IMG/VR virus record: IMGVR_UViG_3300044568_003163
Location: 62,001-126,000 of that record
Strand: one strand, 5' to 3'
DNA: 64,000 bases
Shown: one piece after another, positions 1 through 64,000 of the stretch
Layout: each line of letters begins with the position of its first letter
Numbering within the stretch: position 1 is the stretch's first letter
Notes under the pieces: generated by a model
Seen by the model: the letters and a program-made list of their open reading frames with translations, nothing else
Database searches by the model: none
Told to the model about the DNA's origin: nothing
Position numbers and translations under genes: made by a program

Positions 1-269
1 TCACGGAATTCCTCATCTTTTACGTTTCTCCAAAGATCTGGTGTAACTCCGATAAGTTCACCAGCTAATCCTCTCTTTTCCCACATTGCTTGCATTTTAG
101 CAAGTCCAGCATGTCTCCATGAAGAACTCATTACAATCTTAGCTCCAGTTTCATCTACAATTCGTTTTAGATTGTCCATGAAATGTTGATGGAATATTTG
201 ACCAAACTCATCGTGACCTTGTCCTATCACGTTAAGCACTCCGTCGATATCAAGAAATATTACTTTCAT
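1..269 (-). CDS. HAD-family phosphatase (Swiss-army-knife RNA repair HAD type), partial
   Basis: Manual translation MKVIFLDIDGVLN...IVMSSSWR has the DxDGVL and SSSWR motifs; runs off the window. Confidence 0.8.
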   Translation of the reverse strand, partial: MKVIFLDIDGVLNVIGQGHDEFGQIFHQHFMDNLKRIVDETGAKIVMSSSWRHAGLAKMQAMWEKRGLAGELIGVTPDLWRNVKDEEFR

Positions 270-535
270 AACTTAAAGTATTTGCCTACTTTATCTAGCA
301 TTACCATATCTCGATTATCTTTAAAGGGCAGATCATCAATATCTTCGTATAAGTTTTGAACAAATACGTCTGCTTTATTTTTTGCAATGTAATTATTAAG
401 TTCCTTACGTTTTAAAGCAATTACAATTTCTTTAAGTTCGTCGACAGATAAGCCATCCAAATCACCAGATCCATCACTATAAACTTTGATTTCTCGAGCA
501 AGTGTAATAATAAAATTTGGTGATGATTTAACCAT
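266..535 (-). CDS. hypothetical protein
   Basis: ORF track; overlaps neighbours in operon fashion. Confidence 0.6.
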   Translation of the reverse strand: MVKSSPNFIITLAREIKVYSDGSGDLDGLSVDELKEIVIALKRKELNNYIAKNKADVFVQNLYEDIDDLPFKDNRDMVMLDKVGKYFKL

Positions 536-707
536 TTGATTTGTTCATTACGATTCCTAATTTATTCATATCAGCAAGATTTCCTTTAACATACTTTTTA
601 TTCCATTCTCCGTATGATAGGTTATAATTAATTTCCACCCAAAGATTAAAACCGCCAAACCATCTGCGAGTCCAAAAGTATTTTCCTGTTAGTCTTTTTT
701 CGTTCAT
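528..707 (-). CDS. hypothetical protein (59 aa, not in ORF track)
   Basis: Manual translation MNEKRLTGKYFWTRRWFGG...; fills the gap between adjacent ORFs. Confidence 0.55.
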   Translation of the reverse strand: MNEKRLTGKYFWTRRWFGGFNLWVEINYNLSYGEWNKKYVKGNLADMNKLGIVMNKSNG

Positions 708-1000
708 ATTAATTGGCCGTTTTCAATTTCTTCGGATCTCTTCAATAAACTAACTTCCTTTCTAATTTCACGTCTCCACCATTCCTTTGTAAGCTTAGGA
801 TTATGAATGTCCTTATAAATAGTAAATGCTACTTTAGGTTTTGCAATTTCTATTTCTTCACCCCATAAAATCCATTTCTTACGTTTAGTAATTTCCATAC
901 CATCGTAAAACTCGGTATATTCATAACTGTCGCATTCATTAGCTTCGCATTGAACGGCATATTGAAATTTTCTACCGTCGATTTCTATTTCTTTTAACAT
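704..1000 (-). CDS. hypothetical protein
   Basis: ORF track. Confidence 0.6.
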   Translation of the reverse strand: MLKEIEIDGRKFQYAVQCEANECDSYEYTEFYDGMEITKRKKWILWGEEIEIAKPKVAFTIYKDIHNPKLTKEWWRREIRKEVSLLKRSEEIENGQLI

Positions 1001-1191
1001 TATTCATTAGATATTAAGGCACCTAGCCAAGTTAATTCAAGTCCAACAACAAGTATTCTTCCACCGATAGAGTCAAATAACCACCAATGCATAGGATTAA
1101 AGTCCATAGCAACGAAAGAACCTACTACATAACATGATATATGCAATAGAATATAAAGCGCGAGTTTAAATAGATTTCTCTTCATTATCAA
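1000..1191 (-). CDS. small membrane protein
   Basis: Two hydrophobic segments. Confidence 0.55.
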   Translation of the reverse strand: MIMKRNLFKLALYILLHISCYVVGSFVAMDFNPMHWWLFDSIGGRILVVGLELTWLGALISNE

Positions 1192-1411
1192 GTATTTGAT
1201 TTTGGGTAGTATTAACTGATGCCGGAAATAACATTCGAGTAAGTAACATCATTAAGAACATATCGTTATACGATACGAAAGGTCCATCAAAAATTCTTGG
1301 TACAGTAAGATTCCAAAGAATCATGGTTGGAAATGCAAATACGGCAATTACAATAGCAGCAAGAATAAAATACTGAAAAGTTGCACTTATTCCGAGTAAG
1401 ATTGTCTTCAT
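1166..1411 (-). CDS. small membrane protein
   Basis: Two hydrophobic segments; directly downstream of a promoter cassette. Confidence 0.6.
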   Translation of the reverse strand: MKTILLGISATFQYFILAAIVIAVFAFPTMILWNLTVPRIFDGPFVSYNDMFLMMLLTRMLFPASVNTTQNQILDNEEKSI

Positions 1412-1443
1412 AATAAATAGTTTATTGTTATATGTTTGAAAGA

Positions 1444-1501
1444 GTAAATATAATCAACATTATCTAAAAATGAAAACTTTAGAGCATTTAGTTATTAACA
1501 A
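1444..1501 (-). promoter_or_regulatory. class I promoter cassette (TTGTTAATAAC box + TAnnTTTR -7 element)
   Basis: gttattaacaa at 1491, -7 element at 1445; offset 46. Confidence 0.65.
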
Positions 1502-1508
1502 ATACAAC

Positions 1509-1534
1509 AAAAGCTCAATCTTACGATTAAGCTT
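1509..1534 (-). terminator. intrinsic terminator ending the tRNA array
   Basis: AAAGCTTAATC-GTAA-GATTGAGCTTTT hairpin with U tail on the minus strand. Confidence 0.7.
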
Positions 1535-1592
1535 TATCGAAGGTATATTAGGCCATACCAATAACCAGGACCTTTTCCCTAGGGAAATGTCG

Positions 1593-1675
1593 TGACCAAA
1601 GAGGGACTCGAACCCTCACGCTCAAAGAGCACCAGCTTCTTAGACTGGCGTGTCTACCAATTCCACCACTCGGCC
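1593..1675 (-). tRNA. tRNA-Leu(AAG)
   Basis: Cloverleaf with long variable arm; loop CT-AAG-AA. Confidence 0.85.
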
Positions 1676-1677
1676 GT

Positions 1678-1802
1678 AATGAGCAATCCTATGGAATTAC
1701 TGCAGTTTATCCAAAGGTCGTATATAGCTTGCAGACTAAGATTCTGCTGGATTTTCACCTTCATAAAGCTGGATATCAACGACCCTTATCGCGATTCTCA
1801 TT
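1678..1802 (-). ncRNA. candidate structured ncRNA
   Basis: Nested stems AATGAG/CTCATT, GGTCGT/ACGACC, AGCTT/AAGCT, GCAGA/TCTGC. Confidence 0.5.
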
Positions 1803-1803
1803 G

Positions 1804-1877
1804 TACCCGAGATGGGACTCGAACCCACACTGTACAGGGTTTAAGTCTGATGCCTCTTCCAATTGGGCTACCCGGGC
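1804..1877 (-). tRNA. tRNA-Leu(TAA), short variable loop
   Basis: Cloverleaf; loop CT-TAA-AC; weak anticodon stem. Confidence 0.7.
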
Positions 1878-1880
1878 AAA

Positions 1881-2003
1881 TTAAAGAAGTAAGAAAATGA
1901 ACTCCTTAACAGCTGAACGTTCAATAACTTTAAGAATCATTTTGCTTGTATCTCTAGGATTTGCAACTCCTATAAATTCACAAAATGCTTTTTGTTTATT
2001 CAT
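1881..2003 (-). CDS. 40-aa small ORF
   Basis: MNKQKAFCEFIGVANPRDTSKMILKVIERSAVKEFIFLLL. Confidence 0.4.
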   Translation of the reverse strand: MNKQKAFCEFIGVANPRDTSKMILKVIERSAVKEFIFLLL

Positions 2004-2044
2004 TATTGTTCATTTCAATTTTGTTATTGCATTATTAGGAATAA

Positions 2045-2116
2045 CGATACTATAGGACTCGAACCTATACCTTCCAGCTCGCTCGCCGGAATTCTACCAA
2101 ATTAAACTAAATACCA
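2045..2116 (-). ncRNA. tRNA-like element with non-canonical anticodon loop
   Basis: D arm and T arm (ATAGGTTCGAGTCCTAT) present; 6-nt loop GAGCGA lacks U33. Confidence 0.5.
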
Positions 2117-2153
2117 ACCTTTTTATCTCAATAACAAAAGATGTCCTTCTTTG

Positions 2154-2226
2154 TACCTAAGGAGGGATTCGAACCCACACTGTCATGCTCCTAAGGCATG
2201 TGCCTCTTCCGTTGGGCTACTTAGGC
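2154..2226 (-). tRNA. tRNA-Leu(TAG), short variable loop
   Basis: CATGC-CTTAGGA-GCATG. Confidence 0.85.
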
Positions 2227-2231
2227 AAATT

Positions 2232-2307
2232 GGTAAGTGATGGCCTACTTGTTACCATCTGTCTCTGTTTAGTTGCAACCACTAATCCTGAATGTAGAGA
2301 ACTTACC
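2232..2307 (-). ncRNA. candidate structured ncRNA
   Basis: Closing stem GGTAAGT/ACTTACC with internal hairpins. Confidence 0.4.
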
Positions 2308-2434
2308 TTTTGTTTTATGTTAGCTAATAAACATTGTTTCTAATGTTATTAACATCATCTTTTTAATTTTTGTACATTATAATATACATTAAGCCACAAT
2401 ATGACGTGTTTTGTATATTATAGTGTACATTTTG

Positions 2435-2507
2435 AGCTGACAATCAGGATCGAACTGATGACCTCTTCGATACCAACGAAGTGTTCTTCCAACTGAACTA
2501 TGTCTGC
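2435..2507 (-). tRNA. tRNA-Thr(GGT)
   Basis: CTTCG-TTGGTAT-CGAAG. Confidence 0.85.
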
Positions 2508-2515
2508 ATATTACA

Positions 2516-2612
2516 GGGTTGTTAATTACCTCTTTCGAGGATTTCGGAGTTGAACCGATAGACAAAATTTCAAGTTTCGTGTTTAACCAATAGTTGTTTG
2601 CTGAAACAACCC
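2516..2612 (-). ncRNA. tRNA-core-like RNA without acceptor stem
   Basis: GGGTTGTT/AACAACCC closure around D-like, anticodon-like (CTTGAAA) and T-like arms. Confidence 0.5.
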
Positions 2613-2617
2613 TTTTG

Positions 2618-2691
2618 AGCTGACAGTCAGGATCGAACTGACTCTGTTCCGGGTTACAAATCCGGTGCACCACCATTCATGCGTTGCCAGC
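2618..2691 (-). tRNA. tRNA-Thr(TGT)
   Basis: Loop TT-TGT-AA; cloverleaf. Confidence 0.85.
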
Positions 2692-2701
2692 ATATGTTTC
2701 G

Positions 2702-2772
2702 TTGGGATACTAGGTTTCGAACCTAGGCGGACTGGCTCAAAACCAGTAATGCTACCGTTACATCATATCCCA
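2702..2772 (-). tRNA. tRNA-Gln(TTG)
   Basis: ACTGG-TTTTGAG-CCAGT. Confidence 0.85.
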
Positions 2773-2778
2773 ATGTAG

Positions 2779-2849
2779 TTATCCGAGGTGGATTCGAACC
2801 ACCAATGACTGCACCAAAAACAGTAGTGTTACCGTTACACTATCGGACA
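2779..2849 (-). tRNA. tRNA-Gln(TTG)
   Basis: ACTGT-TTTTGGT-GCAGT. Confidence 0.85.
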
Positions 2850-2850
2850 G

Positions 2851-2924
2851 TGACCATAATAGGATTCGAACCTATAACCGCTGGTTTAGAAAACCAGTGC
2901 TCTATCCAATTGAGCTATATGGCC
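2851..2924 (-). tRNA. tRNA-Arg(TCT)
   Basis: CTGGT-TTTCTAA-ACCAG. Confidence 0.9.
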
Positions 2925-2995
2925 AATTAAGTTCTCCAACCCTGGAACTTATACATATCATCATTAAGCGGTCACATAGAATGTGAGATATGTTG

Positions 2996-3081
2996 AAGAG
3001 AAGATGGGACTCGAACCCACAAACCGAATTAACGGTTAACGGATTAGCAATCCGCTGCAGTACCATTATGCTTACTTCTCT
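2996..3081 (-). tRNA. tRNA-Ser(GCT)
   Basis: GCGGA-TTGCTAA-TCCGT; long variable arm. Confidence 0.9.
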
Positions 3082-3086
3082 ATAAA

Positions 3087-3187
3087 AAGTTAAAGGCAGA
3101 ATTCCAAATCTGCATTTTTATTCTAAAACGAGAATAACGTGAGTTTTATCGATACGTCTATCGAGGCAATTATCACTACTTTAACTT
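3087..3187 (-). ncRNA. candidate multibranch ncRNA
   Basis: AAGTTAAAG/CTTTAACTT closure with three internal hairpins. Confidence 0.45.
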
Positions 3188-3189
3188 AA

Positions 3190-3279
3190 TGGAGGAGAGA
3201 GTGGGATTCGAACCCACGGAACGCTTTCACGCTCAATAGTTTTCAAGACTATCCTAATCAACCTCTCTAGCACCTCTCC
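3190..3279 (-). tRNA. tRNA-Ser(TGA)
   Basis: ATAGT-CTTGAAA-ACTAT; long variable arm; CCA encoded. Confidence 0.9.
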
Positions 3280-3285
3280 ATTATT

Positions 3286-3363
3286 TGGGGTGGAAGACGG
3301 GACTCGAACCCGCGATCTCTAGAACCACAATCTAGCGCTTTAACCAACTAAGCTACAACCACC
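3286..3363 (-). tRNA. tRNA-His(GTG)
   Basis: CTAGA-TTGTGGT-TCTAG; G-1; CCA encoded. Confidence 0.9.
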
Positions 3364-3374
3364 ATGTATAAAAC

Positions 3375-3409
3375 AAAAAAGCTCGATTCATTTGATAGAA
3401 CCGAGCTTT
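3375..3409 (-). terminator. attenuator terminator 1
   Basis: AAAGCTCGGTTC...GAATCGAGCTTTTTT just upstream of tRNA-His. Confidence 0.85.
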
Positions 3410-3443
3410 GCAATTTAGTATTTATATTTTCACATAAGAACCA

Positions 3444-3518
3444 TCACACTTCGGTACTGTTTTCAGATCTTGTTAGATGCTGAAGCGACGTTAACGATAA
3501 TGTACTTGAAGTTCTCAT
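3444..3518 (-). CDS. putative attenuator leader peptide 1 (MRTSSTLSLTSLQHLTRSENSTEV)
   Basis: Lies between promoter and terminator; codons 2-18 are only R/T/S/L/Q/H. Confidence 0.75.
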   Translation of the reverse strand: MRTSSTLSLTSLQHLTRSENSTEV

Positions 3519-3550
3519 TGTTTGTAATTTATTATTTTTTATATATACTG

Positions 3551-3578
3551 TTATATGTCTAAAATTGCTGAGAGTTTC
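3551..3578 (-). promoter_or_regulatory. class II promoter GAAAC-N16-CATATAA
   Basis: Same motif and spacer recur at 6140, 9470, 44907 and 56117. Confidence 0.7.
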
Positions 3579-3603
3579 AAAAAACTTTCAATTTATTTTC
3601 TAG

Positions 3604-3700
3604 TGAAGACAATTGGGATCGAACCAATGGCACGCCTATGTTCCTTATCGATCATACCAATAAGTACTGAAGGTTGCTCTACCAACTGAGCTATATCTTC
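3604..3700 (-). ncRNA. tRNA-like RNA with expanded anticodon domain
   Basis: Intact acceptor, D and T arms; no 7-nt anticodon loop. Confidence 0.65.
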
Positions 3701-3705
3701 ATTTG

Positions 3706-3776
3706 TAGCGGATTAAGGACTCGAACCTCGCCATTGGGTTATGAGCCCGATATGCTACCAATTACACTAAACCGCA
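3706..3776 (-). tRNA. tRNA-Met(CAT), initiator-like, divergent
   Basis: GGG-CTCATAA-CCC; 1:72 mismatch. Confidence 0.65.
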
Positions 3777-3917
3777 AGATGACCTTAAGGATTCGAACCT
3801 TTAACTTGTTTCCTCTTTTAGTTTTGCAAACCTACTCAATTCTACCGTGCCCAATACACTATTGCCAATCGTCATTTTCGAACATGACAGCCTTAAGTTA
3901 ATTACTCTTAAGATTTG

Positions 3918-3989
3918 TAGTCCCACCGGGAATCGAACCCGACTTTTCAGGATGAAAACCTGATGACCTAACCGATAGTCGATAGGACC
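3918..3989 (-). tRNA. tRNA-Glu(TTC)
   Basis: TCAGG-TTTTCAT-CCTGA. Confidence 0.9.
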
Positions 3990-4077
3990 AATTAAGTTAT
4001 ATCAAATTCTCCCGCAGAGATACCGACCCATTGCTGAGCCAGAGAGGACTTGAACCTCTGATTCTCAATAACTAATT
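3990..4077 (-). ncRNA. circularly permuted tRNA-like RNA (YrlA-type topology)
   Basis: Order is stem, T arm, GCAA-capped acceptor-like stem, TA, D-like arm, stem. Confidence 0.55.
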
Positions 4078-4173
4078 TAAAAGAATTAAAGAGTAGAGCT
4101 CTTCAACGATTTCGGCATTTCAGCTGGATCTTTATGCCAACTTCCTAATCCTTAGTCCGTTTAATTCTTGTAG

Positions 4174-4247
4174 TATTATGTACGGGACTCGAACCCGTGT
4201 TATCAACGTGAAAGGCTGACGTCCTAGACCAACTAGACGAACATAAC
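4174..4247 (-). tRNA. tRNA-Glu(TTC)
   Basis: TCAGC-CTTTCAC-GTTGA. Confidence 0.85.
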
Positions 4248-4251
4248 ATTT

Positions 4252-4464
4252 TTAAGCTTCTTCAGAGACAAGTCCTAAAACTTCTTCTCTGTAAATTTTA
4301 TTCAATTCACTTACTTCAATATCGATATTCGTTTGTGGATATCGGTGAAGTAAAATCTTAACTAATCTGATTCGTTTCTCAGCCAAATCTTGATTAAAGT
4401 CCATTTCAATCATTGCATCACTTAAATGAGATTGAATTGCGATTGATAATTTGATAGTTTCCAT
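4252..4464 (-). CDS. hypothetical protein
   Basis: ORF directly after a class I promoter. Confidence 0.65.
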   Translation of the reverse strand: METIKLSIAIQSHLSDAMIEMDFNQDLAEKRIRLVKILLHRYPQTNIDIEVSELNKIYREEVLGLVSEEA

Positions 4465-4488
4465 AATGTGATTGTTTAATTTTAATAA

Positions 4489-4546
4489 GTAAAACTAATC
4501 AATTTAATTGACATATGGAAATTATTTTTCAAAAAGTTATTAACAA
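4489..4546 (-). promoter_or_regulatory. class I promoter cassette
   Basis: Box at 4536; offset 46. Confidence 0.65.
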
Positions 4547-4558
4547 TTTTAAAATAAA

Positions 4559-4732
4559 AAGTTTGTCACCGGCACAGATTGGTGAATACCCAAGTACAAC
4601 CGAATGTACCCGATACCTTACTAACAAAATGAACGGATCTGTGTTTCCTGTATGCGGCAAGTGACCTCCTTCCTTGCTTGTGTTTCCGTATCGATGTGTG
4701 CGGCAACATACCATTTTGAGTTCAACAAACTT
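4559..4732 (-). ncRNA. candidate ~175-nt structured ncRNA
   Basis: AAGTTTGT/ACAAACTT closing stem; GC-richer than flanks; follows tRNA-fMet. Confidence 0.4.
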
Positions 4733-4736
4733 CTTG

Positions 4737-4809
4737 TAGCGGGAGCAGGACTCGAACCTGCGACCTTTGGGTTATGAGCCCACTGAGCTACCAACTGCTC
4801 TATCCCGCA
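4737..4809 (-). tRNA. tRNA-fMet(CAT)
   Basis: GGG-CTCATAA-CCC; unpaired 1:72. Confidence 0.85.
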
Positions 4810-4835
4810 ATATACCTTTTAAGTAGAACCATCAA

Positions 4836-5027
4836 CTATATTTCTGTTGATGATTCTAATTGTCTTAATTTTAAACCTTCTTCAATTGTTTGAATGATGT
4901 CCTCAATTATTTGAGCTCGCGTAACATCAAAGTTACCATTCATTCCATTCAAATCTTTTGCATCAATTGCAATAGATCCTACTGACTTACCGTCTTTCTG
5001 TAATTCAATTACTAATGTATCAAACAT
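4836..5027 (-). CDS. hypothetical protein
   Basis: ORF track; class II-like promoter at 5050-5077. Confidence 0.6.
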   Translation of the reverse strand: MFDTLVIELQKDGKSVGSIAIDAKDLNGMNGNFDVTRAQIIEDIIQTIEEGLKLRQLESSTEI

Positions 5028-5092
5028 AATATAGCTTTTTATTTAATTGTTTTATGCAATTTGAAATAAATTGTTTCTCTTCTTATTAACAT

Positions 5093-5551
5093 CTATCTAC
5101 AGATTCTATCAGCTACATATGAAGCCGAGCATGCATCTGGTTTACATCTAGCGTTATAACCTAATGATTCTACATAACCTAAAGCAGAACGCAGAATTGA
5201 ATTAGATTGATACTTAGGGTCTGGATTAAAATCCAAATCAATAAATGCAGGTTTTTCAATATCATTAGCTTCAAGCCATTGAGCTAATTCAACTGAATCT
5301 TCTACCTCTTTCCAAAGTCTAGTAAATCTATCTAAGATTCTAGGAATTGATTTACGAGAGTAGATAACGTGACCTCCTCGATTACCGTAATGTAAAACAA
5401 TAACCATTGCGTAAATTGTATTTCTTCCAATATTTTGCGAATCTGAACCGATATACATTTTGATGTCTTTACCAGTTGCGAGTTTGTCCTTTAAATAAGG
5501 AATTAAGTCAATTACTTGACCGTTTGTTAACGATTGAAATTTCCGGTCCAT
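5093..5551 (-). CDS. RNase H-like protein, YkuK/DUF458 family
   Basis: IGSDSQ, RLWKEVEDS, IDLDFN and ADR motifs. Confidence 0.8.
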   Translation of the reverse strand: MDRKFQSLTNGQVIDLIPYLKDKLATGKDIKMYIGSDSQNIGRNTIYAMVIVLHYGNRGGHVIYSRKSIPRILDRFTRLWKEVEDSVELAQWLEANDIEKPAFIDLDFNPDPKYQSNSILRSALGYVESLGYNARCKPDACSASYVADRICR

Positions 5552-5571
5552 GATTATTAAATTTATGTTAG

Positions 5572-5642
5572 AGGCGAGTATAGGATTCGAACCTATGTAA
5601 CTGATTTTGCAGACCAGCGCCTAACCGCTCGGCCAACTCGCC
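5572..5642 (-). tRNA. tRNA-Cys(GCA)
   Basis: CTGGT-CTGCAAA-ATCAG; U73. Confidence 0.9.
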
Positions 5643-5647
5643 ATTTG

Positions 5648-5719
5648 TGACTCTAGAGAGACTCGAACTCCCATCTCCTGATCCGTAGTCAAGTGTTCTA
5701 TCCATTGAACTATAGAGCC
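5648..5719 (-). tRNA. tRNA-Arg(ACG)
   Basis: CTTGA-CTACGGA-TCAGG. Confidence 0.9.
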
Positions 5720-5728
5720 ATTATTTTG

Positions 5729-5801
5729 TCGGGAAGACAGGACTCGAACCTGCGGCCTCATGCTCCCAAAGCACGCGATCTACCAACTGATCTACTTCCC
5801 G
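5729..5801 (-). tRNA. tRNA-Pro(TGG)
   Basis: CGTGC-TTTGGGA-GCATG. Confidence 0.9.
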
Positions 5802-5848
5802 TGGCAGAGAGGCTTTTGAAGTGCCCTGCTAGTTCATCTTTTAATTTG

Positions 5849-5922
5849 TCGAATAGACAGGAATCGAACCTGCTAACTGATACGTCCAAGGTACCCGTGC
5901 TTAAAACCTTAGTCACTACTCG
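5849..5922 (-). tRNA. tRNA-Pro(TGG), divergent
   Basis: GGTAC-CTTGGAC-GTATC; atypical D arm. Confidence 0.7.
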
Positions 5923-5931
5923 TTTAAAAAC

Positions 5932-5967
5932 AAAAAAGCCTGAATCGGTTGAATGATTCAGGCTTTT
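5932..5967 (-). terminator. attenuator terminator 2
   Basis: AAAAGCCTGAATC...GATTCAGGCTTTTTT just upstream of tRNA-Pro. Confidence 0.85.
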
Positions 5968-5988
5968 ATATGATGATGTTACTTTATA

Positions 5989-6084
5989 TCATTCAAAAAC
6001 CTGCATACCATTCTCACATGCCTCAGGACGAGGGCATTCTACTGTTAACTGCGATGTTGTTAGTATGTGTGAAAGTATTAACAT
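5989..6084 (-). CDS. putative attenuator leader peptide 2 (MLILSHILTTSQLTVECPRPEACENGMQVFE)
   Basis: Lies between promoter and terminator; E-C-P-R-P-E-A-C-E core. Confidence 0.7.
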   Translation of the reverse strand: MLILSHILTTSQLTVECPRPEACENGMQVFE

Positions 6085-6139
6085 TTTAATTTTTATTAGC
6101 AAAGACTCTTTATCTTTGTTTAGTTCTTTTATATATCTT

Positions 6140-6167
6140 TTATATGTTCCGTTATTGCGGAAGTTTC
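6140..6167 (-). promoter_or_regulatory. class II promoter GAAAC-N16-CATATAA
   Basis: Exact motif. Confidence 0.7.
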
Positions 6168-6316
6168 AAAATTATTTTATTCTTTTCTATTTGTGCTTTA
6201 ATCTTAGCAATCTTTTCTGGACTAGGATTTCTATCTATCGTATACGAAACACCCATCTTGTCCATGTAATCGTAAAGAAGTTGCATATCTTCATTAGTAG
6301 TTTTAGTTGTTTTCAT
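6152..6316 (-). CDS. 54-aa hypothetical protein (not in ORF track)
   Basis: MKTTKTTNEDMQLLYDYMDKMGVSYTIDRNPSPEKIAKIK... Confidence 0.55.
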   Translation of the reverse strand: MKTTKTTNEDMQLLYDYMDKMGVSYTIDRNPSPEKIAKIKAQIEKNKIILKLPQ

Positions 6317-6328
6317 AATAACTATTTG

Positions 6329-6402
6329 AGCGGATATTCGGATTCGAACCGAAACTTCAGACTTGGAAGGCCCACGTGCTAGCCGTTAAACACCATACCC
6401 GC
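6329..6402 (-). tRNA. tRNA-Gly(TCC)
   Basis: TGGGC-CTTCCAA-GTCTG. Confidence 0.85.
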
Positions 6403-6412
6403 ATTTTGTTTG

Positions 6413-6485
6413 AGCAATAAATCAGATTCGAACTGACGACCTCTACCTTGGCAAGGTAATGCTCTACCAACTGAGCTATTATTGC
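6413..6485 (-). tRNA. tRNA-Gly(GCC)
   Basis: TTACC-TTGCCAA-GGTAG. Confidence 0.9.
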
Positions 6486-6552
6486 ATTTGAAGGACTTGC
6501 ACCTTCTGGACATGGTTTGTTTCGCCTAAGTCGCCATGTCAACAGACCCGAG

Positions 6553-6624
6553 AGGGCAGAGTGAGATTCGAACTCACGACCAGTTGATTAACAGTCAACT
6601 GCTCTACCGCTGAGCTATCCACCC
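6553..6624 (-). tRNA. tRNA-Asn(GTT)
   Basis: GTTGA-CTGTTAA-TCAAC. Confidence 0.9.
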
Positions 6625-6630
6625 TTATTG

Positions 6631-6741
6631 CAGGAATGTAAGGAATCGAACCTTAGCATCTTCCGAGACAGGGAGTAATTTATGCAGAATACAATCTTCG
6701 CAGATTGAGTTTTAAGCGTGCTACCATTACACCACATTCCT
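6631..6741 (-). ncRNA. tRNA-like RNA with ~60-nt replacement of the anticodon domain
   Basis: Perfect acceptor, D and T arms; internal CAATCT-GCGA-AGATTG hairpin. Confidence 0.7.
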
Positions 6742-6749
6742 GTATTTTG

Positions 6750-6866
6750 TGGGCTCATATGGGCTCGAACCATAATCTCTTCCTAATGACATCCTACCAT
6801 ACTAAAAAGGAATCGAACCTTAGACTCATTATCGAGAAAGCGCTTTGCCAATTAAGCTAATCGCCC
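6750..6866 (-). ncRNA. tRNA-like RNA with a second T-loop/D-loop inside the anticodon domain
   Basis: TAATGA/TCATTA stem encloses AAGGTTCGATTCCTT and AGTATGGTAG. Confidence 0.65.
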
Positions 6867-6872
6867 ATGTAG

Positions 6873-7004
6873 TGAAGAATCCTAGACTCGAACTAGGAAT
6901 GTCAATTAAGACGCCGGTTTTACATCCTTTAAATTGCTGAATAAACACTTTGCACAGTGTTTGCCTTTTTGGACCGGAGCGTTTACCAATTCCGCCAATT
7001 CTTC
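6873..7004 (-). ncRNA. class II tRNA body with ~54-nt anticodon loop
   Basis: CCGGT/ACCGG stem encloses a long loop ending TGTAAA; variable arm present. Confidence 0.7.
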
Positions 7005-7011
7005 ATTATTG

Positions 7012-7083
7012 TTCTCCCGCTGGGAGTCGAACCCAGCCTCATAGATTAAAAGTCTATTGCCCACACCAGTCTGCTACGAGAGA
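7012..7083 (-). tRNA. tRNA-Lys(TTT)
   Basis: ATAGA-CTTTTAA-TCTAT. Confidence 0.85.
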
Positions 7084-7169
7084 TTGTAAAGTTTTCTATT
7101 GCCAACCTCTCAACAGTGTAGAGTATTGACCTATCTATGTTTTCGCTTCATGTTCATTATATTATTTAG

Positions 7170-7243
7170 TGGCCAAGCCTGGACTCGAACCAGGGACCTT
7201 CGCATTATGAGTGCGCCGCTCTAACCAACTGAGCTACATGGCC
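7170..7243 (-). tRNA. tRNA(CAT), probably Ile2 (lysidine type)
   Basis: Loop CTCATAA; GGCC acceptor resembles Ile2 tRNAs. Confidence 0.75.
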
Positions 7244-7359
7244 AAAAATGTAGGGTTATCCGGTACCTACACTGATTAATGACAATCAGACCATCGTTCA
7301 CCACCTGTAAGAGCCTAACGATAGATACTGTACTTGCTTACACTCAAGTATCCGCTGGG

Positions 7360-7433
7360 TAGCGAGGACCGGGATCGAACCGGCGACCTTTGGTTTATGA
7401 ATCCAATGTTACTACCAACTGAACTACCTCGCC
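7360..7433 (-). tRNA. tRNA-Met(CAT), elongator
   Basis: Loop TTCATAA; GGCG acceptor. Confidence 0.8.
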
Positions 7434-7472
7434 AAATTGTAAGTTTTGAATGGACTTACAACCATTGATAGA

Positions 7473-7703
7473 TTATTGGTGATGAGGAATATACTTTCCG
7501 TTCTTAACTCTAACTGCCAGTTTGGTCACGTTAAAATTCCAACAATCAAATGTACTTAATGCAGATCTTTGTTTTGCAAGACTAATGGCTTGCTTTTCTG
7601 CTTTTTCTCGACCTTCTTCCGTTGTTTCGACGAAAAAAGTGGGAGCCTGAACACCAGTCTTACTGGTAGGAACTACTCTCCAAATTCTCAAATTAGTAAT
7701 CAT
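7473..7703 (-). CDS. hypothetical protein
   Basis: ORF track. Confidence 0.6.
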   Translation of the reverse strand: MITNLRIWRVVPTSKTGVQAPTFFVETTEEGREKAEKQAISLAKQRSALSTFDCWNFNVTKLAVRVKNGKYIPHHQ

Positions 7704-7783
7704 AAGTTTTAGCTAAGCTAGACCTATGAGGAATTGTACGATTTTGTTGACATTTGATTTATATTTTTTTATTATATGTTCGA

Positions 7784-8230
7784 TTAAGCCAGAGATTCAA
7801 TAACCTCTTTTACTAATTTTGTATCGGCAAGACCTGGAAATTTCTTAACGAAAGCACCCATAGTCATACCTATTAATTTTTGTTTGTTTAATTCTAAAAC
7901 AGAACCGAGTAAAACATTAACTTCAGTTTCAATTTCAGCTCTAGTCATTTGCTTTGGCAAGTACTTTTCAATAACACCTAATTCATTAGCTTCAGATTCC
8001 ACTAAATCGAATCGACCAGCTTTTGTAAATTCTTCAATAGATTGTCTACGTTGTTTGATTGTAGAAATTACTGCATTTAGAACTAACTCATCAGTAAGTG
8101 GACCAGCATGCTTTGCCTTTTCAGCATCTTGGATTTTTGCCTTTAATCCACTTAATGCATTCTTCGCAATCGCGTTTTTCTCTTTGAATGCTACTATATA
8201 GTCAGCATTGATTGTTTCTCTTAAATTCAT
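7784..8230 (-). CDS. GatB/YqeY domain protein
   Basis: KQRRQSIEEF..AGRFDL..E..E..VIEKYLPKQM signature. Confidence 0.9.
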   Translation of the reverse strand: MNLRETINADYIVAFKEKNAIAKNALSGLKAKIQDAEKAKHAGPLTDELVLNAVISTIKQRRQSIEEFTKAGRFDLVESEANELGVIEKYLPKQMTRAEIETEVNVLLGSVLELNKQKLIGMTMGAFVKKFPGLADTKLVKEVIESLA

Positions 8231-8246
8231 CTTTACTAATTTTTAG

Positions 8247-8327
8247 TGGGCAACAGTGGACTCGAACCACTCCCGTGAGGACCAGATTTACAGTCTGGCT
8301 GCCGTATCCGAACGACTTTTGCGGCCC
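8247..8327 (-). tRNA. tRNA-Tyr(GTA)
   Basis: CCAGA-CTGTAAA-TCTGG; variable arm; atypical D arm. Confidence 0.8.
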
Positions 8328-8336
8328 ATTATATTG

Positions 8337-8410
8337 TGACTCCTCTGGGACTCGAACCCAGGACTCCCTCATTAAAAGTGAGGTGCTCTAGCCGACTGAG
8401 CTAAGAAGTC
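8337..8410 (-). tRNA. tRNA-Lys(TTT)
   Basis: CCTCA-CTTTTAA-TGAGG. Confidence 0.9.
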
Positions 8411-8420
8411 ATTGTAATAG

Positions 8421-8494
8421 CAGTCCTAACGGAATTCGAATCCGCAATCTCTTCCGTGACAGGGAAGCGTCATACGCCAATATGCTGTAGGACT
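8421..8494 (-). tRNA. tRNA-Asp(GTC)
   Basis: CTTCC-CTGTCAC-GGAAG. Confidence 0.8.
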
Positions 8495-8581
8495 ATATAA
8501 AAATTATTTAGTTTAAGCTCCTTTAAACCATGTAATTTCAGGGAGCTATTTGAGCTTATGCATGGAACTAAATAATAATTG

Positions 8582-8655
8582 CCGAGATGACGGGACTCGA
8601 ACCCGTGACCTTCGCCGTGACAGGGCGACATTGTAACCAACTCTACTACACCTCG
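8582..8655 (-). tRNA. tRNA-Asp(GTC)
   Basis: TCGCC-CTGTCAC-GGCGA. Confidence 0.85.
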
Positions 8656-8714
8656 ATTTCTAATTTCACGCTCACACTATGCAGTTCTATAAATTAGTAA
8701 CAGTCTCATCTGGG

Positions 8715-8788
8715 CTCTCCTGACTGGATTCGAACCAGTAACCCTCACCTTAACAGGGTGTCGCTCTAACCGTTGGAGCTACAGGAGA
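8715..8788 (-). tRNA. tRNA-Asn(GTT)
   Basis: CACC-CTGTTAA-GGTG. Confidence 0.85.
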
Positions 8789-8811
8789 ATATTTGATGTT
8801 TTAATTATAAG

Positions 8812-8869
8812 ACAAATATAAACAATGTCATTGACATATGAAAATATTTAATCAAATAGTTATTAACAA
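8812..8869 (-). promoter_or_regulatory. class I promoter cassette inside the tRNA array
   Basis: TATATTTG at 8813-8820, box at 8859; offset 46. Confidence 0.75.
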
Positions 8870-8873
8870 TTTG

Positions 8874-8945
8874 TGGAGCTACCGGGATTCGAACCCGGAA
8901 TAACAGAGTGCAAGTCTATCGTGATGCCAATTTCACTATAGCCCC
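8874..8945 (-). tRNA. tRNA-Ala(TGC)
   Basis: GGGGCTA acceptor with G3:U70; loop CTTGCAC. Confidence 0.9.
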
Positions 8946-8955
8946 ATTAAATTTG

Positions 8956-9030
8956 TAGGAGATGACGGAATCGAACCGACGACCTTTTGCGTGTAAAACA
9001 AACGCTCTAAACCAACTGAGCTAATCTCCT
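8956..9030 (-). tRNA. tRNA-Val(TAC)
   Basis: TTTGT-TTTACAC-GCAAA. Confidence 0.9.
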
Positions 9031-9036
9031 AAATTG

Positions 9037-9110
9037 TAGGTAATATGAGACTCGAACTCATAACCTCCTCGGTATCAGCGAGGTGCTCTAACCAATTGAG
9101 CTAACTACCT
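9037..9110 (-). tRNA. tRNA-Ile(GAT)
   Basis: CCTCG-CTGATAC-CGAGG. Confidence 0.9.
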
Positions 9111-9117
9111 GTGGCAG

Positions 9118-9188
9118 CACGAATGGAAGGATTCGAACCTTCATCGACGGTTTTGGAGACCGGCATGCTACCATTGCACCACACTCGT
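9118..9188 (-). tRNA. tRNA-Trp(CCA)
   Basis: CGGT-CTCCAAA-ACCG. Confidence 0.9.
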
Positions 9189-9195
9189 ATTTTAG

Positions 9196-9268
9196 TGGTA
9201 AGGGACGGGATCGAACCGTCATCATCGGATTTTCAGTCCGCTGCATAGACCAACTTTGCTACCTCACC
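9196..9268 (-). tRNA. tRNA-Phe(GAA)
   Basis: CGGA-CTGAAAA-TCCG. Confidence 0.9.
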
Positions 9269-9274
9269 AAAAAC

Positions 9275-9308
9275 AAAAAACCTCTGAATTTTTGAAGATT
9301 CAGAGGTT
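9275..9308 (-). terminator. attenuator terminator 3
   Basis: AACCTCTGAAT...ATTCAGAGGTTTTTT just upstream of tRNA-Phe. Confidence 0.85.
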
Positions 9309-9335
9309 AAAGTATATTGTATTAAAATATCGATA

Positions 9336-9434
9336 CTACATCCGAATCACATTGCTATCCACATAATCATTCCCGGCAAACTTAATCGCCCAGTCAAAAT
9401 TCATGTTAATATTTATGTTAGTAGTAGGTATCAT
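9336..9434 (-). CDS. putative attenuator leader peptide 3 (MIPTTNININMNFDWAIKFAGNDYVDSNVIRM)
   Basis: Lies between promoter and terminator; composition matches the downstream tRNA block. Confidence 0.75.
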   Translation of the reverse strand: MIPTTNININMNFDWAIKFAGNDYVDSNVIRM

Positions 9435-9469
9435 TTTATTGATGTTTTAATATTGTTTTATATATACTG

Positions 9470-9497
9470 TTATATGTTCTAAATTTCAAAAAGTTTC
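9470..9497 (-). promoter_or_regulatory. class II promoter GAAAC-N16-CATATAA
   Basis: Exact motif. Confidence 0.7.
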
Positions 9498-9526
9498 AAC
9501 TTATTTTTATATTATTTTAATCTTAG

Positions 9527-10090
9527 TTAGTCCCACCAAGAATCATATTCTTTAGCGAAGATTTCCATTGCTAAAGCAAAGTCTTTACTTCTATTCAAAT
9601 GAGCAATTTTCATACCCATTATGTATTCTTTGTTCTTTTTTCTCAGCTGAGCAGGTGTATATCGCTCATCATTCCTATCCATCAATCTGTGGCAATCTGG
9701 ACGATCTTCGCAAGGAATAGTATAGTAATCTGACTTACCCCATTTAGCGTCATGCTTTTCTCTATATGGCTCGTCGTAGTTATCTTCATGCACTTTCGTT
9801 AATAACTCTAAACATTCAGTCATCGTTCGAATTTGCTTTTCGCGATTCTCATCGACTGTATGGCCATGGTCTTTAACGTATTTGATATGAGCTTTCAACT
9901 TAAAAAGAATTGGTTCCATAATGTAATGGTTATCCCAATCTCTATCTCGCCATACAATAGGCATCCATCGAATTATATTCTTAATTCCTCTCACAAAATC
10001 CTTGGAAGGAATCTTGACGTATTCCTTCCAATAAAATTTTGCATTGTCTACCGCTTCTTCAACGTAGAACTTAATTCGTTCGTTTATCAT
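9527..10090 (-). CDS. conserved phage hypothetical protein
   Basis: W.DRDWD motif and terminal WWD seen in large phages. Confidence 0.65.
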   Translation of the reverse strand: MINERIKFYVEEAVDNAKFYWKEYVKIPSKDFVRGIKNIIRWMPIVWRDRDWDNHYIMEPILFKLKAHIKYVKDHGHTVDENREKQIRTMTECLELLTKVHEDNYDEPYREKHDAKWGKSDYYTIPCEDRPDCHRLMDRNDERYTPAQLRKKNKEYIMGMKIAHLNRSKDFALAMEIFAKEYDSWWD

Positions 10091-10104
10091 ATTGATGTTA
10101 TTGA

Positions 10105-11421
10105 TTAACCTTCAGCTTCTTCGGTATCAATTACTCCAGAATCTTTTACGATTCCTTCAAGTACTTTGAATTCGAAAGACTTGAATTTGAATGTTTTGTT
10201 TACCAAACCACCTTCAATTCTTACACAAACTCCTTCTTTGATATGTCTAGTATCTAAGATAGATGGACCAGTTCCGAATGTTTCGACGGTGTTGCTGAAA
10301 TATTCTCGCAAATCTCTATCATCGAATTTATGAGTGATTGCTTCTAATTCGTTTAAGGTTATCGTAGCAACATGTGGTACAGTTTTTACACCTAATTCAT
10401 TACAACGTTTTACAACATCATTCCAAGCATAATCGATAGATTGACCATCTTCATTAGCAAATGTCATACGGTAAACATAAACCTCAGATTGAGTAGGTTC
10501 ACAACCATAAGAATAAGCCATAGACTTACCGTATTGTTTCGTAAACTCTTTATCACCCATTTTGGTTGTATCAACAGATGGCATAATTGCAGCTCCTGTA
10601 GATTCGTAACCTACAATTTCAAAATAAACGGTTTCACCTTTTCTTAAGTTACCTTTGAATAAGTTCATTGCTTTATCTCGGATGGTTGGGTCATGGAATT
10701 GATTTGCGGATTTTGATTCTCCTAAAACAACTCTACGAGTACCATTCAAATAAGCCCATTCTTTGTCGTTGATAGCTAATCCAAATTTAGTAACAAGTTT
10801 TTCTAACCAACCTAATTCTCTAGTCATTTGAACGTGACCAATACGACCTGAAGTACCGTGAAGTTTTTCAGTAATAATGATGTGTTGACCCTTTTCAAAT
10901 TCGTGGATACTCTTACCAAAGTGTCCGGTATCAAAATGTTCTTTGAACATTACAGAAGATCTAGAAACTCGGGTTTTCTTACCTTGATTTTCTCTAGCAA
11001 TTTTAGCCGTATTTGGATTTACATATTTGTTACAGATAGGTACACCTTTCCATTCGTCAAATTCAAATCCTTCTACATCTAAACCAGTTACCATAATGAA
11101 TCCAAAGTAATGTAATGGAACCCAGAAACCATCAGAGATTTCACCTCTAAATTTTTGAGCTCTTACTCTTCGGTTTGCATCGAACATTCCACCTTTCTCA
11201 TCTTTTCTAGCATTTAACTCGGCATCACGATAAAGGTTGTTTGCTTTACAGAACTCATCGGATAACTGACCATCAGATGGAAAGTAAACTCCTAAATGTC
11301 CTTCTAAAGAATCTAAACCAATTACTACTTGATTACCGTGACAAGTTGCTAATTGAACTTTGTCTGCGTTAGGATGTGGTCTCACGTTTGTCAACCTAGT
11401 GACGATTGCATTGTATGCCAT
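10105..11421 (-). CDS. RNA ligase (DRB0094/Rnl2-like with N-terminal OB-like domain)
   Basis: HPNADK, TEKLHGTS adenylation motif, EGVCVR, FKFKS. Confidence 0.85.
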   Translation of the reverse strand: MAYNAIVTRLTNVRPHPNADKVQLATCHGNQVVIGLDSLEGHLGVYFPSDGQLSDEFCKANNLYRDAELNARKDEKGGMFDANRRVRAQKFRGEISDGFWVPLHYFGFIMVTGLDVEGFEFDEWKGVPICNKYVNPNTAKIARENQGKKTRVSRSSVMFKEHFDTGHFGKSIHEFEKGQHIIITEKLHGTSGRIGHVQMTRELGWLEKLVTKFGLAINDKEWAYLNGTRRVVLGESKSANQFHDPTIRDKAMNLFKGNLRKGETVYFEIVGYESTGAAIMPSVDTTKMGDKEFTKQYGKSMAYSYGCEPTQSEVYVYRMTFANEDGQSIDYAWNDVVKRCNELGVKTVPHVATITLNELEAITHKFDDRDLREYFSNTVETFGTGPSILDTRHIKEGVCVRIEGGLVNKTFKFKSFEFKVLEGIVKDSGVIDTEEAEG

Positions 11422-11445
11422 GATTTCGTATTTTTAATTTATAAG

Positions 11446-11503
11446 ACAAATATAATCAATGTCTTCGACACTTGAAAATAATTTCTCATTAAGTTATTAA
11501 CAA
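11446..11503 (-). promoter_or_regulatory. class I promoter cassette
   Basis: TATATTTG at 11447-11454, box at 11493; offset 46. Confidence 0.75.
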
Positions 11504-11507
11504 TTAG

Positions 11508-11618
11508 TAGTCAGAACAGGATTCGAACCTGTATGGTGTTACCTAGAGTACTCAATACAGAGCGGTAAATCGGTTACGAACCATTACTCTTAGCGTCTTC
11601 CAATTCCGCCACCTGACT
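11508..11618 (-). ncRNA. tRNA-like RNA (Leu-like D arm) with expanded anticodon domain
   Basis: Intact acceptor, D and T arms; AGAGTA/TACTCT stem encloses ~35 nt. Confidence 0.65.
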
Positions 11619-11634
11619 CGATAGAACTAGCCTA

Positions 11635-11985
11635 TCATGATTGTGTAGATTTAATGTACACAATTATTCCAATGATTGAAAGAAAGCACAATGCTAATAC
11701 TGTTATTGCAGGTAAATAATCTTCTTTCTCTCTCCAAATTTTGTAATTATATCGAGGTTCGTTCTGCTTCCACGAATGGTCTTCAGACTTCTCAGACTTA
11801 ACATATTTTTTGTTTAGTTTTTTTAGGGATTTCCTAATTTCCTTTTTACATGGTTCAGCACCACAACAATAAAAAAATGATATATCTGTTTCGCTTATCA
11901 GCTTAGTAGTAGCTTCTTCCTCGCAACAATAACAATAATTTGGTTTCATATTAATACTCTTTAATGAGTACGGTACCATCTCCAT
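11635..11985 (-). CDS. Cys-rich protein with C-terminal TM
   Basis: CxCC and CCxxxxC motifs, hydrophobic tail; true start probably near 11949. Confidence 0.55.
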   Translation of the reverse strand: MEMVPYSLKSINMKPNYCYCCEEEATTKLISETDISFFYCCGAEPCKKEIRKSLKKLNKKYVKSEKSEDHSWKQNEPRYNYKIWREKEDYLPAITVLALCFLSIIGIIVYIKSTQS

Positions 11986-12817
11986 GCTCTAAACAGTCAA
12001 CGCAAAAGATAGTGTCTTTTACTTCTGGCCATCTACCAGCAGTCGGTTCAGTATCGTATTCAGTTACTTTGTGATGGGGTGTATGTCCGATTACTTGGTC
12101 ATAACCTTCTAATGCATCCCATCTTAATCTTCTCGGTCTAATCCAAACAGGACCTGCAAATTCTGAATATCCACCAGAATCTCCATCTACGTTAAATAAA
12201 ATATTTAAACGATATTGCCAAGCTTTATTGATAATCTCATCCGGCCTAAGATTCCAATCTCCTTCAAAATCTGCTTTGAATCGGAAACCGTCTCTTTTAA
12301 CCGTTGCATGCAATTGGCGTAACCAACCATGAGTTACTCCAGCATGAGTCCATAAAGTTCGCTTTAACCTACCATCGATTTCTCTTTCATGATAATATGC
12401 GAAAGTAAATTTGTCGATGTTTTTAGTAAACAACTCTTGAAAATCAAATTTCATTTCAGGTCGATAACCTGAACAGATTTGATCGGCTACAATATATTGA
12501 ATATCGTGATTTCCTAAAAGCAAGACTATTTTGTCTGGATATTCGGTTTTTAAATGTATGATTTCCTCTAGATTTAATTTCATCTCTAGGTTTTGTACAT
12601 CAAATGAATCTACGTAATCTCCAACGAAAACGATTTTATCCATTTCGTTAAAAATAGGATAGGTGTCTTCAAACGCTTCTTTTGCTCCGTTATCTACTTC
12701 CTGTCTCCAGCTATTATAGTCCGTTAGAGAGCCGAATAACACAGTCTTCCAGGTATTTCTTCCGTGGATATCTCCGATAGACATGATTTTCATTGTAGTT
12801 TTCATTTTATGGTTCAT
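11951..12817 (-). CDS. calcineurin-like metallophosphoesterase
   Basis: GDIHG, GDYVD, GNHD, THAG and GHT motifs. Confidence 0.9.
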   Translation of the reverse strand: MNHKMKTTMKIMSIGDIHGRNTWKTVLFGSLTDYNSWRQEVDNGAKEAFEDTYPIFNEMDKIVFVGDYVDSFDVQNLEMKLNLEEIIHLKTEYPDKIVLLLGNHDIQYIVADQICSGYRPEMKFDFQELFTKNIDKFTFAYYHEREIDGRLKRTLWTHAGVTHGWLRQLHATVKRDGFRFKADFEGDWNLRPDEIINKAWQYRLNILFNVDGDSGGYSEFAGPVWIRPRRLRWDALEGYDQVIGHTPHHKVTEYDTEPTAGRWPEVKDTIFCVDCLEHGDGTVLIKEY

Positions 12818-12890
12818 CTTATTTAGTAAACATCGTTCAAGAGATGAACTCTCGTAGATGCCATTTGTACTATGTTATATGCACCAAATA

Positions 12891-13505
12891 TTAATTAGTA
12901 TCAAAAACTGATTTCAAATTTCTCTTCTTAATTATTTCCTTTAGTCGGTCCACATAAGTATGGTCTTCTGCGTAATTTTGTCTCAGATACTCAAAATACT
13001 CTCCTTCAGTTTTAATATCATAAAGGTAAGTAGAGTAATATAGAGCATAGTCTAATAAAGAGTCTTGCCAATTATCGTAATATGCATGATTGCGATGAGT
13101 TCCTTTAGCTAAGTTTGCTCGTTGTGCAGCTTCACGCATTCCAAACATATTATTATTTTCTTTAAAGATAACTGATTTGTAATGTCCAGTTTCTAAATAT
13201 GTTTGTGCCAATACAATATGTGGATATTTAAAATTCAAAGTTTTGATTTTTGCAATCAAAGCAGTTTCCGTAAATTCGTTGTATTCTCTTATAACAATTA
13301 ACTTTTCTTCTTGTGATAGGTTTTTTACTTCTACCCTTGGTGCAGTTGCAAATCCTATCGTAAACATTATTGCTATAATTGCTAGCAAATACTTAACATA
13401 TTTTAAAATGGATATTTTCTCGAAATCTAAGGTTTCTTTGTTAAATCTATACATAATTTTTATTTTCGTTAATACTCTTTTCGAAGTGCTTGGATTACGT
13501 CCCAA
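12891..13505 (-). CDS. membrane-anchored glucosaminidase/muramidase (GH73-like)
   Basis: TM plus AQTYLETG, NNMFGM and YAED; start probably the internal MYRF. Confidence 0.75.
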   Translation of the reverse strand: MGRNPSTSKRVLTKIKIMYRFNKETLDFEKISILKYVKYLLAIIAIMFTIGFATAPRVEVKNLSQEEKLIVIREYNEFTETALIAKIKTLNFKYPHIVLAQTYLETGHYKSVIFKENNNMFGMREAAQRANLAKGTHRNHAYYDNWQDSLLDYALYYSTYLYDIKTEGEYFEYLRQNYAEDHTYVDRLKEIIKKRNLKSVFDTN

Positions 13506-14071
13506 GCATCTTCTAATGCATCATGAGTTACTGCACCAGGAATTCCACCTCGTTCTTTGCATTCGTTCAATGATGGCAATGCATAATCATTTGCCCAATC
13601 TACATAAAGAATAGATGGGTCTAAAATTCTGTTTCTAAACTTAATACATTTCTTAAATGCTGGTAATCTTTCTAGGAACAATTTATCGAAGGTTCCAAAG
13701 TTTTTACCTGCTACGTTAATAGTCAATTGTTCACCATATTCACCGAAACCATTGTCTACTAAGAATTGATGAAGTAAATTTACTGCTTCTGCAGGACTTC
13801 TGAATTCCATACCAGTTTTTTCAATCAACTCACATCTAACATCTTTCTTACTGATTAGGTATTTATTGATGTTTGCAATTAAGTCTTTGTTCATGTTAAT
13901 TGCAAAATGAGAACCTTCAATTCTTTCGTGTAGCAAAGCAACGTGGAATTTAGGAAGCTCCTGATATGGGAGCTTCGTTTTCGTATCTTCTATGATTGCA
14001 CCAATAGAAAGAATTTGGTCGCGTTTAGAATCGATTCCTGTGGTTTCGATGTCGATTGAAACGTATTTCAT
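13469..14071 (-). CDS. DEDDh 3'-5' exonuclease
   Basis: DIETTG, FD and HDALEDA motifs. Confidence 0.85.
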   Translation of the reverse strand: MKYVSIDIETTGIDSKRDQILSIGAIIEDTKTKLPYQELPKFHVALLHERIEGSHFAINMNKDLIANINKYLISKKDVRCELIEKTGMEFRSPAEAVNLLHQFLVDNGFGEYGEQLTINVAGKNFGTFDKLFLERLPAFKKCIKFRNRILDPSILYVDWANDYALPSLNECKERGGIPGAVTHDALEDAWDVIQALRKEY

Positions 14072-14346
14072 TATTTACTTTCTTTAAGGATTACCTCACC
14101 GTTACCGGTTAAATTTAAAACTGATCCTTTATCTTGTTTAAAGGTGTAAGTTTCAGCAGAATCTTTTGCTGTCATTTTACGAGTCAAATACCATAGGTCA
14201 GATTCACCTTTCCAAGTAACATTTACTAATTTTTCTCCAGCCGGTAAATCGACTGAATATGTTCCACCAAAAGATTTTGCTCTTTGATTGTCGGTACATG
14301 ATACCATTACTAATGCCAATGCGGCTACTACAAATAATTTTTTCAT
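14071..14346 (-). CDS. lipoprotein
   Basis: Signal peptide ending MVSC. Confidence 0.75.
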   Translation of the reverse strand: MKKLFVVAALALVMVSCTDNQRAKSFGGTYSVDLPAGEKLVNVTWKGESDLWYLTRKMTAKDSAETYTFKQDKGSVLNLTGNGEVILKESK

Positions 14347-14361
14347 AATTTTAGATTTTAG

Positions 14362-14835
14362 TTATTCAACGATTTCGATTGCTGGTTCGTAAGACTCATC
14401 GTCAAAAGTTTCCATAATAGGTTCAGTTGGAAATTCTTCCTCTTCAACTGCAGCTTTTTTACGAGAAGCTTTAAGAACTGGCAAATACATTTTTAGCGGT
14501 TCGTAATCTTTTTCGATTGGTGTAGATTTACCGCCTAAATCTTTCCATTCTACGTATTTTCTATCTAACTTCATTTGTACAAAATGAGCAGAACATTCCC
14601 AGTAGATAGTTTCACCATCTACCTGTTCGGTAACAATCATGTGTTCGTTAGCCGTCATTCCATGAATTTTGAAGGTTCGGTCATTATGAGTAAACTCAGT
14701 TCCTATGTCTTCGACACTTACTAAATATTTAGTAATTAGGTTTTGTGTGAACACATTTAGTTGTTTTTGGTAATGAGCCGCTAACACTGGTGTTACGTTA
14801 GCCTTTTGTCTCATTAATTCTCGTTCTTTAGCCAT
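14362..14835 (-). CDS. hypothetical protein
   Basis: ORF track; acidic tail. Confidence 0.6.
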   Translation of the reverse strand: MAKERELMRQKANVTPVLAAHYQKQLNVFTQNLITKYLVSVEDIGTEFTHNDRTFKIHGMTANEHMIVTEQVDGETIYWECSAHFVQMKLDRKYVEWKDLGGKSTPIEKDYEPLKMYLPVLKASRKKAAVEEEEFPTEPIMETFDDESYEPAIEIVE

Positions 14836-14864
14836 TTTTTGTTTTAGTTGTTTTTAGTTTATGA

Positions 14865-16064
14865 TTAGTCTTCAATTACTTCTTCGATAAATTGTTCAAC
14901 ATCTGAGTCGAAGTCTTCCTCATCTGGTGTTTTGTCAGTGATACCGAAGATTTTGTTAAACTTAGCTTCTTCAGAAAGTAAGATTTCCTTTTCTTTCTGA
15001 AGACGTTTCTTAATATCATCGTCTCTATCTAGACGTTTTTGGTCGTATTCAACTTCGTTTACGTTATCTAAAGAGAAGTAAATCTTTTCATGTTTAAATC
15101 CTCGACGGTTTTTAGTTACTTTTGCGTATCTATCACCAGAGAATTCAGATGAATATCGAAGTTCAATCATTCCGGTAGTATTGTGTTTTAATTTATTGGA
15201 TCCTACGAAATTACCACCTTTGGTAACTTGTTGAATCGCTAAAAATGAAGTGTATTTGTTTTCGGCATTTTTACCTTTATTGTTTTGGACCATTATATCA
15301 ATCATCCATTTTTCAGCTTGAGTACGATTCATTCCTGAAGAAGCTTGAATAGATTCTTGAACCTCGACGAAGGAGTCGATAAGTATAATATCCCATCCTT
15401 GATTGTAGGTTGATTCTAATACTTCGGCAGCATTATCATCGAGATAATCACAAAGAAATAATGTAGGGATTTTACCGAAAGCTGGATATCGTTGAACATA
15501 ACCAAACATATCGATATCGTTCATTTCGCCTGAGATAAATAAGACCTTTTTAGAAGGGTCGTTTTTCTTGATTTTTGCAAGGATATCAAGAGTTTGAGTA
15601 GATTTACCAATTCCTGGGTCACCTATAATCATGTAGTTTGTAGCAGGATAGATTCCACCTTCAGATGAAAACATATAGTCGATTGAATCGTTAGTTTTCA
15701 TTGGAATAAAGATTGAAGGGTCGTAAGATAAATCAGCAACTTGTACTAAGTTAATTTTTACTGGAGTTTTAATCATAGGATTTACGGTAGAAGTCGAAGT
15801 TTTTCCTTTGAAAGGTACGATGAAATATTCATCTTTTTTATCTGAATTGGATTTTAAAACCCAGTGTTGATTTGAACGATACATTCCTTGGAATGTAAAA
15901 TCAGTGTTTTCGAATTGTTCGCCTATCGTGTATTGATTTGCGAATTTAGAAGCCTGAAAACGTTTTTGGCATTTAATAAGGATTGCGTTTGAAGTTTCGA
16001 TTCTTTCCATAAATAGTGTAATTAGATTAATTTGATATACAAATATAACACATATATTTGACAA
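14865..16064 (-). CDS. RadA/Sms-like RecA-superfamily ATPase
   Basis: GDPGIGKST, ISGEM, ILIDS, QVTKGG..VG..LKH, KNR; true start about 16008. Confidence 0.85.
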   Translation of the reverse strand: MSNICVIFVYQINLITLFMERIETSNAILIKCQKRFQASKFANQYTIGEQFENTDFTFQGMYRSNQHWVLKSNSDKKDEYFIVPFKGKTSTSTVNPMIKTPVKINLVQVADLSYDPSIFIPMKTNDSIDYMFSSEGGIYPATNYMIIGDPGIGKSTQTLDILAKIKKNDPSKKVLFISGEMNDIDMFGYVQRYPAFGKIPTLFLCDYLDDNAAEVLESTYNQGWDIILIDSFVEVQESIQASSGMNRTQAEKWMIDIMVQNNKGKNAENKYTSFLAIQQVTKGGNFVGSNKLKHNTTGMIELRYSSEFSGDRYAKVTKNRRGFKHEKIYFSLDNVNEVEYDQKRLDRDDDIKKRLQKEKEILLSEEAKFNKIFGITDKTPDEEDFDSDVEQFIEEVIED

Positions 16065-16096
16065 TAAAAAATGTTTTGACTAAAAGTTATTAACAA
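16039..16096 (-). promoter_or_regulatory. class I promoter cassette
   Basis: Box at 16086; offset 46. Confidence 0.75.
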
Positions 16097-16102
16097 TTTG
16101 AA

Positions 16103-16318
16103 TTAATAAATTTTTGCAAAAACACTATCGTTGACAAATTCCGAATTTTGATTTATCTCTTCGATCTGTTCATCGGTCATAGGCACTCCATCGTAATCAG
16201 CAGACACAATATAAGCGTCGCAGAAATCTGGATAATCTTTAAAGTCGATATTATCTACTACTACGTTACTGATTTTTTTGACGTCGATTTCTTCTTTAGG
16301 ATTTTTTGAATTTTTCAT
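16103..16318 (-). CDS. small conserved phage protein
   Basis: DYPDFCDAYI motif. Confidence 0.65.
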   Translation of the reverse strand: MKNSKNPKEEIDVKKISNVVVDNIDFKDYPDFCDAYIVSADYDGVPMTDEQIEEINQNSEFVNDSVFAKIY

Positions 16319-16342
16319 AATTGTATTGGTTTAAATTGATAT

Positions 16343-16400
16343 ACAAATATAAGCAAAAAACTCGACATATGGAAATGTCGAGTCATATAGTTATTAACAA
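16343..16400 (-). promoter_or_regulatory. class I promoter cassette with embedded hairpin
   Basis: CTCGACAT..ATGTCGAG; box at 16390. Confidence 0.75.
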
Positions 16401-16425
16401 TAAAATGTATTCAGGCGCTTGTTAA

Positions 16426-16917
16426 TTATTTAATTGTTAAAGTTTTCGGTTTAGCTTCTTCAGCAATTGGAATATCGATGGTCAGTAAACCATGTTCCAT
16501 TTCTGCTTCTGCGAGGCTCAAGTTAAATTTAGACAAAGGTATTCGATAACCTAAGTCAAACGATTTACGGGAAATACCTTTATGGTAGTAGTTTCTCTTT
16601 GTACTCTCTTCAACGTCTTTGTTGTGAGAGATTTTAAGGACATCGCCTTCAATTGAGATGTTGATGTCTTCTTTAGTTAGACCTGTTCCGGCAACTGCAA
16701 AATGTAGGCCGGCTTCATCTTCGTATATGTCTACAGGATGACCAATTCGAGTATCAATCACTGGAGCGAAGAATGAATCGTTGTTAAAGAAGTTTTTAAA
16801 TAAGACGTCAAATGCGTCCATGTCTCTAGTTATTCTAGTGTGTGTCATAGTTCTTAAATCTATTTTTTTTATTTTTGACTCTCGTTCGATGAGTCTTTGA
16901 ATGCGCCTGAGATACAT
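16426..16917 (-). CDS. Hsp20/alpha-crystallin small heat-shock protein
   Basis: PVDIYE, HKGIS.KSF, AEMEHGLLTI. Confidence 0.9.
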   Translation of the reverse strand: MYLRRIQRLIERESKIKKIDLRTMTHTRITRDMDAFDVLFKNFFNNDSFFAPVIDTRIGHPVDIYEDEAGLHFAVAGTGLTKEDINISIEGDVLKISHNKDVEESTKRNYYHKGISRKSFDLGYRIPLSKFNLSLAEAEMEHGLLTIDIPIAEEAKPKTLTIK

Positions 16918-16939
16918 TCATTTTATTTATCTTTGTTGA

Positions 16940-17410
16940 TTAGGCAAGCATATGAAGATTAGTTCTCAAAGCTCCAATAGCAGCATCAAAGGTTTCAAAT
17001 ACCGGTATTCCTGCTCGTGAGCAAATAATATCTACATTACCTTTTCGCCAAAATCCGGTAGGACAACAGACAATTACACGTTGATGAATTGCAGCACATA
17101 CACCTAATTCCATTAATGTGATAGGACTTTTTGTGTCTGGTAAGATATTAAAGAATGCAATATCCGATTCAGTTAATTGAGTCAATTCCCAATTTACTTG
17201 ATGATTGAATTCTGGATTACTTTCCTTTTGTTCCCATGAAGAATCCCAATCATCTCTTCGAGGATTTAAGAAAGTAACATCTTCGTCTTTAAAGATTTCA
17301 GTGATTGCAGTTTGCCAATCTTCGGCAACTCCCATTTCAATGGAACCAGCTAAAAATACGCTGGTTCCATCTATGATTTGGTCTGATGAATTTGGTTTAA
17401 TTACTTGCAT
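16940..17410 (-). CDS. nucleoside 2-deoxyribosyltransferase-like protein
   Basis: VFLAGSI, NPRR, QVNWEL, SPITLMELG. Confidence 0.85.
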   Translation of the reverse strand: MQVIKPNSSDQIIDGTSVFLAGSIEMGVAEDWQTAITEIFKDEDVTFLNPRRDDWDSSWEQKESNPEFNHQVNWELTQLTESDIAFFNILPDTKSPITLMELGVCAAIHQRVIVCCPTGFWRKGNVDIICSRAGIPVFETFDAAIGALRTNLHMLA

Positions 17411-18932
17411 TAGACAATTCCATTACTTTAGCTCGGATAGCTGTTAATGTTGTTCGATTATAGAATTTTCCATTTTCATAAATCGTTTGTAAGATACCCA
17501 TATCTTCTTCAGTGTCGTTACATTGAGTTTGAACTACATAAGTTCCATCAACTTCAACAACTGCACATTTACCCTTTAATGACTTTTTAGTACCATCATC
17601 GGTAATTGGATCTTTAAAGATATCGTAACCTACTCCATTTGCCTCAAACCAAGCACCTTTTGCAGCATAACCGAAAGTATCACGAGTTGTAAATTGATAT
17701 GTGAATGAACCTACACCTAATACAATATTCGTTGAAGCAAATCCTTTAGCTTCTAATCTTTCGTAGATTTGGATTTGTCTTTCTAGATTAATTGAGTCTC
17801 CGTAGATAGCACCAATATGTGGATCTAGAACTTTATAACCTTGTTCGTTGATTGTACCACCAAAGATATCCCAAAGTAATTCAATAACACCTTTAAATTC
17901 TGGCACATAAACATCTTCATCAATTTCTTCGGCAGTTAAAAGTTTATCACCTGATTGGTACATTCCTCTTCCGCAAATAATATCTACCGGATCACCTGAA
18001 TCAGGACGAATAACCAATTTACCGTCACGTGACATGATTTGCTCTTTGTTTGCAGGCAAATACTCAGTAATCAATTTCCATAAGTCGAATGTGTCAGCCA
18101 CAATAGAAAGTATTCCTTTATCAAATTCAGTTAACCAATCAGAAATCATTTGTTGTTCACCTACCGTAAAGATTTTAGTAGTTGATACTGAGTGCTCAGA
18201 AGCATTTACTGAATTGATACAAACTTCGTTTTCTGGTTCGTCATAAAAATAACGAGCACCTGGAATAACTATGATTGAGTCAGATCCTCGGAATGAGAAT
18301 GCATGACCTAATCCAGAAGATAAACTATCCCATGGAGAAAGTCCTCTGGCAGAAAAATCATGACATAAGAAGTCGATTAACCAAGCATTTGCAGGATCAG
18401 TTTTCATTACCCATTTAACAAGGTTTCTACGGTATTGTAATGCATAAGTTGCAGATGTAGCTGGTTTCCAAGCTAAAGAAGAGATAATAGTTTCTAAGTA
18501 CAATGTCAACCAAGCAAAACCTTTAACAGTATTGATGAATGTCATATGAGGTACATTAGGATCAGTTTCAATTCCTTCTGGAAGAGCTTTGATACGAATA
18601 GGTAAGTAACCTAAATCATGGAGTGATTCAAAGTGCGAAGCATCGTAAGGCATACCTAAATATTGAGACATATCCACTCCAAATTGAGTAGCTGTTTCTT
18701 TTGGCATGTCGAAGAAATTTTCTTGCCATTCTGCATGCAACCAACTTACCGTTAATTGATGTCCAACCGAAAGAATTTTATTAACACCTTTTGGTGCATG
18801 TTTTAAACTTCTAGGAATCCAAGTTCCATATAAGAAATCTGTACCAGGAGCAAGCATCCTTTTATGGCCGACTTTGTAACCATCAGAATAAAAAGGAGCA
18901 GGTGCTCGAAATGTTTTTTGTAGTTTTAACAT
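17397..18932 (-). CDS. nadV: nicotinamide phosphoribosyltransferase-like (NAMPT/Namat)
   Basis: DGYKVGH, HDFSARG, ASEHS, IRPDSGDP, IYGDSI, KKSLKG. Confidence 0.9.
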   Translation of the reverse strand: MLKLQKTFRAPAPFYSDGYKVGHKRMLAPGTDFLYGTWIPRSLKHAPKGVNKILSVGHQLTVSWLHAEWQENFFDMPKETATQFGVDMSQYLGMPYDASHFESLHDLGYLPIRIKALPEGIETDPNVPHMTFINTVKGFAWLTLYLETIISSLAWKPATSATYALQYRRNLVKWVMKTDPANAWLIDFLCHDFSARGLSPWDSLSSGLGHAFSFRGSDSIIVIPGARYFYDEPENEVCINSVNASEHSVSTTKIFTVGEQQMISDWLTEFDKGILSIVADTFDLWKLITEYLPANKEQIMSRDGKLVIRPDSGDPVDIICGRGMYQSGDKLLTAEEIDEDVYVPEFKGVIELLWDIFGGTINEQGYKVLDPHIGAIYGDSINLERQIQIYERLEAKGFASTNIVLGVGSFTYQFTTRDTFGYAAKGAWFEANGVGYDIFKDPITDDGTKKSLKGKCAVVEVDGTYVVQTQCNDTEEDMGILQTIYENGKFYNRTTLTAIRAKVMELSNASN

Positions 18933-18953
18933 AATATTGATTTTAATTATAAG

Positions 18954-19010
18954 ACAAATATAAACAATTGCCTCGACATACTAAAATATCGAGGCTTAAG
19001 TTATTAACAA
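18954..19010 (-). promoter_or_regulatory. class I promoter cassette with embedded hairpin
   Basis: Box at 19000; offset 45. Confidence 0.75.
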
Positions 19011-19357
19011 TTAATTCCCTTTTCTTTTAGGAATTGTCGAATCTGATATTCAACCGTAGGGATTATCATACCAGCTTTAACCAAAGACTCTAAACTTTCT
19101 AAATCAGCATTGATGTTAAATCGTTTTAGGATTTCAGCTTTGTGTGCTTCTGGATTTTGATGCTTTGCAACAAAGGCGGGCAAAGCCATTTTAGTAATCG
19201 TATTTGTTTCTAAATCGATAGTGTGAACGTCGTTAGCCGTTGACATATATTTAGCATGATACAATACCCAACGTGGACTTCTCCAAGCTATTTTATTAGA
19301 AGCTCCTTTTCTAATTACTTGACCTCTCGAATTTGTGACTGTGTAAATTTTACTCAT
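19004..19357 (-). CDS. hypothetical protein
   Basis: ORF track. Confidence 0.6.
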   Translation of the reverse strand: MSKIYTVTNSRGQVIRKGASNKIAWRSPRWVLYHAKYMSTANDVHTIDLETNTITKMALPAFVAKHQNPEAHKAEILKRFNINADLESLESLVKAGMIIPTVEYQIRQFLKEKGINC

Positions 19358-19658
19358 TTGGTTTTGTTAATTTAAGTTCTTGACTATCTGTTTCAATTTT
19401 CACTTCGGTTGCATCTGAATTTTTTGAATATTCTTTAAGAAGTTCAATAGTTCCATCAACTCCTTTTTTAATACCTTCATTGTATTTTTGGTCAGAAATT
19501 AACCCAACTCCAATTGCGATTATTAGCCAACCTATCGCAGATTTCCAAGCTGCCAAATGAATAGAAAATGGATTGAATGTTATTGTTGTTTCTGCAATAA
19601 AAAGGAAAGCTGCTATACAGATGATAGAGCTGATAATTAATGATGTGTACATTTTCAT
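19350..19658 (-). CDS. membrane protein
   Basis: Two TM segments. Confidence 0.6.
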   Translation of the reverse strand: MKMYTSLIISSIICIAAFLFIAETTITFNPFSIHLAAWKSAIGWLIIAIGVGLISDQKYNEGIKKGVDGTIELLKEYSKNSDATEVKIETDSQELKLTKPNE

Positions 19659-20326
19659 TATGGTTTATAGTTTACAATTGTTATTTTACAATCTTTTAAT
19701 TCAGTTTGAATGATTTTCTTAACGATTTCCCAATCACCACCAGCAAGTCCACAACCAATTCTAGGGAGACCGATGTGTTTGCCTTTAAATCGATAATTGA
19801 TTTTTTTCATACACATCTCGATAGCAGCATAATCAACTGGATTTTCATCTCCATCTTTATGATTTCTACCGTATTTGTATTGTGTATATGCATTGACTAC
19901 TTCTAATCTTCTGCGTTGGCCATCTTCATCAAAGACATACCAAGCATAATGTTCGATATTTCCTAATTTGGTCATATCACCTTTACGGTCTGGAAAATCC
20001 GTAGATTCTCCATGATATTTTTCAGGGTCATTACAGGAAAATGCCTTTGCCATTTGTGGTGCAATTCCAGCACCCATTTGACAGAAGCAATTGCAGCCAT
20101 GAGCAATCACATCGAAATTAGCTCGTTGAGCCAACTTTATTAAATCACCATCGATTTCTCGGTAATTTGTACCATTCCATTCATGTGGAAATTCTCGCAT
20201 AATTTGATCTGGTGACATATTAAAAAATTGATTGAACTTTAAGTTTGTGCATTTCGTTGTCGTTTGCAAGTGAGAATCCTGCATTGTCTGTTGCATGAAT
20301 AGAATCGGTAGTATAGATTCCATCAA
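19658..20326 (-). CDS. Macro-domain (ADP-ribose-binding/hydrolase) protein
   Basis: GDL, HGCNC..MGAGIA, PRIGCGLAGG; true start probably near 20200-20220. Confidence 0.9.
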   Translation of the reverse strand: MMESILPILFMQQTMQDSHLQTTTKCTNLKFNQFFNMSPDQIMREFPHEWNGTNYREIDGDLIKLAQRANFDVIAHGCNCFCQMGAGIAPQMAKAFSCNDPEKYHGESTDFPDRKGDMTKLGNIEHYAWYVFDEDGQRRRLEVVNAYTQYKYGRNHKDGDENPVDYAAIEMCMKKINYRFKGKHIGLPRIGCGLAGGDWEIVKKIIQTELKDCKITIVNYKP

Positions 20327-21140
20327 ATGTTTCGTTTAAAGGTTTAAGTCCAGCAGAAAATAATCCATGAGTTACTACTAAGAAAATTTTATCATTGAAT
20401 TTATCTTTTGGTCTTTGTAAGCGAATAGCTTTTGCAAGTTCAGTAAAAGTTCTACCACCATCGCAAATATCATCAAGAATAAAGTAAGCTTTGCTATCAG
20501 CATCTTCACCTAGATTAGGCACTTCCGTATGAGTGATTTTACCTGTGGTTATATCTCTATGTTTAGATGCAATTAAGATGTCTTTATTAAAACCTAAAGC
20601 TTCGGCAGCATGATAAACTTTCTTTAGAGCACCTGCATCCGGAGAAACTAACTCAACGTTAGTATAATCACTTTTAGGTAATTTGATTACATTAGCAAAA
20701 TAATCTACTATTGCAAATTGAACAACACCTACATTTGTGAACTTTTCAAAGTTATCTAAACAAGCTTCTAACACATCTGAATGTGGATCTACTACGGTAA
20801 CTTTGTTAAATTTTTGTAGATTGATTATCGGACATACTACATTTTTAAGGTAGTTTACGCTATTTTCTTCGAATCGTCTATCTGACCTAGCTCCTAAAAA
20901 GTAAGGAACGTAAAGTTCAACATGTTCTGAACCTAATTGTCTTAATGTTTGATTAGCCGCAATAATAAGTTCTAAGTCTCTAAATGAATTGAATCGAGAC
21001 TTGATTACTACTCGTTGTAAGGTTTTTTTGAATGCATATCCTTTATTTTCTAAAGTAATCGATTGTTGTCCATCAGGGAATCGAGAGATTTTGAATTGGA
21101 TTTCTGATTTATCAGGGTGTGCTAAATTAAGTACTTTCAT
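20220..21140 (-). CDS. prs: ribose-phosphate pyrophosphokinase-like (Prs/Adps)
   Basis: FPDGQ, PYFLGARSDR, DPHS, SPDAGA, DDICDGGRTF, VTHGLFS. Confidence 0.9.
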   Translation of the reverse strand: MKVLNLAHPDKSEIQFKISRFPDGQQSITLENKGYAFKKTLQRVVIKSRFNSFRDLELIIAANQTLRQLGSEHVELYVPYFLGARSDRRFEENSVNYLKNVVCPIINLQKFNKVTVVDPHSDVLEACLDNFEKFTNVGVVQFAIVDYFANVIKLPKSDYTNVELVSPDAGALKKVYHAAEALGFNKDILIASKHRDITTGKITHTEVPNLGEDADSKAYFILDDICDGGRTFTELAKAIRLQRPKDKFNDKIFLVVTHGLFSAGLKPLNETFDGIYTTDSIHATDNAGFSLANDNEMHKLKVQSIF

Positions 21141-21186
21141 CTGTATAGATTTTATGTAAGTTATATGAACAATTGATTATTAAGTT

Positions 21187-21465
21187 TTAGAATTTGTTGA
21201 ATGCAAATGCACAATAAAAAGTTTCATCATCTAATGTAGAAGTTGAATAGTCATCAATATTATCAGAAAGTTCTTCGATTAACTCATCACTAACTGGAGG
21301 ACTTACATAGAAATTAAAAATCTGCCCATCAATAGATTGAAACATTTCAATGGTATCTATTTGATTGGTATTTTTAAATTCCATTAGCATATCAAATACT
21401 TTAGGATTTAAGTAAGTTTGTTCGTGTTTAGTATGAGCAGTAACCAACGTAATAAATGTTTCCAT
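21187..21465 (-). CDS. hypothetical protein
   Basis: ORF track. Confidence 0.55.
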   Translation of the reverse strand: METFITLVTAHTKHEQTYLNPKVFDMLMEFKNTNQIDTIEMFQSIDGQIFNFYVSPPVSDELIEELSDNIDDYSTSTLDDETFYCAFAFNKF

Positions 21466-22079
21466 TATGCAATGTATAAAATAGTTGGGTTATCTTTATG
21501 TGAGTCCATTTGAGGTAGTTTTCCCATTATCAATAGTTGATTAAGCTTACTGATATTGAATGGACGAGTAATGATATGGAATCCATTTTTAGTAGGTATT
21601 TCAATCATTAGAGGTTCTCTATTTGCTTCTGTTTGCAAATTAGAAATGATTTCCTTTATTTTTTCGATTGCACCAGGAAAGTTCTCATAATCAATCCAAT
21701 CGATATCGATTAACCAAGTTTTATCTGGATCCGAGTGGAATTCACCTGCAATAGATGCATATGAATTTTTGATTGGTCGATAGTTTTCGCTAATGATTAA
21801 ATCAGTAATTCGCTTAAGCATTTGTAAGCCAACTTTTTTAGCATCTCTACGATTTAATCGGAAATATGCTCTGGCGTTTTCATCATTACAAATCTTAATT
21901 ATCTTAGGCATTAGATTATCAAATTGCTCTAATGAATAGATGTAATAATCTCCTAAAACATTCATATCTCGTTCAAGGTCTGGATTGTCCTTTCTACGTT
22001 TAAGTATTTGAAGAAAATAGAAATCGTTAGGCGATTCAAATTTTAAAAGTGGTCTTATTAAGTGGGCATTGTTTATCAT
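21465..22079 (-). CDS. conserved phage protein, possibly AEP/primase-like fold
   Basis: IDID and TKNGFHI resemble AEP motifs I/II. Confidence 0.45.
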   Translation of the reverse strand: MINNAHLIRPLLKFESPNDFYFLQILKRRKDNPDLERDMNVLGDYYIYSLEQFDNLMPKIIKICNDENARAYFRLNRRDAKKVGLQMLKRITDLIISENYRPIKNSYASIAGEFHSDPDKTWLIDIDWIDYENFPGAIEKIKEIISNLQTEANREPLMIEIPTKNGFHIITRPFNISKLNQLLIMGKLPQMDSHKDNPTILYIA

Positions 22080-22088
22080 ATCGTGGGT

Positions 22089-22319
22089 TTAATTAACTTT
22101 AATTTCTAATTCAAATTCGCTGATTTCAATAGCAAATTCTCGTGATATATTTTCGATGTCCTCTATCGAAAGCTCAATCCATTTTTCATCAAAGTAATAT
22201 TCGAAAAATTCTTTACGTTGTCTAAATGAACCAATCAATTGAGGTAGTAATTTTTCGATGAGTTCCTTTTCGAATCCACCAATAACTCCTTCTTTTATTT
22301 GTATTAATCTCTTTATCAT
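22089..22319 (-). CDS. hypothetical protein
   Basis: ORF track. Confidence 0.55.
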   Translation of the reverse strand: MIKRLIQIKEGVIGGFEKELIEKLLPQLIGSFRQRKEFFEYYFDEKWIELSIEDIENISREFAIEISEFELEIKVN

Positions 22320-22501
22320 ATCGTTTGTTTTTATCTGTCAGCTAATCTTTTGAATACGTCAATGTTTTGCATTATTTTCTCGTTTAAGATTTTCATCTTG
22401 TCATCTAAGAATTTTTTGTACTCAGCGTCGTTCTTGAATTGTTTTTTGTCGTAGTTCAATTTCGCAGTCTGTGTCATAATTTTGAAGTATTAATTTATAA
22501 G

Positions 22502-22569
22502 ACAAATATAATCAAAAAGCTCGATACGTGGAAATATCGAGCTTATTATTTTCAAAAAGTTATTAACAA
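22502..22569 (-). promoter_or_regulatory. class I promoter cassette with embedded hairpin
   Basis: Box at 22559; offset 56. Confidence 0.7.
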
Positions 22570-22570
22570 T

Positions 22571-23005
22571 CTAGCGAAGTTCAAATGCAGTTTTTGTGAA
22601 CCTTACGGTTGCAGTTGCATCACAAGCTTCTTTGAACATCTTAAATGGTCGTCCACCTCTAACTGGCCTTCCAGTAGGAGTAGTAAGTTCGGTCCAACCT
22701 GATCTTTCATGATTGTTCGATGTACCCCATAAAATATAATATCGATAACCTTTAGTGTGAGCATTCCAACTAATATTACTACCGAAACGATAAGTGAATT
22801 CCTGAAAATGTCCTAGTTTATCAAACTTAGGTTTAACTTTCGTTTTGATTAAAGCTATATGTCGAGGATGGAATTCACCATCATCAGTTTTTTGCCAAGC
22901 AGAAAAGGTCATCAAAGCTTCTACTGGACCCATTAGCTCATGTCGTATAATTATTTTAGGTTGTTTGAACATTGTATTATTTTTTAAATTGATATAAGAT
23001 TGCAA
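22571..23005 (-). CDS. hypothetical protein
   Basis: ORF track. Confidence 0.55.
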   Translation of the reverse strand: MQSYINLKNNTMFKQPKIIIRHELMGPVEALMTFSAWQKTDDGEFHPRHIALIKTKVKPKFDKLGHFQEFTYRFGSNISWNAHTKGYRYYILWGTSNNHERSGWTELTTPTGRPVRGGRPFKMFKEACDATATVRFTKTAFELR

Positions 23006-23456
23006 TGAACTCGGTGAACGTTACTTGTTTGTCTATCCGTAAAAGGATATTTGCTGCATAAGTAGAATTACCGACATAAACAAAAGGAGCTTTCAGAGTG
23101 CAAATTATGTTTGATGCATATTGTGAATTACCGGAATATAAGTAAGGACCTTTCATATTTGAAATAATGCTCGACTCATAATATGAGTTTTGCTTATATA
23201 CGAATAAATCCTTAGTGGTATAAATTATTTGACCGGTGTAATCGCAATCACATAGATAGATTTTATCACCTTTAATAGTGCATAAAATATCTGAACGATA
23301 TGTAGATTTACCTTTGTACAATTTGCCATCATTTAAAGTAAATAAAATATCCGAATCATAAGTAGAATTTCCTTTGTAGACATAAGTCTGAGCGGCTGCA
23401 ATACAACTTACGAAAAGTAATAAAGCAATGAGTAATTTTTTAATTTGCATTTTCAT
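22977..23456 (-). CDS. secreted repeat protein
   Basis: Signal peptide; repeated YKG.S.Y.S.I units of ~19 aa. Confidence 0.7.
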   Translation of the reverse strand: MKMQIKKLLIALLLFVSCIAAAQTYVYKGNSTYDSDILFTLNDGKLYKGKSTYRSDILCTIKGDKIYLCDCDYTGQIIYTTKDLFVYKQNSYYESSIISNMKGPYLYSGNSQYASNIICTLKAPFVYVGNSTYAANILLRIDKQVTFTEFIAILYQFKK

Positions 23457-24651
23457 AATTTAAAAGTTCGAATGTACGAGTTGAATTCATTAACATTACT
23501 TTACCGTAAGATAATCCAAGAGCAGAGCAACATTGAATATAGTTATTTGGTGATTGACCATCTAAACCAATAAGGTCGAATGTATCAATTAGAGTGTTTA
23601 GTGCATGTAAACCAGTTTTTGATTCGTAAAATACTTTACCTGCAAAATACATCCTAGCTCGATTTGGCATAATACCAGTTTTTACGAAAGGACGTAGAAT
23701 TTTATCTAATTCCTTAATACCAGTATTTGCATTTTTTATACCAGAGAAATCCAATTCGCTTTTAGGATTTGGAGTAGCAGAAATCATATTTTCATAAGCT
23801 TTAATATGCATTAGAGCTTGAGCCCATTCGATTGGTGTATTTTCTAAAGTTAAATTATGTTTACGAGCTTGCATAATAGACATTTCGCGAAAAGCAAATT
23901 GACGTAACATTGATGCATGAACACCTTCGTTTATCGATAAATCCGAACCTGCATTTTTGAAGTTGTTAGCGATTTGATAAAATACATTATGTGGATCAGC
24001 AATACCATTATGTAGCATTGTAGATAATTGGGTTTGACCATCATGTTTATCGCGAGTTTGTGCATATGTTTGTGCAATTTTATAAGCACGGGTAATAACA
24101 TCAGATTGAACGAATTTAGTTACATTTGCCGGAATTGGATATGTTTGTGAAGTTTCTGGAATGTTAACTAAAACGATATTTGAATTCCATGTTAAAGGAA
24201 CGAGAGTTTCGATTGATTTAACATGAGACATCCAACGAGATTTTGCAGTCATTTTGTGACATGTATCATCGACCAAAGCTGAATCGATTATTTCGTAAGG
24301 AATATCTAAATTAAGCAAATCGATAGAATGCCACATTGCAAAAAGAGGTTGGTCAATAACTAATTTAGTAAAACCATAGTTTTTTGCTAAATGATTAATG
24401 TGTGCAATTGGATTAGATTCCTTAAATACAAAGAGTTTACCGCTTTTAGATTGCAAAGAATTATCGAATTGATGCAATGAATGATAGAATGCATCTAAAT
24501 TAGCTTGTGAACATTTTTTGTATATTTGTTGCTCACGTTTACCTGCAAAATAGTAAGGAGAGTAATAAATAAATGTACACTCGCCGGATAATTTAGAAGT
24601 TAATCGAGAATCTTGACGAAATGAATTTGTAATCCAAACTAATGTTTTCAT
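23440..24651 (-). CDS. divergent DNA photolyase/cryptochrome-like protein
   Basis: N-terminal LVW..SFR.D, TGI..LD, G.MPNRARM, DG.SPNN. Confidence 0.7.
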   Translation of the reverse strand: MKTLVWITNSFRQDSRLTSKLSGECTFIYYSPYYFAGKREQQIYKKCSQANLDAFYHSLHQFDNSLQSKSGKLFVFKESNPIAHINHLAKNYGFTKLVIDQPLFAMWHSIDLLNLDIPYEIIDSALVDDTCHKMTAKSRWMSHVKSIETLVPLTWNSNIVLVNIPETSQTYPIPANVTKFVQSDVITRAYKIAQTYAQTRDKHDGQTQLSTMLHNGIADPHNVFYQIANNFKNAGSDLSINEGVHASMLRQFAFREMSIMQARKHNLTLENTPIEWAQALMHIKAYENMISATPNPKSELDFSGIKNANTGIKELDKILRPFVKTGIMPNRARMYFAGKVFYESKTGLHALNTLIDTFDLIGLDGQSPNNYIQCCSALGLSYGKVMLMNSTRTFELLNYENAN

Positions 24652-24710
24652 ATATTTTGTTTAATTTTATAAGACAAATATAAAACAAATTCCCGATACT
24701 TGAAAATTTA

Positions 24711-25127
24711 TTATGTTAAATTTTCAATTTGTTTTACCTTTTCTTGATATTCTTTATATGCAATACTTTTCAAATGGTCTTTATTTTCTTTGAGTAGCTT
24801 TTTAGCTAACAAATCGGCTGCTATATTTACAGGAGCCTTAGTGATTTTATATCCTTCAACCTCGTATGTTGAATGGTCGCAATGCCAATCAATAGAAACA
24901 TGAGTACATCCGATACTCTTCATATTATTTACTAGATTAAGGATATGGTCAATGTGAATCGGTTCGCCGTCGTTATTACCATATCCATTAGTATGATTGA
25001 TTTGATAATCTTCATAGACATCCTCGTCGAAGCCGAATTCATCTCGTAATAAAGAATTAGTATCTTCAGTTTCGTCTACGGTTATTAATTCTTGATTGAT
25101 GTAAAGCAATGGTAATTTGTTATTCAT
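24711..25127 (-). CDS. hypothetical protein
   Basis: ORF track. Confidence 0.6.
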   Translation of the reverse strand: MNNKLPLLYINQELITVDETEDTNSLLRDEFGFDEDVYEDYQINHTNGYGNNDGEPIHIDHILNLVNNMKSIGCTHVSIDWHCDHSTYEVEGYKITKAPVNIAADLLAKKLLKENKDHLKSIAYKEYQEKVKQIENLT

Positions 25128-25857
25128 GTGATGGCATTATTAAGGTTCTTACTTTGTGTACTTTATATGGGTAAATAATTTTGATTAAGAAAGCTGAGAT
25201 TTTAGCAAAAGACCTATCGTCTTTATAATTGTAATGGATGCAATCAATATAACCTAAGCATTTTTTTAAATCCTCAACTTTGGGTTTGTCAGTGTTCATT
25301 AAGTTTTTATAGGCCACATTAAATTCTCGCAAATAATAACTTACCATTCGATGAGTAGGCATAATGTTAACATAACCATCACCATCCTTTTTCCACCATT
25401 CAAATCGATAAGAAAATTTCTTTGGTAGGTATTGCAATTCTAAAGGATAGTTATAACCTTTCTCTCTAGGTTCAACCTTCAATTTATATTTTCCTAGTTT
25501 GAAGGTTTTTTTTCTAGCGGCAATTGCAGATTTGCCTATATTGTAATGATGTTCCCACGAATTCAATGCATAATACATTCCAGATTGGCTTAATTGCTCT
25601 ATTGCTCTATGAGCCTCAGTCCAAGTAACGTTCATCGGTAATTTAGAAGAGTCAATATACATTCCACCATCTTCAATCCAAGAAGCATGCAATTGATGAG
25701 CCAAACACGTTGCGTCAGGACATTGATAGCCATCCTTTAACGAAGGTGTGCCATTAGGATTACATACGTGGTCAGATAAGTCTTCATATCTTTCTTGATG
25801 AGTTATCTCTAATGTTGACGAACATATTGGACACTGCAATTCTTTATTTGTTTCCAT
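25120..25857 (-). CDS. Zn-ribbon-containing hypothetical protein
   Basis: CPIC and CxxxxC motifs. Confidence 0.6.
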   Translation of the reverse strand: METNKELQCPICSSTLEITHQERYEDLSDHVCNPNGTPSLKDGYQCPDATCLAHQLHASWIEDGGMYIDSSKLPMNVTWTEAHRAIEQLSQSGMYYALNSWEHHYNIGKSAIAARKKTFKLGKYKLKVEPREKGYNYPLELQYLPKKFSYRFEWWKKDGDGYVNIMPTHRMVSYYLREFNVAYKNLMNTDKPKVEDLKKCLGYIDCIHYNYKDDRSFAKISAFLIKIIYPYKVHKVRTLIMPSHE

Positions 25858-26019
25858 GATTGTCTTTTTTGTTTTGTTCTCTTAATTTTTCTCCTATTGA
25901 TGTGTTGCCATAAAAGCCATCAAAAAACATTTCTCCACCTTCGTTTCCTATGCATTGAAGTGCACATACGATTAGAAAGGCTATTATAATACCAAATCCT
26001 ATGGTAAAGAAGGTTTCCA

Positions 26020-26568
26020 TTATTGAATTTCAAAAATTTCTTCTAAATAATCCCATAGTGGCTGAGTGTAATGCCCATCAGCATGTAACATTTTTTTGAA
26101 GTGTGCATGTTCTTTTTTGTATTTAGCAAACATAGAACTTCCAGTCATTTTAGAATATTGAGCATTCGCAATTCTATCACATAATTTAACATAAACCGCG
26201 TGTGGAGTTTCATAGATGTCTTTGTAAATAAAATCAGGCATTCTTTCTTCTCGGTCTCTGCCTCTGCCGTAGTTAGTACAAGCTCTTACGATTTCAGCAG
26301 TCATTTTGTTAGTTTGACGTAATACGCTGTTGTAGTTTTCTCTTGCATCTTCGATTAAGTCATGACAATAGCAGGCAGCAATAACCGAATCTACATCAGA
26401 ATCTGGCAAAACGTGCATAAATTTCATACCGTTATTAGCTACCATTCGCAAATGGAATTCATAAGGCAAATACTCGTCATACATATGGTTTGTACCGGCA
26501 TGAGTAGCAATTGCGTAGTTTTTTGCATTTGTAATAAAAATGCTCGGAAATATTCTTGAAGTTTTCAT
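26020..26568 (-). CDS. HD-domain hydrolase (RelA/SpoT hydrolase/Mesh1-like)
   Basis: PY.FH, HDLIED, VKLCDRIAN. Confidence 0.85.
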   Translation of the reverse strand: MKTSRIFPSIFITNAKNYAIATHAGTNHMYDEYLPYEFHLRMVANNGMKFMHVLPDSDVDSVIAACYCHDLIEDARENYNSVLRQTNKMTAEIVRACTNYGRGRDREERMPDFIYKDIYETPHAVYVKLCDRIANAQYSKMTGSSMFAKYKKEHAHFKKMLHADGHYTQPLWDYLEEIFEIQ

Positions 26569-26572
26569 AGTC

Positions 26573-27040
26573 TTAAATTATAGTGTCAATATAAGGTTTC
26601 TTCCATTCCATCCATGGTAGGGTCTCCGAATCTAATTCTCTGAAAACTTTCCAATACTGGAAGAATTTTCTTTCGGAATTATCTTTATAGAATTTCTTTA
26701 ATCGATCATGTTCGTCCATGATTTCTTTTTGGTGCATGATTTTTGATCGTAATTCAGTAATCTTTTCAGGTAAAACTAATAGCGCTTCAACTGCTTCAGC
26801 TGTTGATAATTGTTTACATGCTAAATCAACGATAAGCTCTTTTAAACCTTCACCTCTTTGAATTAACTCATTGATTTTAGGAACCATTTCGTTATGACGT
26901 TCTTTAGCAGCTTCTCGAATTTTATCAAAGTTTTCGTATCTTTCTTGTAGTTCTTTGTCATTAAAATCTTCCATGAATAAATCATAGATTTTTTCAAATG
27001 CGGTTTTCTCTACCTTGGTTTTCTTATTCTTAGTTTCCAT
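26573..27040 (-). CDS. hypothetical coiled-coil protein
   Basis: ORF track. Confidence 0.6.
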   Translation of the reverse strand: METKNKKTKVEKTAFEKIYDLFMEDFNDKELQERYENFDKIREAAKERHNEMVPKINELIQRGEGLKELIVDLACKQLSTAEAVEALLVLPEKITELRSKIMHQKEIMDEHDRLKKFYKDNSERKFFQYWKVFRELDSETLPWMEWKKPYIDTII

Positions 27041-27058
27041 ATTGATTTTATTTATAAG

Positions 27059-27116
27059 ACAAATATAACAAAAAGCCTCGATACATGGAAATGTCGAGGC
27101 TTAAAGTTATTAACAA
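27059..27116 (-). promoter_or_regulatory. class I promoter cassette with embedded hairpin
   Basis: Box at 27106; offset 46. Confidence 0.75.
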
Positions 27117-27117
27117 A

Positions 27118-27618
27118 TTATAGATTAGGGAATTCTAACTTTTTGATTCCGAGATTTTCGAGAACCTCTTTCCAATTAGCAGCATTTGGCATTCCAAAGT
27201 GAATGTGCTTGCCATCGAAATCTGCAACACCATTAGCAATTCTATCGTCAACTAAATAATCACCTTTTACTAGGCCTTTGTTATGACAGAGAATTAATTT
27301 CTTATTAGCAGATTTACCAAAATGCTCTTCAACCCATTTTCTTTTTTCTGCCCAAGCTTCTGGATTAGACCAAGGTGGAGTTGATAAAATATAGGTCTCG
27401 AATTTATCTTGGAGTAAATGCCAAGCTTCGATTGCACCTTCAATAGGCTCTAAGTTTTTATAAGCGTTTGGATGTTTAAATAAACGATGTCCTTTAATAC
27501 CTTCGTTTTCTTCGAGTTCCTTAGCTCGTTTATCAAAATCACATAACACTCCGTCCATATCAATGTACATGATAGGTTTGCTAGTTTTTAAGCTAGCTCT
27601 TAAATAATCTTTTTGCAT
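27118..27618 (-). CDS. 5'(3')-deoxyribonucleotidase (NT5C, HAD)
   Basis: DMDGVLCDF, EK..W, GDYLVDD. Confidence 0.9.
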   Translation of the reverse strand: MQKDYLRASLKTSKPIMYIDMDGVLCDFDKRAKELEENEGIKGHRLFKHPNAYKNLEPIEGAIEAWHLLQDKFETYILSTPPWSNPEAWAEKRKWVEEHFGKSANKKLILCHNKGLVKGDYLVDDRIANGVADFDGKHIHFGMPNAANWKEVLENLGIKKLEFPNL

Positions 27619-27685
27619 TTACGTTAACATATTAAGGATTACCACTACGACAATTCCAATTATTCCTATTATAAATTTTCTCATT

Positions 27686-28018
27686 TTATTGTGTATAAAA
27701 AGACTTGACTTTCTTTACATAACCCTGTTTGTAACCAACGATAGTTCCTTCGTCATTTTCATCATAATTCCAAGTAGGAACTGGTTCAGTATTAAGATAT
27801 GAACGTAAATCTCGATGATGCACTTTCCCATGAATTGCATTGTGTGCAGGATGAGATTCAATAAAAGCACCATCCATACGGTTCCAAAGAACTACTGCCT
27901 GATGTGGCTTTCCAGTTTCCCAAGGCAACCAAACCTCTACGGTATCTCCAGCATAAATCATATTACCGTAAGAATCTCTGCCAACCCAATATGCTTTCTT
28001 GTAGTTTCTAATTGTCAT
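27686..28018 (-). CDS. YopX-like hypothetical protein
   Basis: G.DSYG..IYAGD motif. Confidence 0.45.
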   Translation of the reverse strand: MTIRNYKKAYWVGRDSYGNMIYAGDTVEVWLPWETGKPHQAVVLWNRMDGAFIESHPAHNAIHGKVHHRDLRSYLNTEPVPTWNYDENDEGTIVGYKQGYVKKVKSFYTQ

Positions 28019-28400
28019 ACTTCCATTTTAGTCGTAAATATTCCTTTCTTTCCTTTTCCTCTTCTTTCTCTTTGGCTATTTTAGCAGTAGCTTCCTTGAT
28101 TTGTCTAGCAGTTTCATTGGCCTGTTCAATAAGAATTTTTGCATCTTCAAGAATTTCTTCATCAGACATAAACAAATAATCTGATTTAAAATTCATTGAA
28201 GTTGAATCATAACTACCTCGGAAATATTCATTAGTGTTCAATGAAACTGAATTATCGTAGAAATACAATTCACCGGTATCAGCAAACATTTCCCACATTT
28301 GAAAATTTAATTTGTTTAGAATTTTTGATATTTCGTAAGCTCGTTTCTCTAAAGTTTCTTGATAGCTAATGTGATTTAAGTAATTTTCTTTCGTTATCAT
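28008..28400 (-). CDS. hypothetical protein
   Basis: ORF track. Confidence 0.6.
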   Translation of the reverse strand: MITKENYLNHISYQETLEKRAYEISKILNKLNFQMWEMFADTGELYFYDNSVSLNTNEYFRGSYDSTSMNFKSDYLFMSDEEILEDAKILIEQANETARQIKEATAKIAKEKEEEKERKEYLRLKWKYDN

Positions 28401-28408
28401 ATTTAATA

Positions 28409-29032
28409 TTAGTTAGCTAAACTTCTAAGTTTAGATATTAATTCATCTCTTTCTTTTATATAGTCTCTGGTATCAAAAGTTTCATCGTCGATTAAACGAA
28501 AATCTTCCCAAATATAATTACATTCTTCAAAATCTACAATCTTTTGATTTTCGATTAATTGAATTCCAAAATGTAAAATTCTGAGTGCGTGAAATATTCC
28601 TTTTTTGGCCGAATGTTTCCAATCATCTTTAGCTTGCAAATCGGCAATATGCCAAGAGTTAGAAGCCTTTGTAATGATTTTCTTTATCATTTCTTTATTG
28701 TTCCATTTAGAGACTTTGAATGGCCAGTTAGCTTGAATAACATTTTCTTCAGGAAGTGACAAACATTCTAATGCTGAAATATCATAGTTGTTAATGGCAT
28801 CGATAAATCCACTTCTCGAATAAAGAACTCCTTGAATGGTTCGAGTTTTATTTGATATTGCATTTTGTTTGAATGCTCCACTTTTTAACATCGAACCTTT
28901 CGTGACAATGATGTAATCATGGTCAGAGTCTTCATTTGCCGTACCATAAATTCGGCTACCATATTCATAAATGTTTAGCACATCTTCATCGATACGAAGT
29001 TCGGCTAAAATTCTTTCTGCTTCGGTTACCAT
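28409..29032 (-). CDS. Pol-beta-superfamily nucleotidyltransferase
   Basis: YGSRIYGTANEDSDHD, HALR. Confidence 0.85.
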   Translation of the reverse strand: MVTEAERILAELRIDEDVLNIYEYGSRIYGTANEDSDHDYIIVTKGSMLKSGAFKQNAISNKTRTIQGVLYSRSGFIDAINNYDISALECLSLPEENVIQANWPFKVSKWNNKEMIKKIITKASNSWHIADLQAKDDWKHSAKKGIFHALRILHFGIQLIENQKIVDFEECNYIWEDFRLIDDETFDTRDYIKERDELISKLRSLAN

Positions 29033-29283
29033 GATATTGTATGATAGTCTTGTTCTCTCGGATCTCTAAAATCTCCTTGATTTAGCTTAACAACAAATCC
29101 TCTAGATTCTAATTCTCTCTTCGTCAAGTTATCTAATGAAATAAAAACATTAGCCGACATTTTATTTTCTCTAACTGCAGCTTCAATAAGAGTTTGACAT
29201 TTTTGCAATTGAAGTTTTACCTTTTCTCCTAATACTGCGGTTGCTTTTGTTCTGCACATTTGTGCTGTAAAATTACTGTCCAT
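29026..29283 (-). CDS. hypothetical protein
   Basis: ORF track. Confidence 0.6.
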   Translation of the reverse strand: MDSNFTAQMCRTKATAVLGEKVKLQLQKCQTLIEAAVRENKMSANVFISLDNLTKRELESRGFVVKLNQGDFRDPREQDYHTISW

Positions 29284-30026
29284 TATTTTGCGTGTTTAAA
29301 TGTTGGGTTTAACCAAAGTCCATTAGCAAATATTAATGCTAATAAACCCGGAATTTGATTTTGGTCGATAGAAGTTAACAACTTAATAGTTGCAACGGTA
29401 TCGTGTTTCATCATTTTGAAAAGTTCTTCTCGGATTCTTTCTCCACTAACAGTAGTTCTTAATTTCTCAAGAATTTCTTCTTGTTCCATAGCTTGAAAAA
29501 TTGTGTGATGAATAAGAAATCCTTTAGTGATAGAAAATCTAATAGCTCTTAAGATTCTTAATGGATCGTCCATCATAGTTATCTTAGCATCTAGTGGAGT
29601 TCTTAAGATTTTCATTTCTAAATCTTCTTGACCGTTGAATAAATCGATAATGTTACCATCTACATCTTCAGCCATTGCATTTAGTGTAAAATCTCTTCGC
29701 ATAAGGTCATCTTCAAGAGTACCTAATTCTAGAATAGGTCTTCTAGTTCCTTCCATGTAACCAATTTCTTTTCTGGCCATTACAAAATCAGCATCTAACT
29801 TAGCGAACTTATGATCGGTTGGAAATTTAGCTCGGATAGTAAACATTTCCGGAACAGAAAGAAAGATAGTAAATCCTTGATCAGTCATCCATTTTTCCAT
29901 TTCAGCAAATCCACTTTCTACTGTTTGGTCTAAATTATCGAGTACAAAAGTAAAATCGATATCCTTAGAATTGATTCCTAGGAATGCGTCTCTTACGCAA
30001 CCTCCTACTTTGAATATCTTTGGCAT
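29283..30026 (-). CDS. cca: CCA-adding tRNA nucleotidyltransferase
   Basis: VGGCVRD, DID, RRDFTLNAM, DDPLRILRAIRF, ERI.EE. Confidence 0.9.
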   Translation of the reverse strand: MPKIFKVGGCVRDAFLGINSKDIDFTFVLDNLDQTVESGFAEMEKWMTDQGFTIFLSVPEMFTIRAKFPTDHKFAKLDADFVMARKEIGYMEGTRRPILELGTLEDDLMRRDFTLNAMAEDVDGNIIDLFNGQEDLEMKILRTPLDAKITMMDDPLRILRAIRFSITKGFLIHHTIFQAMEQEEILEKLRTTVSGERIREELFKMMKHDTVATIKLLTSIDQNQIPGLLALIFANGLWLNPTFKHAK

Positions 30027-30050
30027 AATTATGTAGTTTTAATTTATAAG

Positions 30051-30107
30051 ACAAATATAACAAAAAAACTCGATACTTGGAAATATCGAGTCGAAAGTTA
30101 TTAACAA
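30051..30107 (-). promoter_or_regulatory. class I promoter cassette with embedded hairpin
   Basis: Box at 30097; offset 45. Confidence 0.75.
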
Positions 30108-30114
30108 TTTAACG

Positions 30115-32889
30115 TTAACCTACTCCTCCTGCACCAAGTTTTCTAGGTGGCATGTTGGTAAATATCCATCCTGAGCCAGCAGTCGAAATTGCTTGATTAT
30201 TGACACTATTAAGTCCAGCATACCACGTATTAGTAGAAGGTGTTGCAATGCAATGTTGAATATTTAAGTAGTCACAATTTACTACGCCTAAAGGTGATTT
30301 TACGAGGTTAAACCCATTTACAGTATTTCCACTATTTAAAGTTATTAAATTACCAGGTGAGCCATTAACTACGAAATTACCTACGGTGAAAGTACCACCT
30401 TGTGAAAATAATAAAGAATGAGCGGCAGTTCCTATATCAATAAAATTAACACATGATAAAGTCGTGTTTATACCACAAGATCCAGTACTTCCGGCTCTGT
30501 TCCATTGTAATGTATAATATAAAGCGTTAGTTCCTCCTGAGAAATTAACAGAATTTGATGATGAATTCGTTATATTAATTGTTGCAGTTCCTCCATTAAA
30601 AGTTAAATTTGTGGAGTTTACATTCCAAACAGTACCAGTTCCAGTAATTGTCCAAGTACCACTGCCCATTGATATGTATCTCACACCAGTACCAGCGGCG
30701 GCAAAAGTTCCTAAATTATAATTACGAGATCCTTCAGTTATTATGCTTCCTATAGCAAGAGTTAATGTACCACTAACATTCAATGTACCATATGATTGTA
30801 AATTGCCATTTGATATGTTAAGAGTTGGTGTTGTTAGTGTACTATAATAAAGTAAAGAACTCGGAGATGTAGCGTTAGATAATGTTATAGACGATGTTAC
30901 GTTAGCGTTTCCTGTAAATAATACAGCTCCTTGGGCAGAATGAGTTAGAGTTGCAATCGATGCAATTCCAGTAACTTCAACCGAATTACCAAATCCTAAT
31001 ACGCTATTATTTAAAAGCATAGTACCGCTTAGAGTTAAAGAAGAATAAAAATATGTAGTATTACATGCGGTTGAAGTAAATGCCGTACCAGTAAAAGGTC
31101 CGTTAAAATAAACATATGCCGCTGAAGTAACCAGAAATGCAGCATTAGAAGAAAATCCGTCAAAATCTATCATTAACGTATTAGGTCCAGTTACGGAATC
31201 AGTTATTGTAACTGGACCCGTTACGAGAGATTTACCATTTAATGTTACGTATGCTTGATTGGAGCCAGAACCTAATACTGCAAATCCATTAAATATCATA
31301 GTAGGTGTTAATGTTGGAGTTCCTGCCGAAGCTGCAATAGTTAAATTACTACCTATGGTTAAAGTTTGACCTGCCGCATTCGACCAGATTGCGTTTGTAC
31401 CAGAAGAGAATTCTAAAGATTTAATTGTAGCAGTCGAAAATGAAACTGCAGCTCCTCCAGTATTTGTAACATAAATATCAAAGAGACCAGTAGTAGAAGC
31501 TGCTAAAGTTATAGTCGAGCCACCAGAACCACCTAAATAAACTCCGATTTGAGGATAAAAAACTGTATTAAATGATAATGTTCGAGCGACTGATAAAGAA
31601 CTAATAAGATAAACATTATTGATACCTACCGTTAGATTAGCGTTTGTAGCAGAACTAATTAAGGTTCCAGAACCTGATAGATATAAATCATTCGTTAATA
31701 TTGATCGTGGATTTGAGTTAGAACTGGATATAGCACCACAATAAATATCTCCGCCGCTTCCTGTTGTATCTATGGTGCCATTTGTAAGTATAATGCTAGC
31801 AGTTGTAATAAGACTTCCTACAGTTACGATTATTCCGGTAGCATCTGAACCACTAACGGTTATTGCGGAAGTGAAAGATTTATTATATTGATTAGATAAA
31901 TAAAAGGCCTGCACTGCCGTTGGGTTATTAATAGCAATTGGCGGTGATGCGGTGATGGTCATGGCAGAATTAAAAGAAATCGCACCATAATCGCTATTAA
32001 ATGTCATAGTGGATGTACCATTATTCCAATTCATATTTGGCGTTACTCCAGGAGAAGCATATACACCCCAATCAAAATTTTGATACATTGTGGTAGTACC
32101 AAAGTTAATTGATGCGCCACCGGTATTATGACAATAAAAATCATAGAAGTTACCGTTTGCAGTATATGAACCAGTTCCGTTTCCGGTTATATGAAAACTT
32201 ACTTTAAAAGTTCCTCCATATGAGACACTCGCAGTTGTTACCGTATTTGTTATAGTTTTAGTATCCGATGATGTATTTGTAACTTTTACGACAGATCCAT
32301 CGTTCCAACTAAAATTAGTTCCCGACACGTTCCAAACCGTTCCAGAACCGGTCACTGACATTTCATTAAGTTGAATAGTTCTTTCGACCGATCCAGCCGA
32401 AGCAAAACGACCAACGGATACATTGATACCAGGAGAATTTAGTACGATAGCTCCACCACTTAATGTTAGAGTTGCCGTTGGGGACATTGTAAAATTATCG
32501 TAAAAATTCAATACTCCGTTTATTGTGCTAACTGTAATATTAAATGTTACTATTTTTCCGTTAGATATAAAAGCAGAAAATCCGGTAGTTGTTGCAGTTC
32601 CTGTCCACGTAAGTCCCATTGAGGAACCTAAAACTATTGCATTATTACATGATACGTTTGCAGTGCCTGCTAATGTACCAGTAAATCCTGTACAATCAAG
32701 AGTTTGAAATGAGGAAGCAAGTGCGATAGTTAATGTACCTGAGCCTGATTCAGCGGTTAAATAAACATCGTCTGCTATAGTTGGTACAGTAGTAGTCCCT
32801 AGAGTACCACCTGGTCCATTATACCAGTTTGCTGCAGTTGACCACAATCCACTCCCGTTACCCGCTACATACCAATACTTAGCTGCCAT
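30115..32889 (-). CDS. large G/S/T/N-rich beta-solenoid protein (fibre/adhesin-like)
   Basis: 924 aa; internally repeated G.GTVWN and S..R.I units. Confidence 0.65.
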   Translation of the reverse strand: MAAKYWYVAGNGSGLWSTAANWYNGPGGTLGTTTVPTIADDVYLTAESGSGTLTIALASSFQTLDCTGFTGTLAGTANVSCNNAIVLGSSMGLTWTGTATTTGFSAFISNGKIVTFNITVSTINGVLNFYDNFTMSPTATLTLSGGAIVLNSPGINVSVGRFASAGSVERTIQLNEMSVTGSGTVWNVSGTNFSWNDGSVVKVTNTSSDTKTITNTVTTASVSYGGTFKVSFHITGNGTGSYTANGNFYDFYCHNTGGASINFGTTTMYQNFDWGVYASPGVTPNMNWNNGTSTMTFNSDYGAISFNSAMTITASPPIAINNPTAVQAFYLSNQYNKSFTSAITVSGSDATGIIVTVGSLITTASIILTNGTIDTTGSGGDIYCGAISSSNSNPRSILTNDLYLSGSGTLISSATNANLTVGINNVYLISSLSVARTLSFNTVFYPQIGVYLGGSGGSTITLAASTTGLFDIYVTNTGGAAVSFSTATIKSLEFSSGTNAIWSNAAGQTLTIGSNLTIAASAGTPTLTPTMIFNGFAVLGSGSNQAYVTLNGKSLVTGPVTITDSVTGPNTLMIDFDGFSSNAAFLVTSAAYVYFNGPFTGTAFTSTACNTTYFYSSLTLSGTMLLNNSVLGFGNSVEVTGIASIATLTHSAQGAVLFTGNANVTSSITLSNATSPSSLLYYSTLTTPTLNISNGNLQSYGTLNVSGTLTLAIGSIITEGSRNYNLGTFAAAGTGVRYISMGSGTWTITGTGTVWNVNSTNLTFNGGTATINITNSSSNSVNFSGGTNALYYTLQWNRAGSTGSCGINTTLSCVNFIDIGTAAHSLLFSQGGTFTVGNFVVNGSPGNLITLNSGNTVNGFNLVKSPLGVVNCDYLNIQHCIATPSTNTWYAGLNSVNNQAISTAGSGWIFTNMPPRKLGAGGVG

Positions 32890-32896
32890 ATTAAAA

Positions 32897-33259
32897 TTAT
32901 GTTATAGGATCTTCAGAAGGAGGAGTTTCTTCGATAGGAGTTTCTTCGATAGGAGTTTCTTCGATAGGAGTTTCTTCGATAGGAGTTTCTTCGATAGGAG
33001 TTTCTTCTATGATTGCTCGAGTTAAATTCAATTGAGCTATCACATAATCTTCGAGTACTGAATCATCCGTACCCCATTGCAAAACTATTTCATGAGGAAT
33101 TATCATAGATCCTTCGAAGGTTTTATCATCACCTATTAATTTCCAAAATACTTCAACAGTATCTGGAAAAAGAGGAAATGAATTAACTGTTACCTCTAGT
33201 GAATCTATATTCCACCCTAAAGGATATGTGAAAGTAGAAATTGGTTGAATATTTGCCAT
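32897..33259 (-). CDS. hypothetical virion-associated protein with (IEETP)n tail
   Basis: ORF track. Confidence 0.6.
   Translation of the reverse strand: MANIQPISTFTYPLGWNIDSLEVTVNSFPLFPDTVEVFWKLIGDDKTFEGSMIIPHEIVLQWGTDDSVLEDYVIAQLNLTRAIIEETPIEETPIEETPIEETPIEETPIEETPPSEDPIT
32921..33010. repeat. 15-bp tandem repeat x6 (AGGAGTTTCTTCGAT)
   Basis: Directly visible; in frame. Confidence 0.95.
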
Positions 33260-33261
33260 CG

Positions 33262-33708
33262 TTATTTATAGAATATGTTTATGTTTAAATCGTTTAATGC
33301 TACTGCAACTGTATCGGTGTCAGCTATTCCAGTAGTTGTAGATATTGCAATTCCAGTAGAAAAATTAATACCTGCTGGATATGATACGTTTGCTCCTGAT
33401 AAAGGTGGAATAACTACCGAAAAATAAACCGATGCTCCGGCTGTAGGTGTACCCGCATTATTATGAAAGGCAACTTTTCTAGCAGAACCATTGTTATTAT
33501 AGATGTACCATCCAGTTACTTTCCCGGCACTAGATTTTATATTTGTTAGATTAGTTGAGGCAGCAGAAACTAGGTGAAATGCCGTAGCTCCACCAGTAGC
33601 AACCTCTTGTAAGGAAACATTTACCGTTGATTGATCTGGAGCTATAACAACCGGAGAAGAATTCGCTGAAGCCGTTGGTCCATTTGGATTATTAGGATTG
33701 TATGCCAT
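33262..33708 (-). CDS. putative virion structural/decoration protein
   Basis: Beta-rich; GI.FSTGI motif; fibre-module context. Confidence 0.5.
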   Translation of the reverse strand: MAYNPNNPNGPTASANSSPVVIAPDQSTVNVSLQEVATGGATAFHLVSAASTNLTNIKSSAGKVTGWYIYNNNGSARKVAFHNNAGTPTAGASVYFSVVIPPLSGANVSYPAGINFSTGIAISTTTGIADTDTVAVALNDLNINIFYK

Positions 33709-33721
33709 TTTATTTTTTATT

Positions 33722-34879
33722 TTATATTACCCACCAGTTTGCGTTATCTGAAACTAAAGTAATTGATTCATATATTTTGTTTATTACTGCAGTAAGTCCA
33801 TCATCTATCGTTTGAGTAGAAAATGCATCAACAGTAATTGGTGGAGTACCATCTATTTTTTTAATTACTAATGTTGAAGTATTATCAATTGCAGTAGGTA
33901 GATTAACTTGAAAAGCTCCTCCAGAAGTATTACATTTTAAAATAAAGGTTCCTGCAGTTGCACTTATATTATATGTAGTAGATGCAGAATCAATTACATA
34001 ACCGCTAACACCTCCTGTTCCAGCAGGACCGGTAGCACCTTGAGGACCAGTAGCACCAACTGGACCGGTTATACCAATTCCGGTAGCTCCATTAAGACCA
34101 TCGTTTCCAGTAGGTCCAGTAGGTCCATTAAGGCCAGTAGGTCCAGTTTGACCTACTCCAGTAGCACCAGTAATTCCGATAAGACCAGTAGCACCGATAG
34201 GACCTTGAAGTCCAGTAGCACCAGTTTGTCCATTATTACCAGTAGGACCTTGAAGTCCAGTAGCACCAGTAGGACCTTGAAGTCCAGTAGCACCAGTAGG
34301 ACCTTGAAGTCCAGTAGCACCAGTTTGTCCATTATTACCGGTAGAACCTTGAATTCCAGTAGAACCAGTTTGTCCATCGTTTCCAGTAGGACCTATTCCA
34401 CCAGTCATTCCAATAGCTCCAGTTTGTCCATCATTTCCGGTAGCACCTTGAAGGCCATTGTTTCCGGTAGGACCAGTAGCTCCGGCTACACCAGGATTTC
34501 CTGTAGCACCAGTAGCTCCAATTTGACCATCATTTCCTGTAGCACCAGTAAGACCGATTTGACCATCATTTCCAGTAGGACCGGTAGGTCCAGTTACACC
34601 TGCACCGGTTGGACCGATTTGTCCATTATTTCCAGTAGGACCGGTAGGTCCTTGAATTCCAGTAGCTCCGGTTTCACCAGCACCAGTAGAACCAGTAGCA
34701 CCTTTATTTCCGTCTACCCCTGTAGGACCGGTAGCTCCTGTTTGACCTCTACTTGCTTGTAAAGTTATAGGATTACCGAGTCCATCATAATAATTTCCGT
34801 TTCCGTCTGTTTGTAAAAGATTACCAAAAGAGTTTGATACGAACTGATTGGTTAAATCAAAATCTTGATTTTGTGGCAT
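33722..34879 (-). CDS. collagen-like (Gly-X-Y) fibre protein
   Basis: About 245 aa of GPT/GAT/GQT repeats plus a C-terminal domain. Confidence 0.9.
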
Positions 34880-34881
34880 TG

Positions 34882-35418
34882 TTATCTAATATTAGAAATT
34901 CTAACTCCAACTTTTGGTGCGGTCTCAACCGATTCCGTAACCTTAACCGTTACTTTCTTAGAGCTAGTAGCTACAAAAGTATCTTCCCAAGGATTAAATA
35001 CCATGTCATCAGCTATAACTTCAAGTTTTATTTTTCCTATCTCATTTTCTAACAGAAAATTCATTTTACGTAAAGGTATTTCACAATGTCCTTTATCGTC
35101 AATAGTACCTTCAAACATATAAGTCATATCCTTACTTTCAATAATAACTCTAGCCTTACTATTTGCTGGATTAGCTCCTGATATTTCCATATCACAAATA
35201 AACGTTTCAGTTTTATCTCTAAATACTTTATATCCGGTAACAGGTTCTTCAACTATAGGTGTGATAGATTCCTGTATTTTTTGAGGTTCTCTGATTGGTG
35301 GAGTATTGATTTCCGGCTTTTCATCGATAACAACCGTTTCTAATACAGGTTCGTTTTCAATGGATTCGGTAGATCTTTCTTTAGCTAATTTAGCCATGAA
35401 TGTTTCGAAACTTTCCAT
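34882..35418 (-). CDS. hypothetical protein
   Basis: ORF track. Confidence 0.6.
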
Positions 35419-35436
35419 TTAGTGTGTTGCTTTTTG

Positions 35437-35805
35437 TTATATATCCTTCCTACTAATGTGAGTAAGTTTTACTTGCGGTTTAAGGACTTCTTCAATAGTT
35501 CGATCTATTTCAGTCAAAGTCATTACGCATTCAGGATTTCTTTCTTTTAATTGATGAGATGTAATACCATTAACTCTACATATAAGATTGACGAATTTCT
35601 TATATTCTTTACCGGTTAAGGCTTGCTTTACTATTTCCTGTGGCGGCAAATAAACATGCTTAGCTGCCGGATTTGTTAAATTTGCATTTACTCCTCCTAA
35701 TGCATCACGAACTTTTATCGTAATTGCTACATCATCCCATGTATAATATGCACCTATCCATTCCTCATTCAAATTAGACCATTTGAAATATATCTTTTCG
35801 TCCAT
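35437..35805 (-). CDS. hypothetical protein
   Basis: ORF track. Confidence 0.6.
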   Translation of the reverse strand: MDEKIYFKWSNLNEEWIGAYYTWDDVAITIKVRDALGGVNANLTNPAAKHVYLPPQEIVKQALTGKEYKKFVNLICRVNGITSHQLKERNPECVMTLTEIDRTIEEVLKPQVKLTHISRKDI

Positions 35806-35835
35806 TTCTATTATATGTTAATAACTTCAAAAAGA

Positions 35836-36309
35836 TTATTTAGGAGTATCGTATTTTTCGAGAATAGATGTCATCTTTTTTAGTATAGGCTTTTGATTTA
35901 CAGGCACTATAGTTTTCTTAATTTGTACAATAGGTTCAGGTTCTCGAACGCTTCTCAAAACTCGAATAGTATCGTAAGGATTGTCTCTTTCTATTTCGTT
36001 AACTTCGGGTCTTCGTACTAAAGTTCTTTCGACTAGAGTTTGAGGTTTAAGTGAGAGCATACTATCTAAAAGGCGTTTTACTTCTAAAATATCTTTTGTC
36101 TTTTTATTGCTATCATCCATTATTTGATTATTCAATTTTAGTTGATTAGCATAAGTAACCATCATTGAATCATATTGAGTAGATATTGATAAACAATCGT
36201 CAGTTTTAAAATACGAAGTACCTATAGCAGTCATCGAACTAAAGATAACTGCTATGATAAATGCCCATATTCTTTGTTTTGGTGTTAGTGATTTTATAAC
36301 TTCAAACAT
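35836..36309 (-). CDS. N-terminally anchored coiled-coil protein (spanin-like?)
   Basis: One TM plus coiled coil; lysis context. Confidence 0.4.
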   Translation of the reverse strand: MFEVIKSLTPKQRIWAFIIAVIFSSMTAIGTSYFKTDDCLSISTQYDSMMVTYANQLKLNNQIMDDSNKKTKDILEVKRLLDSMLSLKPQTLVERTLVRRPEVNEIERDNPYDTIRVLRSVREPEPIVQIKKTIVPVNQKPILKKMTSILEKYDTPK

Positions 36310-36317
36310 AATTAAAA

Positions 36318-36935
36318 TTATTTGTATGGCGCATATTTAGGTAGGCCCTTAACTCTAACGCAACGTAGAATTTGTTTTCTTTGTTTGCCAGTGGATTCGT
36401 AACTCACATGAACCCAATTTGGATTTATATCATTACCATATTCCCATATAAGCTGGTCAAATTCTAAATTATCTTTAATAAAATCAAAGACCATTTTATT
36501 AGTAATTCCTGTACCTGCAGAATCTTGGTCTAAATCTAAAGCTTCACCAGTACTGTGTTGTGAAGTTAAAGATGCTCCTGGTGTAGCAGCATTTAGGGCT
36601 TTGCTTCTATATCCCGAAGATATTAAAATAGGTTTACCAAAATGTAAACGAATAGGTTCAAAAACCTTTTCGGCTATTAATTTCAAATTAGCCAAATGTT
36701 CAGGAGATGGGGTATTGTCTATTCCAAGGCGTTTTGCTTCACCGGAATTAGTTACTTCGCTAAGCGAAAGGTGTGCACTTAATTTCATAGGATATATTAT
36801 TTTTCTGTCTTCTAATTCTTCCGTTATGATTCGATTCATCATAATTTGAGCATCATCAGGTTTAACACCGGCACGAATTAACATCGATAGTATCTTCATG
36901 CCAAATTCCATTTGGTCATCTGATAATCTTGACAT
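36318..36935 (-). CDS. peptidase M15A (Zn D-Ala-D-Ala type)
   Basis: SSGYRS, SQH..GEALD, WVHVS. Confidence 0.9.
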   Translation of the reverse strand: MSRLSDDQMEFGMKILSMLIRAGVKPDDAQIMMNRIITEELEDRKIIYPMKLSAHLSLSEVTNSGEAKRLGIDNTPSPEHLANLKLIAEKVFEPIRLHFGKPILISSGYRSKALNAATPGASLTSQHSTGEALDLDQDSAGTGITNKMVFDFIKDNLEFDQLIWEYGNDINPNWVHVSYESTGKQRKQILRCVRVKGLPKYAPYK

Positions 36936-36941
36936 CGCTAT

Positions 36942-37517
36942 TTAGCTATTTTTATTCTCGGATGCATATTTTACACCCATAATCGTACCTACGATAGAGA
37001 ATGCGTTTGTGAGTAGAATACCAAACATATTAGACCAAGTCGAACCTATGATTTGAGTGTCTTTACCAGTAAACATTGCAACACTGTACATAATCGTTGT
37101 TATTATTCCAACGCTCATAATTACAACTAAAGCTACTTTGACGATTGTTCCAATTAATTCAGTTTGTGATTTTTTCTGAATAATATCTAAGTCGTTTAAA
37201 GCTGCGTCTTTTGCTACTAATGCCTCAGTTTTAGAATTCTCTGCTTCTTGAAGAGCAATCTTAAGGTCTTCGTTTATACGTATGTTTTCTTCCTCGGATG
37301 CTAATAATTCTCGATTTCTTTCTTGTACTTGTTTAGTAACTTCTAATCGTTTCCTTCTAGCATCTTTGTCCTTTTCTAAAGCCGTTGAAAGATAATCTGA
37401 AAATTCTTTATCACCTTCTTCGGGCTCTATAACTTTAAGTAAGTTACCTTCAATAGCAACTCGTTTAGTCTTTTGAATTTCAAGTAAAAAATCTCGGATT
37501 ACTTTATTTACTTTCAT
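36942..37517 (-). CDS. coiled-coil plus 2-TM membrane protein
   Basis: Two C-terminal TMs; translationally coupled to the receiver gene. Confidence 0.65.
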   Translation of the reverse strand: MKVNKVIRDFLLEIQKTKRVAIEGNLLKVIEPEEGDKEFSDYLSTALEKDKDARRKRLEVTKQVQERNRELLASEEENIRINEDLKIALQEAENSKTEALVAKDAALNDLDIIQKKSQTELIGTIVKVALVVIMSVGIITTIMYSVAMFTGKDTQIIGSTWSNMFGILLTNAFSIVGTIMGVKYASENKNS

Positions 37518-37948
37518 TATTTATAAACTTTGAACGGCGCAGTTCTATTTTTATAACCTTCAAAATCTTTTTTAAATTCCTCTAGTCTAGGTTCGATGTC
37601 GTCAGATTTGATTATCCAGAATTGAGCTCCAGATTTAACGGCTTTTGCTTGTTCTTCTGGCTCATTAGATGATGAGATGATTCCAATAACCACGTTATTA
37701 CCATACTCAAAGTTTATCTTACGAATAAGCTCGATACCATCATACGAAGAACCTATGATATTAAGATCTACGAAAACACATTCAGGTTTTCCTTCAGGAT
37801 CTTTTTGCCAACCTGAAAATAGTTTAGCAGCTTCGTCTGAGCTATCTATAGACTCAAGAGAAAGTGAAATATCTAAAAGACTGCAAGCGTCTTCGAAAAC
37901 TAAGTGAAAAAGACTTTCGTCATCTACTAGTAAAATTGAATCAATCAT
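37517..37948 (-). CDS. stand-alone response regulator receiver
   Basis: LLVDD, FVDLN (phospho-Asp), ISSS, conserved Lys. Confidence 0.9.
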   Translation of the reverse strand: MIDSILLVDDESLFHLVFEDACSLLDISLSLESIDSSDEAAKLFSGWQKDPEGKPECVFVDLNIIGSSYDGIELIRKINFEYGNNVVIGIISSSNEPEEQAKAVKSGAQFWIIKSDDIEPRLEEFKKDFEGYKNRTAPFKVYK

Positions 37949-37960
37949 TTTTGTTTTATG

Positions 37961-39886
37961 TTATTTTAATTTGATTTTCATTTGTGTGCCTATCTCTGGC
38001 AGTTTATTACATTTAATGGTAAAGCCATGTTCACTTAAAATTGCAATACATATATTAAGGCCTAATCCGGTTCCTGATTCTGCTTGTCCTTCTTTCCTTA
38101 CATACGGTTTAGATAGATAATCGAAATCTGCTTGACTTAATCCTCTACCGTTATCTTCAATAAAGAGAGTATCTTCAACTCGATAAATTTTAACAAATTT
38201 ACTATTACTGTCATTGTATTTCAATCCATTACGAATAAGATTATCAATTGATGTACAAAATAAGGCTTCATTAACATCCAATTCTCCTAAGTCTTCTAAA
38301 ATTACTTGAGGTCGATATGCAGTTGCAGAAAGATAATCCTCTAATATAAGCTTAAGATTGCAATTAACTCGATCAAGTACAACATCCTTCTTTACCAAAT
38401 TTGTAAATTCATAAACTCCTTTATAAACTTTTTGAGTGTGTCGCAGACCTTCTTTAATCATCTTAAGAGGTGCTTCAATCTTCAACTCTTTTATTTGTTC
38501 TTCCGTGAGTCTACGTTCTAACGAAGATAAACCTCGAGGCATATATGTGTTAATTCCACTATGCATATCATGTCGAAGAATTTTAGCAGCATGTTCAAGA
38601 TAAGTGTTTTTCTTTTCAATCTCTATCTGCTGATTATAGCTTTGAGTAACATCAGTAGCAATTTTCATTATTCGATAAGGTTTACCATCAATACCAATAA
38701 CCGGATTATAAGTTGCTTGTAGATAAATTAAATTTCCATCTTTTTTCTTTCTGATAATTTCTCCACTAAAGAATTTTCCTGTTCGTAGAGTTTCCCAAAA
38801 TTTTTGATATTCATTTGATTCGACAAATTCATCCTCTACGAATATGCTATGATGTTTACCTACGATTTCTTCGAATTTATCGTATCCCATAGTATTTAAG
38901 AAAAGTGAATTAGCAAATATTATATTACCTCCTAAGTCGAATTCAATAACCGCATTAGATTGATTAATTGCAGTCATTCTATTATGTATTTCGTTCTCTT
39001 TGTTTTTTAATTGAGTAACATCTTGTCGGATAGACATAAATCCTAATATGGTTCCGTCATCGTCGAAATTGCACTTTATAAAAGTATCTACATAATACAA
39101 TGAGCCATTTTTTGCTCGGTTTGTACAGATAGCATTCCAAATTTTCTTTTCTTTGACTACTGTCCTATACATATCAGACCAAAATTCCTTAGGATGTTCA
39201 CCTGAATTTACAACATTATGGTCAAGGCCTATCACTTCATCTATCGTATATCCAGAAATATCACAAAACTTTTGATTTACATATGTTATCTTTCCTTTAG
39301 AATCAGCCATTGAAATGATTGCTGATGTATCGAGAAATTTTTCTAGTTCTATCATTTGACTCGATAACTTTTTAGATTCTTTAACAGAATAAGCAAATGA
39401 ATACAGAGACGAAAGTATTTGAGCAAAATGAATTTCCTCAGTTTTCCATATTCTAGGGGATAGACTTTCAATACAAATAACCCCAATCAACGATCCACTA
39501 TACCAAATTGGTACATCTAACATCGATTTAACACCCAGAGGTTTTAGATAACCTTCAAGAAAACACGATGTGGCAGGATGATTTTCTGCATCATTAGCAA
39601 CAATGATTGGATTTTCTTCCAGTGATAAAAAATATGATTCGAAATCTTTTTTATGTAAAATAATATCTTGATAAAAGGCATCTTCTAATTTTATATAAAG
39701 TTGTTGAAGGATGATAGAATCTCGGTCCTCGTTAAACAACCATATAGATGTTCGATCAGCTGAAACACTATCTACAACTTCCTTAACCACCAATTTAGCT
39801 CCTTCCATAATATTACCTTTATAAAATAATTCATTTGAAGATTGATGTACTAATACCTCAGTTAAAATTTCTGAGTATGATTTCAT
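37961..39886 (-). CDS. cytoplasmic GAF-PAS-PAS sensor histidine kinase
   Basis: GAF (SMLDVPI), two PAS/PAC, H-box RHDM, NLIRNGLKY, EDNGRG, GTGLGL. Confidence 0.9.
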   Translation of the reverse strand: MKSYSEILTEVLVHQSSNELFYKGNIMEGAKLVVKEVVDSVSADRTSIWLFNEDRDSIILQQLYIKLEDAFYQDIILHKKDFESYFLSLEENPIIVANDAENHPATSCFLEGYLKPLGVKSMLDVPIWYSGSLIGVICIESLSPRIWKTEEIHFAQILSSLYSFAYSVKESKKLSSQMIELEKFLDTSAIISMADSKGKITYVNQKFCDISGYTIDEVIGLDHNVVNSGEHPKEFWSDMYRTVVKEKKIWNAICTNRAKNGSLYYVDTFIKCNFDDDGTILGFMSIRQDVTQLKNKENEIHNRMTAINQSNAVIEFDLGGNIIFANSLFLNTMGYDKFEEIVGKHHSIFVEDEFVESNEYQKFWETLRTGKFFSGEIIRKKKDGNLIYLQATYNPVIGIDGKPYRIMKIATDVTQSYNQQIEIEKKNTYLEHAAKILRHDMHSGINTYMPRGLSSLERRLTEEQIKELKIEAPLKMIKEGLRHTQKVYKGVYEFTNLVKKDVVLDRVNCNLKLILEDYLSATAYRPQVILEDLGELDVNEALFCTSIDNLIRNGLKYNDSNSKFVKIYRVEDTLFIEDNGRGLSQADFDYLSKPYVRKEGQAESGTGLGLNICIAILSEHGFTIKCNKLPEIGTQMKIKLK

Positions 39887-39898
39887 ATTTTGATATTT

Positions 39899-40711
39899 TT
39901 ATTTTAGTAGGGAGTAATATTCCTTGAAATGTTTTAGCCTATCAGCTAATCCTATGGTACCACCGTTTACTCTTTTAGTTACTGCAGTAACTGTTGCATC
40001 GTCCGCTCCTTTGTCGCATATGGACCATAGTTTATTTGAATCAAAAAAGAATGCTGCAGAAGCTAATGGATATTTAGTCGCAACTAAATCTGGAGTAGCA
40101 ATACAATCTTCACCGATAAATTTAGTAAAGTTAGTGTAGTTAGATTTTCCTGTTAATTGAATGAAACCTCTTCCTCTGAATTTGAATCCTTCACGAGAAG
40201 CCTCATCACCATTACCCATTCTAGATGCATAAACTCTAGAAGCAATTTTCTCTGGTTGTCTTGCATATAAATCAGACATATTTCCAGGAAAGTACTTTCC
40301 AAATATTTTCTTCAAACCATCTGCCGAGTAATTTACATTTTCAGTAACTGCCTTAAATCCACCTGACTCATGGCCACATTGAGCTAAGAAATGAGCTAAT
40401 CTTAATGGAGTAGTGATGTTGAATTTTTTGGCAGTATCAGGAATTTGAGCAATAACTGAATCTGGTACGTGACCTTTTAATTTGTCTAATTTAAAAGGAG
40501 ATGTAGGAATTGGTGTAGACGATGTAGTAATTGCTTGGATTTTACTCCAAGTAGCATCACCAACAAATCCATCTGCAGTTAATCCATTCTTAGATTGAAA
40601 GTCTTTAACCGCCTTTTCTGTGCCTGGACCGAAGTCACCATCAGCACTCAAACCCAAAGCTTTTTGTAAAGCTATTACGTCTGGACTAGTAGAACCTATT
40701 TTAAGTAGCAT
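39899..40711 (-). CDS. endolysin: PG-binding domain + GH19
   Basis: DGDFGPGT..AV..FQ; FLAQCGHESGG, RGRGFIQLTG, VNGG..G..DR. Confidence 0.9.
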   Translation of the reverse strand: MLLKIGSTSPDVIALQKALGLSADGDFGPGTEKAVKDFQSKNGLTADGFVGDATWSKIQAITTSSTPIPTSPFKLDKLKGHVPDSVIAQIPDTAKKFNITTPLRLAHFLAQCGHESGGFKAVTENVNYSADGLKKIFGKYFPGNMSDLYARQPEKIASRVYASRMGNGDEASREGFKFRGRGFIQLTGKSNYTNFTKFIGEDCIATPDLVATKYPLASAAFFFDSNKLWSICDKGADDATVTAVTKRVNGGTIGLADRLKHFKEYYSLLK

Positions 40712-40896
40712 AGATAAATTTATTTTAAATATCTATCTCTTATAGGCAATAAAATCTATTTATACATTAGATTAAATGTCTTTGGTTGGGTCCTTGGCTC
40801 GGCTGGGCTTTGCCTCGGAATAAACTTCTTCAATTTCCTCGAATCCAAGTAATCGTTATATGCATCTTGGATACGGAGAGTTTCGAAATTGAAAAT

Positions 40897-41244
40897 TTAT
40901 TTTAGAAAAATTTGTATTGCCAGAATGACAAACGAAAGAAAAACGCAAAGACCATTTTTGAAGTCTAGGCCTTGTTTGAGGATGAGGAGAGTAAGAATAA
41001 AGAAGATGATTGTTCCAGTGATTGTAGGAATAATTCTCGAAGGCCATATCTGCGAATCAAATCCTTCGTATAAATGACCTACTCCTAGAATGAATAAGTA
41101 AGAAACCGTAGTTCCAAAAACTATTGATATGAGAAGACGATAATCGTTGACTTCAGGCCAGATGAATTGTGAATTAGTTTGAAACCAAATTAAGACTTGG
41201 CCTATTGCACAATATAAAATTCCTATAAGGATATGTTTATTCAT
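40897..41244 (-). CDS. 4-TM small membrane protein (SMR/EamA-like)
   Basis: Four hydrophobic helices in 115 aa. Confidence 0.55.
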   Translation of the reverse strand: MNKHILIGILYCAIGQVLIWFQTNSQFIWPEVNDYRLLISIVFGTTVSYLFILGVGHLYEGFDSQIWPSRIIPTITGTIIFFILTLLILKQGLDFKNGLCVFLSFVILAIQIFLK

Positions 41245-41359
41245 CGTTTTCTAAAAGTTTCAATTATAGAGACGATTTCTCCCAATACCACGATTATAAA
41301 TATTGCTATGCAAATAGATACTCCTTGATGATTTTCTATTGAGGTTAATATTTCTTCCA

Positions 41360-41584
41360 TTATTCAGGATTTATGATTTCTACTATTTTCCATCTATCAG
41401 TTTTCTGACAGATTACAATTTGTTTTTGTGCTAAAATTTTACCTAACCAAATTGATTTTTCTTCGTTAGCTAGATAAGTCTTAACTTCTTCTAGAGTTTT
41501 GAATGTCTTATGGGTTTTTAATAACACGGTAAGACCTGAACTATAAGAATCATAAGCGTATAATTTGAATTTAGTTTCTTCCAT
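41360..41584 (-). CDS. hypothetical protein
   Basis: ORF track. Confidence 0.55.
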   Translation of the reverse strand: MEETKFKLYAYDSYSSGLTVLLKTHKTFKTLEEVKTYLANEEKSIWLGKILAQKQIVICQKTDRWKIVEIINPE

Positions 41585-42285
41585 TACAATTGTTGAGCTT
41601 TACGTTTGATTTCATCTTTTGTTGCTTCTAATTTCTTCAACGATTTTTTGATTTTTTCTAATGCAAAATCATTTGAAATTTCTTTCATCCAAAGTTTATG
41701 AGTTTCTTTGGCCTCTTTCGTGGATTCTTCTAGGAATGAATAAACATTAAGACCCCAATGAGGCGTGAACTTAACGAATTCCATTTTAAACATTGCCGTT
41801 TTGTAAAGACCAAATCTATTTGCATAACGAGGATTTCTTCGAGAATTATAATTTTTATATCGTTGTATTATGATTGATGGTGATTTATTTTCGTAATTTT
41901 CGAGTTCATTTACATATCGTTCTATGAGCTCGTGGGCTAATGAAAAATCTACATACACATCTTTTATTTGTGCATAGATAGGAGATTGTTTATCTTCTGG
42001 TGCTATATAACCAAGCAACATATTAGGTCCACCATCCCAACCATTGTTAGGCTCGAAATTAGAAGAGTATTTATTAAGAATGGTTCGGTCACCCTTTTTG
42101 ATGTGACATTCCTCATTTTCCATTTCTTTACCAACACTAATAATAAATTCTTTAAGCGTACTTTCGTAGAAATTTACATTTTCTTTATGAAGACGATATC
42201 TTTCAGTTTCAATTTCTTGAGCTTTCTTAATTGCCTCAAGTTTTTTGATTCGTCGTTTATCTCGGATGAATTGAAATATACCCAT
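41584..42285 (-). CDS. hypothetical protein
   Basis: ORF track. Confidence 0.6.
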   Translation of the reverse strand: MGIFQFIRDKRRIKKLEAIKKAQEIETERYRLHKENVNFYESTLKEFIISVGKEMENEECHIKKGDRTILNKYSSNFEPNNGWDGGPNMLLGYIAPEDKQSPIYAQIKDVYVDFSLAHELIERYVNELENYENKSPSIIIQRYKNYNSRRNPRYANRFGLYKTAMFKMEFVKFTPHWGLNVYSFLEESTKEAKETHKLWMKEISNDFALEKIKKSLKKLEATKDEIKRKAQQL

Positions 42286-42578
42286 TATTTTAAAGATTTA
42301 ACTTGTGATTCGATTTCGTTGTACATTGCTTCAACTAATTTGTTTGAACGTTTGTCGTAGTGAATACAAGTAGATGCATGAATTACTGTGGCATGATTAT
42401 CTCTTCCGTGTTGTTTAGCAATGGCAAGTAAATTAAGGCCGGTATTAAATCTTGAAAAGTACATTGACAAATGTCGTGCTTGAACTACGTTAGCTTTCCT
42501 TGAAGGAGAATTGATTTGACTGATTGAGATTCCAGTTACTTGCGAAACGATAGTTTGAATTTGTGGTACTGTTGACAT
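42285..42578 (-). CDS. stand-alone DnaA C-terminal (domain IV) DNA-binding protein
   Basis: SR...V.ARH.SMY..R and RDNHATVIHA match the DnaA signature RDHTTV.HA. Confidence 0.85.
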   Translation of the reverse strand: MSTVPQIQTIVSQVTGISISQINSPSRKANVVQARHLSMYFSRFNTGLNLLAIAKQHGRDNHATVIHASTCIHYDKRSNKLVEAMYNEIESQVKSLK

Positions 42579-42655
42579 AATGTATTTGTTTAAGAATTAT
42601 AAGTAAAACTAATCATTTTTTGCGACATAAAGAAATAAAAACTGTTAAATTAATG

Positions 42656-43030
42656 TTAAAGTTTTTCATAATGATGTTGAGCCCAATATGCAGGACCTCC
42701 ATAATAAGTACAGATTTCTTCACCAATTTCTATATCTCGAATAGCAAAAAAGGTTACGGCTTTATGGTCTCTAGGAAATTTCCAAGATGCATTATTTTTA
42801 TCTGCATGATTGTAGATGCAACCATATCCGAAAGGAATAATGTACTCAAAATCTCGACCGTTCGTAGGTAATATGAACCGATAATCTAAGAGCAAATCAC
42901 CATCCTTAGGAATAATCACATAATGGCATTCCTCAATAATTTCATCTTTAAGGATTTTTTCAGTAGCGAATACACCTAATCCTTTACCTTCGGTATGGTC
43001 GATTTTTATTTTTGTAGGAACTTTAAACAT
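42656..43030 (-). CDS. SET-domain methyltransferase
   Basis: KGLGVFA, YNH...N, RDI..GEEI..YYG. Confidence 0.9.
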   Translation of the reverse strand: MFKVPTKIKIDHTEGKGLGVFATEKILKDEIIEECHYVIIPKDGDLLLDYRFILPTNGRDFEYIIPFGYGCIYNHADKNNASWKFPRDHKAVTFFAIRDIEIGEEICTYYGGPAYWAQHHYEKL

Positions 43031-43198
43031 GTCTTAATTTTATTTGATATTTGTAGGCGAACGTAACGGTTTGACCACGTTCTAAGGCCTTAATAAAATT
43101 TGAATATCTCCATGGTAAAAAAATCATATTGAAATAAACAAAGCAATATTCTAAATTACTTAGTTCTTTATATTTACGGCAACATACACATCTACTCA

Positions 43199-43498
43199 TT
43201 ATATCATCGATTTAATTTGTTCTAAAGCATTTTCTCCTTTAATAGCCGCAATACCATCTCGGATAAATATTGCTCGGTCATAATATTCTCTTTCGGCAAA
43301 CCAAGTTTCCATGTTTTTTAGGATTCTTAATTTTTTTTCTTCGGAGAATTCTACTTGTTTGTTCCAATTTTCTACTCCTGCTTTATATACAATATCATAA
43401 GCAGCAATAACAGAAAGTTCCATGTCAATTTCAAATTGTTCTTTTGCTTTAACAATGTCTAGTGGATCTAGTTCGTCGTTCATAAAATCGTTTTCCAT
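43199..43498 (-). CDS. hypothetical protein with UVR-like tail
   Basis: EYYDRA..IRD. Confidence 0.5.
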   Translation of the reverse strand: MENDFMNDELDPLDIVKAKEQFEIDMELSVIAAYDIVYKAGVENWNKQVEFSEEKKLRILKNMETWFAEREYYDRAIFIRDGIAAIKGENALEQIKSMI

Positions 43499-43500
43499 AA

Positions 43501-43737
43501 TTATATTTTAGTTTGATTATCTACTAATTGAGCTTTAAAGATTGCTCTTACCATATAGATGGCAGAGAATAAAAATGCAAAGAAACATGCAGATTCGATA
43601 GGATTAAGATATGCAAGATATAAAATTCCAATTGCAAAAATTACAGCTTTTGAAAATGCAAGTCCGCATATGATTGAAATGGATAATATAGCTATCCATG
43701 ATAGAGAATTAATCCAATTCGATATTTTGATTTTCAT
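43501..43737 (-). CDS. membrane protein
   Basis: Hydrophobic; follows a promoter cassette. Confidence 0.55.
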   Translation of the reverse strand: MKIKISNWINSLSWIAILSISIICGLAFSKAVIFAIGILYLAYLNPIESACFFAFLFSAIYMVRAIFKAQLVDNQTKI

Positions 43738-43759
43738 AATTTGAAGTTTTAATTATAGT

Positions 43760-43816
43760 GTAAATATAACAAAAAAACTCGATACTAAAAAATATCGAGT
43801 CGAAAGTTATTAACAA
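43760..43816 (-). promoter_or_regulatory. class I promoter cassette with embedded hairpin
   Basis: Box at 43806; offset 45. Confidence 0.75.
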
Positions 43817-44889
43817 TTGTACTTAAAGAATTCTGAGAACTTTTCTTTATAGAATTCGATATCCTTAGATAATTTGACATAATCCGAACATTTGTAAATT
43901 TCCTTGATTGCTGATTCATAATCGATAGTTTCTATCAAAGATTTAATTCCATCCATACTCACTACATATTTATCGAACAATTTCGATAATTCCGGATAGT
44001 GTTGAAGTCCTATCTTATATTGAGTTTCTTCATGAATTAAAGGTATCGTTTTCATTGCCAATGCCTCGTAAAAACGAACTGAACTAAAATGATTTTTATC
44101 GTATGATGGAACGATTAAAGTAAACTTAGACTTACATAAGAATTCGTTATAAATTCTATTGTTTACCATGTTGTCTCGCTTTTTAAATTTGTCTTTTACA
44201 AAAACGTTAAATCCTTTGATTGATTGTAGTTCAATAAGCGAATCTGATAAATGAGCTCTATCTTTACTTAATACCGTACAACCAAAGGTAAAATCTTCGG
44301 TCTTTCTTTCAATCGGTAAGTCCTTCTTAAAAATAAATCCATATTCCACGTATGGAAGATATTTTAAGTTAGTTTCTGGCGAATCATAAAAGTAAAAACG
44401 ATTTTTTATTGCATCATATTCATGAGGATCCGATACTATATGCAAAGCCTCAATTCCTTTAATTTCGGTAATGTAATAGTTTGTTAGTATTCCTCTAGTC
44501 GAATGAAAGACAATATTAAATTTGTTTAAGTACTCATCGTCTTCTAAAGAATTTTTGTAATGTAATTCTGATTTTGTATCTCCACCTAATCGATGGTCAC
44601 CCATTATATTTAAGTAAAAAACTAAATATCTATCGATTGAATATTTTTCAATAATAGAATCTATAGAAGCCCAATAGGCTTTCCATGATTTACCCTTTTC
44701 GGTTTTAACAATTGTAATATTTTTAACGTTTGCCACATTAGGAAAACTACGTAAAAATGTACTATCGCTATATCGATTAATAATGTAGTAGTGATTAACT
44801 TCGTCAAGCTCAATAAATTTAATATATGAGTTGAATTTGTTTGCCTCAAATCGAGACAGTGCTTTATCAAAGTTTAGTAATATGTTCAT
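43810..44889 (-). CDS. putative GT-B glycosyltransferase
   Basis: SKFTL.V...S.RFYEALA...PL C-terminal motif. Confidence 0.6.
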   Translation of the reverse strand: MNILLNFDKALSRFEANKFNSYIKFIELDEVNHYYIINRYSDSTFLRSFPNVANVKNITIVKTEKGKSWKAYWASIDSIIEKYSIDRYLVFYLNIMGDHRLGGDTKSELHYKNSLEDDEYLNKFNIVFHSTRGILTNYYITEIKGIEALHIVSDPHEYDAIKNRFYFYDSPETNLKYLPYVEYGFIFKKDLPIERKTEDFTFGCTVLSKDRAHLSDSLIELQSIKGFNVFVKDKFKKRDNMVNNRIYNEFLCKSKFTLIVPSYDKNHFSSVRFYEALAMKTIPLIHEETQYKIGLQHYPELSKLFDKYVVSMDGIKSLIETIDYESAIKEIYKCSDYVKLSKDIEFYKEKFSEFFKYNC

Positions 44890-44913
44890 TTACTCTTCTT
44901 TTTTGTTTATATG

Positions 44914-46527
44914 CTAGGATTTAGCAAGAGTTTCTTTCTTTGCTAATGCAATTCCTATTTTCTTTCCTTCTTCAACATCTGAAGGATAATGAACTCCTGA
45001 TAGGATTCTTGAGTTACCTATTTTATCAGCCAATTCACTCAATGAATTAGCTAAATGAGGATATTTGTTTGCTAACATACAAGCCATATAATGAGCACCA
45101 CATGAATGCCCAGAAGGAAACGAATATGTGTTTGATGTAGTTCCACTTAAAGGAACTATGTTATGAGACATATATGGTCTAAGTCTTTGCCAAGCAACTT
45201 TCATGTTATTCACTAATTCAATATTGCCGTCATGCTTCCATAAGTCTTTTAATTCTTTCATTGAAGGTTTTTCTCCTCTGATGGTTAACCATTGATAGAA
45301 AAGTTCAGGTGGCGAATCATTTGCAGCAAGTGCAAATTTTTTATCTTCTTCGGTAGCTCTCTTCATTTCACTCTTAACTAATCCAATTTCATGATTATCT
45401 TCGATTGTAAGATTTCCAGCTGGTGGCATTTTACCTAAGAAGTTATGATGTAAGGTGTTTGAAATTTCTTCTGGCAAAAATGAATAATCAGCACCAACAC
45501 CCGGTGCATCAGTAGCCCATTCTTCGTTTATGCTTTCAAATAGAGGAGTTTCTTCTAATGCAATAAGTAAACCTATTCCATCTTTAGCCATCTTCCAATG
45601 AAATCCCGGTTTTATGTTATCTTTTATCAATTCAACATAAACTCTACCTCTCTTATTTAATTTACCTTCTTCGGTTTCTTCTCCAGGAGAATCAGCACCT
45701 ACAAAATAAACTGTAACTGAAGGATGGAGATTTAGATACTCTTCGATGATAGCTTGGATAGTAGAAAAAACTTTACTAACCTCAGTCATAGAAGATAATC
45801 CATTACCAGCAGATTTTAATTTATCAGATTCAAAGAAACATAAAGTAGATTTTAAAGCTAACGCATTAAACTTAACGATGTAATGGTCGCTTGAACCTGA
45901 AAATTGAACTCTGGAATTACCATGATTACTAGCTATAATAGTCCATGGATATTTAAAATCAGTAAGCTTTCTTTCGTTTAAAGAATTTTTAGTATTTGCC
46001 ATGTAATTCAATCTCATTCCTTTAGGAATGCCTTGATAAACTCCTTCGTTCTTTTTAAGGAATTTATTTTCACAATAATTTACCCATTTAGAGAATATGT
46101 CAATAGGAGTTCGATGGCCATTATTTTCGTAGTTTTGATAGAATGTACCTATTCCGTGTTTTAGGAAATATATGTTACTTTCTTTAGGGACTATGTCATC
46201 GTCGTTTCTACCAAATACTATGGTATTGACTGCACGTTTAGTTCCCATTCTAACTATTGGGTCGAATGATCGACTATGGACTGCCGGATTAAAAAGTAAT
46301 GTAGGTATTCCGGTTAATGTGCCTATGCAATAAGCAAACCAACCACCCATAGAAGAACCTATTAGGAGATCGATTTTATTTTTCTTAACTTCGGCTAAGG
46401 TTTTTTCGAAAAGTCCGTTGTCGTGATAGTCCATTGGTGGATCGTAAACATAATCAAACTTTTCTAAGAATTCGTTTTTGTCAGTTTTAGGTGAGGACTC
46501 AAGTCCATGGAAGAATGCAACTCGCAT
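44914..46527 (-). CDS. fusion: YqiA-like esterase + unknown domain + PAP2 phosphatase
   Basis: HGLES and GSSMGG; K....RLRP, SFPSGH, SRILSGVHYPSD. Confidence 0.8.
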   Translation of the reverse strand: MRVAFFHGLESSPKTDKNEFLEKFDYVYDPPMDYHDNGLFEKTLAEVKKNKIDLLIGSSMGGWFAYCIGTLTGIPTLLFNPAVHSRSFDPIVRMGTKRAVNTIVFGRNDDDIVPKESNIYFLKHGIGTFYQNYENNGHRTPIDIFSKWVNYCENKFLKKNEGVYQGIPKGMRLNYMANTKNSLNERKLTDFKYPWTIIASNHGNSRVQFSGSSDHYIVKFNALALKSTLCFFESDKLKSAGNGLSSMTEVSKVFSTIQAIIEEYLNLHPSVTVYFVGADSPGEETEEGKLNKRGRVYVELIKDNIKPGFHWKMAKDGIGLLIALEETPLFESINEEWATDAPGVGADYSFLPEEISNTLHHNFLGKMPPAGNLTIEDNHEIGLVKSEMKRATEEDKKFALAANDSPPELFYQWLTIRGEKPSMKELKDLWKHDGNIELVNNMKVAWQRLRPYMSHNIVPLSGTTSNTYSFPSGHSCGAHYMACMLANKYPHLANSLSELADKIGNSRILSGVHYPSDVEEGKKIGIALAKKETLAKS

Positions 46528-46603
46528 AAGTGGTATTTATTTATAGTACAAATATAATCATTTTCCTATTCAATAGGAAATTAAATTGAATTAATTATTA
46601 ACA

Positions 46604-47197
46604 TTATGCTCTTGGTCGTCCTAACATAATTTTGTCGTGAGCTCCACCAGCAATATTTCTAGTGTACCAACCATCACCAGAAGCATCTGGCATAGTACCA
46701 ATCCATTGAACTTGTTTACCTAAAACTTTAGTAACTACATCAATATCAGTTACTACTGGCACATCATATTTGTTGATTAAGATTTCCGCGATTTTACCAG
46801 AAACTTCGATATAGAATCCCATCTTTTTAAGGTCGACTCCTCTAGCTTCAATGTAAGCACGTTTAGCATCTTTGGTTCCGTCATGTCCTACTCCTGAGAA
46901 TTTAACTCCAAATTTAGTTCTTTGACCAAACATTACCATATCAAAATCTCTGGTTCCGTGAATATCTTCACCTTCCCAATAATTCCAATCTGGATCTGCA
47001 AACACATCTTCAGGAGATTTTATTTTAATGTGACCTCCAATTTCGGCATATGCCGTTTGTATCAAATCGAAAAATTCTCCAGCTAATTCTGGATATTTCT
47101 TATGATTGAATAGTAAAGCCTTTCCTCTTGGTGGTTTTAAATCACCAGAAGAAGTTATTTCGTTTACGTACTCTTCGTATTTTTTAAATGTTGTCAT
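46604..47197 (-). CDS. CTS-like-peptide protein, unknown domain
   Basis: MTTFKKYEEYVNE; resembles the next gene. Confidence 0.65.
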   Translation of the reverse strand: MTTFKKYEEYVNEITSSGDLKPPRGKALLFNHKKYPELAGEFFDLIQTAYAEIGGHIKIKSPEDVFADPDWNYWEGEDIHGTRDFDMVMFGQRTKFGVKFSGVGHDGTKDAKRAYIEARGVDLKKMGFYIEVSGKIAEILINKYDVPVVTDIDVVTKVLGKQVQWIGTMPDASGDGWYTRNIAGGAHDKIMLGRPRA

Positions 47198-47751
47198 TTT
47201 AATTTACCGTATATTCGTTTTGTAATTCGTTTTCCTGCTTTTGAAAGAAATCTAGAGTAATATCCGTCTTCTTCCATTTGTGGTTGTTTATGCTTACCTA
47301 CAATATTTTGAATTACTTCAAAATCATCTACTACTGGAACTTTAGAATCCACTAAGATTTCTTCCATTCTTTTCGATGCTTCGATAAACCAACCTTTAGT
47401 ATTTACTAAGTCAATAACTTTCGTTATCAATTCTCGTTTAGCACCTTTCTTTTCGTTAGTACCTAATAGAGCAATCTTGTTTCCATAAGCAGTTTCCTTA
47501 TAAATAATGAATGCATCTGGTTTGTGATCGGAATCTACGTCTTTTAGATAAGTAGCTTTATATTTCGTCTTTAATTCATGAGCATCATCAGCAGAAAAAT
47601 CTAGACCTTCTTTAGAATATGTATCGGTGTACATTTTCCAAATTAAGTCTTCTGCCTCTTTATCTAATTTAGACATATCAATATTAACCCACTTACCAGT
47701 AGGAATCGACATTTCACTTACAAATTCGTTATATTTTTTAAATTGTGTCAT
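47194..47751 (-). CDS. CTS-like-peptide protein, apparent paralog of 46604
   Basis: MTQFKKYNEFVSE; shares G.(F/Y)IE.S, VPVV.D and DG.Y.R. Confidence 0.65.
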   Translation of the reverse strand: MTQFKKYNEFVSEMSIPTGKWVNIDMSKLDKEAEDLIWKMYTDTYSKEGLDFSADDAHELKTKYKATYLKDVDSDHKPDAFIIYKETAYGNKIALLGTNEKKGAKRELITKVIDLVNTKGWFIEASKRMEEILVDSKVPVVDDFEVIQNIVGKHKQPQMEEDGYYSRFLSKAGKRITKRIYGKLK

Positions 47752-48218
47752 TTTATTAGTTTTACCGATTTTTTAGGTTCAATTACAACTACATTAGTTG
47801 TACGTATATATTTGTTTCCTTTTACTGGATGACTTCCGGCATCCATAATATTTTGAAAGACTATTCCATCAAAACCTTTATCTATAGCTGCTCTAACAAA
47901 ATGGTCAGTCTTTATAGATTTAATTTCAGGATTTGGTTTGTATCTATCGAAATCTTCGGGTTTCATTCCTAATTTTTTAGCTTCGGCTTTTGCAGCTATC
48001 TCAGGTAACCACCAACCTTCAGCTGAACTAAAATCTAAAGTAACAAATTTCTTAAGGATGATTTGATATGGTCCAGTAACCTTTCCGTAAGATTGTGCTA
48101 TTAATAAACTATCAGTAAAATATATTGGTTTGTTAAAATCTACATCTCCACCATGATACATCAAATCAAATTTTTCTGATTCGTTTAAGAACTCGTCATA
48201 TTTTTTAAATGTCGTCAT
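47748..48218 (-). CDS. CTS-like-peptide protein, ADP-ribosyltransferase-like
   Basis: MYHGG, IYFTDS..A..YG, GFDGIV. Confidence 0.6.
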   Translation of the reverse strand: MTTFKKYDEFLNESEKFDLMYHGGDVDFNKPIYFTDSLLIAQSYGKVTGPYQIILKKFVTLDFSSAEGWWLPEIAAKAEAKKLGMKPEDFDRYKPNPEIKSIKTDHFVRAAIDKGFDGIVFQNIMDAGSHPVKGNKYIRTTNVVVIEPKKSVKLIK

Positions 48219-48610
48219 TAATCTCCAGTTCCTTTGTATATTATTTTAATTGCCTTAGCAGGAATATTTTCAAATGTAATTATACGTTTGTCTTTCAAAT
48301 CAAAATTTGGATCTACGTACCATATATTCTTAAGATTAGTTGTATCTATTTGATAGATGTCATCATCATAAGTTGAATCCCACCAATCTTTCTTATTATC
48401 ACTATTAACTGCAAATATAACTTTGCCATCAATATTGGTGTCAGATAACCAAGTCTCACTTTTACCTTTAGTAATCAATCCTTCTTTAGAAATAATATTT
48501 CTATAATGAGGATTTGATGTATGATATAAGTATCTGTTTGGTTTTACTTCAATTAAGCGAGAATTAGCACTTTCATTTATCCATTTTTCGTATAGAGGCA
48601 AATTTCTCAT
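48218..48610 (-). CDS. CTS-like-peptide protein, ART/Tpt1-like
   Basis: YLYHTS....I.KEGL, IF, IP...I. Confidence 0.55.
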   Translation of the reverse strand: MRNLPLYEKWINESANSRLIEVKPNRYLYHTSNPHYRNIISKEGLITKGKSETWLSDTNIDGKVIFAVNSDNKKDWWDSTYDDDIYQIDTTNLKNIWYVDPNFDLKDKRIITFENIPAKAIKIIYKGTGD

Positions 48611-49008
48611 ATCTTTGCTTTAAGTATTTTCATATTAATAGCCTTGTCTCCTTTTATGATTTGTGATGCTATTCGATGATGTCCATCAAAAACGATTACT
48701 GTTCCATTTTTAAATTGTACACCAGTAGGCATTTCGGTCTTTTTACTTTTTGAATATAAATTAACCGTAGTTGAATTCAAATAATCTTGATTTGGAACTA
48801 TTTTGTTTATGTCTATAGATAAAGTTTTAGCTTTATCGAATGCCTTAATTTTTAAATTTGCGTTATCCTCTTCATCGTATCCTAATTCAGATCTCCAAAA
48901 ATCCTTCATATCTAAATATGAATCCGTAGTCATCTTTTGTTTGAATACGTTTAACAATTTCGTATTATCCTCATTAAGCCAGTCTTCATATATAGGCAAA
49001 TTTCTCAT
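48607..49008 (-). CDS. CTS-like-peptide protein, ParB/sulfiredoxin-like
   Basis: I.P.Q, VFDGHHR. Confidence 0.7.
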   Translation of the reverse strand: MRNLPIYEDWLNEDNTKLLNVFKQKMTTDSYLDMKDFWRSELGYDEEDNANLKIKAFDKAKTLSIDINKIVPNQDYLNSTTVNLYSKSKKTEMPTGVQFKNGTVIVFDGHHRIASQIIKGDKAINMKILKAKI

Positions 49009-50090
49009 TACAGAAGATTCTTTTTAGCTCTTTTTATATATTCGGTAACTAAACCTCGGATTTTGTTCATTGCCGCTATTGCAGCCGGAGTTTCAGCCTT
49101 ATTGAATTTAGGAGAGTTATAAGCTTCCATCATTCCTTTCTCATATTGTTTTACTACTGCCTGCATAAATTCTTTTGCCGACTTATATTTTAAAACAGTA
49201 CCAAATTCTCCTATTTGTTCAAGAGTATCAGCCACCGCTAATATTCCATCACACAAATCATCAAATGTAGGAGAATCAGGATTAACACCTTTCCATTGTT
49301 GTAATGATTCAGAAGGCACAAAAGGCTTTCCAGGATTAGATTGGTCCCAAAAGAATCTAGCAATATCCATCATAAAAGTAGACGAACTTAAAGTAATTAA
49401 TCGATCTTCAACATTTGAACGTTTAGAATAAGGCACCATTAAATCACCTTGAAATCTTGCTCTAATTCCTCTTGGTTGTATTGAAATTTCTAAAGCCTCA
49501 CCGAATGACGAGTATAACTTACCAATTACAAATCCTTTAACGTTTTTCTCTGGAGTAAAACGGAAAACTGCCCATGATGAATATTCTTTATGAGTTACCA
49601 CTAAGTCCACTTGCACATAACCTATTTCACCAGTTCTTAAAGGAACTGTTACTAATAATTTTAGAGATGCATCAGTAGAAATAGATTTTGTTTCTTCTAC
49701 GTCTATACCTTCAGGTGTTTCAGCTTCTAGCCACATTAGCAGCTCTTGATTATACAATTTAACAGTAGCAATCTCATCAGCTCGTGGATCTTTACTTGTA
49801 AGTTTAAGTACCGGATATGCGATCATGTAATCTACATCTCCGTATAATTTTTCAGGTTGATTTTTTAAATCATCTTCCCACCAAGTACCAGATCCTATAG
49901 GCTTCAAAAAGTCTAAAGATGGTAATTCCAATTCTCGTAAATGTCCATTGAAATCTTCGGAAATCCTAGCTACGACCTTCGTTACTTTTTGGATAACGTC
50001 TGGAGTTAAAGGAGTTTCCTGAGTTTTAGTAGTTGACCAACCGCCTTCGTTGATAGTCAACCATTCGTTATATAGTTGTAAGTTTCTCAT
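49008..50090 (-). CDS. CTS-like-peptide protein, nucleotidyltransferase-like
   Basis: IGSG...GDVD...VQVDL. Confidence 0.65.
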   Translation of the reverse strand: MRNLQLYNEWLTINEGGWSTTKTQETPLTPDVIQKVTKVVARISEDFNGHLRELELPSLDFLKPIGSGTWWEDDLKNQPEKLYGDVDYMIAYPVLKLTSKDPRADEIATVKLYNQELLMWLEAETPEGIDVEETKSISTDASLKLLVTVPLRTGEIGYVQVDLVVTHKEYSSWAVFRFTPEKNVKGFVIGKLYSSFGEALEISIQPRGIRARFQGDLMVPYSKRSNVEDRLITLSSSTFMMDIARFFWDQSNPGKPFVPSESLQQWKGVNPDSPTFDDLCDGILAVADTLEQIGEFGTVLKYKSAKEFMQAVVKQYEKGMMEAYNSPKFNKAETPAAIAAMNKIRGLVTEYIKRAKKNLL

Positions 50091-50097
50091 AATTTTG

Positions 50098-50463
50098 TTA
50101 TTCTATTAACTTTTCTACATAAGTGCAGGTTTCTCCTGCATCAAATCCCTTTTCGATAAGTAGTGATAGTGAGGCCGGTTTACACCAAGCATATACAAGC
50201 CAACCTGAATATTTACTTTGTACGTATTCCCATCGAGTATTCCAAAGTTTTCTAAAGATTCCTTTTCTTCTATGCTCTTCTTGTACCCAGGCATCTAAGA
50301 ATTTAATCTTCTGATCCTTTTCTCTTTCCATATAGATATGGCCTACAATATCACCATTTATCATTGCAATCCAAGTTTCTAATTGCTGGGCATTGCTCTT
50401 TAGGTGAATTATTTTTATATCTTCTATAAAAGAATTCGATACTTCATTCAAAACATTACTCAT
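50098..50463 (-). CDS. GNAT acetyltransferase
   Basis: V.EEHRRKGI, KGF. Confidence 0.75.
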   Translation of the reverse strand: MSNVLNEVSNSFIEDIKIIHLKSNAQQLETWIAMINGDIVGHIYMEREKDQKIKFLDAWVQEEHRRKGIFRKLWNTRWEYVQSKYSGWLVYAWCKPASLSLLIEKGFDAGETCTYVEKLIE

Positions 50464-50479
50464 TATATTTATAAGTTTC

Positions 50480-50776
50480 TCATATTGCAGGTAAAGACAA
50501 ATCTAATGTTTCTGGTATGTGTTTATATTTGTTGTAAACGTTATTAGACACTATGTAGGATTTGATAAATCTTTCCATTTCTGCAATACTACCAAAGGTA
50601 TGACCTCCGAAATCGATATCAATTCCTTTATAAAATGGAGTATAATTTGCAACAGTACGACCAGCTTGTTTTTGCTCTCTTTGTTTTTTCCAAATAATTC
50701 CGTCATTACCTTTTACTTCATCTGGCCATTTAGTAGATTCGTTAAGAAACTCGTCGTATTTTTTAAATTGTGTCAT
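50480..50776 (-). CDS. CTS-like-peptide hypothetical protein
   Basis: MTQFKKYDEFLNE. Confidence 0.65.
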   Translation of the reverse strand: MTQFKKYDEFLNESTKWPDEVKGNDGIIWKKQREQKQAGRTVANYTPFYKGIDIDFGGHTFGSIAEMERFIKSYIVSNNVYNKYKHIPETLDLSLPAI

Positions 50777-50777
50777 A

Positions 50778-51521
50778 TTATTTAGTATTTCTTTTTAACC
50801 ACTGATTAAATGATTCGGTTATTTTAGTTAGGGTTGCTTTATACGTAGCCTTAAAATCTTTTGGTTCTTGAATATAACCTTCGGCAGTTTCGTCATGTAA
50901 ATCAGAAGTCCATTGCCAATGAAAACATAATTCATTAGGCACATCAAATCCATAAAATTTAAGGACTTGCTTTTGTTTTTCTAATTCCGTACCGCCATTC
51001 CAATTGTGACCAGTTAAAACAATACCAGCTAATTTACCTTCTAAAATATTATTTTCTTCTAGGGTAGTCCATCGATTTTCTAACCAATTTAAGCGTTCGA
51101 TTAGTTTTTGATAGACTGCGTTAACTGAACCCCATCGAATCGAACCTAAAAATATAACGGCATCAGCTTCTAATAAAGGTTTGCTCACTTTCCAAAGTTC
51201 ATCGTCTTTGTGATTAATAGAAGCCCAACAACGATGACATCCACTCGGATTTTTAGTTGCATCTTTTAGTATGGAATCTTTTACTCCACATGAATTTCCT
51301 TTTGAAGTAGAAACATTACCTTCGCATTGATAGATGTGCAATTTAGTAACGTCGACAATTTCGCAAGTAGATGAACCTAATTCATCTTGAATCATTTGTG
51401 CCAATTGAGAGGACTTAGGAATATCATCACTACCTTCCCATCGAGTCGATGTGGTAAGTAGGAGTACCTTCTTTCCTCTGAGATGAGTGGTCAATCTTTG
51501 TAAATCGTGGTTGCTATTCAT
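50778..51521 (-). CDS. flavodoxin/NADPH-dependent FMN reductase-like
   Basis: TSTR, C.GN, ADAVIF.GSIRWG....QKLIERL. Confidence 0.8.
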   Translation of the reverse strand: MNSNHDLQRLTTHLRGKKVLLLTTSTRWEGSDDIPKSSQLAQMIQDELGSSTCEIVDVTKLHIYQCEGNVSTSKGNSCGVKDSILKDATKNPSGCHRCWASINHKDDELWKVSKPLLEADAVIFLGSIRWGSVNAVYQKLIERLNWLENRWTTLEENNILEGKLAGIVLTGHNWNGGTELEKQKQVLKFYGFDVPNELCFHWQWTSDLHDETAEGYIQEPKDFKATYKATLTKITESFNQWLKRNTK

Positions 51522-51522
51522 A

Positions 51523-52173
51523 TTATTTAGATGTCCAAACTACTCCACCACCACCATCTTCGATATGGAATTTAGCTTTTGGATATTTTCTTTTCATGTC
51601 TTCGTATTTAGCCGGAATCAAGTCTCGGATTTTAATGTCATTTGATTGACCAACTACCTTTCCATATTCTAAAGCAACAATAGACCAAGGTCCGTTATCA
51701 CCAGTTTTTACGCCTTTCATCATCACTGCCCAAACTCCTTCGTTAACAACAGATTCGTTACGCATATCTGCTAGATATGCATCGGTTAAATCGGTTATTA
51801 GGTCTAGCAATTCGTTTTTCTTATTAATATTTAACCCGGCCATATCGATAATATCATCGATTTCCTTTGCAACCTCTTTTACCTCTTTATCAGAGTTTCT
51901 ATAATAATCGGTTAGAGACATTGCCTCATTAATAGAAGATTCATTATAAGGAATTACTCCTAATTTTTGATCGGCTTTAGCGATCATATCCTCTACCTTT
52001 TTACAAGCAGATTGAATGCCTTTTAAAGCAACAATCCATTTAGGAGCTGATATGTCCTTCTTTAATAGCTCATCGATTTTATCTTGAAGGTTAGTTATGT
52101 CACTCCCAATTTCATCAAAAATAAAATATTGACCTTCGTTTAAGAATTCTTCGTATGTTTGTAAGTTTTTCAT
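51523..52173 (-). CDS. CTS-like-peptide multi-segment protein
   Basis: MKNLQTYEEFLNE plus internal NESSINE and NESVVNE. Confidence 0.65.
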   Translation of the reverse strand: MKNLQTYEEFLNEGQYFIFDEIGSDITNLQDKIDELLKKDISAPKWIVALKGIQSACKKVEDMIAKADQKLGVIPYNESSINEAMSLTDYYRNSDKEVKEVAKEIDDIIDMAGLNINKKNELLDLITDLTDAYLADMRNESVVNEGVWAVMMKGVKTGDNGPWSIVALEYGKVVGQSNDIKIRDLIPAKYEDMKRKYPKAKFHIEDGGGGVVWTSK

Positions 52174-52571
52174 TATTTGTAATTTTTATTTAAGTACCAA
52201 TTAATATCCTCTTTAGCATAACCTAAAAGCTCGCCAATTCTTTTGCTCTCCTGTTTAGTAGCCTCATATGATAAATATCCGCCATATTTATTAGCAATCT
52301 TTGCTAATTCTTTAGCTTTTTTCTCGGCACCTTTATTAAAATAAATATAAGCGTCGAATGGATTTCCTGGTAATTTGATTGTTCCTAAGTTGTGAGTCTT
52401 AACCAAATCCCAAAATTCATCTATACTTAAATCAACTGTGGTTTTTAAAGTAATAAATCCTAAATCTCTCTTTCCGTCTATAACAGTTTGTACCGCACTT
52501 TTATCTCGGTGGGCTTCTTCTGCCTTAATAGTTTCGTTTACGAATTCGTCGTATGTAGGAATGTGTTTCAT
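52173..52571 (-). CDS. CTS-like-peptide hypothetical protein
   Basis: MKHIPTYDEFVNE; IGELLGY. Confidence 0.65.
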   Translation of the reverse strand: MKHIPTYDEFVNETIKAEEAHRDKSAVQTVIDGKRDLGFITLKTTVDLSIDEFWDLVKTHNLGTIKLPGNPFDAYIYFNKGAEKKAKELAKIANKYGGYLSYEATKQESKRIGELLGYAKEDINWYLNKNYK

Positions 52572-53110
52572 TATATTTTTCCGGCTTTTACTCTATCTCT
52601 AGAAACGCTGTTGATGTATTTTAATTCATCTGCATTTAGTTTAGGAGCAATTAGTTTTTTCCATTGACCTTCTTGTTTAGCTCTTGGTAATTGCAAAAAT
52701 TCAATAACGTCTTGGTCATCTTTTAACTTGCTAATTATCGATTGGACTGCTTTATCTCGCCAATGTTCTTTCCACCACATTTTCAAATCATCAACTGGGT
52801 GAAAATCTACTCTATTAGCTAACAGTGCAATTTGTCCTCCAATTGCAGCAGCCTGTAACATAAGGATTGCAGTCATTGCATCTTCATTTAAGAATTCTTC
52901 GGATTCTTTTAAATATCCTTCGTCACTCCAACCAGCTATAAAAGAGATATCTCCTTTTGCTCGGCCTTCTAAAAATTTCACCTTTGTATTTTGATTTTTA
53001 CCTAAATCAATAACTTCAAATTTACCTAATTTAGGGTGAGTGTAAATTTTGCCAACGATAAAATTAGATTTCTCGTTTAAGAATTCCTCGTATGTTTGTA
53101 AGTTTCTCAT
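52571..53110 (-). CDS. CTS-like-peptide two-segment protein
   Basis: MRNLQTYEEFLNE; internal ESEEFLNE. Confidence 0.65.
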   Translation of the reverse strand: MRNLQTYEEFLNEKSNFIVGKIYTHPKLGKFEVIDLGKNQNTKVKFLEGRAKGDISFIAGWSDEGYLKESEEFLNEDAMTAILMLQAAAIGGQIALLANRVDFHPVDDLKMWWKEHWRDKAVQSIISKLKDDQDVIEFLQLPRAKQEGQWKKLIAPKLNADELKYINSVSRDRVKAGKI

Positions 53111-53244
53111 TATCTTCCTTGTCCTTTGTATTTTTTAGGCTTTTCTTCTTTAGGCCCAAAGTGTTTTTTGGCTTTGCCAGTACTCTTCGTTTTAGTTATC
53201 TTAACCGAAGTAGTTGTAGTTGATTTGCTTTTAGTAGCGGCCAT
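53110..53244 (-). CDS. 44-aa highly basic peptide (not in ORF track)
   Basis: MAATKSKSTTTTSVKITKTKSTGKAKKHFGPKEEKPKKYKGQGR; stop overlaps the next start. Confidence 0.65.
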   Translation of the reverse strand: MAATKSKSTTTTSVKITKTKSTGKAKKHFGPKEEKPKKYKGQGR

Positions 53245-53385
53245 GGTGTTACATGATATTTTTATTTTTGCGTTTTATTCATTTAGAGTTCACCAGATAA
53301 ACGATTTACTGGTGTTATAATACCTACTAACCAGAGAACAATTTTTAAACGTGGATTACACGATTTCTCTTACTAATCAGTGGTT

Positions 53386-53802
53386 TTATTGTATGTCTTC
53401 TTTTCTGTATTCTGGTGCAATTGTTGCAGCCGGTAATTGAGTAGCTAAATCAGTCGTACCTTCATTAACCGTAGCCTTATAACCAAATTTTGATCGTAAA
53501 GCTTTAATTGCGGCAATAGCCTTTGCTTCATCTTCGAAGGAGTCGTCCATAAAAATAGAAATTTGTTCAGGTGCTAAATCTTCAGCACCGTTTTTCATTT
53601 TTAAAGGCGATATAGTAACATTAACAATAGCGGCAAAGTTATTTCTCATTGTTCCCGCAACTCCACCCTCAACAACTACACATTGATTTTCATCGAAGTG
53701 TAGTGCGTCTTTCCAACATGATTTCCATGTCTTATTAGCCGGAGTAGCTGATTGAAATTTAGCACCATCAGCTAAAAATTCGTTTAGAGATTCATGTAAC
53801 AT
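53386..53802 (-). CDS. CTS-like-peptide hypothetical protein
   Basis: MLHESLNEFL. Confidence 0.6.
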   Translation of the reverse strand: MLHESLNEFLADGAKFQSATPANKTWKSCWKDALHFDENQCVVVEGGVAGTMRNNFAAIVNVTISPLKMKNGAEDLAPEQISIFMDDSFEDEAKAIAAIKALRSKFGYKATVNEGTTDLATQLPAATIAPEYRKEDIQ

Positions 53803-53805
53803 AAT

Positions 53806-54141
53806 CTATTTAGGTGACCATTCTTTTTTGTCAAAATCTTCGATGTTTAACATGGCTTGTATCGACTTTTCAAAATGAATATTTACTCGACCCCAAAAAA
53901 ATCCAGTAGTAGGAGCAAATTCCGTATTCCAAAATTTACGATCTCTCAATCTATCCAAACAATCTTTTGTAACTCCTTTTGGATCGTCATAGACGATATT
54001 AAGATAGCCATTTACATCCTCAGTTCTAAACTTAATTTTACTAGAAAATCCATGTAAAGCTTGTAAGATGTCAATTAAATCATTTGCAGTTCCTCTACCT
54101 TCATTTAAGAAAGTTTCTAGTGATTCGTGTAATGAGCTCAT
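53806..54141 (-). CDS. CTS-like-peptide hypothetical protein
   Basis: MSSLHESLETFLNE. Confidence 0.6.
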   Translation of the reverse strand: MSSLHESLETFLNEGRGTANDLIDILQALHGFSSKIKFRTEDVNGYLNIVYDDPKGVTKDCLDRLRDRKFWNTEFAPTTGFFWGRVNIHFEKSIQAMLNIEDFDKKEWSPK

Positions 54142-54635
54142 TATTTGATGTATTTTTTTCTAATAATTTCCTCAGCCTTTTCAATCTCTTTCGGAGACCA
54201 ACCATAGAGCTTACCTATCTCGGTGGCAACCTCTAATGGGTCGTCTGAAGTCTTAAATTGATTGATGTGCATTTTAATGGTTGCATCATTTACCGGTTGT
54301 TTGCTCTCATTTAAGAAGGCTTCAAAGCTTTCCATAAGATTACTTGATTCGCTCACTTCTGCTTCATATACAGTTCCTATTACATCACTAGCATTACTAA
54401 ATTTCTTAATGTGACTACTCACATCCTTTAGCTTTTTGATAATAGCATCTAATTCTTTAGGGTCAACATCATTACCGGAAGTAACTCGATCGGTAAATAC
54501 ATTTAACTTTATGCGAGCTACGAATAGTTCGGTTTTGACTACATCTTTCGGTAATCGATAGAAAGTTCCTTCGTTCATAATATTATTTCTTGCTCCAAAG
54601 TAAATCTGAAAAATCCGAGTACATGTACTTGTCAA
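54141..54635 (-). CDS. multi-segment hypothetical protein
   Basis: Likely start MNEG near 54578; internal LMESFEAFLNE. Confidence 0.6.
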   Translation of the reverse strand: MTSTCTRIFQIYFGARNNIMNEGTFYRLPKDVVKTELFVARIKLNVFTDRVTSGNDVDPKELDAIIKKLKDVSSHIKKFSNASDVIGTVYEAEVSESSNLMESFEAFLNESKQPVNDATIKMHINQFKTSDDPLEVATEIGKLYGWSPKEIEKAEEIIRKKYIK

Positions 54636-54963
54636 TTAGAGAATTCTCTAGTTTTTTAAATTTTTGTTGTTGGTCAGCTTTACCTAAATAAGGATTTCCT
54701 TCGGTTTGAAGTTTTATCTGATGAGTTAATTCATGTAAGATAGCTTGTTCCGGATCAACCATTCTCGACAAATCAAATGAGATATAAAGAGCTTGATTTG
54801 TCTTAGCATTGTAAGAAGTACATGCACCACCATGAGCAACCTTTTCAAATTTCAAAGGTAATTCCTTAACTCTCTCAGCTTTACATACCGCAGAATAGTA
54901 AGCCTTAACATTAGCTTGACTAACGGCTTCATTAAGAAACTCTTCTAATGATTCGTGTAACAT
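54583..54963 (-). CDS. CTS-like-peptide protein, HExxH metallopeptidase-like
   Basis: MLHESLEEFLNE; ILHELTH. Confidence 0.6.
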   Translation of the reverse strand: MLHESLEEFLNEAVSQANVKAYYSAVCKAERVKELPLKFEKVAHGGACTSYNAKTNQALYISFDLSRMVDPEQAILHELTHQIKLQTEGNPYLGKADQQQKFKKLENSLIDKYMYSDFSDLLWSKK

Positions 54964-54965
54964 AA

Positions 54966-55169
54966 TTATTTCTTTTGTTCTAAGCCATCACTATAAGCCC
55001 AACGAATAGCTGAAAATACATCAGCAGCTAAAGGAGAATTAAATGTCGAACCTTTCATTGACAACCCGAATTTCTTAAATTGTTTAAATGCCTGAATAGC
55101 ATATTCTCTCGCTTCATCATCACCGGAAGATTCAATTAAATACTCGTCGTATGTTGGTAAGTTTTTCAT
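54966..55169 (-). CDS. CTS-like-peptide small protein
   Basis: MKNLPTYDEYLIE. Confidence 0.6.
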   Translation of the reverse strand: MKNLPTYDEYLIESSGDDEAREYAIQAFKQFKKFGLSMKGSTFNSPLAADVFSAIRWAYSDGLEQKK

Positions 55170-55223
55170 TGTAGCAACTTCTTTTTTATTATGTATCTCA
55201 GACTCCCTCGATTAGCTATCGAA

Positions 55224-55592
55224 CTATTTCCCAGTTTTCTTCAAGTCCTGAGGCCCCGAGGAGGCTTTTTCCGCAGCCAACACCTCAACGGCACTAATCA
55301 AATCGACGACCTCTTGACAGTCCTCGTATTCCTCCTCTTCTACTCGATGGTCTAAAATCTTACCTAAAGCCGTAATAGCATCAGTCAATCGGATAGACAC
55401 CCATACTGACGAATAAGTTTCAATACACCAGATTTCCAAACACATATCGGTCGTACTCCGGAATTCTAACATCCGCTTACACCCGAGTACAATTTGACTA
55501 TGAATAAATGATTTATCTTTAATAGCATTCTCCACTTCATCCAATGTCTTACAATAGAGACGAGTCCACTTTTGTTCCTTAGTTATAACCAT
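55224..55592 (-). CDS. hypothetical protein with UVR-like tail
   Basis: EEEYEDC. Confidence 0.55.
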   Translation of the reverse strand: MVITKEQKWTRLYCKTLDEVENAIKDKSFIHSQIVLGCKRMLEFRSTTDMCLEIWCIETYSSVWVSIRLTDAITALGKILDHRVEEEEYEDCQEVVDLISAVEVLAAEKASSGPQDLKKTGK

Positions 55593-55715
55593 GTTCTACC
55601 GATGATTAAACCTGTCAGCAACCCTGCTAGATAGGTAATTAACATGAGCCTAATCCAGAAAGAAGGCGTTTTTACTTTTATGTGTATCATATTATATGTA
55701 TCGCATTACAACTGA

Positions 55716-56096
55716 TTAAGATGAGCAAGCGGTGTAGTACATGATACAAATAACAACCGCATGTAAGAATTGGTCGAATCCAAATAAAATCCAATGCCAT
55801 TTAGAGGCTGGAGATTGTACAATTGGAAACCATACATTCATCCGACCTTTCCATAAGTCAATCAGAAAATGCGATAACAATTGAAACATAACCAAATTAA
55901 ACCAAAGGGCGAAGGTCATCTGACCAAATGCTAATACAATAGCCATGAGGGTAGCATGAACGGCAGCATGGGCAAAGATAGGGAGTAGAGGCTTACCGAC
56001 AGCTTTAGCATTAAGCATCCAAGAGGTCGATAACCAAGTAAAGTCAGCTAAAAAGTGACAGAAGAAGAGGGCAATAAGTAAGTAGCAATTATCCAT
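55716..56096 (-). CDS. DUF3307-family membrane protein
   Basis: HFLADF, H...H, SHFLID..K, DQFLH. Confidence 0.85.
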   Translation of the reverse strand: MDNCYLLIALFFCHFLADFTWLSTSWMLNAKAVGKPLLPIFAHAAVHATLMAIVLAFGQMTFALWFNLVMFQLLSHFLIDLWKGRMNVWFPIVQSPASKWHWILFGFDQFLHAVVICIMYYTACSS

Positions 56097-56116
56097 AGAG
56101 TATTAATTTATAGTAA

Positions 56117-56144
56117 TTATATGAAGGCGCCGCGGATGAGTTTC
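56117..56144 (-). promoter_or_regulatory. class II promoter GAAAC-N16-CATATAA
   Basis: Exact motif, 20 nt upstream of the DUF3307 start. Confidence 0.7.
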
Positions 56145-56149
56145 GAGGG

Positions 56150-57075
56150 CCACTCGAATTCCCTGAAAAAAATTTTATGACAGTGATTTTAGGCCGAAAG
56201 TTTAACCAGTGTTAGGGTTGGGCTTTAGCCGGCCACAGATCTATTTCCAGAGCGAAAAGTGCCTGGAATTGCATGCCCACAGGGCCCGGCACAAATCCTC
56301 CGCGTCATTAACGCAACTCAGGGATCCTATGACCTGAGGCCTTTCTAGCTTCTCAAAAAGTCACCTCGGGAAAAGTTGATAGCTAGGTCACTTTCTCCAC
56401 TCTCTTCGACCTCGAGCTCTCTTAGGCTACTCGCCACCTTCTCTACCCTAATCCTCCCTTCTACTCCCTCAAGGTGTAGCACCTCTACTCTCCTACCCTA
56501 CTTCTACTCTTAAGGCTACCTACCTCTCTACCCCTCTACTCTCTTAGACCTTCCTCTACTAGCTACTACACTCTTATTGCCTATTTGCCTTTCTACTACG
56601 CTACGCTTACTCTATAAAGAGAGCCTACCTATACGTATGTAATGCACTCTATACGAGAGCCTCTATCTAGTGTGTAGTGTTAGGTAGTTATAACAGGTGA
56701 AGGTGGCAAGGGTAGGGAGTGATGTAGGAGTACGTACACTAGGGTGGTGGTAGAGCCTCGCTACCCTACGAGTGTTGTGGACTGGTAAGGTTAGAAGGCT
56801 GCTGACTGGTACGTACCTGAGTGGCTACCTGTCTGGTACGTGTCTGAGGTGACTGCCAGGGTCAACCTGGGTGGTCCTAGACAGTCCCTGGGATGACCTA
56901 GGAGTGGTCCTGGAGGTACGTACCTGGAGTACGTGTCTAGAAGTGGTCCTAGAGTGGTCCCTGGAGAAAGTTAATATATGGCCGTCTCGGAATGAACCTG
57001 GAGAAAGCCACTAAACCCCTCAAAGGCCATATATATTTGACTATATATGGCCTAAGATTCGATCAAATTAAAAAA
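56150..57075. other. GC-rich non-coding region with a strand-skew switch
   Basis: No ORF of 60 aa or more; C/T-rich half then G-rich half; short repeats. Confidence 0.7.
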
Positions 57076-57079
57076 TCAC

Positions 57080-58168
57080 TTAGAATGGTTGATTTAGGAC
57101 CAAATTAGCGGTATCAAAGTTTTTGGCAAGTATATCACCTGCAACCATTTGTAAGTGTGTATCAGAATTGGCTTTTTTCTCAAAGCCATAATTATGTGAT
57201 GCGAAATCAGTTACTCCATTAATGACATCCCATACTGAAACTCCTGTTCTTAGATTAGCCTTTTGTTTGGCATTTAACTTAGTAGTATCTAAATTAGCAC
57301 CATGTATTCTATTATATGTGTTTTTATGGCCTTTGAAAAACATCTCTAACTCATTTTGTTGGATATTAGAGTTATTAAGGAGTAAATTAGCACCTTGCTC
57401 TAGCTCTAATAGTGAGGCAGGAGTATTAATAGCTTCAATAACCTTTTGGTTAAATGCGGTAGGTACGAAATTCATTTTTTCGATACGTTCCATATGCTCA
57501 TAAAATTCTTGCCATGTTCTTGCATCCATACTACGAAGATTGAAGGACTCATCGAATGCTCTTAAGACATTACCATTTGTACATACTAGACGGTCCATAT
57601 AAGGGTCAGCCTGGAGTCCATTTGCCGTTCTGGCCAAAGATATACCAGTTTGAAATACCTCATTGGATAGGTTTTCCACTTGGTGTTGATTACCTTGACC
57701 ATTAATTGCTCTTATATAGATATTACCATTTCCTTTATTGAAATCGGTTGAGGTAATTTCCAAATTATGAGTATTGGCTAGACGTTCGAAAGTATCAAAG
57801 TATGTTTCAGCAGAGATAATGGCTGAAGCACCTTCTTTTTGTATACGTGAGATAATACGATCGGGTGTAACTGCTATAGTTACTTGCATAGACTTGTTTT
57901 GGCCAATTGCATTTTTTAGGGAATTTAAAAACATTTGAGCTCCATCTTCACCTACTGATGAGGTAAGATTTTTTAATCCAGTTGAGGAGAATCCTACTAT
58001 CTGAAGTAAGTCTTTAATAGCTTGTCGGTCGACTCCTAATTTTAGACCATTGAATTCTACTAGGTCCATAGTAATAAATCTTAAATCCGTAAGAGCAATA
58101 GTTTTTCTTAGGGGTTGATTGCGTAGGCTGGTTTCTTTGAAATTAGCGTACTGTGCTTGTGATATCAT
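57080..58168 (-). CDS. DUF932/DUF945-like protein
   Basis: RLVCTNG and WDVINGVT motifs. Confidence 0.7.
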   Translation of the reverse strand: MISQAQYANFKETSLRNQPLRKTIALTDLRFITMDLVEFNGLKLGVDRQAIKDLLQIVGFSSTGLKNLTSSVGEDGAQMFLNSLKNAIGQNKSMQVTIAVTPDRIISRIQKEGASAIISAETYFDTFERLANTHNLEITSTDFNKGNGNIYIRAINGQGNQHQVENLSNEVFQTGISLARTANGLQADPYMDRLVCTNGNVLRAFDESFNLRSMDARTWQEFYEHMERIEKMNFVPTAFNQKVIEAINTPASLLELEQGANLLLNNSNIQQNELEMFFKGHKNTYNRIHGANLDTTKLNAKQKANLRTGVSVWDVINGVTDFASHNYGFEKKANSDTHLQMVAGDILAKNFDTANLVLNQPF

Positions 58169-58209
58169 ATTGAATGAATTTTTTTGTGTCCTGATGGACT
58201 AGTTATGTA

Positions 58210-58485
58210 TTACAGTTTCGGTGCTTCAACTTTGGTACTTGGTTTTAACTTAATAAAGTAGGATGTTTCCATCGTAGATACTCTAATAGATTTCTGACCA
58301 TTTGTTTCGTCAAATACAACTGCTTTTACCGCTTCATATCCTTTGCATAAGTCTCTTACAAGGCCGATTGCAATGATAGGTTCTTTCGCATTGTTTTGAA
58401 CCAATTGTTTGATTTTGAAATACTGATCTTTTCTTAAACGGTTAGTTACTGGAACCTCATCGTTAACACTTTCTGGTCTTGCCAT
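58210..58485 (-). CDS. hypothetical protein
   Basis: ORF track. Confidence 0.6.
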   Translation of the reverse strand: MARPESVNDEVPVTNRLRKDQYFKIKQLVQNNAKEPIIAIGLVRDLCKGYEAVKAVVFDETNGQKSIRVSTMETSYFIKLKPSTKVEAPKL

Positions 58486-58524
58486 AGTTTTCTTATTTTA
58501 TATGATTAATTTGATAATTAGTTT

Positions 58525-58788
58525 TTAGTAAAAGTAGCCATTGTGAACAATTTGTATAGCTTGTTCGTATTGTTGACCGACTTTTTCTTGTCCTTCTGAA
58601 CCTAAGTAAGAAGGAGTAATTTCTAAGATGCATGTTCCTTTAACAGTATCGATACTCACTAACTTTGACCTTAAGGTAGCAGAATGATTATCTGGACCGA
58701 TTTTTCCTATTACGGATTGAAGGTCGTAAGCCATTCTGTTAATAGTTTGTTGTTGGTACTCAGCGAATTTTGAATCGGACATAAACAT
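58525..58788 (-). CDS. hypothetical protein
   Basis: Has its own class I promoter at 58810-58877 (offset 56). Confidence 0.6.
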   Translation of the reverse strand: MFMSDSKFAEYQQQTINRMAYDLQSVIGKIGPDNHSATLRSKLVSIDTVKGTCILEITPSYLGSEGQEKVGQQYEQAIQIVHNGYFY

Positions 58789-58981
58789 AATATGTGTTTT
58801 TAATTATAAGTAAATCTAATCATTTTAGGCGAAACTAGGAAATGATTTGTGCATTATTTTCAAAAAGTTATTAACAATTGAGAGGTGTAGCATATCGATT
58901 TAATGCTCTTAATATTTACTCGGTGAGCACCTCTCAATGTTAATTATCAGTTTACATATTGTAAGTGTTGAGGTTTACAAA

Positions 58982-59272
58982 TTATTTCACTAAGAACCTT
59001 GAAGCTCCAGTTCTTCTTGACTCAACGATTTCAGATAAAATGTTTTTGGTATTTACCACTTGTACGTAGTTTTTTCTAGCGTATAATTGAACAAATACTT
59101 TTCTAGACATATTAATGGTTTTCTCAACGATTGCGTTGGTAGTAGTCATTTGGATTGCATTTTCGTTTAAGGCAGTAATCTCGAAAATGTTGTTAGCACC
59201 ATTACGGATAATTTGACCTTTTGCAATTGTAGCGTTGATTGTTGTTTCTGAGGTAGTGTTGATTGTTGTCAT
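58982..59272 (-). CDS. hypothetical protein
   Basis: Has its own promoter near 59300. Confidence 0.6.
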   Translation of the reverse strand: MTTINTTSETTINATIAKGQIIRNGANNIFEITALNENAIQMTTTNAIVEKTINMSRKVFVQLYARKNYVQVVNTKNILSEIVESRRTGASRFLVK

Positions 59273-59470
59273 AATGAATAAGTTGTTGTTTTTAATTATA
59301 AGTAAATCTAATCATTATTGGCGATACTTGAAAATAAAAACTGTTAAATTTTTGTTAAAGTTTTGAAACTTTTTTGGTCAGCCAGATTATCAAAAGGCAG
59401 GTAATAACACTAGCTATTACAAAGCCTAAGAATAAGCCCATGACCTGGATGGCTATAGTAAATGGATCCA

Positions 59471-59845
59471 TTAGTAGAAAAGAGATAAAAGGTTATTGTA
59501 ATCCGCAGGAGTAGACACTCTAAATGTCTTCATATCTGGTACACAAGTTCCTTTATAATCATCAGTACTGTACTTAGCTTTTGCAAGTTCCATTGCCTCT
59601 TCTTTAGTGTGAGCATATTCACTGTTCCAACCTCCACCTTCAAAGTTAAATAAGAATTCGTATTTAGCTGAGGTAGCCTTTTCTAATTGGTTGATGACGT
59701 CTTGATTTTCAGCCATTTGCTCGAGAATTTCGTTTTCCATTACATCAGATAATTCCATTACATTACACATAGCGTGCATATTAATGTTACGATTCTTAAG
59801 GATAATAATTCTTTCTAAAGCTGATTGTCTCTGTGCTTGTGTCAT
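59471..59845 (-). CDS. hypothetical protein
   Basis: ORF track. Confidence 0.6.
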   Translation of the reverse strand: MTQAQRQSALERIIILKNRNINMHAMCNVMELSDVMENEILEQMAENQDVINQLEKATSAKYEFLFNFEGGGWNSEYAHTKEEAMELAKAKYSTDDYKGTCVPDMKTFRVSTPADYNNLLSLFY

Positions 59846-59969
59846 GATTATTTTATTTTGTTAAAGGTTTTATATAGTCGAAAAAAACTCGTTTTTAAGG
59901 AAATTCTTTGATTGATATTCAAATTACCGTGAATGGTATAAAAATGCTTTAATGCCATAATGTATATTA

Positions 59970-60320
59970 TTAGTTAATGAATGATCCGTTTTCGTCGATT
60001 AGGTTTAGGTTATCTAGAGTCTCATAACCAAGAGGAGTAATGTGCATGGTTCCATAAGCATCGGGAGACCAATAAGGATTACGGGTTTTGTTTCCGTCCT
60101 TGTCGATGTTAAATTTTTTCTCACCTTCTTGGATATTGACAAGACCTTTAGTAGATAGTGAAGCGAAAACTCCACCTCTTTTACTTTTAGGTATTGAACA
60201 GGCATCGTACACTGAGAAATCCCATAAGATAGATTCTCGTCCATTTTCATAGAAATCCGAGTAAGTAATAGATTTCAGAGCAAGTAGCTCGAGGTCGGTA
60301 AGGGTGATTGGAGTTGTCAT
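59970..60320 (-). CDS. winged-helix-like small protein
   Basis: GVFASL..KGLV...IT..G pattern; own promoter at 60344-60411 (offset 56). Confidence 0.5.
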   Translation of the reverse strand: MTTPITLTDLELLALKSITYSDFYENGRESILWDFSVYDACSIPKSKRGGVFASLSTKGLVNIQEGEKKFNIDKDGNKTRNPYWSPDAYGTMHITPLGYETLDNLNLIDENGSFIN

Positions 60321-60744
60321 AACGTATTGTTTTAATTTGATAAGTAAAACTAATCATTTTAGGCGACAAATGGAAATGTTTCGGCAACTATTTTTAGAAA
60401 GTTATTAACAATTTAGAGTGGCCGAAGTTGTGAAAAACCAGGTAGTAGACTAGCTGATGTTGTACTAGGGTTGATAAAAGCCACAAAAAGCCAGACGGGA
60501 GTCTAGCTGGGTGTATAAAGGTGAATCGGATTTCGCTTCGCCGGTATTGTGGGTGAGCCATTAGGCCTTTCTGGTATTGGAGTACTTTGCATTTTATTGA
60601 CGACGGCGAGTATCGAACGAGCTCATCTATTACATTTTTGTCTGCTCGGTGGACTAGGAGTAATAATCTTTCATTGAAATGCTCCTCCTCGCACGGGTGC
60701 ACGATAGGCACACATGTGCTGGAGTGGCTTACTTACTCGCTACC

Positions 60745-60969
60745 CTACTGCATGTTTCTAAAATCATCATCATTAGGTCCTTCTATTAGGATTCTTATTA
60801 CATGATATACGAATAGGCAGATAGCTATAGGCCATAATAAGATGAGATTGATACGTTCACTATTAGACTTGATTTGATATTCTTGTATAGCTGTAGACTT
60901 TAATATAAGTTCTGCTATGATAGAGACTATTGAGCCTATTACTAGATAGATGGAGATGTTGTATAACAT
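60745..60969 (-). CDS. 2-TM membrane protein
   Basis: Two hydrophobic segments; LLWP. Confidence 0.6.
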   Translation of the reverse strand: MLYNISIYLVIGSIVSIIAELILKSTAIQEYQIKSNSERINLILLWPIAICLFVYHVIRILIEGPNDDDFRNMQ

Positions 60970-61018
60970 TTTTATTATTTAGTGGTGGTAGGAATTTTTA
61001 TTTTGTGGCGAACGGTCG

Positions 61019-61480
61019 CTAGGATGACTTGGTAGCCGCGTTCCTGGAGAGCATTTCGTTGATAATTTTAACTTCGACTTGATGGTGGATGCTCTTCTTG
61101 TATTTAGTCGTTGACCATTTATGAGAACGGTCAACAAAGATGATTGGATTTGGTAGCTCCTTACCGGTAAATGGTTGATCGATATAATCGTCACCTAAAA
61201 ACCGGACTGATGTTGGATTGTCCTTCATCCAATTGAGAAATCCTTCTTCGGTATGATAAACTCCTATCTGGTCAACGGATCTCAATTCTAATAAGATAAC
61301 AGCTCTCTCTTCGACTGAGAGTACAGGTGCTAATTTATGAGGTCTTTCTGCGGATGGGTCGACATGTATTAAGACAACGAGTTTTTCGCAATGTGCTTTC
61401 GCATCGCCAAATAACTTAATGTAACCAGGATGTATCACATCAAAGGCACCGGCTACAAAGCCTACTTCGTATTTTTTCAT
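61019..61480 (-). CDS. cytidylyltransferase-like (TagD/RfaE family)
   Basis: GAFDVIHPGY, EER, GDDY, STT. Confidence 0.85.
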   Translation of the reverse strand: MKKYEVGFVAGAFDVIHPGYIKLFGDAKAHCEKLVVLIHVDPSAERPHKLAPVLSVEERAVILLELRSVDQIGVYHTEEGFLNWMKDNPTSVRFLGDDYIDQPFTGKELPNPIIFVDRSHKWSTTKYKKSIHHQVEVKIINEMLSRNAATKSS

Positions 61481-61683
61481 AGATTTCTAGCTTTTAACAT
61501 GGCATCGGCTATCTTATAGCTTTCTGCGGCTCGGCTATCGTAGTTTGTTAACACTGAGCCATATTTTGCAGTAAATCCTTGCATTGCGGCTGCCGCAAAA
61601 TAATCTCTTAAGGACATGCCAGAATATTCTTCTTGTACAGTATCAGCTGGAAATGCGTTAGGGTTAGGTGGTTTTGTTTCCAT
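61477..61683 (-). CDS. conserved phage protein
   Basis: GMSLRDYFAA.AMQ...ADAML motif. Confidence 0.75.
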   Translation of the reverse strand: METKPPNPNAFPADTVQEEYSGMSLRDYFAAAAMQGFTAKYGSVLTNYDSRAAESYKIADAMLKARNL

Positions 61684-61970
61684 TAAAATTTAATTTGATT
61701 GTTAGTAAATAGCTTTTCAGTTTGTCGAACGATGGCTTCTTCATAAGTTTCTTCTCGGTCCTTCTTCCACCATTTCGTATGTTTAACCATTTCTCGTTTA
61801 ACGATGTTTTCGTCACCTCGTTGTTCGGTTTCTAATGCGCCAAAGTTGACAAGTCCAGCTTCTAAATAGCCTAAATGTGCATATAGAGCAGGAGTGCCCA
61901 TATGGTCTCTTTTGGTTTTGAGTGTATTATAGCAATATTGCAAGTGGCTGAGAGTAAGTTTATTCTCCAT
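61683..61970 (-). CDS. hypothetical protein
   Basis: ORF track. Confidence 0.55.
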   Translation of the reverse strand: MENKLTLSHLQYCYNTLKTKRDHMGTPALYAHLGYLEAGLVNFGALETEQRGDENIVKREMVKHTKWWKKDREETYEEAIVRQTEKLFTNNQIKF

Positions 61971-61973
61971 AAT

Positions 61974-62183
61974 TTATTTCTTGTTAGCGGGTTCGAATGT
62001 TGACGTATACCAATTTTTGTCGTATAAACCTTTTGGCCATTCTTTTGATTCGATTACAACACCTTGAAATTCTTTACTCGAGTAGTTGCAGGTAGTTTCA
62101 GTACACATAATTATAGTGTTACCTGATTTGTTTGTGTATAATTCTCCTTTTAGGAAAACTTTTCTTTCTATAAAATCTTCCAT
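61974..62183 (-). CDS. hypothetical protein
   Basis: ORF track. Confidence 0.55.
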   Translation of the reverse strand: MEDFIERKVFLKGELYTNKSGNTIIMCTETTCNYSSKEFQGVVIESKEWPKGLYDKNWYTSTFEPANKK

Positions 62184-62186
62184 ATC

Positions 62187-62762
62187 TTATTGGTTTTCGT
62201 CATAATATCCGTAATCTACTCCTGTGCAATCGACGCATCTATCGCATTGTTCTAAACATTGTTCGTCATAATCTACCTTATCGCCGCAATAGAAGTTTCT
62301 TTTGCGTTTGCTGTTTTCTAGCTTTTCAGTTTCATATTTAGTTAAAATCCATCTAACATTCGTTTCCGTATCTTTGCCTTCTAGGCCAGCTTCAACGATA
62401 TTGTATTGGTTGTAGCCGGCATTATAAGCTCTTCGCATTAACTCTAAAATATCTACATTGGTTAGGCTGAAAGTTTTTTGTGCTAATTTATAACCATCAA
62501 TAAATGATAGTTCATCTCCATATTGATTTCTTTCAACCGATGATAGTAAATAATTTTCAGCAAGTTTATCAAGTGTTTCTTGTTTAGGTTCTTCTAATGT
62601 AATTTCCTTCAATGATTGTAATTCTATAATACTTCGATTTCCAAAACCTATTTGTTTTAATTTTCGAGGTTCTATGTTAATAGCCTCTTCGAAAGTTATA
62701 TTAAATTGTTTAAAGGAATTTTCTAACCTTGCCGATATTTCTTGTTCGTTGTTATTTGTCAT
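62187..62762 (-). CDS. mosaic hypothetical protein; N-terminus resembles RNAP alpha-CTD
   Basis: ISARLENS...GFGNRSI.EL pattern. Confidence 0.45.
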   Translation of the reverse strand: MTNNNEQEISARLENSFKQFNITFEEAINIEPRKLKQIGFGNRSIIELQSLKEITLEEPKQETLDKLAENYLLSSVERNQYGDELSFIDGYKLAQKTFSLTNVDILELMRRAYNAGYNQYNIVEAGLEGKDTETNVRWILTKYETEKLENSKRKRNFYCGDKVDYDEQCLEQCDRCVDCTGVDYGYYDENQ

Positions 62763-63174
62763 CTTCTATATCTTTAGGTCCACATTCACATGTTGTAGTG
62801 TGTCCACAATAGCATTTTATTTCGATTGTATCTTCGATGCAAGTACATGACTCTAATGCTGTATTGCAATCATTACATACTTTTGGCAGCCATTTGATGT
62901 TGGCAAGTATTTCTCTAGCTCTATCATTACTCTTTTTGAATAGCTCTTGACCTTTAAATTTGTCGATGAATTCTTTAAGTTTAGCCTTCTTGTCGTCGTT
63001 AAAGACTTCTTCGTGAGTAATTTCCCTTTTAGAAACTTTCGATTCTTCTTCATCTACTTCCGTGATAGATGAGATTTTGAAATTGTATCTTTTTATCCAA
63101 CTAGCTAATTCACTAGATTCCATTGTTGATACTGAACTACCAAATTCGGTAAAATATCTGACTGCTACTTTCAT
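62752..63174 (-). CDS. Cys-rich hypothetical protein
   Basis: CYCGHT..C.C. Confidence 0.55.
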   Translation of the reverse strand: MKVAVRYFTEFGSSVSTMESSELASWIKRYNFKISSITEVDEEESKVSKREITHEEVFNDDKKAKLKEFIDKFKGQELFKKSNDRAREILANIKWLPKVCNDCNTALESCTCIEDTIEIKCYCGHTTTCECGPKDIEDDK

Positions 63175-63262
63175 ATTAATTTATTATGACATTATGACAT
63201 ACATTACTATTTCTACAAATATTATAAATAAGGCAAACATACAGATTGCAAATTTATCGTCA

Positions 63263-63802
63263 CTACTCAACCGTTTCACTTGTTCTGCGTTTTGGTTGAT
63301 GCTTAGCTAAACGCATTTCAATTTTGTTGACTAACTTTAGATTTTTGTACATTTCTATATTGTCAAGGTATTTTTGATGTCCGGCTTTTGCCACTTTAAT
63401 TAAATCCGATTCTTCAGCATCGGTAAGTTCATAAACTAAATCACCACATTGAATTTTTGTTACAAAATTCCATTCTCGTTCACATAATACAATATTCGGA
63501 CGAAGAAACCTTTTCTTAAAGATTGTTTCCTTTTCGTTAATATTTGTGCTAGTGTATACTCGAATGTCAGGTTCACCATCAGGAAATTTCAAACTAAAAG
63601 AAAGAATGTCTCGTTCAAAATATTCTCTTTTAGGGTAAGCACCATTATCTACTGCAATGTCAGTTAACCATTTAGTGCAATAATTACCTTTCCATGTCGG
63701 ATCACATCCACCAACAATACTATTGATGGTGTCTTTAAATACTGACTTGTCGGTCATACCCTCAATTTCGAGATGAATTAGTCTTAGTAGTTTTTCTTTC
63801 AT
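63263..63802 (-). CDS. hypothetical protein
   Basis: ORF track. Confidence 0.6.
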   Translation of the reverse strand: MKEKLLRLIHLEIEGMTDKSVFKDTINSIVGGCDPTWKGNYCTKWLTDIAVDNGAYPKREYFERDILSFSLKFPDGEPDIRVYTSTNINEKETIFKKRFLRPNIVLCEREWNFVTKIQCGDLVYELTDAEESDLIKVAKAGHQKYLDNIEMYKNLKLVNKIEMRLAKHQPKRRTSETVE

Positions 63803-64000
63803 GATTACTTGTTTCTTGATTTTAATAATTCAACTGCTATTTCGATACCATCTAACTTAGCTTCGTAATAACCTATGGCATTGTCGTCTGTAGTTTCCTC
63901 TTCTCCTTCTTGTAAATAAGAATATACATCGGCAATAAAGGTAGGTTGACCTTCTAATGTGTGACCTTCATATGTTACTTGAACAATAATATCATGTTCA

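Follow-up and report, generated by a model that had tools for sequence, protein, structure and literature searches.

In a 294-kb freshwater phage whose host group is the Bacteroidota, host-type promoters carry an invariant 10-base element, TTGTTAATAAC in the direction of transcription (minus strand), at distances from the -7 element that differ by whole helical turns. By its position, this box looks like a candidate docking site for a Class-I-type activator. As its binder we tentatively put forward, on circumstantial grounds, the phage's own mini-DnaA, a protein of 97 amino acids; this assignment is possible but falls somewhat short of probable.

In the window, by which we mean the whole 64,000-nt stretch that was analysed, every gene is encoded by the minus strand; read on that strand, as TTGTTAATAAC, the box lies upstream of the -7 element. 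We counted 15 exact copies of GTTATTAACA in the window against 0.42 expected, a number that none of 100 shuffles reached; with at most one mismatch there were 27 copies against 10.95 expected. The whole genome holds 33 exact copies of the box, every one of them on the minus strand and none on the plus strand. They occur singly, at scattered promoters, and the G and C of the box are invariant across modules. Genome-wide there are 35 box promoter modules, with gaps (measured from the C of the box to the TA of TAnnTTTR) of 37/38 nt (n = 27) or 48 nt (n = 8) and none between. All 14 sites listed in a sequence-only reading of this DNA turned out to be promoter modules, at the coordinates it gave; the box observation is thus confirmed as real, and is stronger than that reading had it. 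The modules in the window are as follows.

1445..1501, minus strand: promoter module; box 1491-1500; gap 38; -7 element TATATTTA at 1445-1452; a CATATAA motif follows at ~1434
4490..4546, minus strand: promoter module; box 4536-4545; gap 38; -7 element TAGTTTTA at 4490-4497
8813..8869, minus strand: promoter module; box 8859-8868; gap 38; -7 element TATATTTG; directly after tRNA-Ala and before further tRNA genes
11447..11503, minus strand: promoter module; box 11493-11502; gap 38; -7 element TATATTTG; drives ORF 10105-11421
16040..16096, minus strand: promoter module; box 16086-16095; gap 38; -7 element TATATTTG
16344..16400, minus strand: promoter module; box 16390-16399; gap 38; a terminator hairpin of dG -13.7 separates box and -7 element
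18955..19010, minus strand: promoter module; box 19000-19009, which includes the TAA stop of ORF 19004-19357; gap 37; hairpin dG -16.5; drives the NAPRTase gene 17397-18932
22503..22569, minus strand: promoter module; box 22559-22568; 48-nt class; hairpin dG -14.4
27060..27116, minus strand: promoter module; box 27106-27115; gap 38; hairpin dG -14.0
30052..30107, minus strand: promoter module; box 30097-30106; gap 37; hairpin dG -11.9; drives the PolyA_pol-head (CCA-adding-like) gene 29283-30026
43761..43816, minus strand: promoter module; box 43806-43815, which includes the stop of ORF 43810-44889; gap 37; hairpin dG -12.6
46549..46604, minus strand: promoter module; variant box TGTTAATAAT 46594-46603; gap 37
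58811..58877, minus strand: promoter module; box 58867-58876; 48-nt class; -7 element TAGATTTA
60345..60411, minus strand: promoter module; box 60401-60410; 48-nt class; -7 element TAGTTTTA

Two exact copies are not modules: the copy at 2345 has no -7 element, and the copy at 35816 is on the other strand, where it overlaps a CATATAA motif.

The modules run from the upstream gene's stop codon, which the box often adjoins or includes, through the box, often a terminator hairpin, TAnnTTTR and an A-rich leader to the ATG. In 15 of the 35 modules a strong hairpin with a T-run stands just after the box, within the promoter between box and -7 element and with the -33-like element in its loop; the other 20 lack the hairpin and keep the box. 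The -7 element lies 24-41 nt before the ATG at protein genes, the corresponding figure being 189 nt at the tRNA-array module 8813-8869. The Bacteroidota sigma-A consensus is TTTG at -33 and TAnnTTTG at -7, with defined positions for the -7 element (PMC6847099). The sequence-only reading had called these core promoters host-type, and the detailed comparison bears it out: TAnnTTT[G/A] is present in 35/35 modules, with TTTy 20 nt upstream, at the place expected for the -33 TTTG. The -33 region in this phage (labelled G000 in our comparisons) is ATTTyC at a 20-nt spacing, that is, TTTC or TTTT and not the consensus TTTG (19-21 nt), while in G424, an unrelated phage, TTTG itself lies 19 nt upstream of the -7 element. 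In the -7 subtype TAGTTTTA, positions -10 and -5 are G and A, respectively, letters that are rare there in the host. A PWM of the core found 44 promoters in the genome, all on the minus strand, 36 of them with the box (the 35 modules and the variant at 46594). Nucleotide and RNA-repair genes have box-headed promoters, as do the tRNA array and, in both G000 and G001, the gene for a phage ECF-like sigma factor (Sigma70_r2 + r4_2). A second class of promoters in the phage, GAAACT-N16-CATATAA, may be recognised with the help of this sigma factor.

Two spacing classes one helical turn apart had been claimed, at 45-46 and 56 bp; these are the gaps of 37/38 and 48 nt measured differently, and in relatives we found a third class, two turns out (gap 59/60). 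In a survey of six phages (G000, G001, G004, G006, which is 32% complete at 72 kb, G007, and G008, which is 8 kb), the gap was 37 nt in 10 cases, 38 in 57, 48 in 14, 49 in 1, 59 in 3, 60 in 1 and other in 6, so that 86 of 92 box/-7 pairs fell at 37/38, 48/49 or 59/60. G424, counted separately, has gaps of 38 (six times), 48 and 59. The box is therefore always on one face of the helix, its centre at about -55.5, -65.5 or -76.5 when the T of TAnnTTTR is set as -12. The sequences between box and -7 element have diverged from phage to phage, whereas several divergent phages have the box itself without a single letter changed. Box-carrying phages span 32-43% GC and probably infect different hosts.

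The box had also been likened to the DnaA box TTATnCACA. The likeness of TTATTAACA to it stands at 8/9 positions and fails at C6: position 6 is A in 33/33 exact copies. To our knowledge, every described DnaA box keeps C6. We rejected a DnaA box proper (TTATNCACA or TTWTNCACA) as the identity of the element, its consensus being unmet (C6 = A) and the copies single and unclustered. The phage genome was searched for TTATCCACA and for clusters of relaxed DnaA boxes, and has neither. An UP element was likewise rejected, the G and C of TTGTTAATAAC being invariant and the box occurring also at the -66 and -77 positions. The box is not a host element: in five Bacteroidota genomes the 10-mer was not above control, the box with a -7 element gave 19 matches against 13 for the control in 401 sampled Bacteroidota genomes, only 1 of them at the phage spacing, and the box was absent from three Bacteroidota dnaA promoter regions.

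ORF 42285-42578 had been described as DnaA domain IV alone, and we agree. The protein matches Pfam PF08299 (Bac_DnaA_C) at E = 1.2e-17 (64.2 bits, cut-off 31.5) and PDB DnaA chains at E = 9e-6 to 2e-3, it aligns only to residues ~355-444 of B. subtilis DnaA, and it is the sole DnaA_C match in the phage genome. A full-length DnaA initiator was rejected, since the protein has 97 aa and lacks domain I and the AAA+ domain III. Its nearest counterpart is Bacteroidota DnaA, and its identity to domain IV of Flavobacterium DnaA is 38%. The basic-loop Arg (equivalent to E. coli R399) is kept and is invariant across 21 homologues. The recognition helix starts NHATVIHA in mini-DnaA versus DHATVLHA in host Bacteroidota DnaA (motif of the domain: DHTTV), and this Asp-to-Asn change is fixed in the mini-DnaA family. 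Relatives with the NHATV helix occur in small phages without box promoters. Downstream of the gene, a 233-aa ORF is absent from relatives and gave no match in a family search; another neighbour, conserved and 115 aa long, is a membrane protein of SMR/DMT-like type. The gene and the promoters without a box are located as follows.

42285..42578, minus strand: mini-DnaA, a 97-aa stand-alone DnaA domain IV protein
42604..42660, minus strand: the mini-DnaA gene's own promoter, with the core of the box modules; -7 element TAGTTTTA at 42604-42611; no box; TTTAACA-N4-TTTAACA at 42643-42660
59303..59359, minus strand: second promoter of the pair class; TTTAACA-N4-TTTAACA at 59342-59359; -7 element TAGATTTA at 59303-59310; drives ORF 58982-59272
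24675..24682, minus strand: -7 element of a same-family core promoter without the box; one TTTAACA upstream

As the sequence-only reading had it, the mini-DnaA promoter lacks the box and has a repeat pair instead, like that at ~59342; these promoters belong to a different upstream-element class. The TTAACA hexamers of the mini-DnaA promoter end at about -55 and -44 in G000, G004 and L456/457, and the G007 promoter carries a box at the two-turn distance.

A stand-alone DnaA_C protein is encoded by all box-using lineages for which enough sequence is available, and the protein has an NH(A/G)xV helix in G000, G001, G004, G007/G005 and G424. Within the G000/G001/G007 clade this co-occurrence is confounded by common descent. 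G424 has only 10 proteins in common with G000, yet has both box modules and the DnaA_C protein. In L456, L458 and L460, box modules lie 10-20 kb or less from the DnaA_C gene. The DnaA_C protein was not found in nine contigs with 0-3 stray boxes, among them the distant relative G421. Few proteins are shared by all box-using lineages, and of these the DnaA_C protein is the only one in which family searches identify a sequence-specific DNA-binding domain.

We propose that a sequence-specific protein would bind TTGTTAATAAC and act on RNA polymerase from a position upstream of the host-type sigma-A core promoter, in the manner of a Class I activator. The bound protein may touch RNA polymerase, for example at the alpha C-terminal domain, and would raise transcription of early/middle genes; from the position of the box alone we infer activation rather than repression. 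Mini-DnaA looks like a copy of the DNA-binding domain of host DnaA in which Asn has taken the place of Asp as the recognition helix begins. It would bind the DnaA-box-like 9-mer TTATTAACA as a monomer, and it may control its own gene via two weaker TTAACA sites.

The regulator site might be as proposed and its binder another phage protein, one that family searches do not recognise, with mini-DnaA doing something else. We consider this somewhat unlikely. Family (profile) searches covered only ~45 of the ~455 ORFs of the phage, and NHATV-helix proteins are common in box-less phages: in ~60 other phage contigs with NHATV[IL]HA-helix proteins, neither the box nor parts of it were enriched. In G001, which has this helix too, most promoters of the family carry ATGTAATATCCGTGTA, with TGTTAA(T/A)AA(C/T) on only ~6. 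No DnaA_C gene was found in the 72 kb of G006, which has 14 boxes, or in the 8 kb of G008. Against another binder, few proteins are common to G000, G004, G007 and the unrelated G424, and all but DnaA_C are enzymes (a HAD RNA-repair domain, thymidylate synthase and an AEP-like protein); among the proteins examined, no other candidate has the right distribution. A role for mini-DnaA in replication instead of transcription, occupying host DnaA boxes to stop initiation or marking the phage origin, is unlikely. Its derivation from a host-type domain IV would suit such a role, as would its nearest PHROGs family, a DnaA-like replication initiation protein, and the related proteins in small phages that have no box promoters. 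The fixed Asp-to-Asn change, however, points to a target different from that of the host protein, the phage genome lacks TTATCCACA and clustered relaxed DnaA boxes, and GafY, first taken for a replication factor, proved to be a promoter-binding activator.

Binding by a host protein that phages exploit, whether host DnaA, another conserved Bacteroidota DNA-binding protein or the alpha C-terminal domain (UP-like), strikes us as distinctly unlikely. An identical box across phages of 32-43% GC is what a very conserved host protein would lead one to expect, and where the recognition helix begins, host DnaA domain IV and the phage protein differ by a single residue. The box at -51 to -60 also overlaps the location of UP elements in other bacteria, but its invariant G and C are unlike them. 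The control-level counts in host genomes and the three dnaA promoter regions without a box leave host DnaA, one of the two binders that the sequence-only reading suggested, unsupported, and G421, a relative by its structural genes, has neither box nor DnaA_C gene. That the box binds no protein at all, being the conserved end of a duplicated terminator-promoter cassette or an RNA-level 3'-end signal (TAATAA double stop plus terminator), is highly improbable. The modules are indeed repeated cassettes, with the box often at an upstream stop codon and the hairpin and T-run just past it in 15 of 35. Yet 20 modules keep the box with no hairpin, one box follows a tRNA gene and not an ORF, G008 has tandem boxes 21 nt apart, and the box-to--7 distance is fixed in 10-11 nt steps across phages while the spacer has diverged.

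Of known systems, CRP Class I promoters are comparable by position alone: in E. coli the sites lie at -61.5, -72.5, -82.5 and -92.5, and both there and in the phage (gaps of 38, 48 and 59 nt) a single specific site is placed upstream of the core at integral helical turns only. The phage box differs in being 10-11 bp and asymmetric, whereas a CRP site is a 22-bp dyad, and in serving a Bacteroidota sigma-A RNA polymerase (-33/-7) with centres at about -55.5/-65.5/-76.5. The late promoters of P2 (Ogr) and P4 (Delta) also have, in many phage promoters, one common upstream element centred near -55, at which a small phage zinc-finger activator contacts RNA polymerase alpha. That element is a dyad, TGT-N12-ACA, which this phage lacks, and the candidate here is a helix-turn-helix domain, not a zinc finger. 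The T4 PeSL cassette combines an early promoter with a stem-loop, and the phage modules are likewise repeated compact cassettes of host-type promoter and stem-loop between genes; their hairpin, however, lies inside the promoter with the -33-like element in the loop, and they have an extra invariant upstream box. In a DnaA box, a single domain IV monomer binds nine bases, of which the 5' TTA is read by Arg399 and the 3' part is TnCACA (PMC5742627). TTATTAACA keeps the 5' TTA and 5/6 letters of TnCACA, but has A for C6 and occurs as single, one-strand, phase-locked promoter sites and not in origin clusters. GafY of Caulobacter is a stand-alone DnaA-domain-IV homologue that binds and activates many promoters of a gene transfer agent, which is a phage-like element, and also its own (PMC9632790). 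Its host is alphaproteobacterial, that of the mini-DnaA phage belongs to the Bacteroidota, and its partner GafZ is encoded adjacent, whereas the neighbours of mini-DnaA are unconserved or a membrane protein, with no GafZ-like partner. At the domain level, mini-DnaA resembles GafY and the N-terminal half of Rhodobacter GafA: it is DnaA-domain-IV-like and has no AAA+ domain.

Upstream of many promoters of this phage lies an invariant 10-base element, the box, which the sequence-only reading had given as GTTATTAACA(A); since the genes are transcribed on the minus strand, it reads TTGTTAATAAC in gene sense. The exact 10-mer occurs 15 times in the window, where 0.42 copies are expected, and the 11-mer 33 times genome-wide, on the gene strand every time. 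All 14 sites listed in that reading proved to be modules with one shared anatomy. Each module starts with the upstream gene's stop codon, in some cases within the box. The box is followed by TTT, a variable stretch that holds ATTTyC, a core in which TTGnTTA overlaps TAnnTTT[G/A], and an A-rich leader that is conserved, cTTATAAATTAAA. The distance from the -7 element to the ATG is 24–41 nt, except in the module at 8813–8869, which has tRNA genes downstream. In our searches of the literature on the box sequence and on Bacteroidota phage promoter motifs, we found nothing relevant.

Bacteroidota promoters follow rules unlike the textbook ones, with -33 and -7 elements and no Shine-Dalgarno sequence. 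For the housekeeping sigma factor of Bacteroidota the -7 element is TAnnTTTG, in which T stands at -12 and G at -5 (PMC6847099). The TAnnTTT[G/A] core fits this element, as expected if the promoters are host-type, and ATTTyC, 20 nt upstream of it, occupies the expected place of the -33 element TTTG. A weight matrix of the core identified 44 promoters across the genome, each of them on the minus strand, and the box is present on 36 of these, namely the 35 genome-wide modules and a variant box at window position 46594. Two exact 10-mers in the window lie outside modules, on opposite strands:
2345–2354, plus strand: exact 10-mer in the tRNA region, no -7 element
35816–35825, minus strand: exact 10-mer overlapping a CATATAA motif

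The virus record, taken from IMG/VR, comprises 294,034 bp at 33% GC, of which the window covers 62001–126000; it is 91% complete by CheckV and belongs to a virus present in many lake-water metagenomes, whose host is probably among the Flavobacteriia. A simple ORF call put 431 of the 455 ORFs (~95%) across the 294 kb on the minus strand; the same one-strand layout was seen in relatives G001 and G007. Megablast and tblastn searches of GenBank phages returned no match, and in three freshwater metatranscriptomes the region was represented only by scattered contigs of 150–280 nt, which revealed no start sites.

The spacing of the box is as regular as its sequence. Counting the gap from the last C of the box to the TA of the -7 element, we found 37 or 38 nt in 27 modules and 48 nt in eight, with nothing between, which bears out the earlier claim of two classes one helical turn apart. 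The box heads promoters, identical in every letter, in phage contigs G004 (31 kb, 43% GC), G006 (72 kb), G008 (8 kb), G007 (254 kb) and G424 (146 kb), and in the ENA contigs L456–L460; G005 (122 kb) matches G007 in the pattern of its box positions. Across six phages the gaps were 37 (10 cases), 38 (57), 48 (14), 49 (1), 59 (3) and 60 nt (1), and all six other values were second matches within modules that also have a regular match. G008 has two boxes 21 nt apart, with gaps of 38 and 59 nt. With the T of TA set at -12, the box is centered near -55.5, -65.5 or -76.5.

The box and its helical phasing are real, conserved across phages and far above chance. The DNA between box and -7 element varies between modules and between phages, and since it has diverged where box and spacing were kept, both the box sequence and its helix face are under selection. 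Judged from sequence, such a pattern is the signature of an upstream-bound protein that would need to face RNA polymerase. The box is probably an upstream activator-type site, a conclusion well supported by the anatomy of the modules. The exact 38/48/59-nt rule makes it a sharply defined cis-element with a clear prediction for promoter tests.

A strong hairpin (dG between -11.9 and -16.5 kcal/mol, z between -4 and -7.5) forms in the spacer of 15 modules out of the 35. A T-run comes after it, and the -33-like ATTTyC is placed in its loop or at the top of its stem. In the window, hairpins between box and -7 element were found at:
16344–16400: dG -13.7
18955–19010: dG -16.5
22503–22569: dG -14.4
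27060–27116: dG -14.0
30052–30107: dG -11.9
43761–43816: dG -12.6

The hairpin and T-run are predicted to be the intrinsic terminator of the upstream gene. The remaining 20 modules have no such hairpin and keep the box and its spacing, which places the box with the promoter and not with the terminator. A single cassette of 57–67 bp holds the end of one transcript and the start of the next, and such compact terminator-inside-promoter cassettes may serve as parts of genetic tools for Flavobacteriia.

We considered whether the box belongs to the host. The box followed by N34/35 and TAnnTTTR has at least 120 matches in 185,579 species genomes, mostly of Bacteroidota and some upstream of orthologous genes. 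A first reading of these matches as a host regulon was rejected on controls, which put them at chance level. The 10-mer was no commoner than its reversed pattern in five Bacteroidota genomes. An even sample of 401 Bacteroidota genomes contained 19 occurrences of the box at a gap of 20–50 nt from TAnnTTTR, versus 13 for the control, without a spacing peak and with the phage spacing in one match only; this chance rate, scaled to the collection, explains the at least 120 matches. A five-copy "cluster" of boxes in Flavobacterium sp. PS2 proved to be ordinary AT-rich DNA, and boxes near dnaA in two genomes were dismissed as promoter elements, being situated within coding regions. With the box absent from the promoter regions of dnaA in Flavobacterium, Carboxylicivirga and Aquimarina and at chance in the Bacteroidota genomes sampled, the earlier suggestion of host DnaA as regulator finds no support, and it is quite improbable that a host protein binds the box. 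The canonical TTATCCACA occurs 34 times in the Flavobacterium sp. PS2 chromosome, compared to 73 for the control, and does not cluster; the Bacteroidota DnaA box may differ from the textbook one.

The window itself encodes a candidate factor. As the sequence-only reading had recognized, one ORF is a stand-alone DnaA domain IV; it matches Pfam Bac_DnaA_C, and its alignment with solved DnaA structures falls on their domain IV. It lies among the following genes:
37517–37948, minus strand: receiver-only response regulator, 143 aa, adjoining the histidine kinase
37961–39886, minus strand: GAF-PAS-PAS histidine kinase, 641 aa
39899–41244, minus strand: probable lysis pair, an SMR/DMT-like 115-aa membrane protein and a PG_binding_1/Glyco_hydro_19 protein
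42285–42578, minus strand: mini-DnaA, 97 aa
42656–43030, minus strand: SET-domain protein, 124 aa (Pfam SET, 5.7e-12), just upstream of the mini-DnaA gene

The kinase/response-regulator pair also adjoins mini-DnaA in relatives L456/L457; a two-component system is unusual in a phage. The probable lysis pair is near the mini-DnaA gene, and its synteny with that gene is kept in relatives.

The mini-DnaA is the sole Bac_DnaA_C gene product of the genome and belongs to a family of stand-alone proteins of 97–103 aa. Its 38% identity to domain IV of Flavobacterium DnaA is higher than its identity to other DnaA proteins. At the start of the recognition helix it reads NHATV, where Bacteroidota DnaA has DHATV and E. 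coli DHTTV. We take the Asp/Asn position to be DNA-facing, in view of the contacts of residues 433 and 435 in structure 1J1V. Arg399 recognizes the TTA at the 5' end of the DnaA box through the minor groove (PMC5742627), and its equivalent is invariant in the mini-DnaA family. The likeness to a DnaA box noticed earlier stands in part: the 9-mer TTATTAACA is close to TTATnCACA and keeps TTA, but it departs from the consensus at C6, the sole difference, and judged by that consensus the box is no DnaA box. Asp-to-Asn in the helix, matched by C-to-A in the site, would make a plausible specificity switch. In G000 (the whole genome of this phage), where this was noted earlier, and in G004 and L456/457, the gene's own promoter lacks the box; it carries two TTAACA hexamers ending at ~-55 and ~-44. 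This paired arrangement occurs one to three times per genome, on the gene strand only; its TTAACA corresponds to the 3' half of the 9-mer, oppositely oriented.

The case linking this protein to the box is circumstantial. Relatives were found by a scan with the mini-DnaA recognition helix as pattern, and the box users G000, G001, G004, G007/G005 and G424 each have a gene for a DnaA_C protein whose helix fits NH(A/G)xV. The G004 protein has only 32% identity and the helix NHATVLHA; the helices are NHGTVIHA in G007/G005 and NHANVIH in G424. G424 is the most independent case of this co-occurrence: it has only 10 proteins in common with G000 and lacks the structural protein found even in the distant relative G421. 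Nine contigs with 0–3 stray boxes lack a DnaA_C gene, and all box-using lineages share few proteins, which apart from the DnaA_C protein are enzymes. GafY, a stand-alone DnaA domain IV that is a promoter-binding activator, offers a precedent (PMC9632790).

Three observations count against the mini-DnaA. The helix scan also returned ~60 further phage contigs that share the helix, with neither the box nor its parts enriched in 709 kb. In fragments G006 and G008, which have the box, no DnaA_C gene was found. Finally, G001, with an unchanged helix, has ~14 promoters with a different box, ATGTAATATCCGTGTA, ~58 nt before a -7 element TATATTAG, for example (L083–L086):
G001:C1:163270–163350: ATGTAATATCCGTGTA promoter
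G001:C1:175620–175700: ATGTAATATCCGTGTA promoter
G001:C1:188590–188670: ATGTAATATCCGTGTA promoter

Another ~6 promoters of G001, including that of its sigma factor gene, keep a TGTTAATAAC-type box, TGTTAA(T/A)AA(C/T), with gaps of 37/38 nt. Two boxes in one genome imply two classes of upstream element and hence probably two factors. Of other phage proteins as candidate binders, we rejected a 233-aa ORF coupled to mini-DnaA (not conserved), the 115-aa neighbor (a membrane protein), ORF g202290 (a kinase-like ATPase) and ORF 21465–22079, whose distribution fits but which is AEP-like by atlas features and probably a member of this RNA-repair/NAD-salvage set:
window 17397–18932, 21465–22079 and 29283–30026; G000:60649–62269 and 202290–202691: NAPRTase, two HAD_SAK_2 proteins, a PNK-like ATPase, a PolyA_pol-head CCA-adding-like enzyme and an AEP-like 204-aa protein

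The otherwise unrelated phage G424 has some of this set too. That another phage protein binds the box seems unlikely, and the shortlist of candidate factors has one member, the mini-DnaA, which we tentatively favor as the binder from its sequence and distribution. In a fuller account, a group of freshwater Bacteroidota jumbo phages would have captured the DNA-binding domain of the host initiator, and one Asp-to-Asn change would let it read TTATTAACA and not the host box. It would act as a phase-locked, global Class-I-type activator of 35–45 early/middle promoters, with its own gene under the TTAACA half-site pair, and factor and sites would have spread to the unrelated lineage G424. We hold this fuller account, though possible, more loosely still.

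The genes behind box promoters include part of the tRNA array, NAPRTase, the CCA-adding-like enzyme, many small ORFs and a sigma factor, whose homolog in G001 retains a box promoter with a gap of 37 nt. Other genes have a second motif, GAAACT-N16-(n)CATATAAyA, 7–60 nt before the ATG. CATATAA occurs in 47 copies within 80 nt of gene starts, ~15 of them with an upstream AAAC at the right distance, and the GAAACT-N16-CATATAA motif is also enriched in G001. The features concerned are:
window 1592–9268, all on the minus strand: tRNA array, 35 tRNA genes
G000:C1:201598–202200 (L096:1598–2200), outside the window, minus strand: ECF-type sigma factor, 200 aa (Sigma70_r2 2e-9, r4_2 2.3e-14, weak ECF match)
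window 1434, 12881, 21167, 25169, 35817, 44913, 56123 and 58504, and others genome-wide: second-motif sites

Within the array, the call for the tRNA gene at 2044–2116 gave agcg, an anticodon of four bases, and no amino acid. The CATATAA motif is ECF-promoter-like and may be read with the phage sigma factor. Host polymerase and the box-binding factor would then drive early/middle genes, the phage sigma factor among them; later genes would be driven by that sigma factor; and a small third promoter class, the TTAACA pair, would take in the mini-DnaA gene. We infer this three-step scheme, timing included, as the simplest.

To our knowledge, phage transcription control in this host phylum is essentially unexplored, and we know of almost nothing on the timing of genes in Bacteroidota phages. 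Should the mini-DnaA prove to be what binds the box, phages would have yielded a first case in which the DNA-binding domain of a replication initiator has become a global transcription activator, parallel to GafY; it would also be a naturally occurring shift of DNA specificity by a single residue. Among known systems, the phase-locked box promoters resemble Class I activation and the promoter sets of the P2 Ogr type, and the mini-DnaA resembles the type of factor represented by GafY of gene transfer agents.

Follow-up and report, generated by a model that had tools for sequence, protein, structure and literature searches.

Candidate leader-peptide attenuators ahead of three tRNA blocks in a phage tRNA array

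What could short ORFs and strong terminators be doing in the middle of a phage tRNA array, only a few nucleotides ahead of tRNA genes? The question is raised by a 64 kb stretch of DNA, referred to as the window, which comprises positions 62,001-126,000 of IMGVR_UViG_3300044568_003163. It contains an array of 36 tRNAs, cut into three blocks by three cassettes, and array and cassettes are all located on the minus strand. The source phage is uncultured and of freshwater origin. Phage tRNAs substitute host tRNAs destroyed by defence systems such as anticodon nucleases or retron Eco7 (PMC11555353). A first-pass annotation had suggested that the cassettes are attenuators, each switching on the tRNA block that is lacking.

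Organization of the tRNA array

The three cassettes show the same order of elements: GAAAC-N16-CATATAA, an ATG-initiated ORF of 24-32 codons, a strong hairpin with a U stretch, and a tRNA gene. Searches for the motif, ORFs, terminators, and tRNAs located each element where the first-pass annotation had placed it. The first tRNA, His, Pro, or Phe, starts 11-16 nt past the terminator stem in all cases. Sequences of the type TTGAAA-N16-18-CATATAA are found exactly three times in the 64 kb, while 0.06 were expected from shuffles. They had been called promoters; what is present at the three sites is a conserved, consensus-like element with sigma-70-type spacing, from which we infer promoter activity. 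Behind each leader ORF, a hairpin of 11-13 bp followed by T6GT4-5 is predicted to terminate transcription efficiently. The array contains no further strong terminators, and the cassette anatomy is restricted to it; a terminator-like hairpin is located at its end after the last tRNA (1510-1535, minus strand). The leader ORFs, which are putatively translated, lack Shine-Dalgarno sequences, as do 61 of the 64 genes of the window phage. A promoter-like site suspected near 8813 is indeed present at 8804-8831, and weaker GAAAC copies are found at 5050-5079 and 2313-2342; through these sites the cassettes could be bypassed.

Each cassette starts with an exact match to TTGAAAC-N16-CATATAA, and all cassette and tRNA coordinates below refer to the minus strand. 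In cassette 1, the element (3551-3580) is followed by leader ORF 1 of 24 aa (MRTSSTLSLTSLQHLTRSENSTEV, 3444-3518), terminator 1 with a 12-bp stem and TTTTTTGTTTT (3378-3409), and tRNA-His, starting at 3362. Block 1 (1592-3362) contains, in this order, His, Ser(TGA), Ser(GCT), Arg(TCT), Gln, Gln, Thr(TGT), Thr(GGT), Leu(TAG), an odd-loop tRNA, Leu(TAA), and Leu(AAG). The block contents had been described correctly except for tRNA-Thr(TGT) at 2618-2691, which had been overlooked.

The element of cassette 2 (6140-6169) overlaps the end of a 54-aa ORF (6152-6316). Leader ORF 2 has 31 aa from its ATG (MLILSHILTTSQLTVECPRPEACENGMQVFE, 5989-6084), or 37 aa if read from an upstream TTG, and precedes terminator 2 with a stem of 12-13 bp and TTTTTTGTTTTT (5934-5967). 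Block 2 (3604-5922) starts with tRNA-Pro at 5922 and consists of Pro, Pro, Arg(ACG), Cys, Met, Glu, Glu, Met, and an odd tRNA-like gene (3604-3700). Besides the tRNAs, this block harbors an RNaseH-like ORF (5093-5551) as well as two others of 63 and 70 aa.

Cassette 3 comprises its element (9470-9499), leader ORF 3 of 32 aa (MIPTTNININMNFDWAIKFAGNDYVDSNVIRM, 9336-9434), and terminator 3 with an 11-bp stem, an 8-nt loop, and again TTTTTTGTTTTT (9279-9308). In block 3 (6328-9268), tRNA-Phe, starting at 9268, is followed by Trp, Ile, Val, Ala, Asn, Asp, Asp, Lys, Tyr, Met, Met, Lys (odd tRNA-like 6631-6741), Asn, Gly, and Gly. This block also harbors a YqeY-like ORF (7784-8230) and an ORF of 76 aa. 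Taken together, the three blocks cover all 20 amino acids, as had been noted before.

Leader codons match the following tRNA block

For leader 1, 19 of 23 residues belong to the amino acid set of block 1 (P=3e-7), and a cognate codon is present for each of the ten distinct anticodons (P~1e-3). Its four non-cognate residues all fall in the final six codons. Leader 3 likewise matches its block, with 26/31 residues (P=3e-3) and 11 of the 12 anticodons sampled. The match proposed for leader 2 was found only in part. All five block-2 anticodons are sampled, and 10/30 residues (P=0.02) or, at the codon level, 12/30 (P=2e-3) fit block 2, concentrated in the centre (ECPRPEACE..M). The opening 14 codons, however, are of the block-1 type, and about 40% of all codons are cognate to block 2.

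Leaders of related phages behaved similarly, with 26/32 residues matching the own block in L005_B (P=3e-7) and 12/27 in L169 (P=2.5e-3). In total, 76 of 77 anticodons of the own blocks are sampled, and complete sampling, as in 10/10, 12/12, or 21/21, has a P of about 1e-3 in each case. Controls taken from real phage ORFs did not reproduce the match. In permutation tests of codons against own and other blocks, the true leader-block pairing was better than permuted pairings (P=1e-4), and within the window it was the best of six assignments (11.8 versus at most 3.0). The signal is specific for the frame set by the ATG, in which 164 of 254 codons are cognate, compared to 98/246 and 82/246 in the other two frames.

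Cognate codons are less frequent among the last five codons (21/40) than elsewhere (154/214, P=0.024). Non-cognate residues cluster at this position, where the codons are constrained by base pairing and of no use for sensing. In contrast to his, phe, and thr leaders with their codon runs, most codons are used once or twice here.

Alternative pairings and related phages

The last codons of each ORF had been described as complementary to the 5' arm of the own terminator. For cassettes 2 and 3 this could be substantiated. Region 2 of cassette 2 (GAATGGTATGCAGGTTTTT, 5995-6014) is complementary to the terminator 5' arm AAAGCCTGAATCATTC, with a duplex of -14.5 kcal/mol (P=0.002 versus shuffles). 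Region 2 of cassette 3 (GATTCGGATG plus stop, 9337-9349) forms a duplex of -11.3 kcal/mol (P=0.044). Both pairings are also seen in truncated folds, in which the RNA was ended before the terminator 3' arm. In cassette 1, duplex prediction yielded a weak candidate (GTACCGAAG, 3447-3459), whose -8.2 kcal/mol was no better than shuffles (P=0.41) and which pairs with the terminator arm only within a longer structure. Over nine leader families, the duplex between ORF 3' end or stop region and terminator 5' arm beats shuffles in eight (Fisher P=6e-8), and truncated folds showed this pairing in almost all cassettes that were folded, with the exception of L175. Both alternative states fold as had been proposed. 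A 1:2 pairing, which would act as anti-antiterminator, could not be established consistently across cassettes.

Homologous cassettes are present in relatives from lake metagenomes. The element of cassette 3 is kept in L003, L141, L148, L005, and L329, and homologues of leader 3 were detected in L141, L148, L005, L149, and L329. Compensatory changes occur in both helices: four pairs in terminator 3 relative to L005_A, and in the antiterminator A-T to G-C and G-T/A-T/G-C, including changes versus L005_A and G-T to A-T in L141.

Leader sequences shift with block content, as had been anticipated for related arrays. In L005, Cys and Pro tRNAs are grouped with Gln, Ser, His, Arg, Thr, and Leu, and the corresponding leader contains two Cys and three Pro residues, both absent from leader 1 of the window. 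Block A of L005 contains Glu tRNAs, and its leader gained two Glu residues. A mini-block Phe-Val-Trp-Ile is preceded by a leader rich in F, V, I, and W that ends with FAFVAIWFAVITS, a mini-block Phe-Trp by a leader ending with FAFVAIWFAWVTS, and in one relative a single block of 21 tRNAs follows a 48-codon leader in which all 20 amino acids are represented. The correspondence is not perfect. In L003, leader 3 is identical, yet the block lacks Val, Ala, Asn, Asp, Lys, Tyr, and Gly tRNAs. The L329 leader showed no enrichment at the codon level (14/30, 0.48 expected). For Lys codons in the L162 leader and a Trp codon in the L005_A leader, no matching tRNA was found in the own block. In L155 and L336, an insert of about 310 nt separates terminator and tRNAs. 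The cassette is limited to one clade and absent in T5 and more distant relatives.

Proposed attenuation and its relation to known systems

From these data, each cassette appears likely (probability about 0.68) to be a ribosome-mediated transcription attenuator that gates a phage tRNA block by means of a leader peptide. Transcription would begin at the GAAAC...CATATAA element or further upstream, and the short ORF, composed mainly of codons decoded by tRNAs of the following block, would be translated as RNA polymerase nears the terminator 11-16 nt ahead of the first tRNA. If all leader codons are decoded fast, the ribosome would reach the stop codon and mask region 2, the terminator hairpin would form, and transcription would stop short of the tRNAs. 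If charged tRNA is scarce for any sampled codon, the ribosome would lag, region 2 would pair with the terminator 5' arm, and polymerase would enter the block. Fresh tRNAs should then restore decoding and close the gate by negative feedback. Such a circuit would act as an OR-gate across 5-21 anticodons, and the tRNAs of a block would probably be made only when their codons are decoded more slowly. Possible triggers are the codon demand of the phage, decay of host tRNAs or their cleavage by defence nucleases, and amino acid starvation. The first-pass annotation had named host anticodon nucleases, but nothing in the results points to them in particular; demand-driven autoregulation or starvation would run on the same circuit as such a counter-defence.

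The in-silico checks on codon content, folds, and relatives all favored the attenuator reading. Its weak points are leader 2, the antiterminator of leader 1, and the relatives L003 and L329. The further claim that only the lacking block is switched on was weakened by the mixed composition of leader 2 and by read-through: since transcripts passing an upstream cassette would continue into the next one, the blocks are not fully independent.

Autonomous mini transcription units, in which a promoter and a terminator of their own flank a small RNA gene or an incidental ORF, appear unlikely. In that case, other promoters or constitutive leak-through would supply the tRNAs, the terminators would be mere boundaries, and the codon match would have no regulatory meaning. 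Any tiny gene has the promoter-ORF-terminator layout, the array contains internal promoter-like sites, leader-block correspondence is poor in L003 and L329, and stable small RNAs without known function are annotated between the tRNAs of T5. This view leaves unexplained, however, the frame-specific codon match, the way in which this match follows tRNA content in relatives, and the conserved complementarity between ORF end and terminator arm with its compensatory changes. Moreover, ordinary junctions of this phage have a hairpin followed by a promoter, the reverse of the cassette order, and the leader RNAs match neither T-box nor any other Rfam family.

Slightly less probable is an attenuator that responds to translation status or timing rather than to individual tRNAs, all gates being opened by a global slowdown upon phage shut-off, starvation, or ribosome-targeting defence, and codon choice only allowing phage tRNAs to close them again. 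The many codon types with few repeats and the combination of block-1 and block-2 codons in leader 2 would fit, and general translational stress induces the tRNA operon of Anabaena (PMC10272220). Alone, it does not account for the clean split of amino acids between leaders of multi-block genomes. Sequence data cannot separate it from the main model, of which it is a variant rather than an alternative.

Micropeptides with a function of their own, such as membrane or regulatory peptides, that resemble the blocks merely because tRNAs mirror phage codon usage, are very improbable. Some leaders are hydrophobic (FAFVAIWFAVITS), and the L162-type peptide is 79-96% conserved across nine database clusters and annotated as a gene in some assemblies. 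The match is block-specific inside one genome, though, and not given by the real phage ORFs used as controls. Close leader homologues differ at codon positions in a ratio of 9/9/10, without third-position bias, and 16 of 20 variable codons alter the amino acid while the ORF stays open in all, which argues that the peptide is not the product under selection. No leader peptide matched a Pfam or PHROG family, and the peptides of the five or six leader families share no sequence beyond an L3-type core. Least probable is T-box-like sensing without ribosomes, in which leader triplets complementary to block anticodons would pair with uncharged tRNAs and stabilize the antiterminator of the existing switch: enrichment of cognate triplets is confined to the frame opened by ATG and closed by the stop codon, specifier-loop and T-box sequences are absent from the leaders, as are Rfam matches, and about 100 nt would have to dock ten to twenty different tRNAs.

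In the literature, no earlier description was found of leader-peptide attenuators gating phage tRNA blocks, and control by a leader peptide is a type of regulation so far undescribed for tRNA genes. The closest systems are the multivalent attenuators of enterobacteria, thrL (Thr and Ile) and ilvL (Ile, Leu, and Val), along with trpL, hisL, pheL, and leuL. There too, a short ORF lies between promoter and intrinsic terminator, and the antiterminator extends over the ORF end and the 5' arm of the terminator. As proposed for the cassettes, the ORF is translated, regulatory codons report charged-tRNA supply, and a ribosome on the stop codon favors termination. Enterobacterial leaders, however, control biosynthetic enzymes through runs of one to three amino acids, whereas the cassettes precede tRNA genes and sample 5-21 anticodons, mostly once or twice. 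They are phage-encoded, partition one array in up to three copies, and they lack Shine-Dalgarno sequences and an established 1:2 pairing. In the pheST attenuator of E. coli with its pheM leader, a component of the translation apparatus is controlled by its own cognate charged tRNA. Its target is an aminoacyl-tRNA synthetase behind a leader rich in Phe only, while the cassette product would be the tRNA itself, giving a direct feedback loop. T-box riboswitches also let tRNA status decide between terminator and antiterminator of translation-related genes, but they bind uncharged tRNA directly through specifier codon and T-box sequence, motifs not present in the cassette leaders, whose signal depends on the reading frame and lies between ATG and stop. 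The tRNA region of T5 is similarly large, with small ORFs and a YqeY-like gene between its tRNAs, but is transcribed from strong constitutive promoters without ORF-terminator-tRNA cassettes. In the trn operon of Anabaena PCC 7120, about 26 accessory tRNA genes are kept off and induced by translational stress (PMC10272220); this cellular system relies on the protein repressor TrcR without codon-resolved sensing, in contrast to the viral cassettes, which would use a leader peptide.

Leader cassettes in the tRNA array

The IMG/VR contig that carries the tRNA array is 129 kb long and stems from a lake metagenome; all long ORFs of the window are carried by the minus strand. On this strand, 35 tRNA genes spanning 1592 to 9268 were predicted by ARAGORN; tRNA-Thr(TGT) at 2618-2691 and two insertion-bearing tRNA-like genes were added by Rfam and relaxed ARAGORN searches. 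YqeY-like and RNaseH-like ORFs are also present within the array. Directly upstream of it lies an RNA ligase gene (10105-11421, minus strand; PF09414 with the OB domain PF21189) and, likewise upstream, a gene for a calcineurin-like metallophosphoesterase (11951-12817, minus strand). Together, the two genes resemble tRNA-repair modules, which by analogy suggests that the phage meets tRNA damage. Comparison of the array with 50,697 phage genomes by megablast yielded matches of tRNA size only, so that there is no close cultured relative at the DNA level. In tblastn searches, homologues of the neighbouring RNA ligase showed at most 46% identity and were found in unrelated phages.

According to the first-pass annotation, a cassette consisting of a promoter, a short ORF, a hairpin with a U run and a tRNA gene occurs three times on the minus strand, and reading of that strand confirmed all three. 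Each cassette is opened by the sequence TTGAAAC-N16-CATATAA, of which there are exactly three copies in 64 kb versus 0.06 expected. After 40-60 A/T-rich bases, a single ORF starting with ATG follows, specifying 32 aa in cassette 3 (9336-9434), 31 aa in cassette 2 (5989-6084), and 24 aa in cassette 1 (3444-3518), all on the minus strand. A spacer of 21-34 nt separates these ORFs from predicted terminators on the same strand, hairpins with a T6GT4-5 tail, which are located before tRNA-Phe (9279-9308), tRNA-Pro (5934-5967), and tRNA-His (3378-3409), respectively. The stems of 11-13 bp contain G+C, have predicted energies of -13.7 to -17.1 kcal/mol, and are 11-16 nt away from the first tRNA of the block. 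Inside the array these are the only strong predicted terminators; a further hairpin (1510-1535, minus strand) closes it. The three cassettes can be aligned both at the upstream element and at the terminator, the stems differing by compensatory changes. One short ORF with start and stop between the promoter-like element and the tRNAs is found per cassette, also in nine related cassettes. Shine-Dalgarno sequences are missing upstream of 61 of the 64 long ORFs in the window, where the upstream regions are A/T-rich. Its absence from the leaders conforms to what is the rule in this genome. In the window array, Rfam searches detected nothing but tRNAs at E<=0.1, and in six related loci nothing but tRNAs at the gathering threshold; the cassettes are without an Rfam family.

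The order of element, ORF, terminator, and gene is the opposite of the usual junction in this phage, in which a hairpin precedes the TATATTTGTCTTATAAAT motif directly upstream of genes. Such junctions, composed of a hairpin (e.g. CTCGATATTTCCA.GTATCGAG), a T run, and TATATTTGTCTTATAAAT 15-25 nt before gene starts, were seen on the minus strand at 30059, 27067, 24682, 22510, 18962, 16351, 16047, 11454, 46556, and 8820, and probably represent the standard terminator-promoter module of the phage. Block 3 contains one such copy, which precedes tRNA-Asn and could offer a way around attenuator 3. Degenerate copies of the upstream element (GAAAC-N16-CATAAAA, 2-3 mismatches) are present at 5050-5079 in block 2 and at 2313-2342 in block 1, both on the minus strand. 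They are accompanied by neither a leader ORF nor a terminator and may be weak internal promoters or relics of lost cassettes. Internal promoters had already been proposed for the array, and promoter-like sites do exist there, for example the junction at 8820 and the copy at 5050-5079. Genes on one strand, missing Shine-Dalgarno sequences, and A/T-rich upstream regions are reminiscent of Bacteroidota phages. A Bacteroidota-type promoter (TAnnTTTG) was ruled out, since the cassettes do not carry this motif consistently.

Codon content of the leaders

Residue frequencies in 44 long ORFs of the window served as background. In leader 1, 19 of 23 residues belong to the set His, Ser, Arg, Gln, Thr, and Leu supplied by block 1 (1592-3362; expected 0.30, P=3e-7), and 26 of 31 residues of leader 3 fall into the 11-amino-acid set of its own block (6328-9268; P=3e-3). 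For leader 2, preceding the Pro, Arg(ACG), Cys, Met, and Glu tRNAs of block 2 (3604-5922), 10 of 30 residues are cognate (P=0.02), or 12 of 30 at the codon level (P=2e-3), and the cognate residues are clustered in ECPRPEACE..M. The match of each leader to its block, as claimed in the first-pass annotation, is therefore found for leaders 1 and 3 and in part for leader 2. The first half of leader 2 resembles the block-1 leader. Coverage by leader 1 is complete: all 10 distinct anticodons of block 1 are sampled at the codon level, with three Leu codon types for three Leu tRNAs, and the two Ser boxes and two Thr tRNAs are likewise served. Full coverage of this kind has P ~1e-3, both for independently drawn codons and for windows taken from real ORFs.

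Among the six possible assignments of leaders to blocks, the true one reached a summed z of 11.8 and the runner-up 3.0. When the pairings were permuted over eight informative cassettes, own blocks were favoured over other blocks with P=1e-4, a conservative value since the leaders are homologous. Over eight leaders, enrichment is seen in the ATG frame only, with 164 cognate triplets out of 254; the two remaining frames, in which stops also occur, have 98/246 and 82/246. Putative regulatory codons cognate to the supplied product are present, partially so for leader 2 and the leaders of the related metagenome loci L003 and L329. Among close homologues, variable sites are distributed evenly over the codon positions (9/9/10), and the amino acid is altered in 16 of 20 variable codons with the frames remaining open. 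No match of the leader peptides to Pfam or PHROG was obtained. Free amino acid change, open frames, and the lack of a Pfam or PHROG family fit a leader in which the codons matter and the peptide does not.

A few tRNA genes of the array and its relatives are unusual. Two tRNA-like genes of the window (3604-3700 and 6631-6741, minus strand) score above the Rfam tRNA threshold (44-46 bits). Together with a third one in the related locus L005 (6519-6650, plus strand), they carry insertions of 8-46 nt in or near the anticodon arm and are detected only in the intron mode of ARAGORN, where their identities are doubtful (Thr, Gln, Tyr). Intron-bearing tRNAs, decoys, and pseudogenes are possible interpretations. 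The tRNA at 2044-2116 (minus strand) has an 8-nt anticodon loop with the four-base 'anticodon' AGCG (ARAGORN: Ala|Arg?) and is the sole member of block 1 without an obvious codon in leader 1.

Cassettes in related loci and alternative RNA structures

With the neighbouring RNA ligase as anchor, relatives were found in IMG/VR and JGI metagenomes. The cassette, which the annotation had suggested looking for in related arrays, is present there, and leader composition follows tRNA content in L005, in loci with mini-blocks, and in L162, with L003 and L329 as exceptions. L003 and L141 (ligase identity 91-96%) harbor cassettes nearly identical to those of the window. L005 (ligase identity 71%) possesses two. 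Its leader A, MKTSNVNIANIIMVENFGWAKAFAKGNDYDYELHTFGS, precedes Phe Ala Gly Ile Glu Asp Tyr Met Lys Val Glu Met Met Asn, and its leader B, MLTITNIQRTSLHTSSPISQRCSLPLCSPSIDS, precedes Gln Ser Ser Cys His Pro Arg Thr Thr Leu Met Leu Arg; in the latter, 26 of 32 residues are cognate (P=3e-7) and 12 of 12 anticodons are covered. Relative to the window, Cys and Pro tRNAs are now contained in the 'Ser/Thr/Leu' block and their codons in its leader, and with the Glu tRNAs now in the 'Phe' block, its leader has gained Glu codons. Leader 2 of the window may have descended from a leader like L005_B belonging to an undivided block. In L169, L172, and L175, MKQNIHNIIINTANSFAFVAIWFAVITS precedes a Phe-Val-Trp-Ile mini-block (12/27, P=2.5e-3), and in L165 ...FAFVAIWFAWVTS precedes Phe and Trp only. 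L158, L162, L334, and L337 have a 48-codon leader before a single block of ~21 tRNAs. All 20 amino acids are represented in the L162 leader, and 21 of 21 anticodons are covered (P ~0.005 with independent codons, 0.0006 with real ORF windows). Additional leaders resembling leader 3 are present in L148 and L329.

The correspondence is not perfect. L003 (4386-9436; 91%-related) has the same leaders 3 and 1 as the window, lacks cassette 2, and contains ~16 tRNAs, those for Val, Ala, Asn, Asp, Lys, Tyr, Gly, Pro, Arg(ACG), and Cys being absent. Its leader 3 is kept though the block lost seven tRNA species, which shows rapid tRNA loss without adjustment of the leaders. Codon-level enrichment is absent in L329, and a Lys codon in the L162 leader and a Trp codon in L005_A have no matching tRNA in the block. 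Between leader terminator and first tRNA, L155 (2641-2950) and L336 (6207-6305) have an insert of ~310 nt with a TTGACA-containing promoter-like sequence, which may be a natural attenuator bypass.

The cassette was found in one clade only; T5 and more distant relatives are without it. Arrays reached via the YqeY gene or the ligase (L137-L139, L174/L180, L014) did not contain it even in a relaxed terminator search. When IMG/VR was scanned for exact copies of the promoter motif and of conserved leader DNA, mostly chance single matches were obtained, and a search with the L162-type peptide detected close relatives only (79-96% identity). The mini-blocks of L165 (1186-1390) and L169 (5725-6000) also contain a conserved non-tRNA element of ~200 nt, flanked by tRNA-Phe (L165) or tRNA-Val (L169) on one side and tRNA-Trp on the other. 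It shows internal complementarity (TTGATTGG...CCAATCA, AAAGGGG...CCCCTTT), matches no Rfam family, and may represent a so far undescribed structured RNA.

Secondary structure predictions were consistent with alternative terminator and antiterminator states. In full-length folds the terminator is predicted to form; in folds cut before its 3' arm, the 5' arm is predicted to pair with the last codons or the stop region (region 2) in nearly every cassette, L175 being the exception. The best duplex of the terminator 5' arm with the 41 nt surrounding the stop codon was stronger than that of shuffled windows in eight of nine leader families (P 0.002-0.044; L329 0.002), and Fisher's combination over eight families gave 6e-8. 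Cassette 1 of the window was not better than shuffles (P=0.41), and its antiterminator is weak. The complementarity of ORF end and terminator 5' arm noted for all three cassettes thus stands with the exception of cassette 1. Between cassette 3 of the window and L005_A, four compensatory pairs occur in the terminator, and antiterminator pairing is kept via A-T to G-C and G-T, A-T, G-C changes. In L329, region 2 (GTTATGCCCGCTTT) is a near copy of the terminator 3' arm. Region 2 is always in reach of a ribosome at the stop codon. In the last five codons 21 of 40 are cognate versus 154 of 214 elsewhere (P=0.024), and this gathering of non-block residues fits the location of region 2. Predicted pairing of region 2 with early ORF codons, as would be required of an anti-antiterminator (region 1:2) that secures termination when the leader is not translated, was seen in full-length MFE folds of L005_A, L165, L169, L172, and L175, and not clearly in those of window cassette 3.

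A model for control of the array and comparison with known systems

Ribosome-mediated attenuation is the best explanation for the cassettes, considering their anatomy, codon match, frame specificity, alternative helices, and co-variation. From these features we infer promoter activity, leader translation, termination efficiency, and a response to scarce tRNA. With fast decoding, the ribosome would reach the stop codon and mask region 2, allowing the terminator to form. A delay at any sampled codon would leave region 2 free to sequester the terminator 5' arm, and polymerase would enter the tRNA block. Newly made tRNAs would shut the gate again. Weak points of the attenuator model are the partly matched leader 2, the weak antiterminator of cassette 1, the poor correspondence in L003 and L329, the unmatched Lys (L162) and Trp (L005_A) codons, internal promoter-like sites, the L155/L336 insert, and the restriction to one clade.

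Phage tRNA arrays are usually regarded as constitutive supplements to codon usage and lately as substitutes for tRNAs destroyed by defence systems; to our knowledge, little has been reported on their regulation, and we know of no description of decoding-speed feedback on tRNA supply for any tRNA gene, cellular or viral. In the furthest-reaching reading, the cassettes would exert codon-resolved, ribosome-mediated feedback on phage tRNA genes, with the leader as a 'test message' for every anticodon of its block. Loss of any one tRNA, by PrrC, a retron effector, PARIS AriB, or host turnover, would open the block within seconds, providing an inducible, self-limiting counter-defence and the first example of decoding speed directly setting the transcription of tRNAs. 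To this reading as a whole we assign a probability of roughly 0.3. Counter-defence, as put forward in the first-pass annotation, is plausible by analogy because RNA-repair-like genes flank the array and phage tRNAs have been demonstrated to act against tRNA-cleaving defences in T5, T1, and T7 (PMC11555353). Demand-driven homeostasis of tRNA supply would use the same hardware, and so, by analogy, would a general translation-stress switch, for which there is a precedent in the trn operon of Anabaena (PMC10272220).

If the attenuation model is true, decoding speed and tRNA supply would be linked in a direct feedback loop, via an attenuator written in the gated tRNAs' own codons, and multivalent attenuation would be widened from 2-3 amino acids to up to 20. 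With ~150 nt, the cassette is a simple, testable design that can be moved to reporters and PURE systems, and it could serve as a natural 'codon-availability sensor' in synthetic biology. Its signature (short ORF, terminator, tRNA within 30 nt, codon-block match) can be used to survey phage and plasmid arrays, so that it can be asked when and why accessory tRNAs are deployed.

A T-box riboswitch would be marked by a specifier loop, a T-box sequence, and a match to Rfam RF00230, none of which applies to the cassettes. In the tRNA region of T5, the classical comparator, small ORFs and promoters are present but the tRNAs are not preceded by a terminator, and the ORFs resemble those of ordinary small proteins; a possible proposal from the 1980s of similar control in T5 was not substantiated, the T5 sequence being without such a layout. 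Full-text literature searches yielded no description of tRNA genes, whether of phages or of cells, under the control of leader peptides. The short ORF, predicted terminator, antiterminator pairing, and cognate codons of leader-peptide attenuators are all found here, the antiterminator of cassette 1 excepted. All described members control amino acid biosynthesis or aminoacyl-tRNA synthetase genes, whereas the targets here are tRNA genes and a few small ORFs, and the cassettes are therefore not ordinary leader-peptide attenuators. Judged by their sequences and pending experimental proof, they would represent this known mechanistic class, in which both their target and their highly multivalent leader design are new.

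Follow-up and report, generated by a model that had tools for sequence, protein, structure and literature searches.

Gene blocks of the tRNA region

The window analysed here, a 64-kb stretch of a 294-kb IMG/VR contig, is AT-rich DNA of a giant, uncultured phage in which every gene lies on the minus strand, including genes for an RNA ligase and a nicotinamide phosphoribosyltransferase as well as a YqeY/GatB-like gene. About 38 tRNA genes are located between 9268 and 1592; 35 were detected by ARAGORN, and Rfam adds to this set the genes at 2618-2691, 3604-3700 and 6631-6741. They are arranged in three blocks, and a hairpin scan retrieved a terminator-like structure behind the last of them:

6328..9268, minus strand: tRNA block 3, with Phe, Trp, Ile, Val, Ala, Asn, Asp x2, Lys, Tyr, Met x2, Lys, Asn and Gly x2
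3604..5922, minus strand: tRNA block 2, with Pro x2, Arg-ACG, Cys, Met, Glu x2, Met and a tRNA-like gene, and three ORFs in between
1592..3362, minus strand: tRNA block 1, with 11 assignable tRNAs and one unassignable tRNA (2044-2116)
1510..1535, minus strand: terminator-like hairpin 3' of the last tRNA, at the end of the tRNA region

Block 1 codes for His-GTG, Ser-TGA, Ser-GCT, Arg-TCT, two Gln-TTG, Thr-TGT, Thr-GGT, Leu-TAG, Leu-TAA and Leu-AAG, Thr-TGT being the Rfam gene at 2618-2691, which ARAGORN also reports at low threshold. The tRNA at 2044-2116 possesses an 8-nt anticodon loop, and its identity is not assignable. Block 3 additionally contains one tRNA-like gene and a few ORFs, one of which is YqeY/GatB-like. 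Introns were considered for the odd tRNA-like genes and rejected, as those predicted by the intron mode of ARAGORN were implausible. A non-coding, GC-richer stretch at 4540-4735 yielded a structure z-score of -0.3 and no database match.

All three blocks are preceded by the same series of elements, hereafter referred to as units 1 to 3: a promoter-like box, a short ORF (the leader) and a terminator, which is separated from the first tRNA by 10-15 nt. The distance from the leader stop codon to the hairpin is 21-34 nt, in the window units as well as in those of related phages described below.

The leader of unit 1 matches the tRNAs of its block

Unit 1, located upstream of block 1, comprises the following elements:

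3537..3580, minus strand: promoter-like box, with TTGAAA at 3580-3575 followed by a 21-mer at 3557-3537; putative promoter
3518..3444, minus strand: leader ORF of 24 codons, ATG at 3518 and TGA at 3446-3444
3434..3518, minus strand: large predicted leader hairpin
3458..3451, minus strand: candidate antiterminator strand AGTACCGA, codons 21-23, with predicted partner TCGGTTCT at 3404..3397
3367..3409, minus strand: intrinsic terminator, with a 12-bp stem (3409..3378), an 8-nt loop and the T run TTTTTTGTTTT

Codons 2-18 of the leader (3515..3465) read AGA ACT TCA AGT ACA TTA TCG TTA ACG TCG CTT CAG CAT CTA ACA AGA TCT. The original prediction, made from the sequence alone, had singled out this run as a near codon-exact match to the anticodons located downstream, and both its ORF and its codon list were found to be exact when the sequence was read again. 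The accompanying statement, that R, T, S, L, Q and H are the only amino acids served by the block, is correct for the 11 assignable tRNAs and does not extend to the unassignable one.

Chance composition, which the original prediction had wanted quantified, is strongly disfavoured as the origin of this run. Across 64 long ORFs in the window, H, L, Q, R, S and T together account for a fraction of 0.298 of all residues, which gives p = 1.1e-9 for 17 out of 17; under a null based on base composition the value is 8e-8. The run is also the longest of its kind in the six frames of the 64-kb window, the next one being 13 residues long. At the codon level, 16 of the 17 codons are read by block 1 anticodons under standard wobble (P = 4e-9), TCT being the sole codon that is not strictly read, and the claim of a near codon-exact match is thereby borne out. 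The Leu codons TTA, CTT and CTA indeed correspond to Leu-TAA, Leu-AAG and Leu-TAG, all three of which are encoded in block 1, and Arg is written as AGA in a leader whose block carries Arg-TCT.

Simulations using the codon usage of the same phage lead to the same result: all 10 distinct anticodons of block 1 are represented in the leader (P = 1e-4), and 18 of its 23 codons are decodable by block 1, against a null mean of 5.9. Only one frame of this stretch is open, and it is in that frame that the match resides (19/23 residues, versus 10/23 and 5/23 in the two others). The codon/tRNA match of leader 1 is thus real and far above chance.

The promoter-like box was defined by aligning the regions upstream of the three window units. 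Its 21-mer occurs in two exact copies in the window, at 3557..3537 and at 9476..9456 (unit 3), where shuffled sequences lead one to expect none. Shine-Dalgarno-like motifs precede only 5 of 71 window genes, the starts being generally preceded by A-rich, G-poor sequence, and the starts of the leader ORFs, that of unit 1 included, resemble those of the other phage genes in being A-rich and devoid of a Shine-Dalgarno motif.

Predicted alternative folds of unit 1

The complete leader is predicted to fold with -39.4 kcal/mol (z = -4.3), a stability equalled by none of 200 shuffled sequences, and the terminator hairpin alone with -16.5 kcal/mol. The stem of this terminator ends 15 nt from tRNA-His, leaving no space for a promoter between the two. 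In the fold predicted without a ribosome, AGTACCGA is locked in the hairpin internal to the ORF, which would act like the 1:2 'protector' of trp, and the terminator is free to form. Once the 5' part of the ORF is masked as it would be by a ribosome, the pairing between AGTACCGA and TCGGTTCT (7 pairs and one U-U mismatch) appears in the predicted minimum-energy fold. The pairing is present with codons 5-17 occupied and is gone from codon 18-19 on. As modelled, unit 1 is a classical three-state trp design.

The original prediction had proposed this very duplex. Its positions are correct and it does form in the masked fold, yet it is short, its energy is no better than that of shuffled sequences (112 of 300 shuffled duplexes being as good), and the sole relative that carries unit 1 (L003) is identical there, so that covariation lends it no support. 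This duplex is the weakest element of the original case.

Units 2 and 3 of the window

The two other units were delineated in the same region:

5934..6084, minus strand: unit 2, with a leader ORF at 6084..5989 (31 codons) and a terminator at 5967..5934, 11 nt before tRNA-Pro
about 6150-6125, minus strand: degenerate promoter-like box of unit 2, directly upstream of leader ORF 2
9279..9500, minus strand: unit 3, with a box at about 9500-9456, a leader ORF at 9434..9336 (32 codons) and a terminator at 9308..9279, 10 nt before tRNA-Phe

Leader 3 contains all 11 amino acids for which block 3 carries a tRNA, and its matching run is 21 residues long. Leader 2, whose core reads E-C-P-R-P-E-A-C-E, matches its own block modestly (10/30), and its first half resembles the block-1 set and a leader (B-type) of the related lineage L005, suggesting that leader 2 may have descended from a leader that once served both blocks. 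When the three leaders were scored against the three blocks, the true pairing obtained 55 and each of the five other pairings at most 43. The distinction extends to the choice of Arg codon, which is AGA in leader 1 (Arg-TCT in the block) and CGT in leader 2 (Arg-ACG in the block). In unit 2, the predicted antiterminator formed by CAGGTTTTT and AAAAGCCTG has an energy of -10.7 kcal/mol, a value reached by 9 of 300 shuffled duplexes, and adds -14.9 kcal/mol to the fold of the nascent RNA, a gain found in none of 200 shuffles.

Leaders co-vary with tRNA content among related phages

Relatives were retrieved with three baits, namely the RNA ligase, the gene resembling YqeY and the 152-aa ORF (5093-5551), and then searched with a script for the combination of ORF, hairpin and tRNAs. 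The same architecture was found in about eleven lineages (given here by L numbers), mostly from lake metagenomes, with genomes ranging from AT-rich to GC-rich. Leaders were enriched in matching codons relative to the codon usage of their own genome in all 10 units tested. When ten units were scored for 19 amino acids, the leader contained the amino acid in all 77 of 77 cases with a corresponding tRNA in the block, compared with 52 of 113 cases without one; Cys, for example, was found in the leaders of all three units whose block carries a Cys tRNA and in none of the seven others. The match is also specific to the frame, with 172 of 273 residues matching in the leader frame and only 103 and 87 in the two alternative frames. 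Because part of the units are homologous to one another, pooled P values overstate their independence. The informative cases are the differences between relatives.

Such differences are numerous. L005 possesses two units, for which the true pairing scored 56 and the swapped one 13. In one of them, the Gln/Ser/His block includes tRNAs for Cys and Pro as well, and the leader has Cys twice and Pro three times; in the other, Glu tRNAs are part of the Phe block and the leader has two Glu, a residue absent from window leader 3. The block of L022 is composed of Gln, His, Trp, Ile and Arg (confirmed with Rfam), and the leader core reads I-H-R-I-T-S-I-Q-R-W-Q. In L038, L040 and L043, the tRNAs are restricted to Phe, Val, Trp and Ile, except that no Phe tRNA was detected in L043, and the leader core is F-A-F-V-A-I-W-F-A-V-I. 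The leaders of L081 and L082 include all 15 amino acids of their blocks and lack Leu, His and Cys.

The correspondence reaches the level of isoacceptors. The leader of L014 uses AAA and AAG, GCA/GCG and GCC, and ATA and ATT/ATC, and its block holds both isoacceptors in each case. In the GC-rich L085, the leader codons ACG, ACA and ACC, CCA, CCG and CCC, TTG, CTC and CTG, and GGA and GGT face a block with Thr-CGT/TGT/GGT, Pro-TGG/CGG/GGG, Leu-CAA/GAG/CAG and Gly-TCC/GCC, that is, one leader codon per Thr, Pro, Leu and Gly isoacceptor. Altogether 17 of the 18 anticodons of this block are matched by the leader, against a null mean of 7.9.

Leader and block can nevertheless be out of step, as L003 keeps leaders identical to those of the window despite having lost unit 2 and most of the block-3 tRNAs. 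Leader A of L005 contains Trp, and no Trp tRNA was found in its block. The Phe-block leaders of several relatives share the core N-F-x-W-A..F-A.G-N, which overlaps an ORF-internal hairpin; a degenerate DNA pattern of this core, searched against viral contigs, returned among the matches listed mostly chance hits and no new lineages.

Terminator conservation and ribosome modelling

In nearly all units, the first tRNA is immediately preceded by a hairpin with a T run, the T run of the L085 hairpin being poor. When nine terminators of the Phe-block type, that of window unit 3 and those of relatives, were aligned, compensatory changes were detected in 8 of the 11 stem pairs. An antiterminator is predicted for every unit. 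In folds modelled for the nascent RNA, before the 3' arm is made, the 5' arm of the terminator binds a strand from the end of the ORF. In 13 of 14 units, the strand forming the best duplex with this arm is no more than 22 nt away from the stop codon, a placement for which shuffled sequences give a chance of about 0.25-0.4 per unit.

To model translation, the ribosome was assumed, on the basis of known footprints, to cover the RNA as far as 12 nt beyond the A-site codon. In most units the modelled antiterminator then persists up to the arrival of the A site at the last 5-9 codons of the leader, and in the group of L035, L038 and L043 up to its arrival at the last 1-3. Block-matching residues are concentrated before the point at which the antiterminator would be lost (174/231, versus 32/69 after it; Fisher P = 1.3e-5, the units being partly homologous).

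Energetic evidence is more heterogeneous. The energy of the antiterminator duplex is significant in L081, L022 and L026, in unit A of L005 and in window unit 2, and unremarkable relative to shuffles in several other units. Stabilisation energies compared with shuffled upstream sequence were uninformative in most units because real leaders carry competing structure, and a matrix of cognate versus non-cognate duplexes was only weakly diagonal; the position of the partner strand and the ribosome-mask profiles were therefore used as evidence instead.

A model for the control of phage tRNA genes

Sequence analysis thus provides the anatomy of the units, the codon match, its co-variation among relatives and the predicted alternative folds. 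Each unit is probably a transcription attenuator, mediated by the ribosome, for the block of phage tRNA genes behind it. The attenuator reading put forward in the original prediction is supported in this respect, all elements being present in the right order, the antiterminator as a prediction. The reading is strengthened most by the recurrence of the units in the window and in relatives and by the parallel change of leader codons and downstream tRNAs.

According to this model, transcription would start at the conserved box, which we infer to be an active promoter, and the short ORF would then be translated. A fast ribosome would reach the stop codon and cover the last codons, thereby masking the antiterminator strand. 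As these last codons are predicted to be the only good partner for the 5' arm of the terminator, the terminator would then fold and, if efficient, halt the RNA polymerase 10-15 nt before the first tRNA. A ribosome slowed at any of the preceding codons would leave the strand free to pair with the 5' arm, so that the terminator would be blocked and the tRNA block transcribed. Without a ribosome, the antiterminator strand of unit 1 would be held in the ORF-internal hairpin, as in trp, and in most other units read-through would be the default when translation does not occur.

The preceding codons would be those read by the downstream tRNAs, with approximately one or a few per isoacceptor. Since slow passage over the codons of the block would result in read-through, the quantity sensed would be the decoding capacity, i.e. 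charged tRNA, for these codons, and the presumed direction of regulation would amount to negative feedback on the supply of phage tRNAs. This logic would fit a shortage of tRNA and not a shortage of amino acids. Such a shortage might arise from a host pool ill-matched to phage codons, from decay of host tRNAs in the course of infection or, more speculatively, from cleavage by anticodon nucleases. The sensitivity of the device is uncertain because most regulatory codons occur once or twice and do not form the long runs typical of most classical attenuators.

It seems reasonably likely that these units represent a previously undescribed kind of 'roll-call' attenuator, in which the leader holds approximately one codon per downstream isoacceptor, enabling the phage to gauge decoding isoacceptor by isoacceptor and to turn on its tRNA genes only where decoding fails. 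Such switching on could follow host tRNA decay or the action of anticodon nucleases, phage tRNAs then being an inducible counter-defence, and the leaders would be rewritten whenever tRNAs are gained, lost or moved between blocks.

Alternative explanations

The codon/tRNA match argues for a sensor based on translation and is silent on its output. The same sensor might act through Rho-dependent termination after uncoupling of transcription and translation, or through the access of RNase E or RNase P and the stability of the precursor, and the L085 hairpin without a good T run, as well as the several antiterminator duplexes that are no better than shuffles, would be accommodated by such an output. 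We nevertheless regard it as unlikely: a hairpin followed by a T run stands directly before the first tRNA nearly everywhere, its stem is maintained by compensatory changes, and 13 of 14 units have the partner of its 5' arm next to the stop codon. Moreover, the matching codons stop where the ribosome would begin to cover that partner, a geometry specific to terminator/antiterminator switching. Direct sensing of uncharged tRNA by the RNA, in the manner of a T-box and independently of translation, would also gate a terminator by tRNA charging, as T-box leaders do. It is, however, extremely unlikely here, as up to 17-18 tRNAs would have to be recognised by one leader, the leaders match neither the T-box (E up to 1) nor, at the cut-off, any other Rfam family, and the signal is limited to one frame that opens with ATG or GTG and ends 21-34 nt from the hairpin.

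Two further explanations would deprive the ORFs of a role in sensing, and both are very improbable. In one, plain leaky terminators would set a fixed, lowered tRNA level or mark the ends of upstream transcripts, next to small ORFs that are there by chance or are irrelevant. Stem-loops before tRNA genes can indeed be simple 3' ends, and small ORFs are common in AT-rich DNA (8 kb contain 119 ORFs with 20 aa or more), yet a run of 17 matching residues with p of about 1e-9, the longest in six frames, is hardly a by-product of this abundance. The match is specific to a frame and, inside one genome, to a block, leader content tracks tRNA content in about eleven lineages down to isoacceptors, and the conserved promoter-like box lies upstream of the ORF and not downstream of the terminator. 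In the other, the ORFs would encode functional micro-proteins, such as small membrane or regulatory peptides, that merely happen to be located beside tRNA genes. The core conserved among Phe-block leaders is what a functional peptide might display, but it overlaps an ORF-internal hairpin. Leaders of different units show no sequence relationship and yet each follows the rule of containing every amino acid of its block; composition shifts with the gain and loss of tRNAs and synonymous codons track isoacceptors, neither of which would be predicted from the function of a peptide.

Comparison with known systems

The working principle of the attenuators proposed here is that of classical leader-peptide attenuation. 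As in the trp, his, leu, thr, ilvGMEDA and pheA attenuators of Proteobacteria, a short leader ORF with regulatory codons is combined with a terminator and with a ribosome-dependent alternative pairing, which is a prediction in the phage units, and unit 1 even has a trp-like 'protector' hairpin. Classical attenuators may also respond to more than one amino acid, as do those of thr (Thr and Ile) and ilv (Leu, Val and Ile). Novel aspects are that tRNA genes would be the target, that several units occur in series in a phage genome, and that the sensor comprises many codons resolved by isoacceptor. No similarity to the classical attenuators was found in sequence or by covariance model. The genes controlled by classical attenuators are enzymes and not tRNAs, and their leaders carry a run of codons for one or two amino acids. 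In contrast, the leaders described here list 5 to 15 amino acids, mostly with one or a few isoacceptor-specific codons for each, and their logic would correct a shortage of decoders instead of a shortage of amino acids.

The functionally nearest system is the pheST attenuator of E. coli (with its pheM leader), which controls phenylalanyl-tRNA synthetase and responds to the level of charged tRNA, and is thus an attenuator acting on a decoding component. Its output is a synthetase for a single amino acid in a cellular genome, whereas the units considered here would control tRNA genes for many isoacceptors. T-box leaders, which directly bind one specific uncharged tRNA without translation via a specifier codon and a conserved T-box sequence, share with these units the sensing of tRNA status and a terminator/antiterminator switch upstream of translation-related genes, but the phage units rely on a translated frame and lack the T-box motif. 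Accordingly, the Rfam T-box model had no match in 1..11000 of the window (E up to 1), nor did any Rfam leader family match unit 1 (E up to 1). In unit 2, Thr_leader (RF00506) and the trpB motif (RF04312) scored below threshold (25.2 bits versus 55 and 29.7 versus 59, respectively), both hits being driven by the terminator.

To our knowledge, leader-peptide attenuation has not been described for bacterial tRNA genes, and the way in which phages control their own tRNA genes is essentially uncharted. A full-text literature search covering few subscription journals retrieved no published attenuator on phage or bacterial tRNA genes, and an older report may exist. If the model is true, these would be the first attenuators having the decoder itself as output and the first multi-codon 'roll-call' sensors that resolve isoacceptors. 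They would explain why phage tRNA genes are arranged in ordered blocks and would reveal directly which codons a phage anticipates to be in short supply of decoding in its host. They would also tie phage tRNAs to host tRNA depletion and to tRNA-targeting defences, as a regulated and not a constitutive response. The design is compact and modular (a promoter, approximately 30 codons and a hairpin), which makes it easy to test, and it could serve as a sensor of decoding capacity.

Cultured phages

The tRNA genes of T4 and T5 are clustered, with small ORFs and homing-endonuclease genes between them, and are expressed as long precursor transcripts; we know of no attenuator in either cluster. In the annotated tRNA region of T5, none of 12 small ORFs lists the amino acids of the neighbouring tRNAs, and the three terminators annotated in the stretch examined, judged by annotation only, are all located outside the tRNA clusters. 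No cultured phage with near-identical DNA was found for the window. The RNA ligase gene adjoins the tRNA region, an arrangement compatible with a link to anticodon nucleases that by itself proves nothing. Its nearest cultured counterpart, 46% identical, is encoded by a Vibrio jumbo phage in which no tRNA genes are annotated in the approximately 20 kb upstream or the 6 kb downstream (up to the record end) of the ligase. One weak look-alike unit, CDS0152 / tRNA-Arg-Phe, is present in the cultured Pseudomonas phage Milchi.

Leaders and tRNA content of related phages

In a close relative (L003, 4217-9436; RNA ligases 91% identical), the leaders, short ORFs whose codons match the tRNA block behind them, are identical to those of units 3 and 1, which precede the Phe and His blocks of the window, respectively. 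This relative lacks unit 2 and most of the Phe-block tRNAs, so that its leaders no longer correspond to its blocks. Three further related phages (L066, ~1490-1563; L081, ~8615; L082, ~13980) carry tRNAs of the suppressor type, with anticodons TTA and TCA, within or near their tRNA arrays. Stop codons may thus be read through or recoded in some of the relatives, whereas the ORFs of the window itself translate normally under the standard genetic code.

A look-alike unit is found in the cultured, T4-like Pseudomonas phage Milchi (PQ464597):

26377-26640, annotated 44-codon ORF, then a hairpin and T run, then tRNA-Arg and tRNA-Phe

The codons of this ORF match the two tRNAs behind it weakly (P ~0.02-0.04), and the pairing site for the terminator arm lies 3-10 nt 5' of the ORF stop codon. 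This locus may represent a culturable analogue of the leader/terminator/tRNA units of the window.

Unit 2, which precedes the Pro block, gave sub-threshold Rfam matches to the trpB motif and Thr_leader (window 5926-6022, minus strand; E 0.3-0.8), both far under the gathering scores and probably caused by the terminator hairpin.

Genes and tRNA-like elements of the tRNA region

The following features are located in or next to the tRNA region of the window:

10105-11421, minus strand, RNA ligase, directly upstream of the region
7784-8230, minus strand, YqeY/GatB-like gene ('tRNA amidotransferase'), inside the region
5093-5551, minus strand, DUF458/ribonuclease-like ORF, inside the region
6631-6741, minus strand, tRNA-like gene, 111 nt; acceptor, D and T arms well formed, anticodon arm with additional bases
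3604-3700, minus strand, tRNA-like gene, 97 nt; arms as in the preceding gene
2044-2116, minus strand, tRNA-like gene, anticodon loop of 8 nt

DUF458-like and YqeY-like genes also occur inside the tRNA arrays of distant relatives (L074-L076, L081, L082, L084, L085 and Milchi). The three tRNA-like genes may be pseudogenes, unusual tRNAs or decoys. T-arm-like fragments (e.g. GGATTCGAACC) occur in the Glu/Met tRNA spacers (3777-3916 and 3990-4172, minus strand), for which neither Rfam nor ARAGORN reported anything; the fragments could be what is left of tRNA genes that were disrupted. Downstream of tRNA-Met (4736-4809) lies a markedly GC-richer non-coding stretch (4540-4735), with a fold z-score of -0.3, no Rfam match and nothing matching in the phage collection.

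Start signals

The sequence in front of the start codons is rich in A and poor in G, and a Shine-Dalgarno motif is rare: it precedes only five of the 71 window ORFs with 100 or more codons. Immediately 5' of several window genes stands a TATAAATA-like box, reminiscent of T4-type late promoters.
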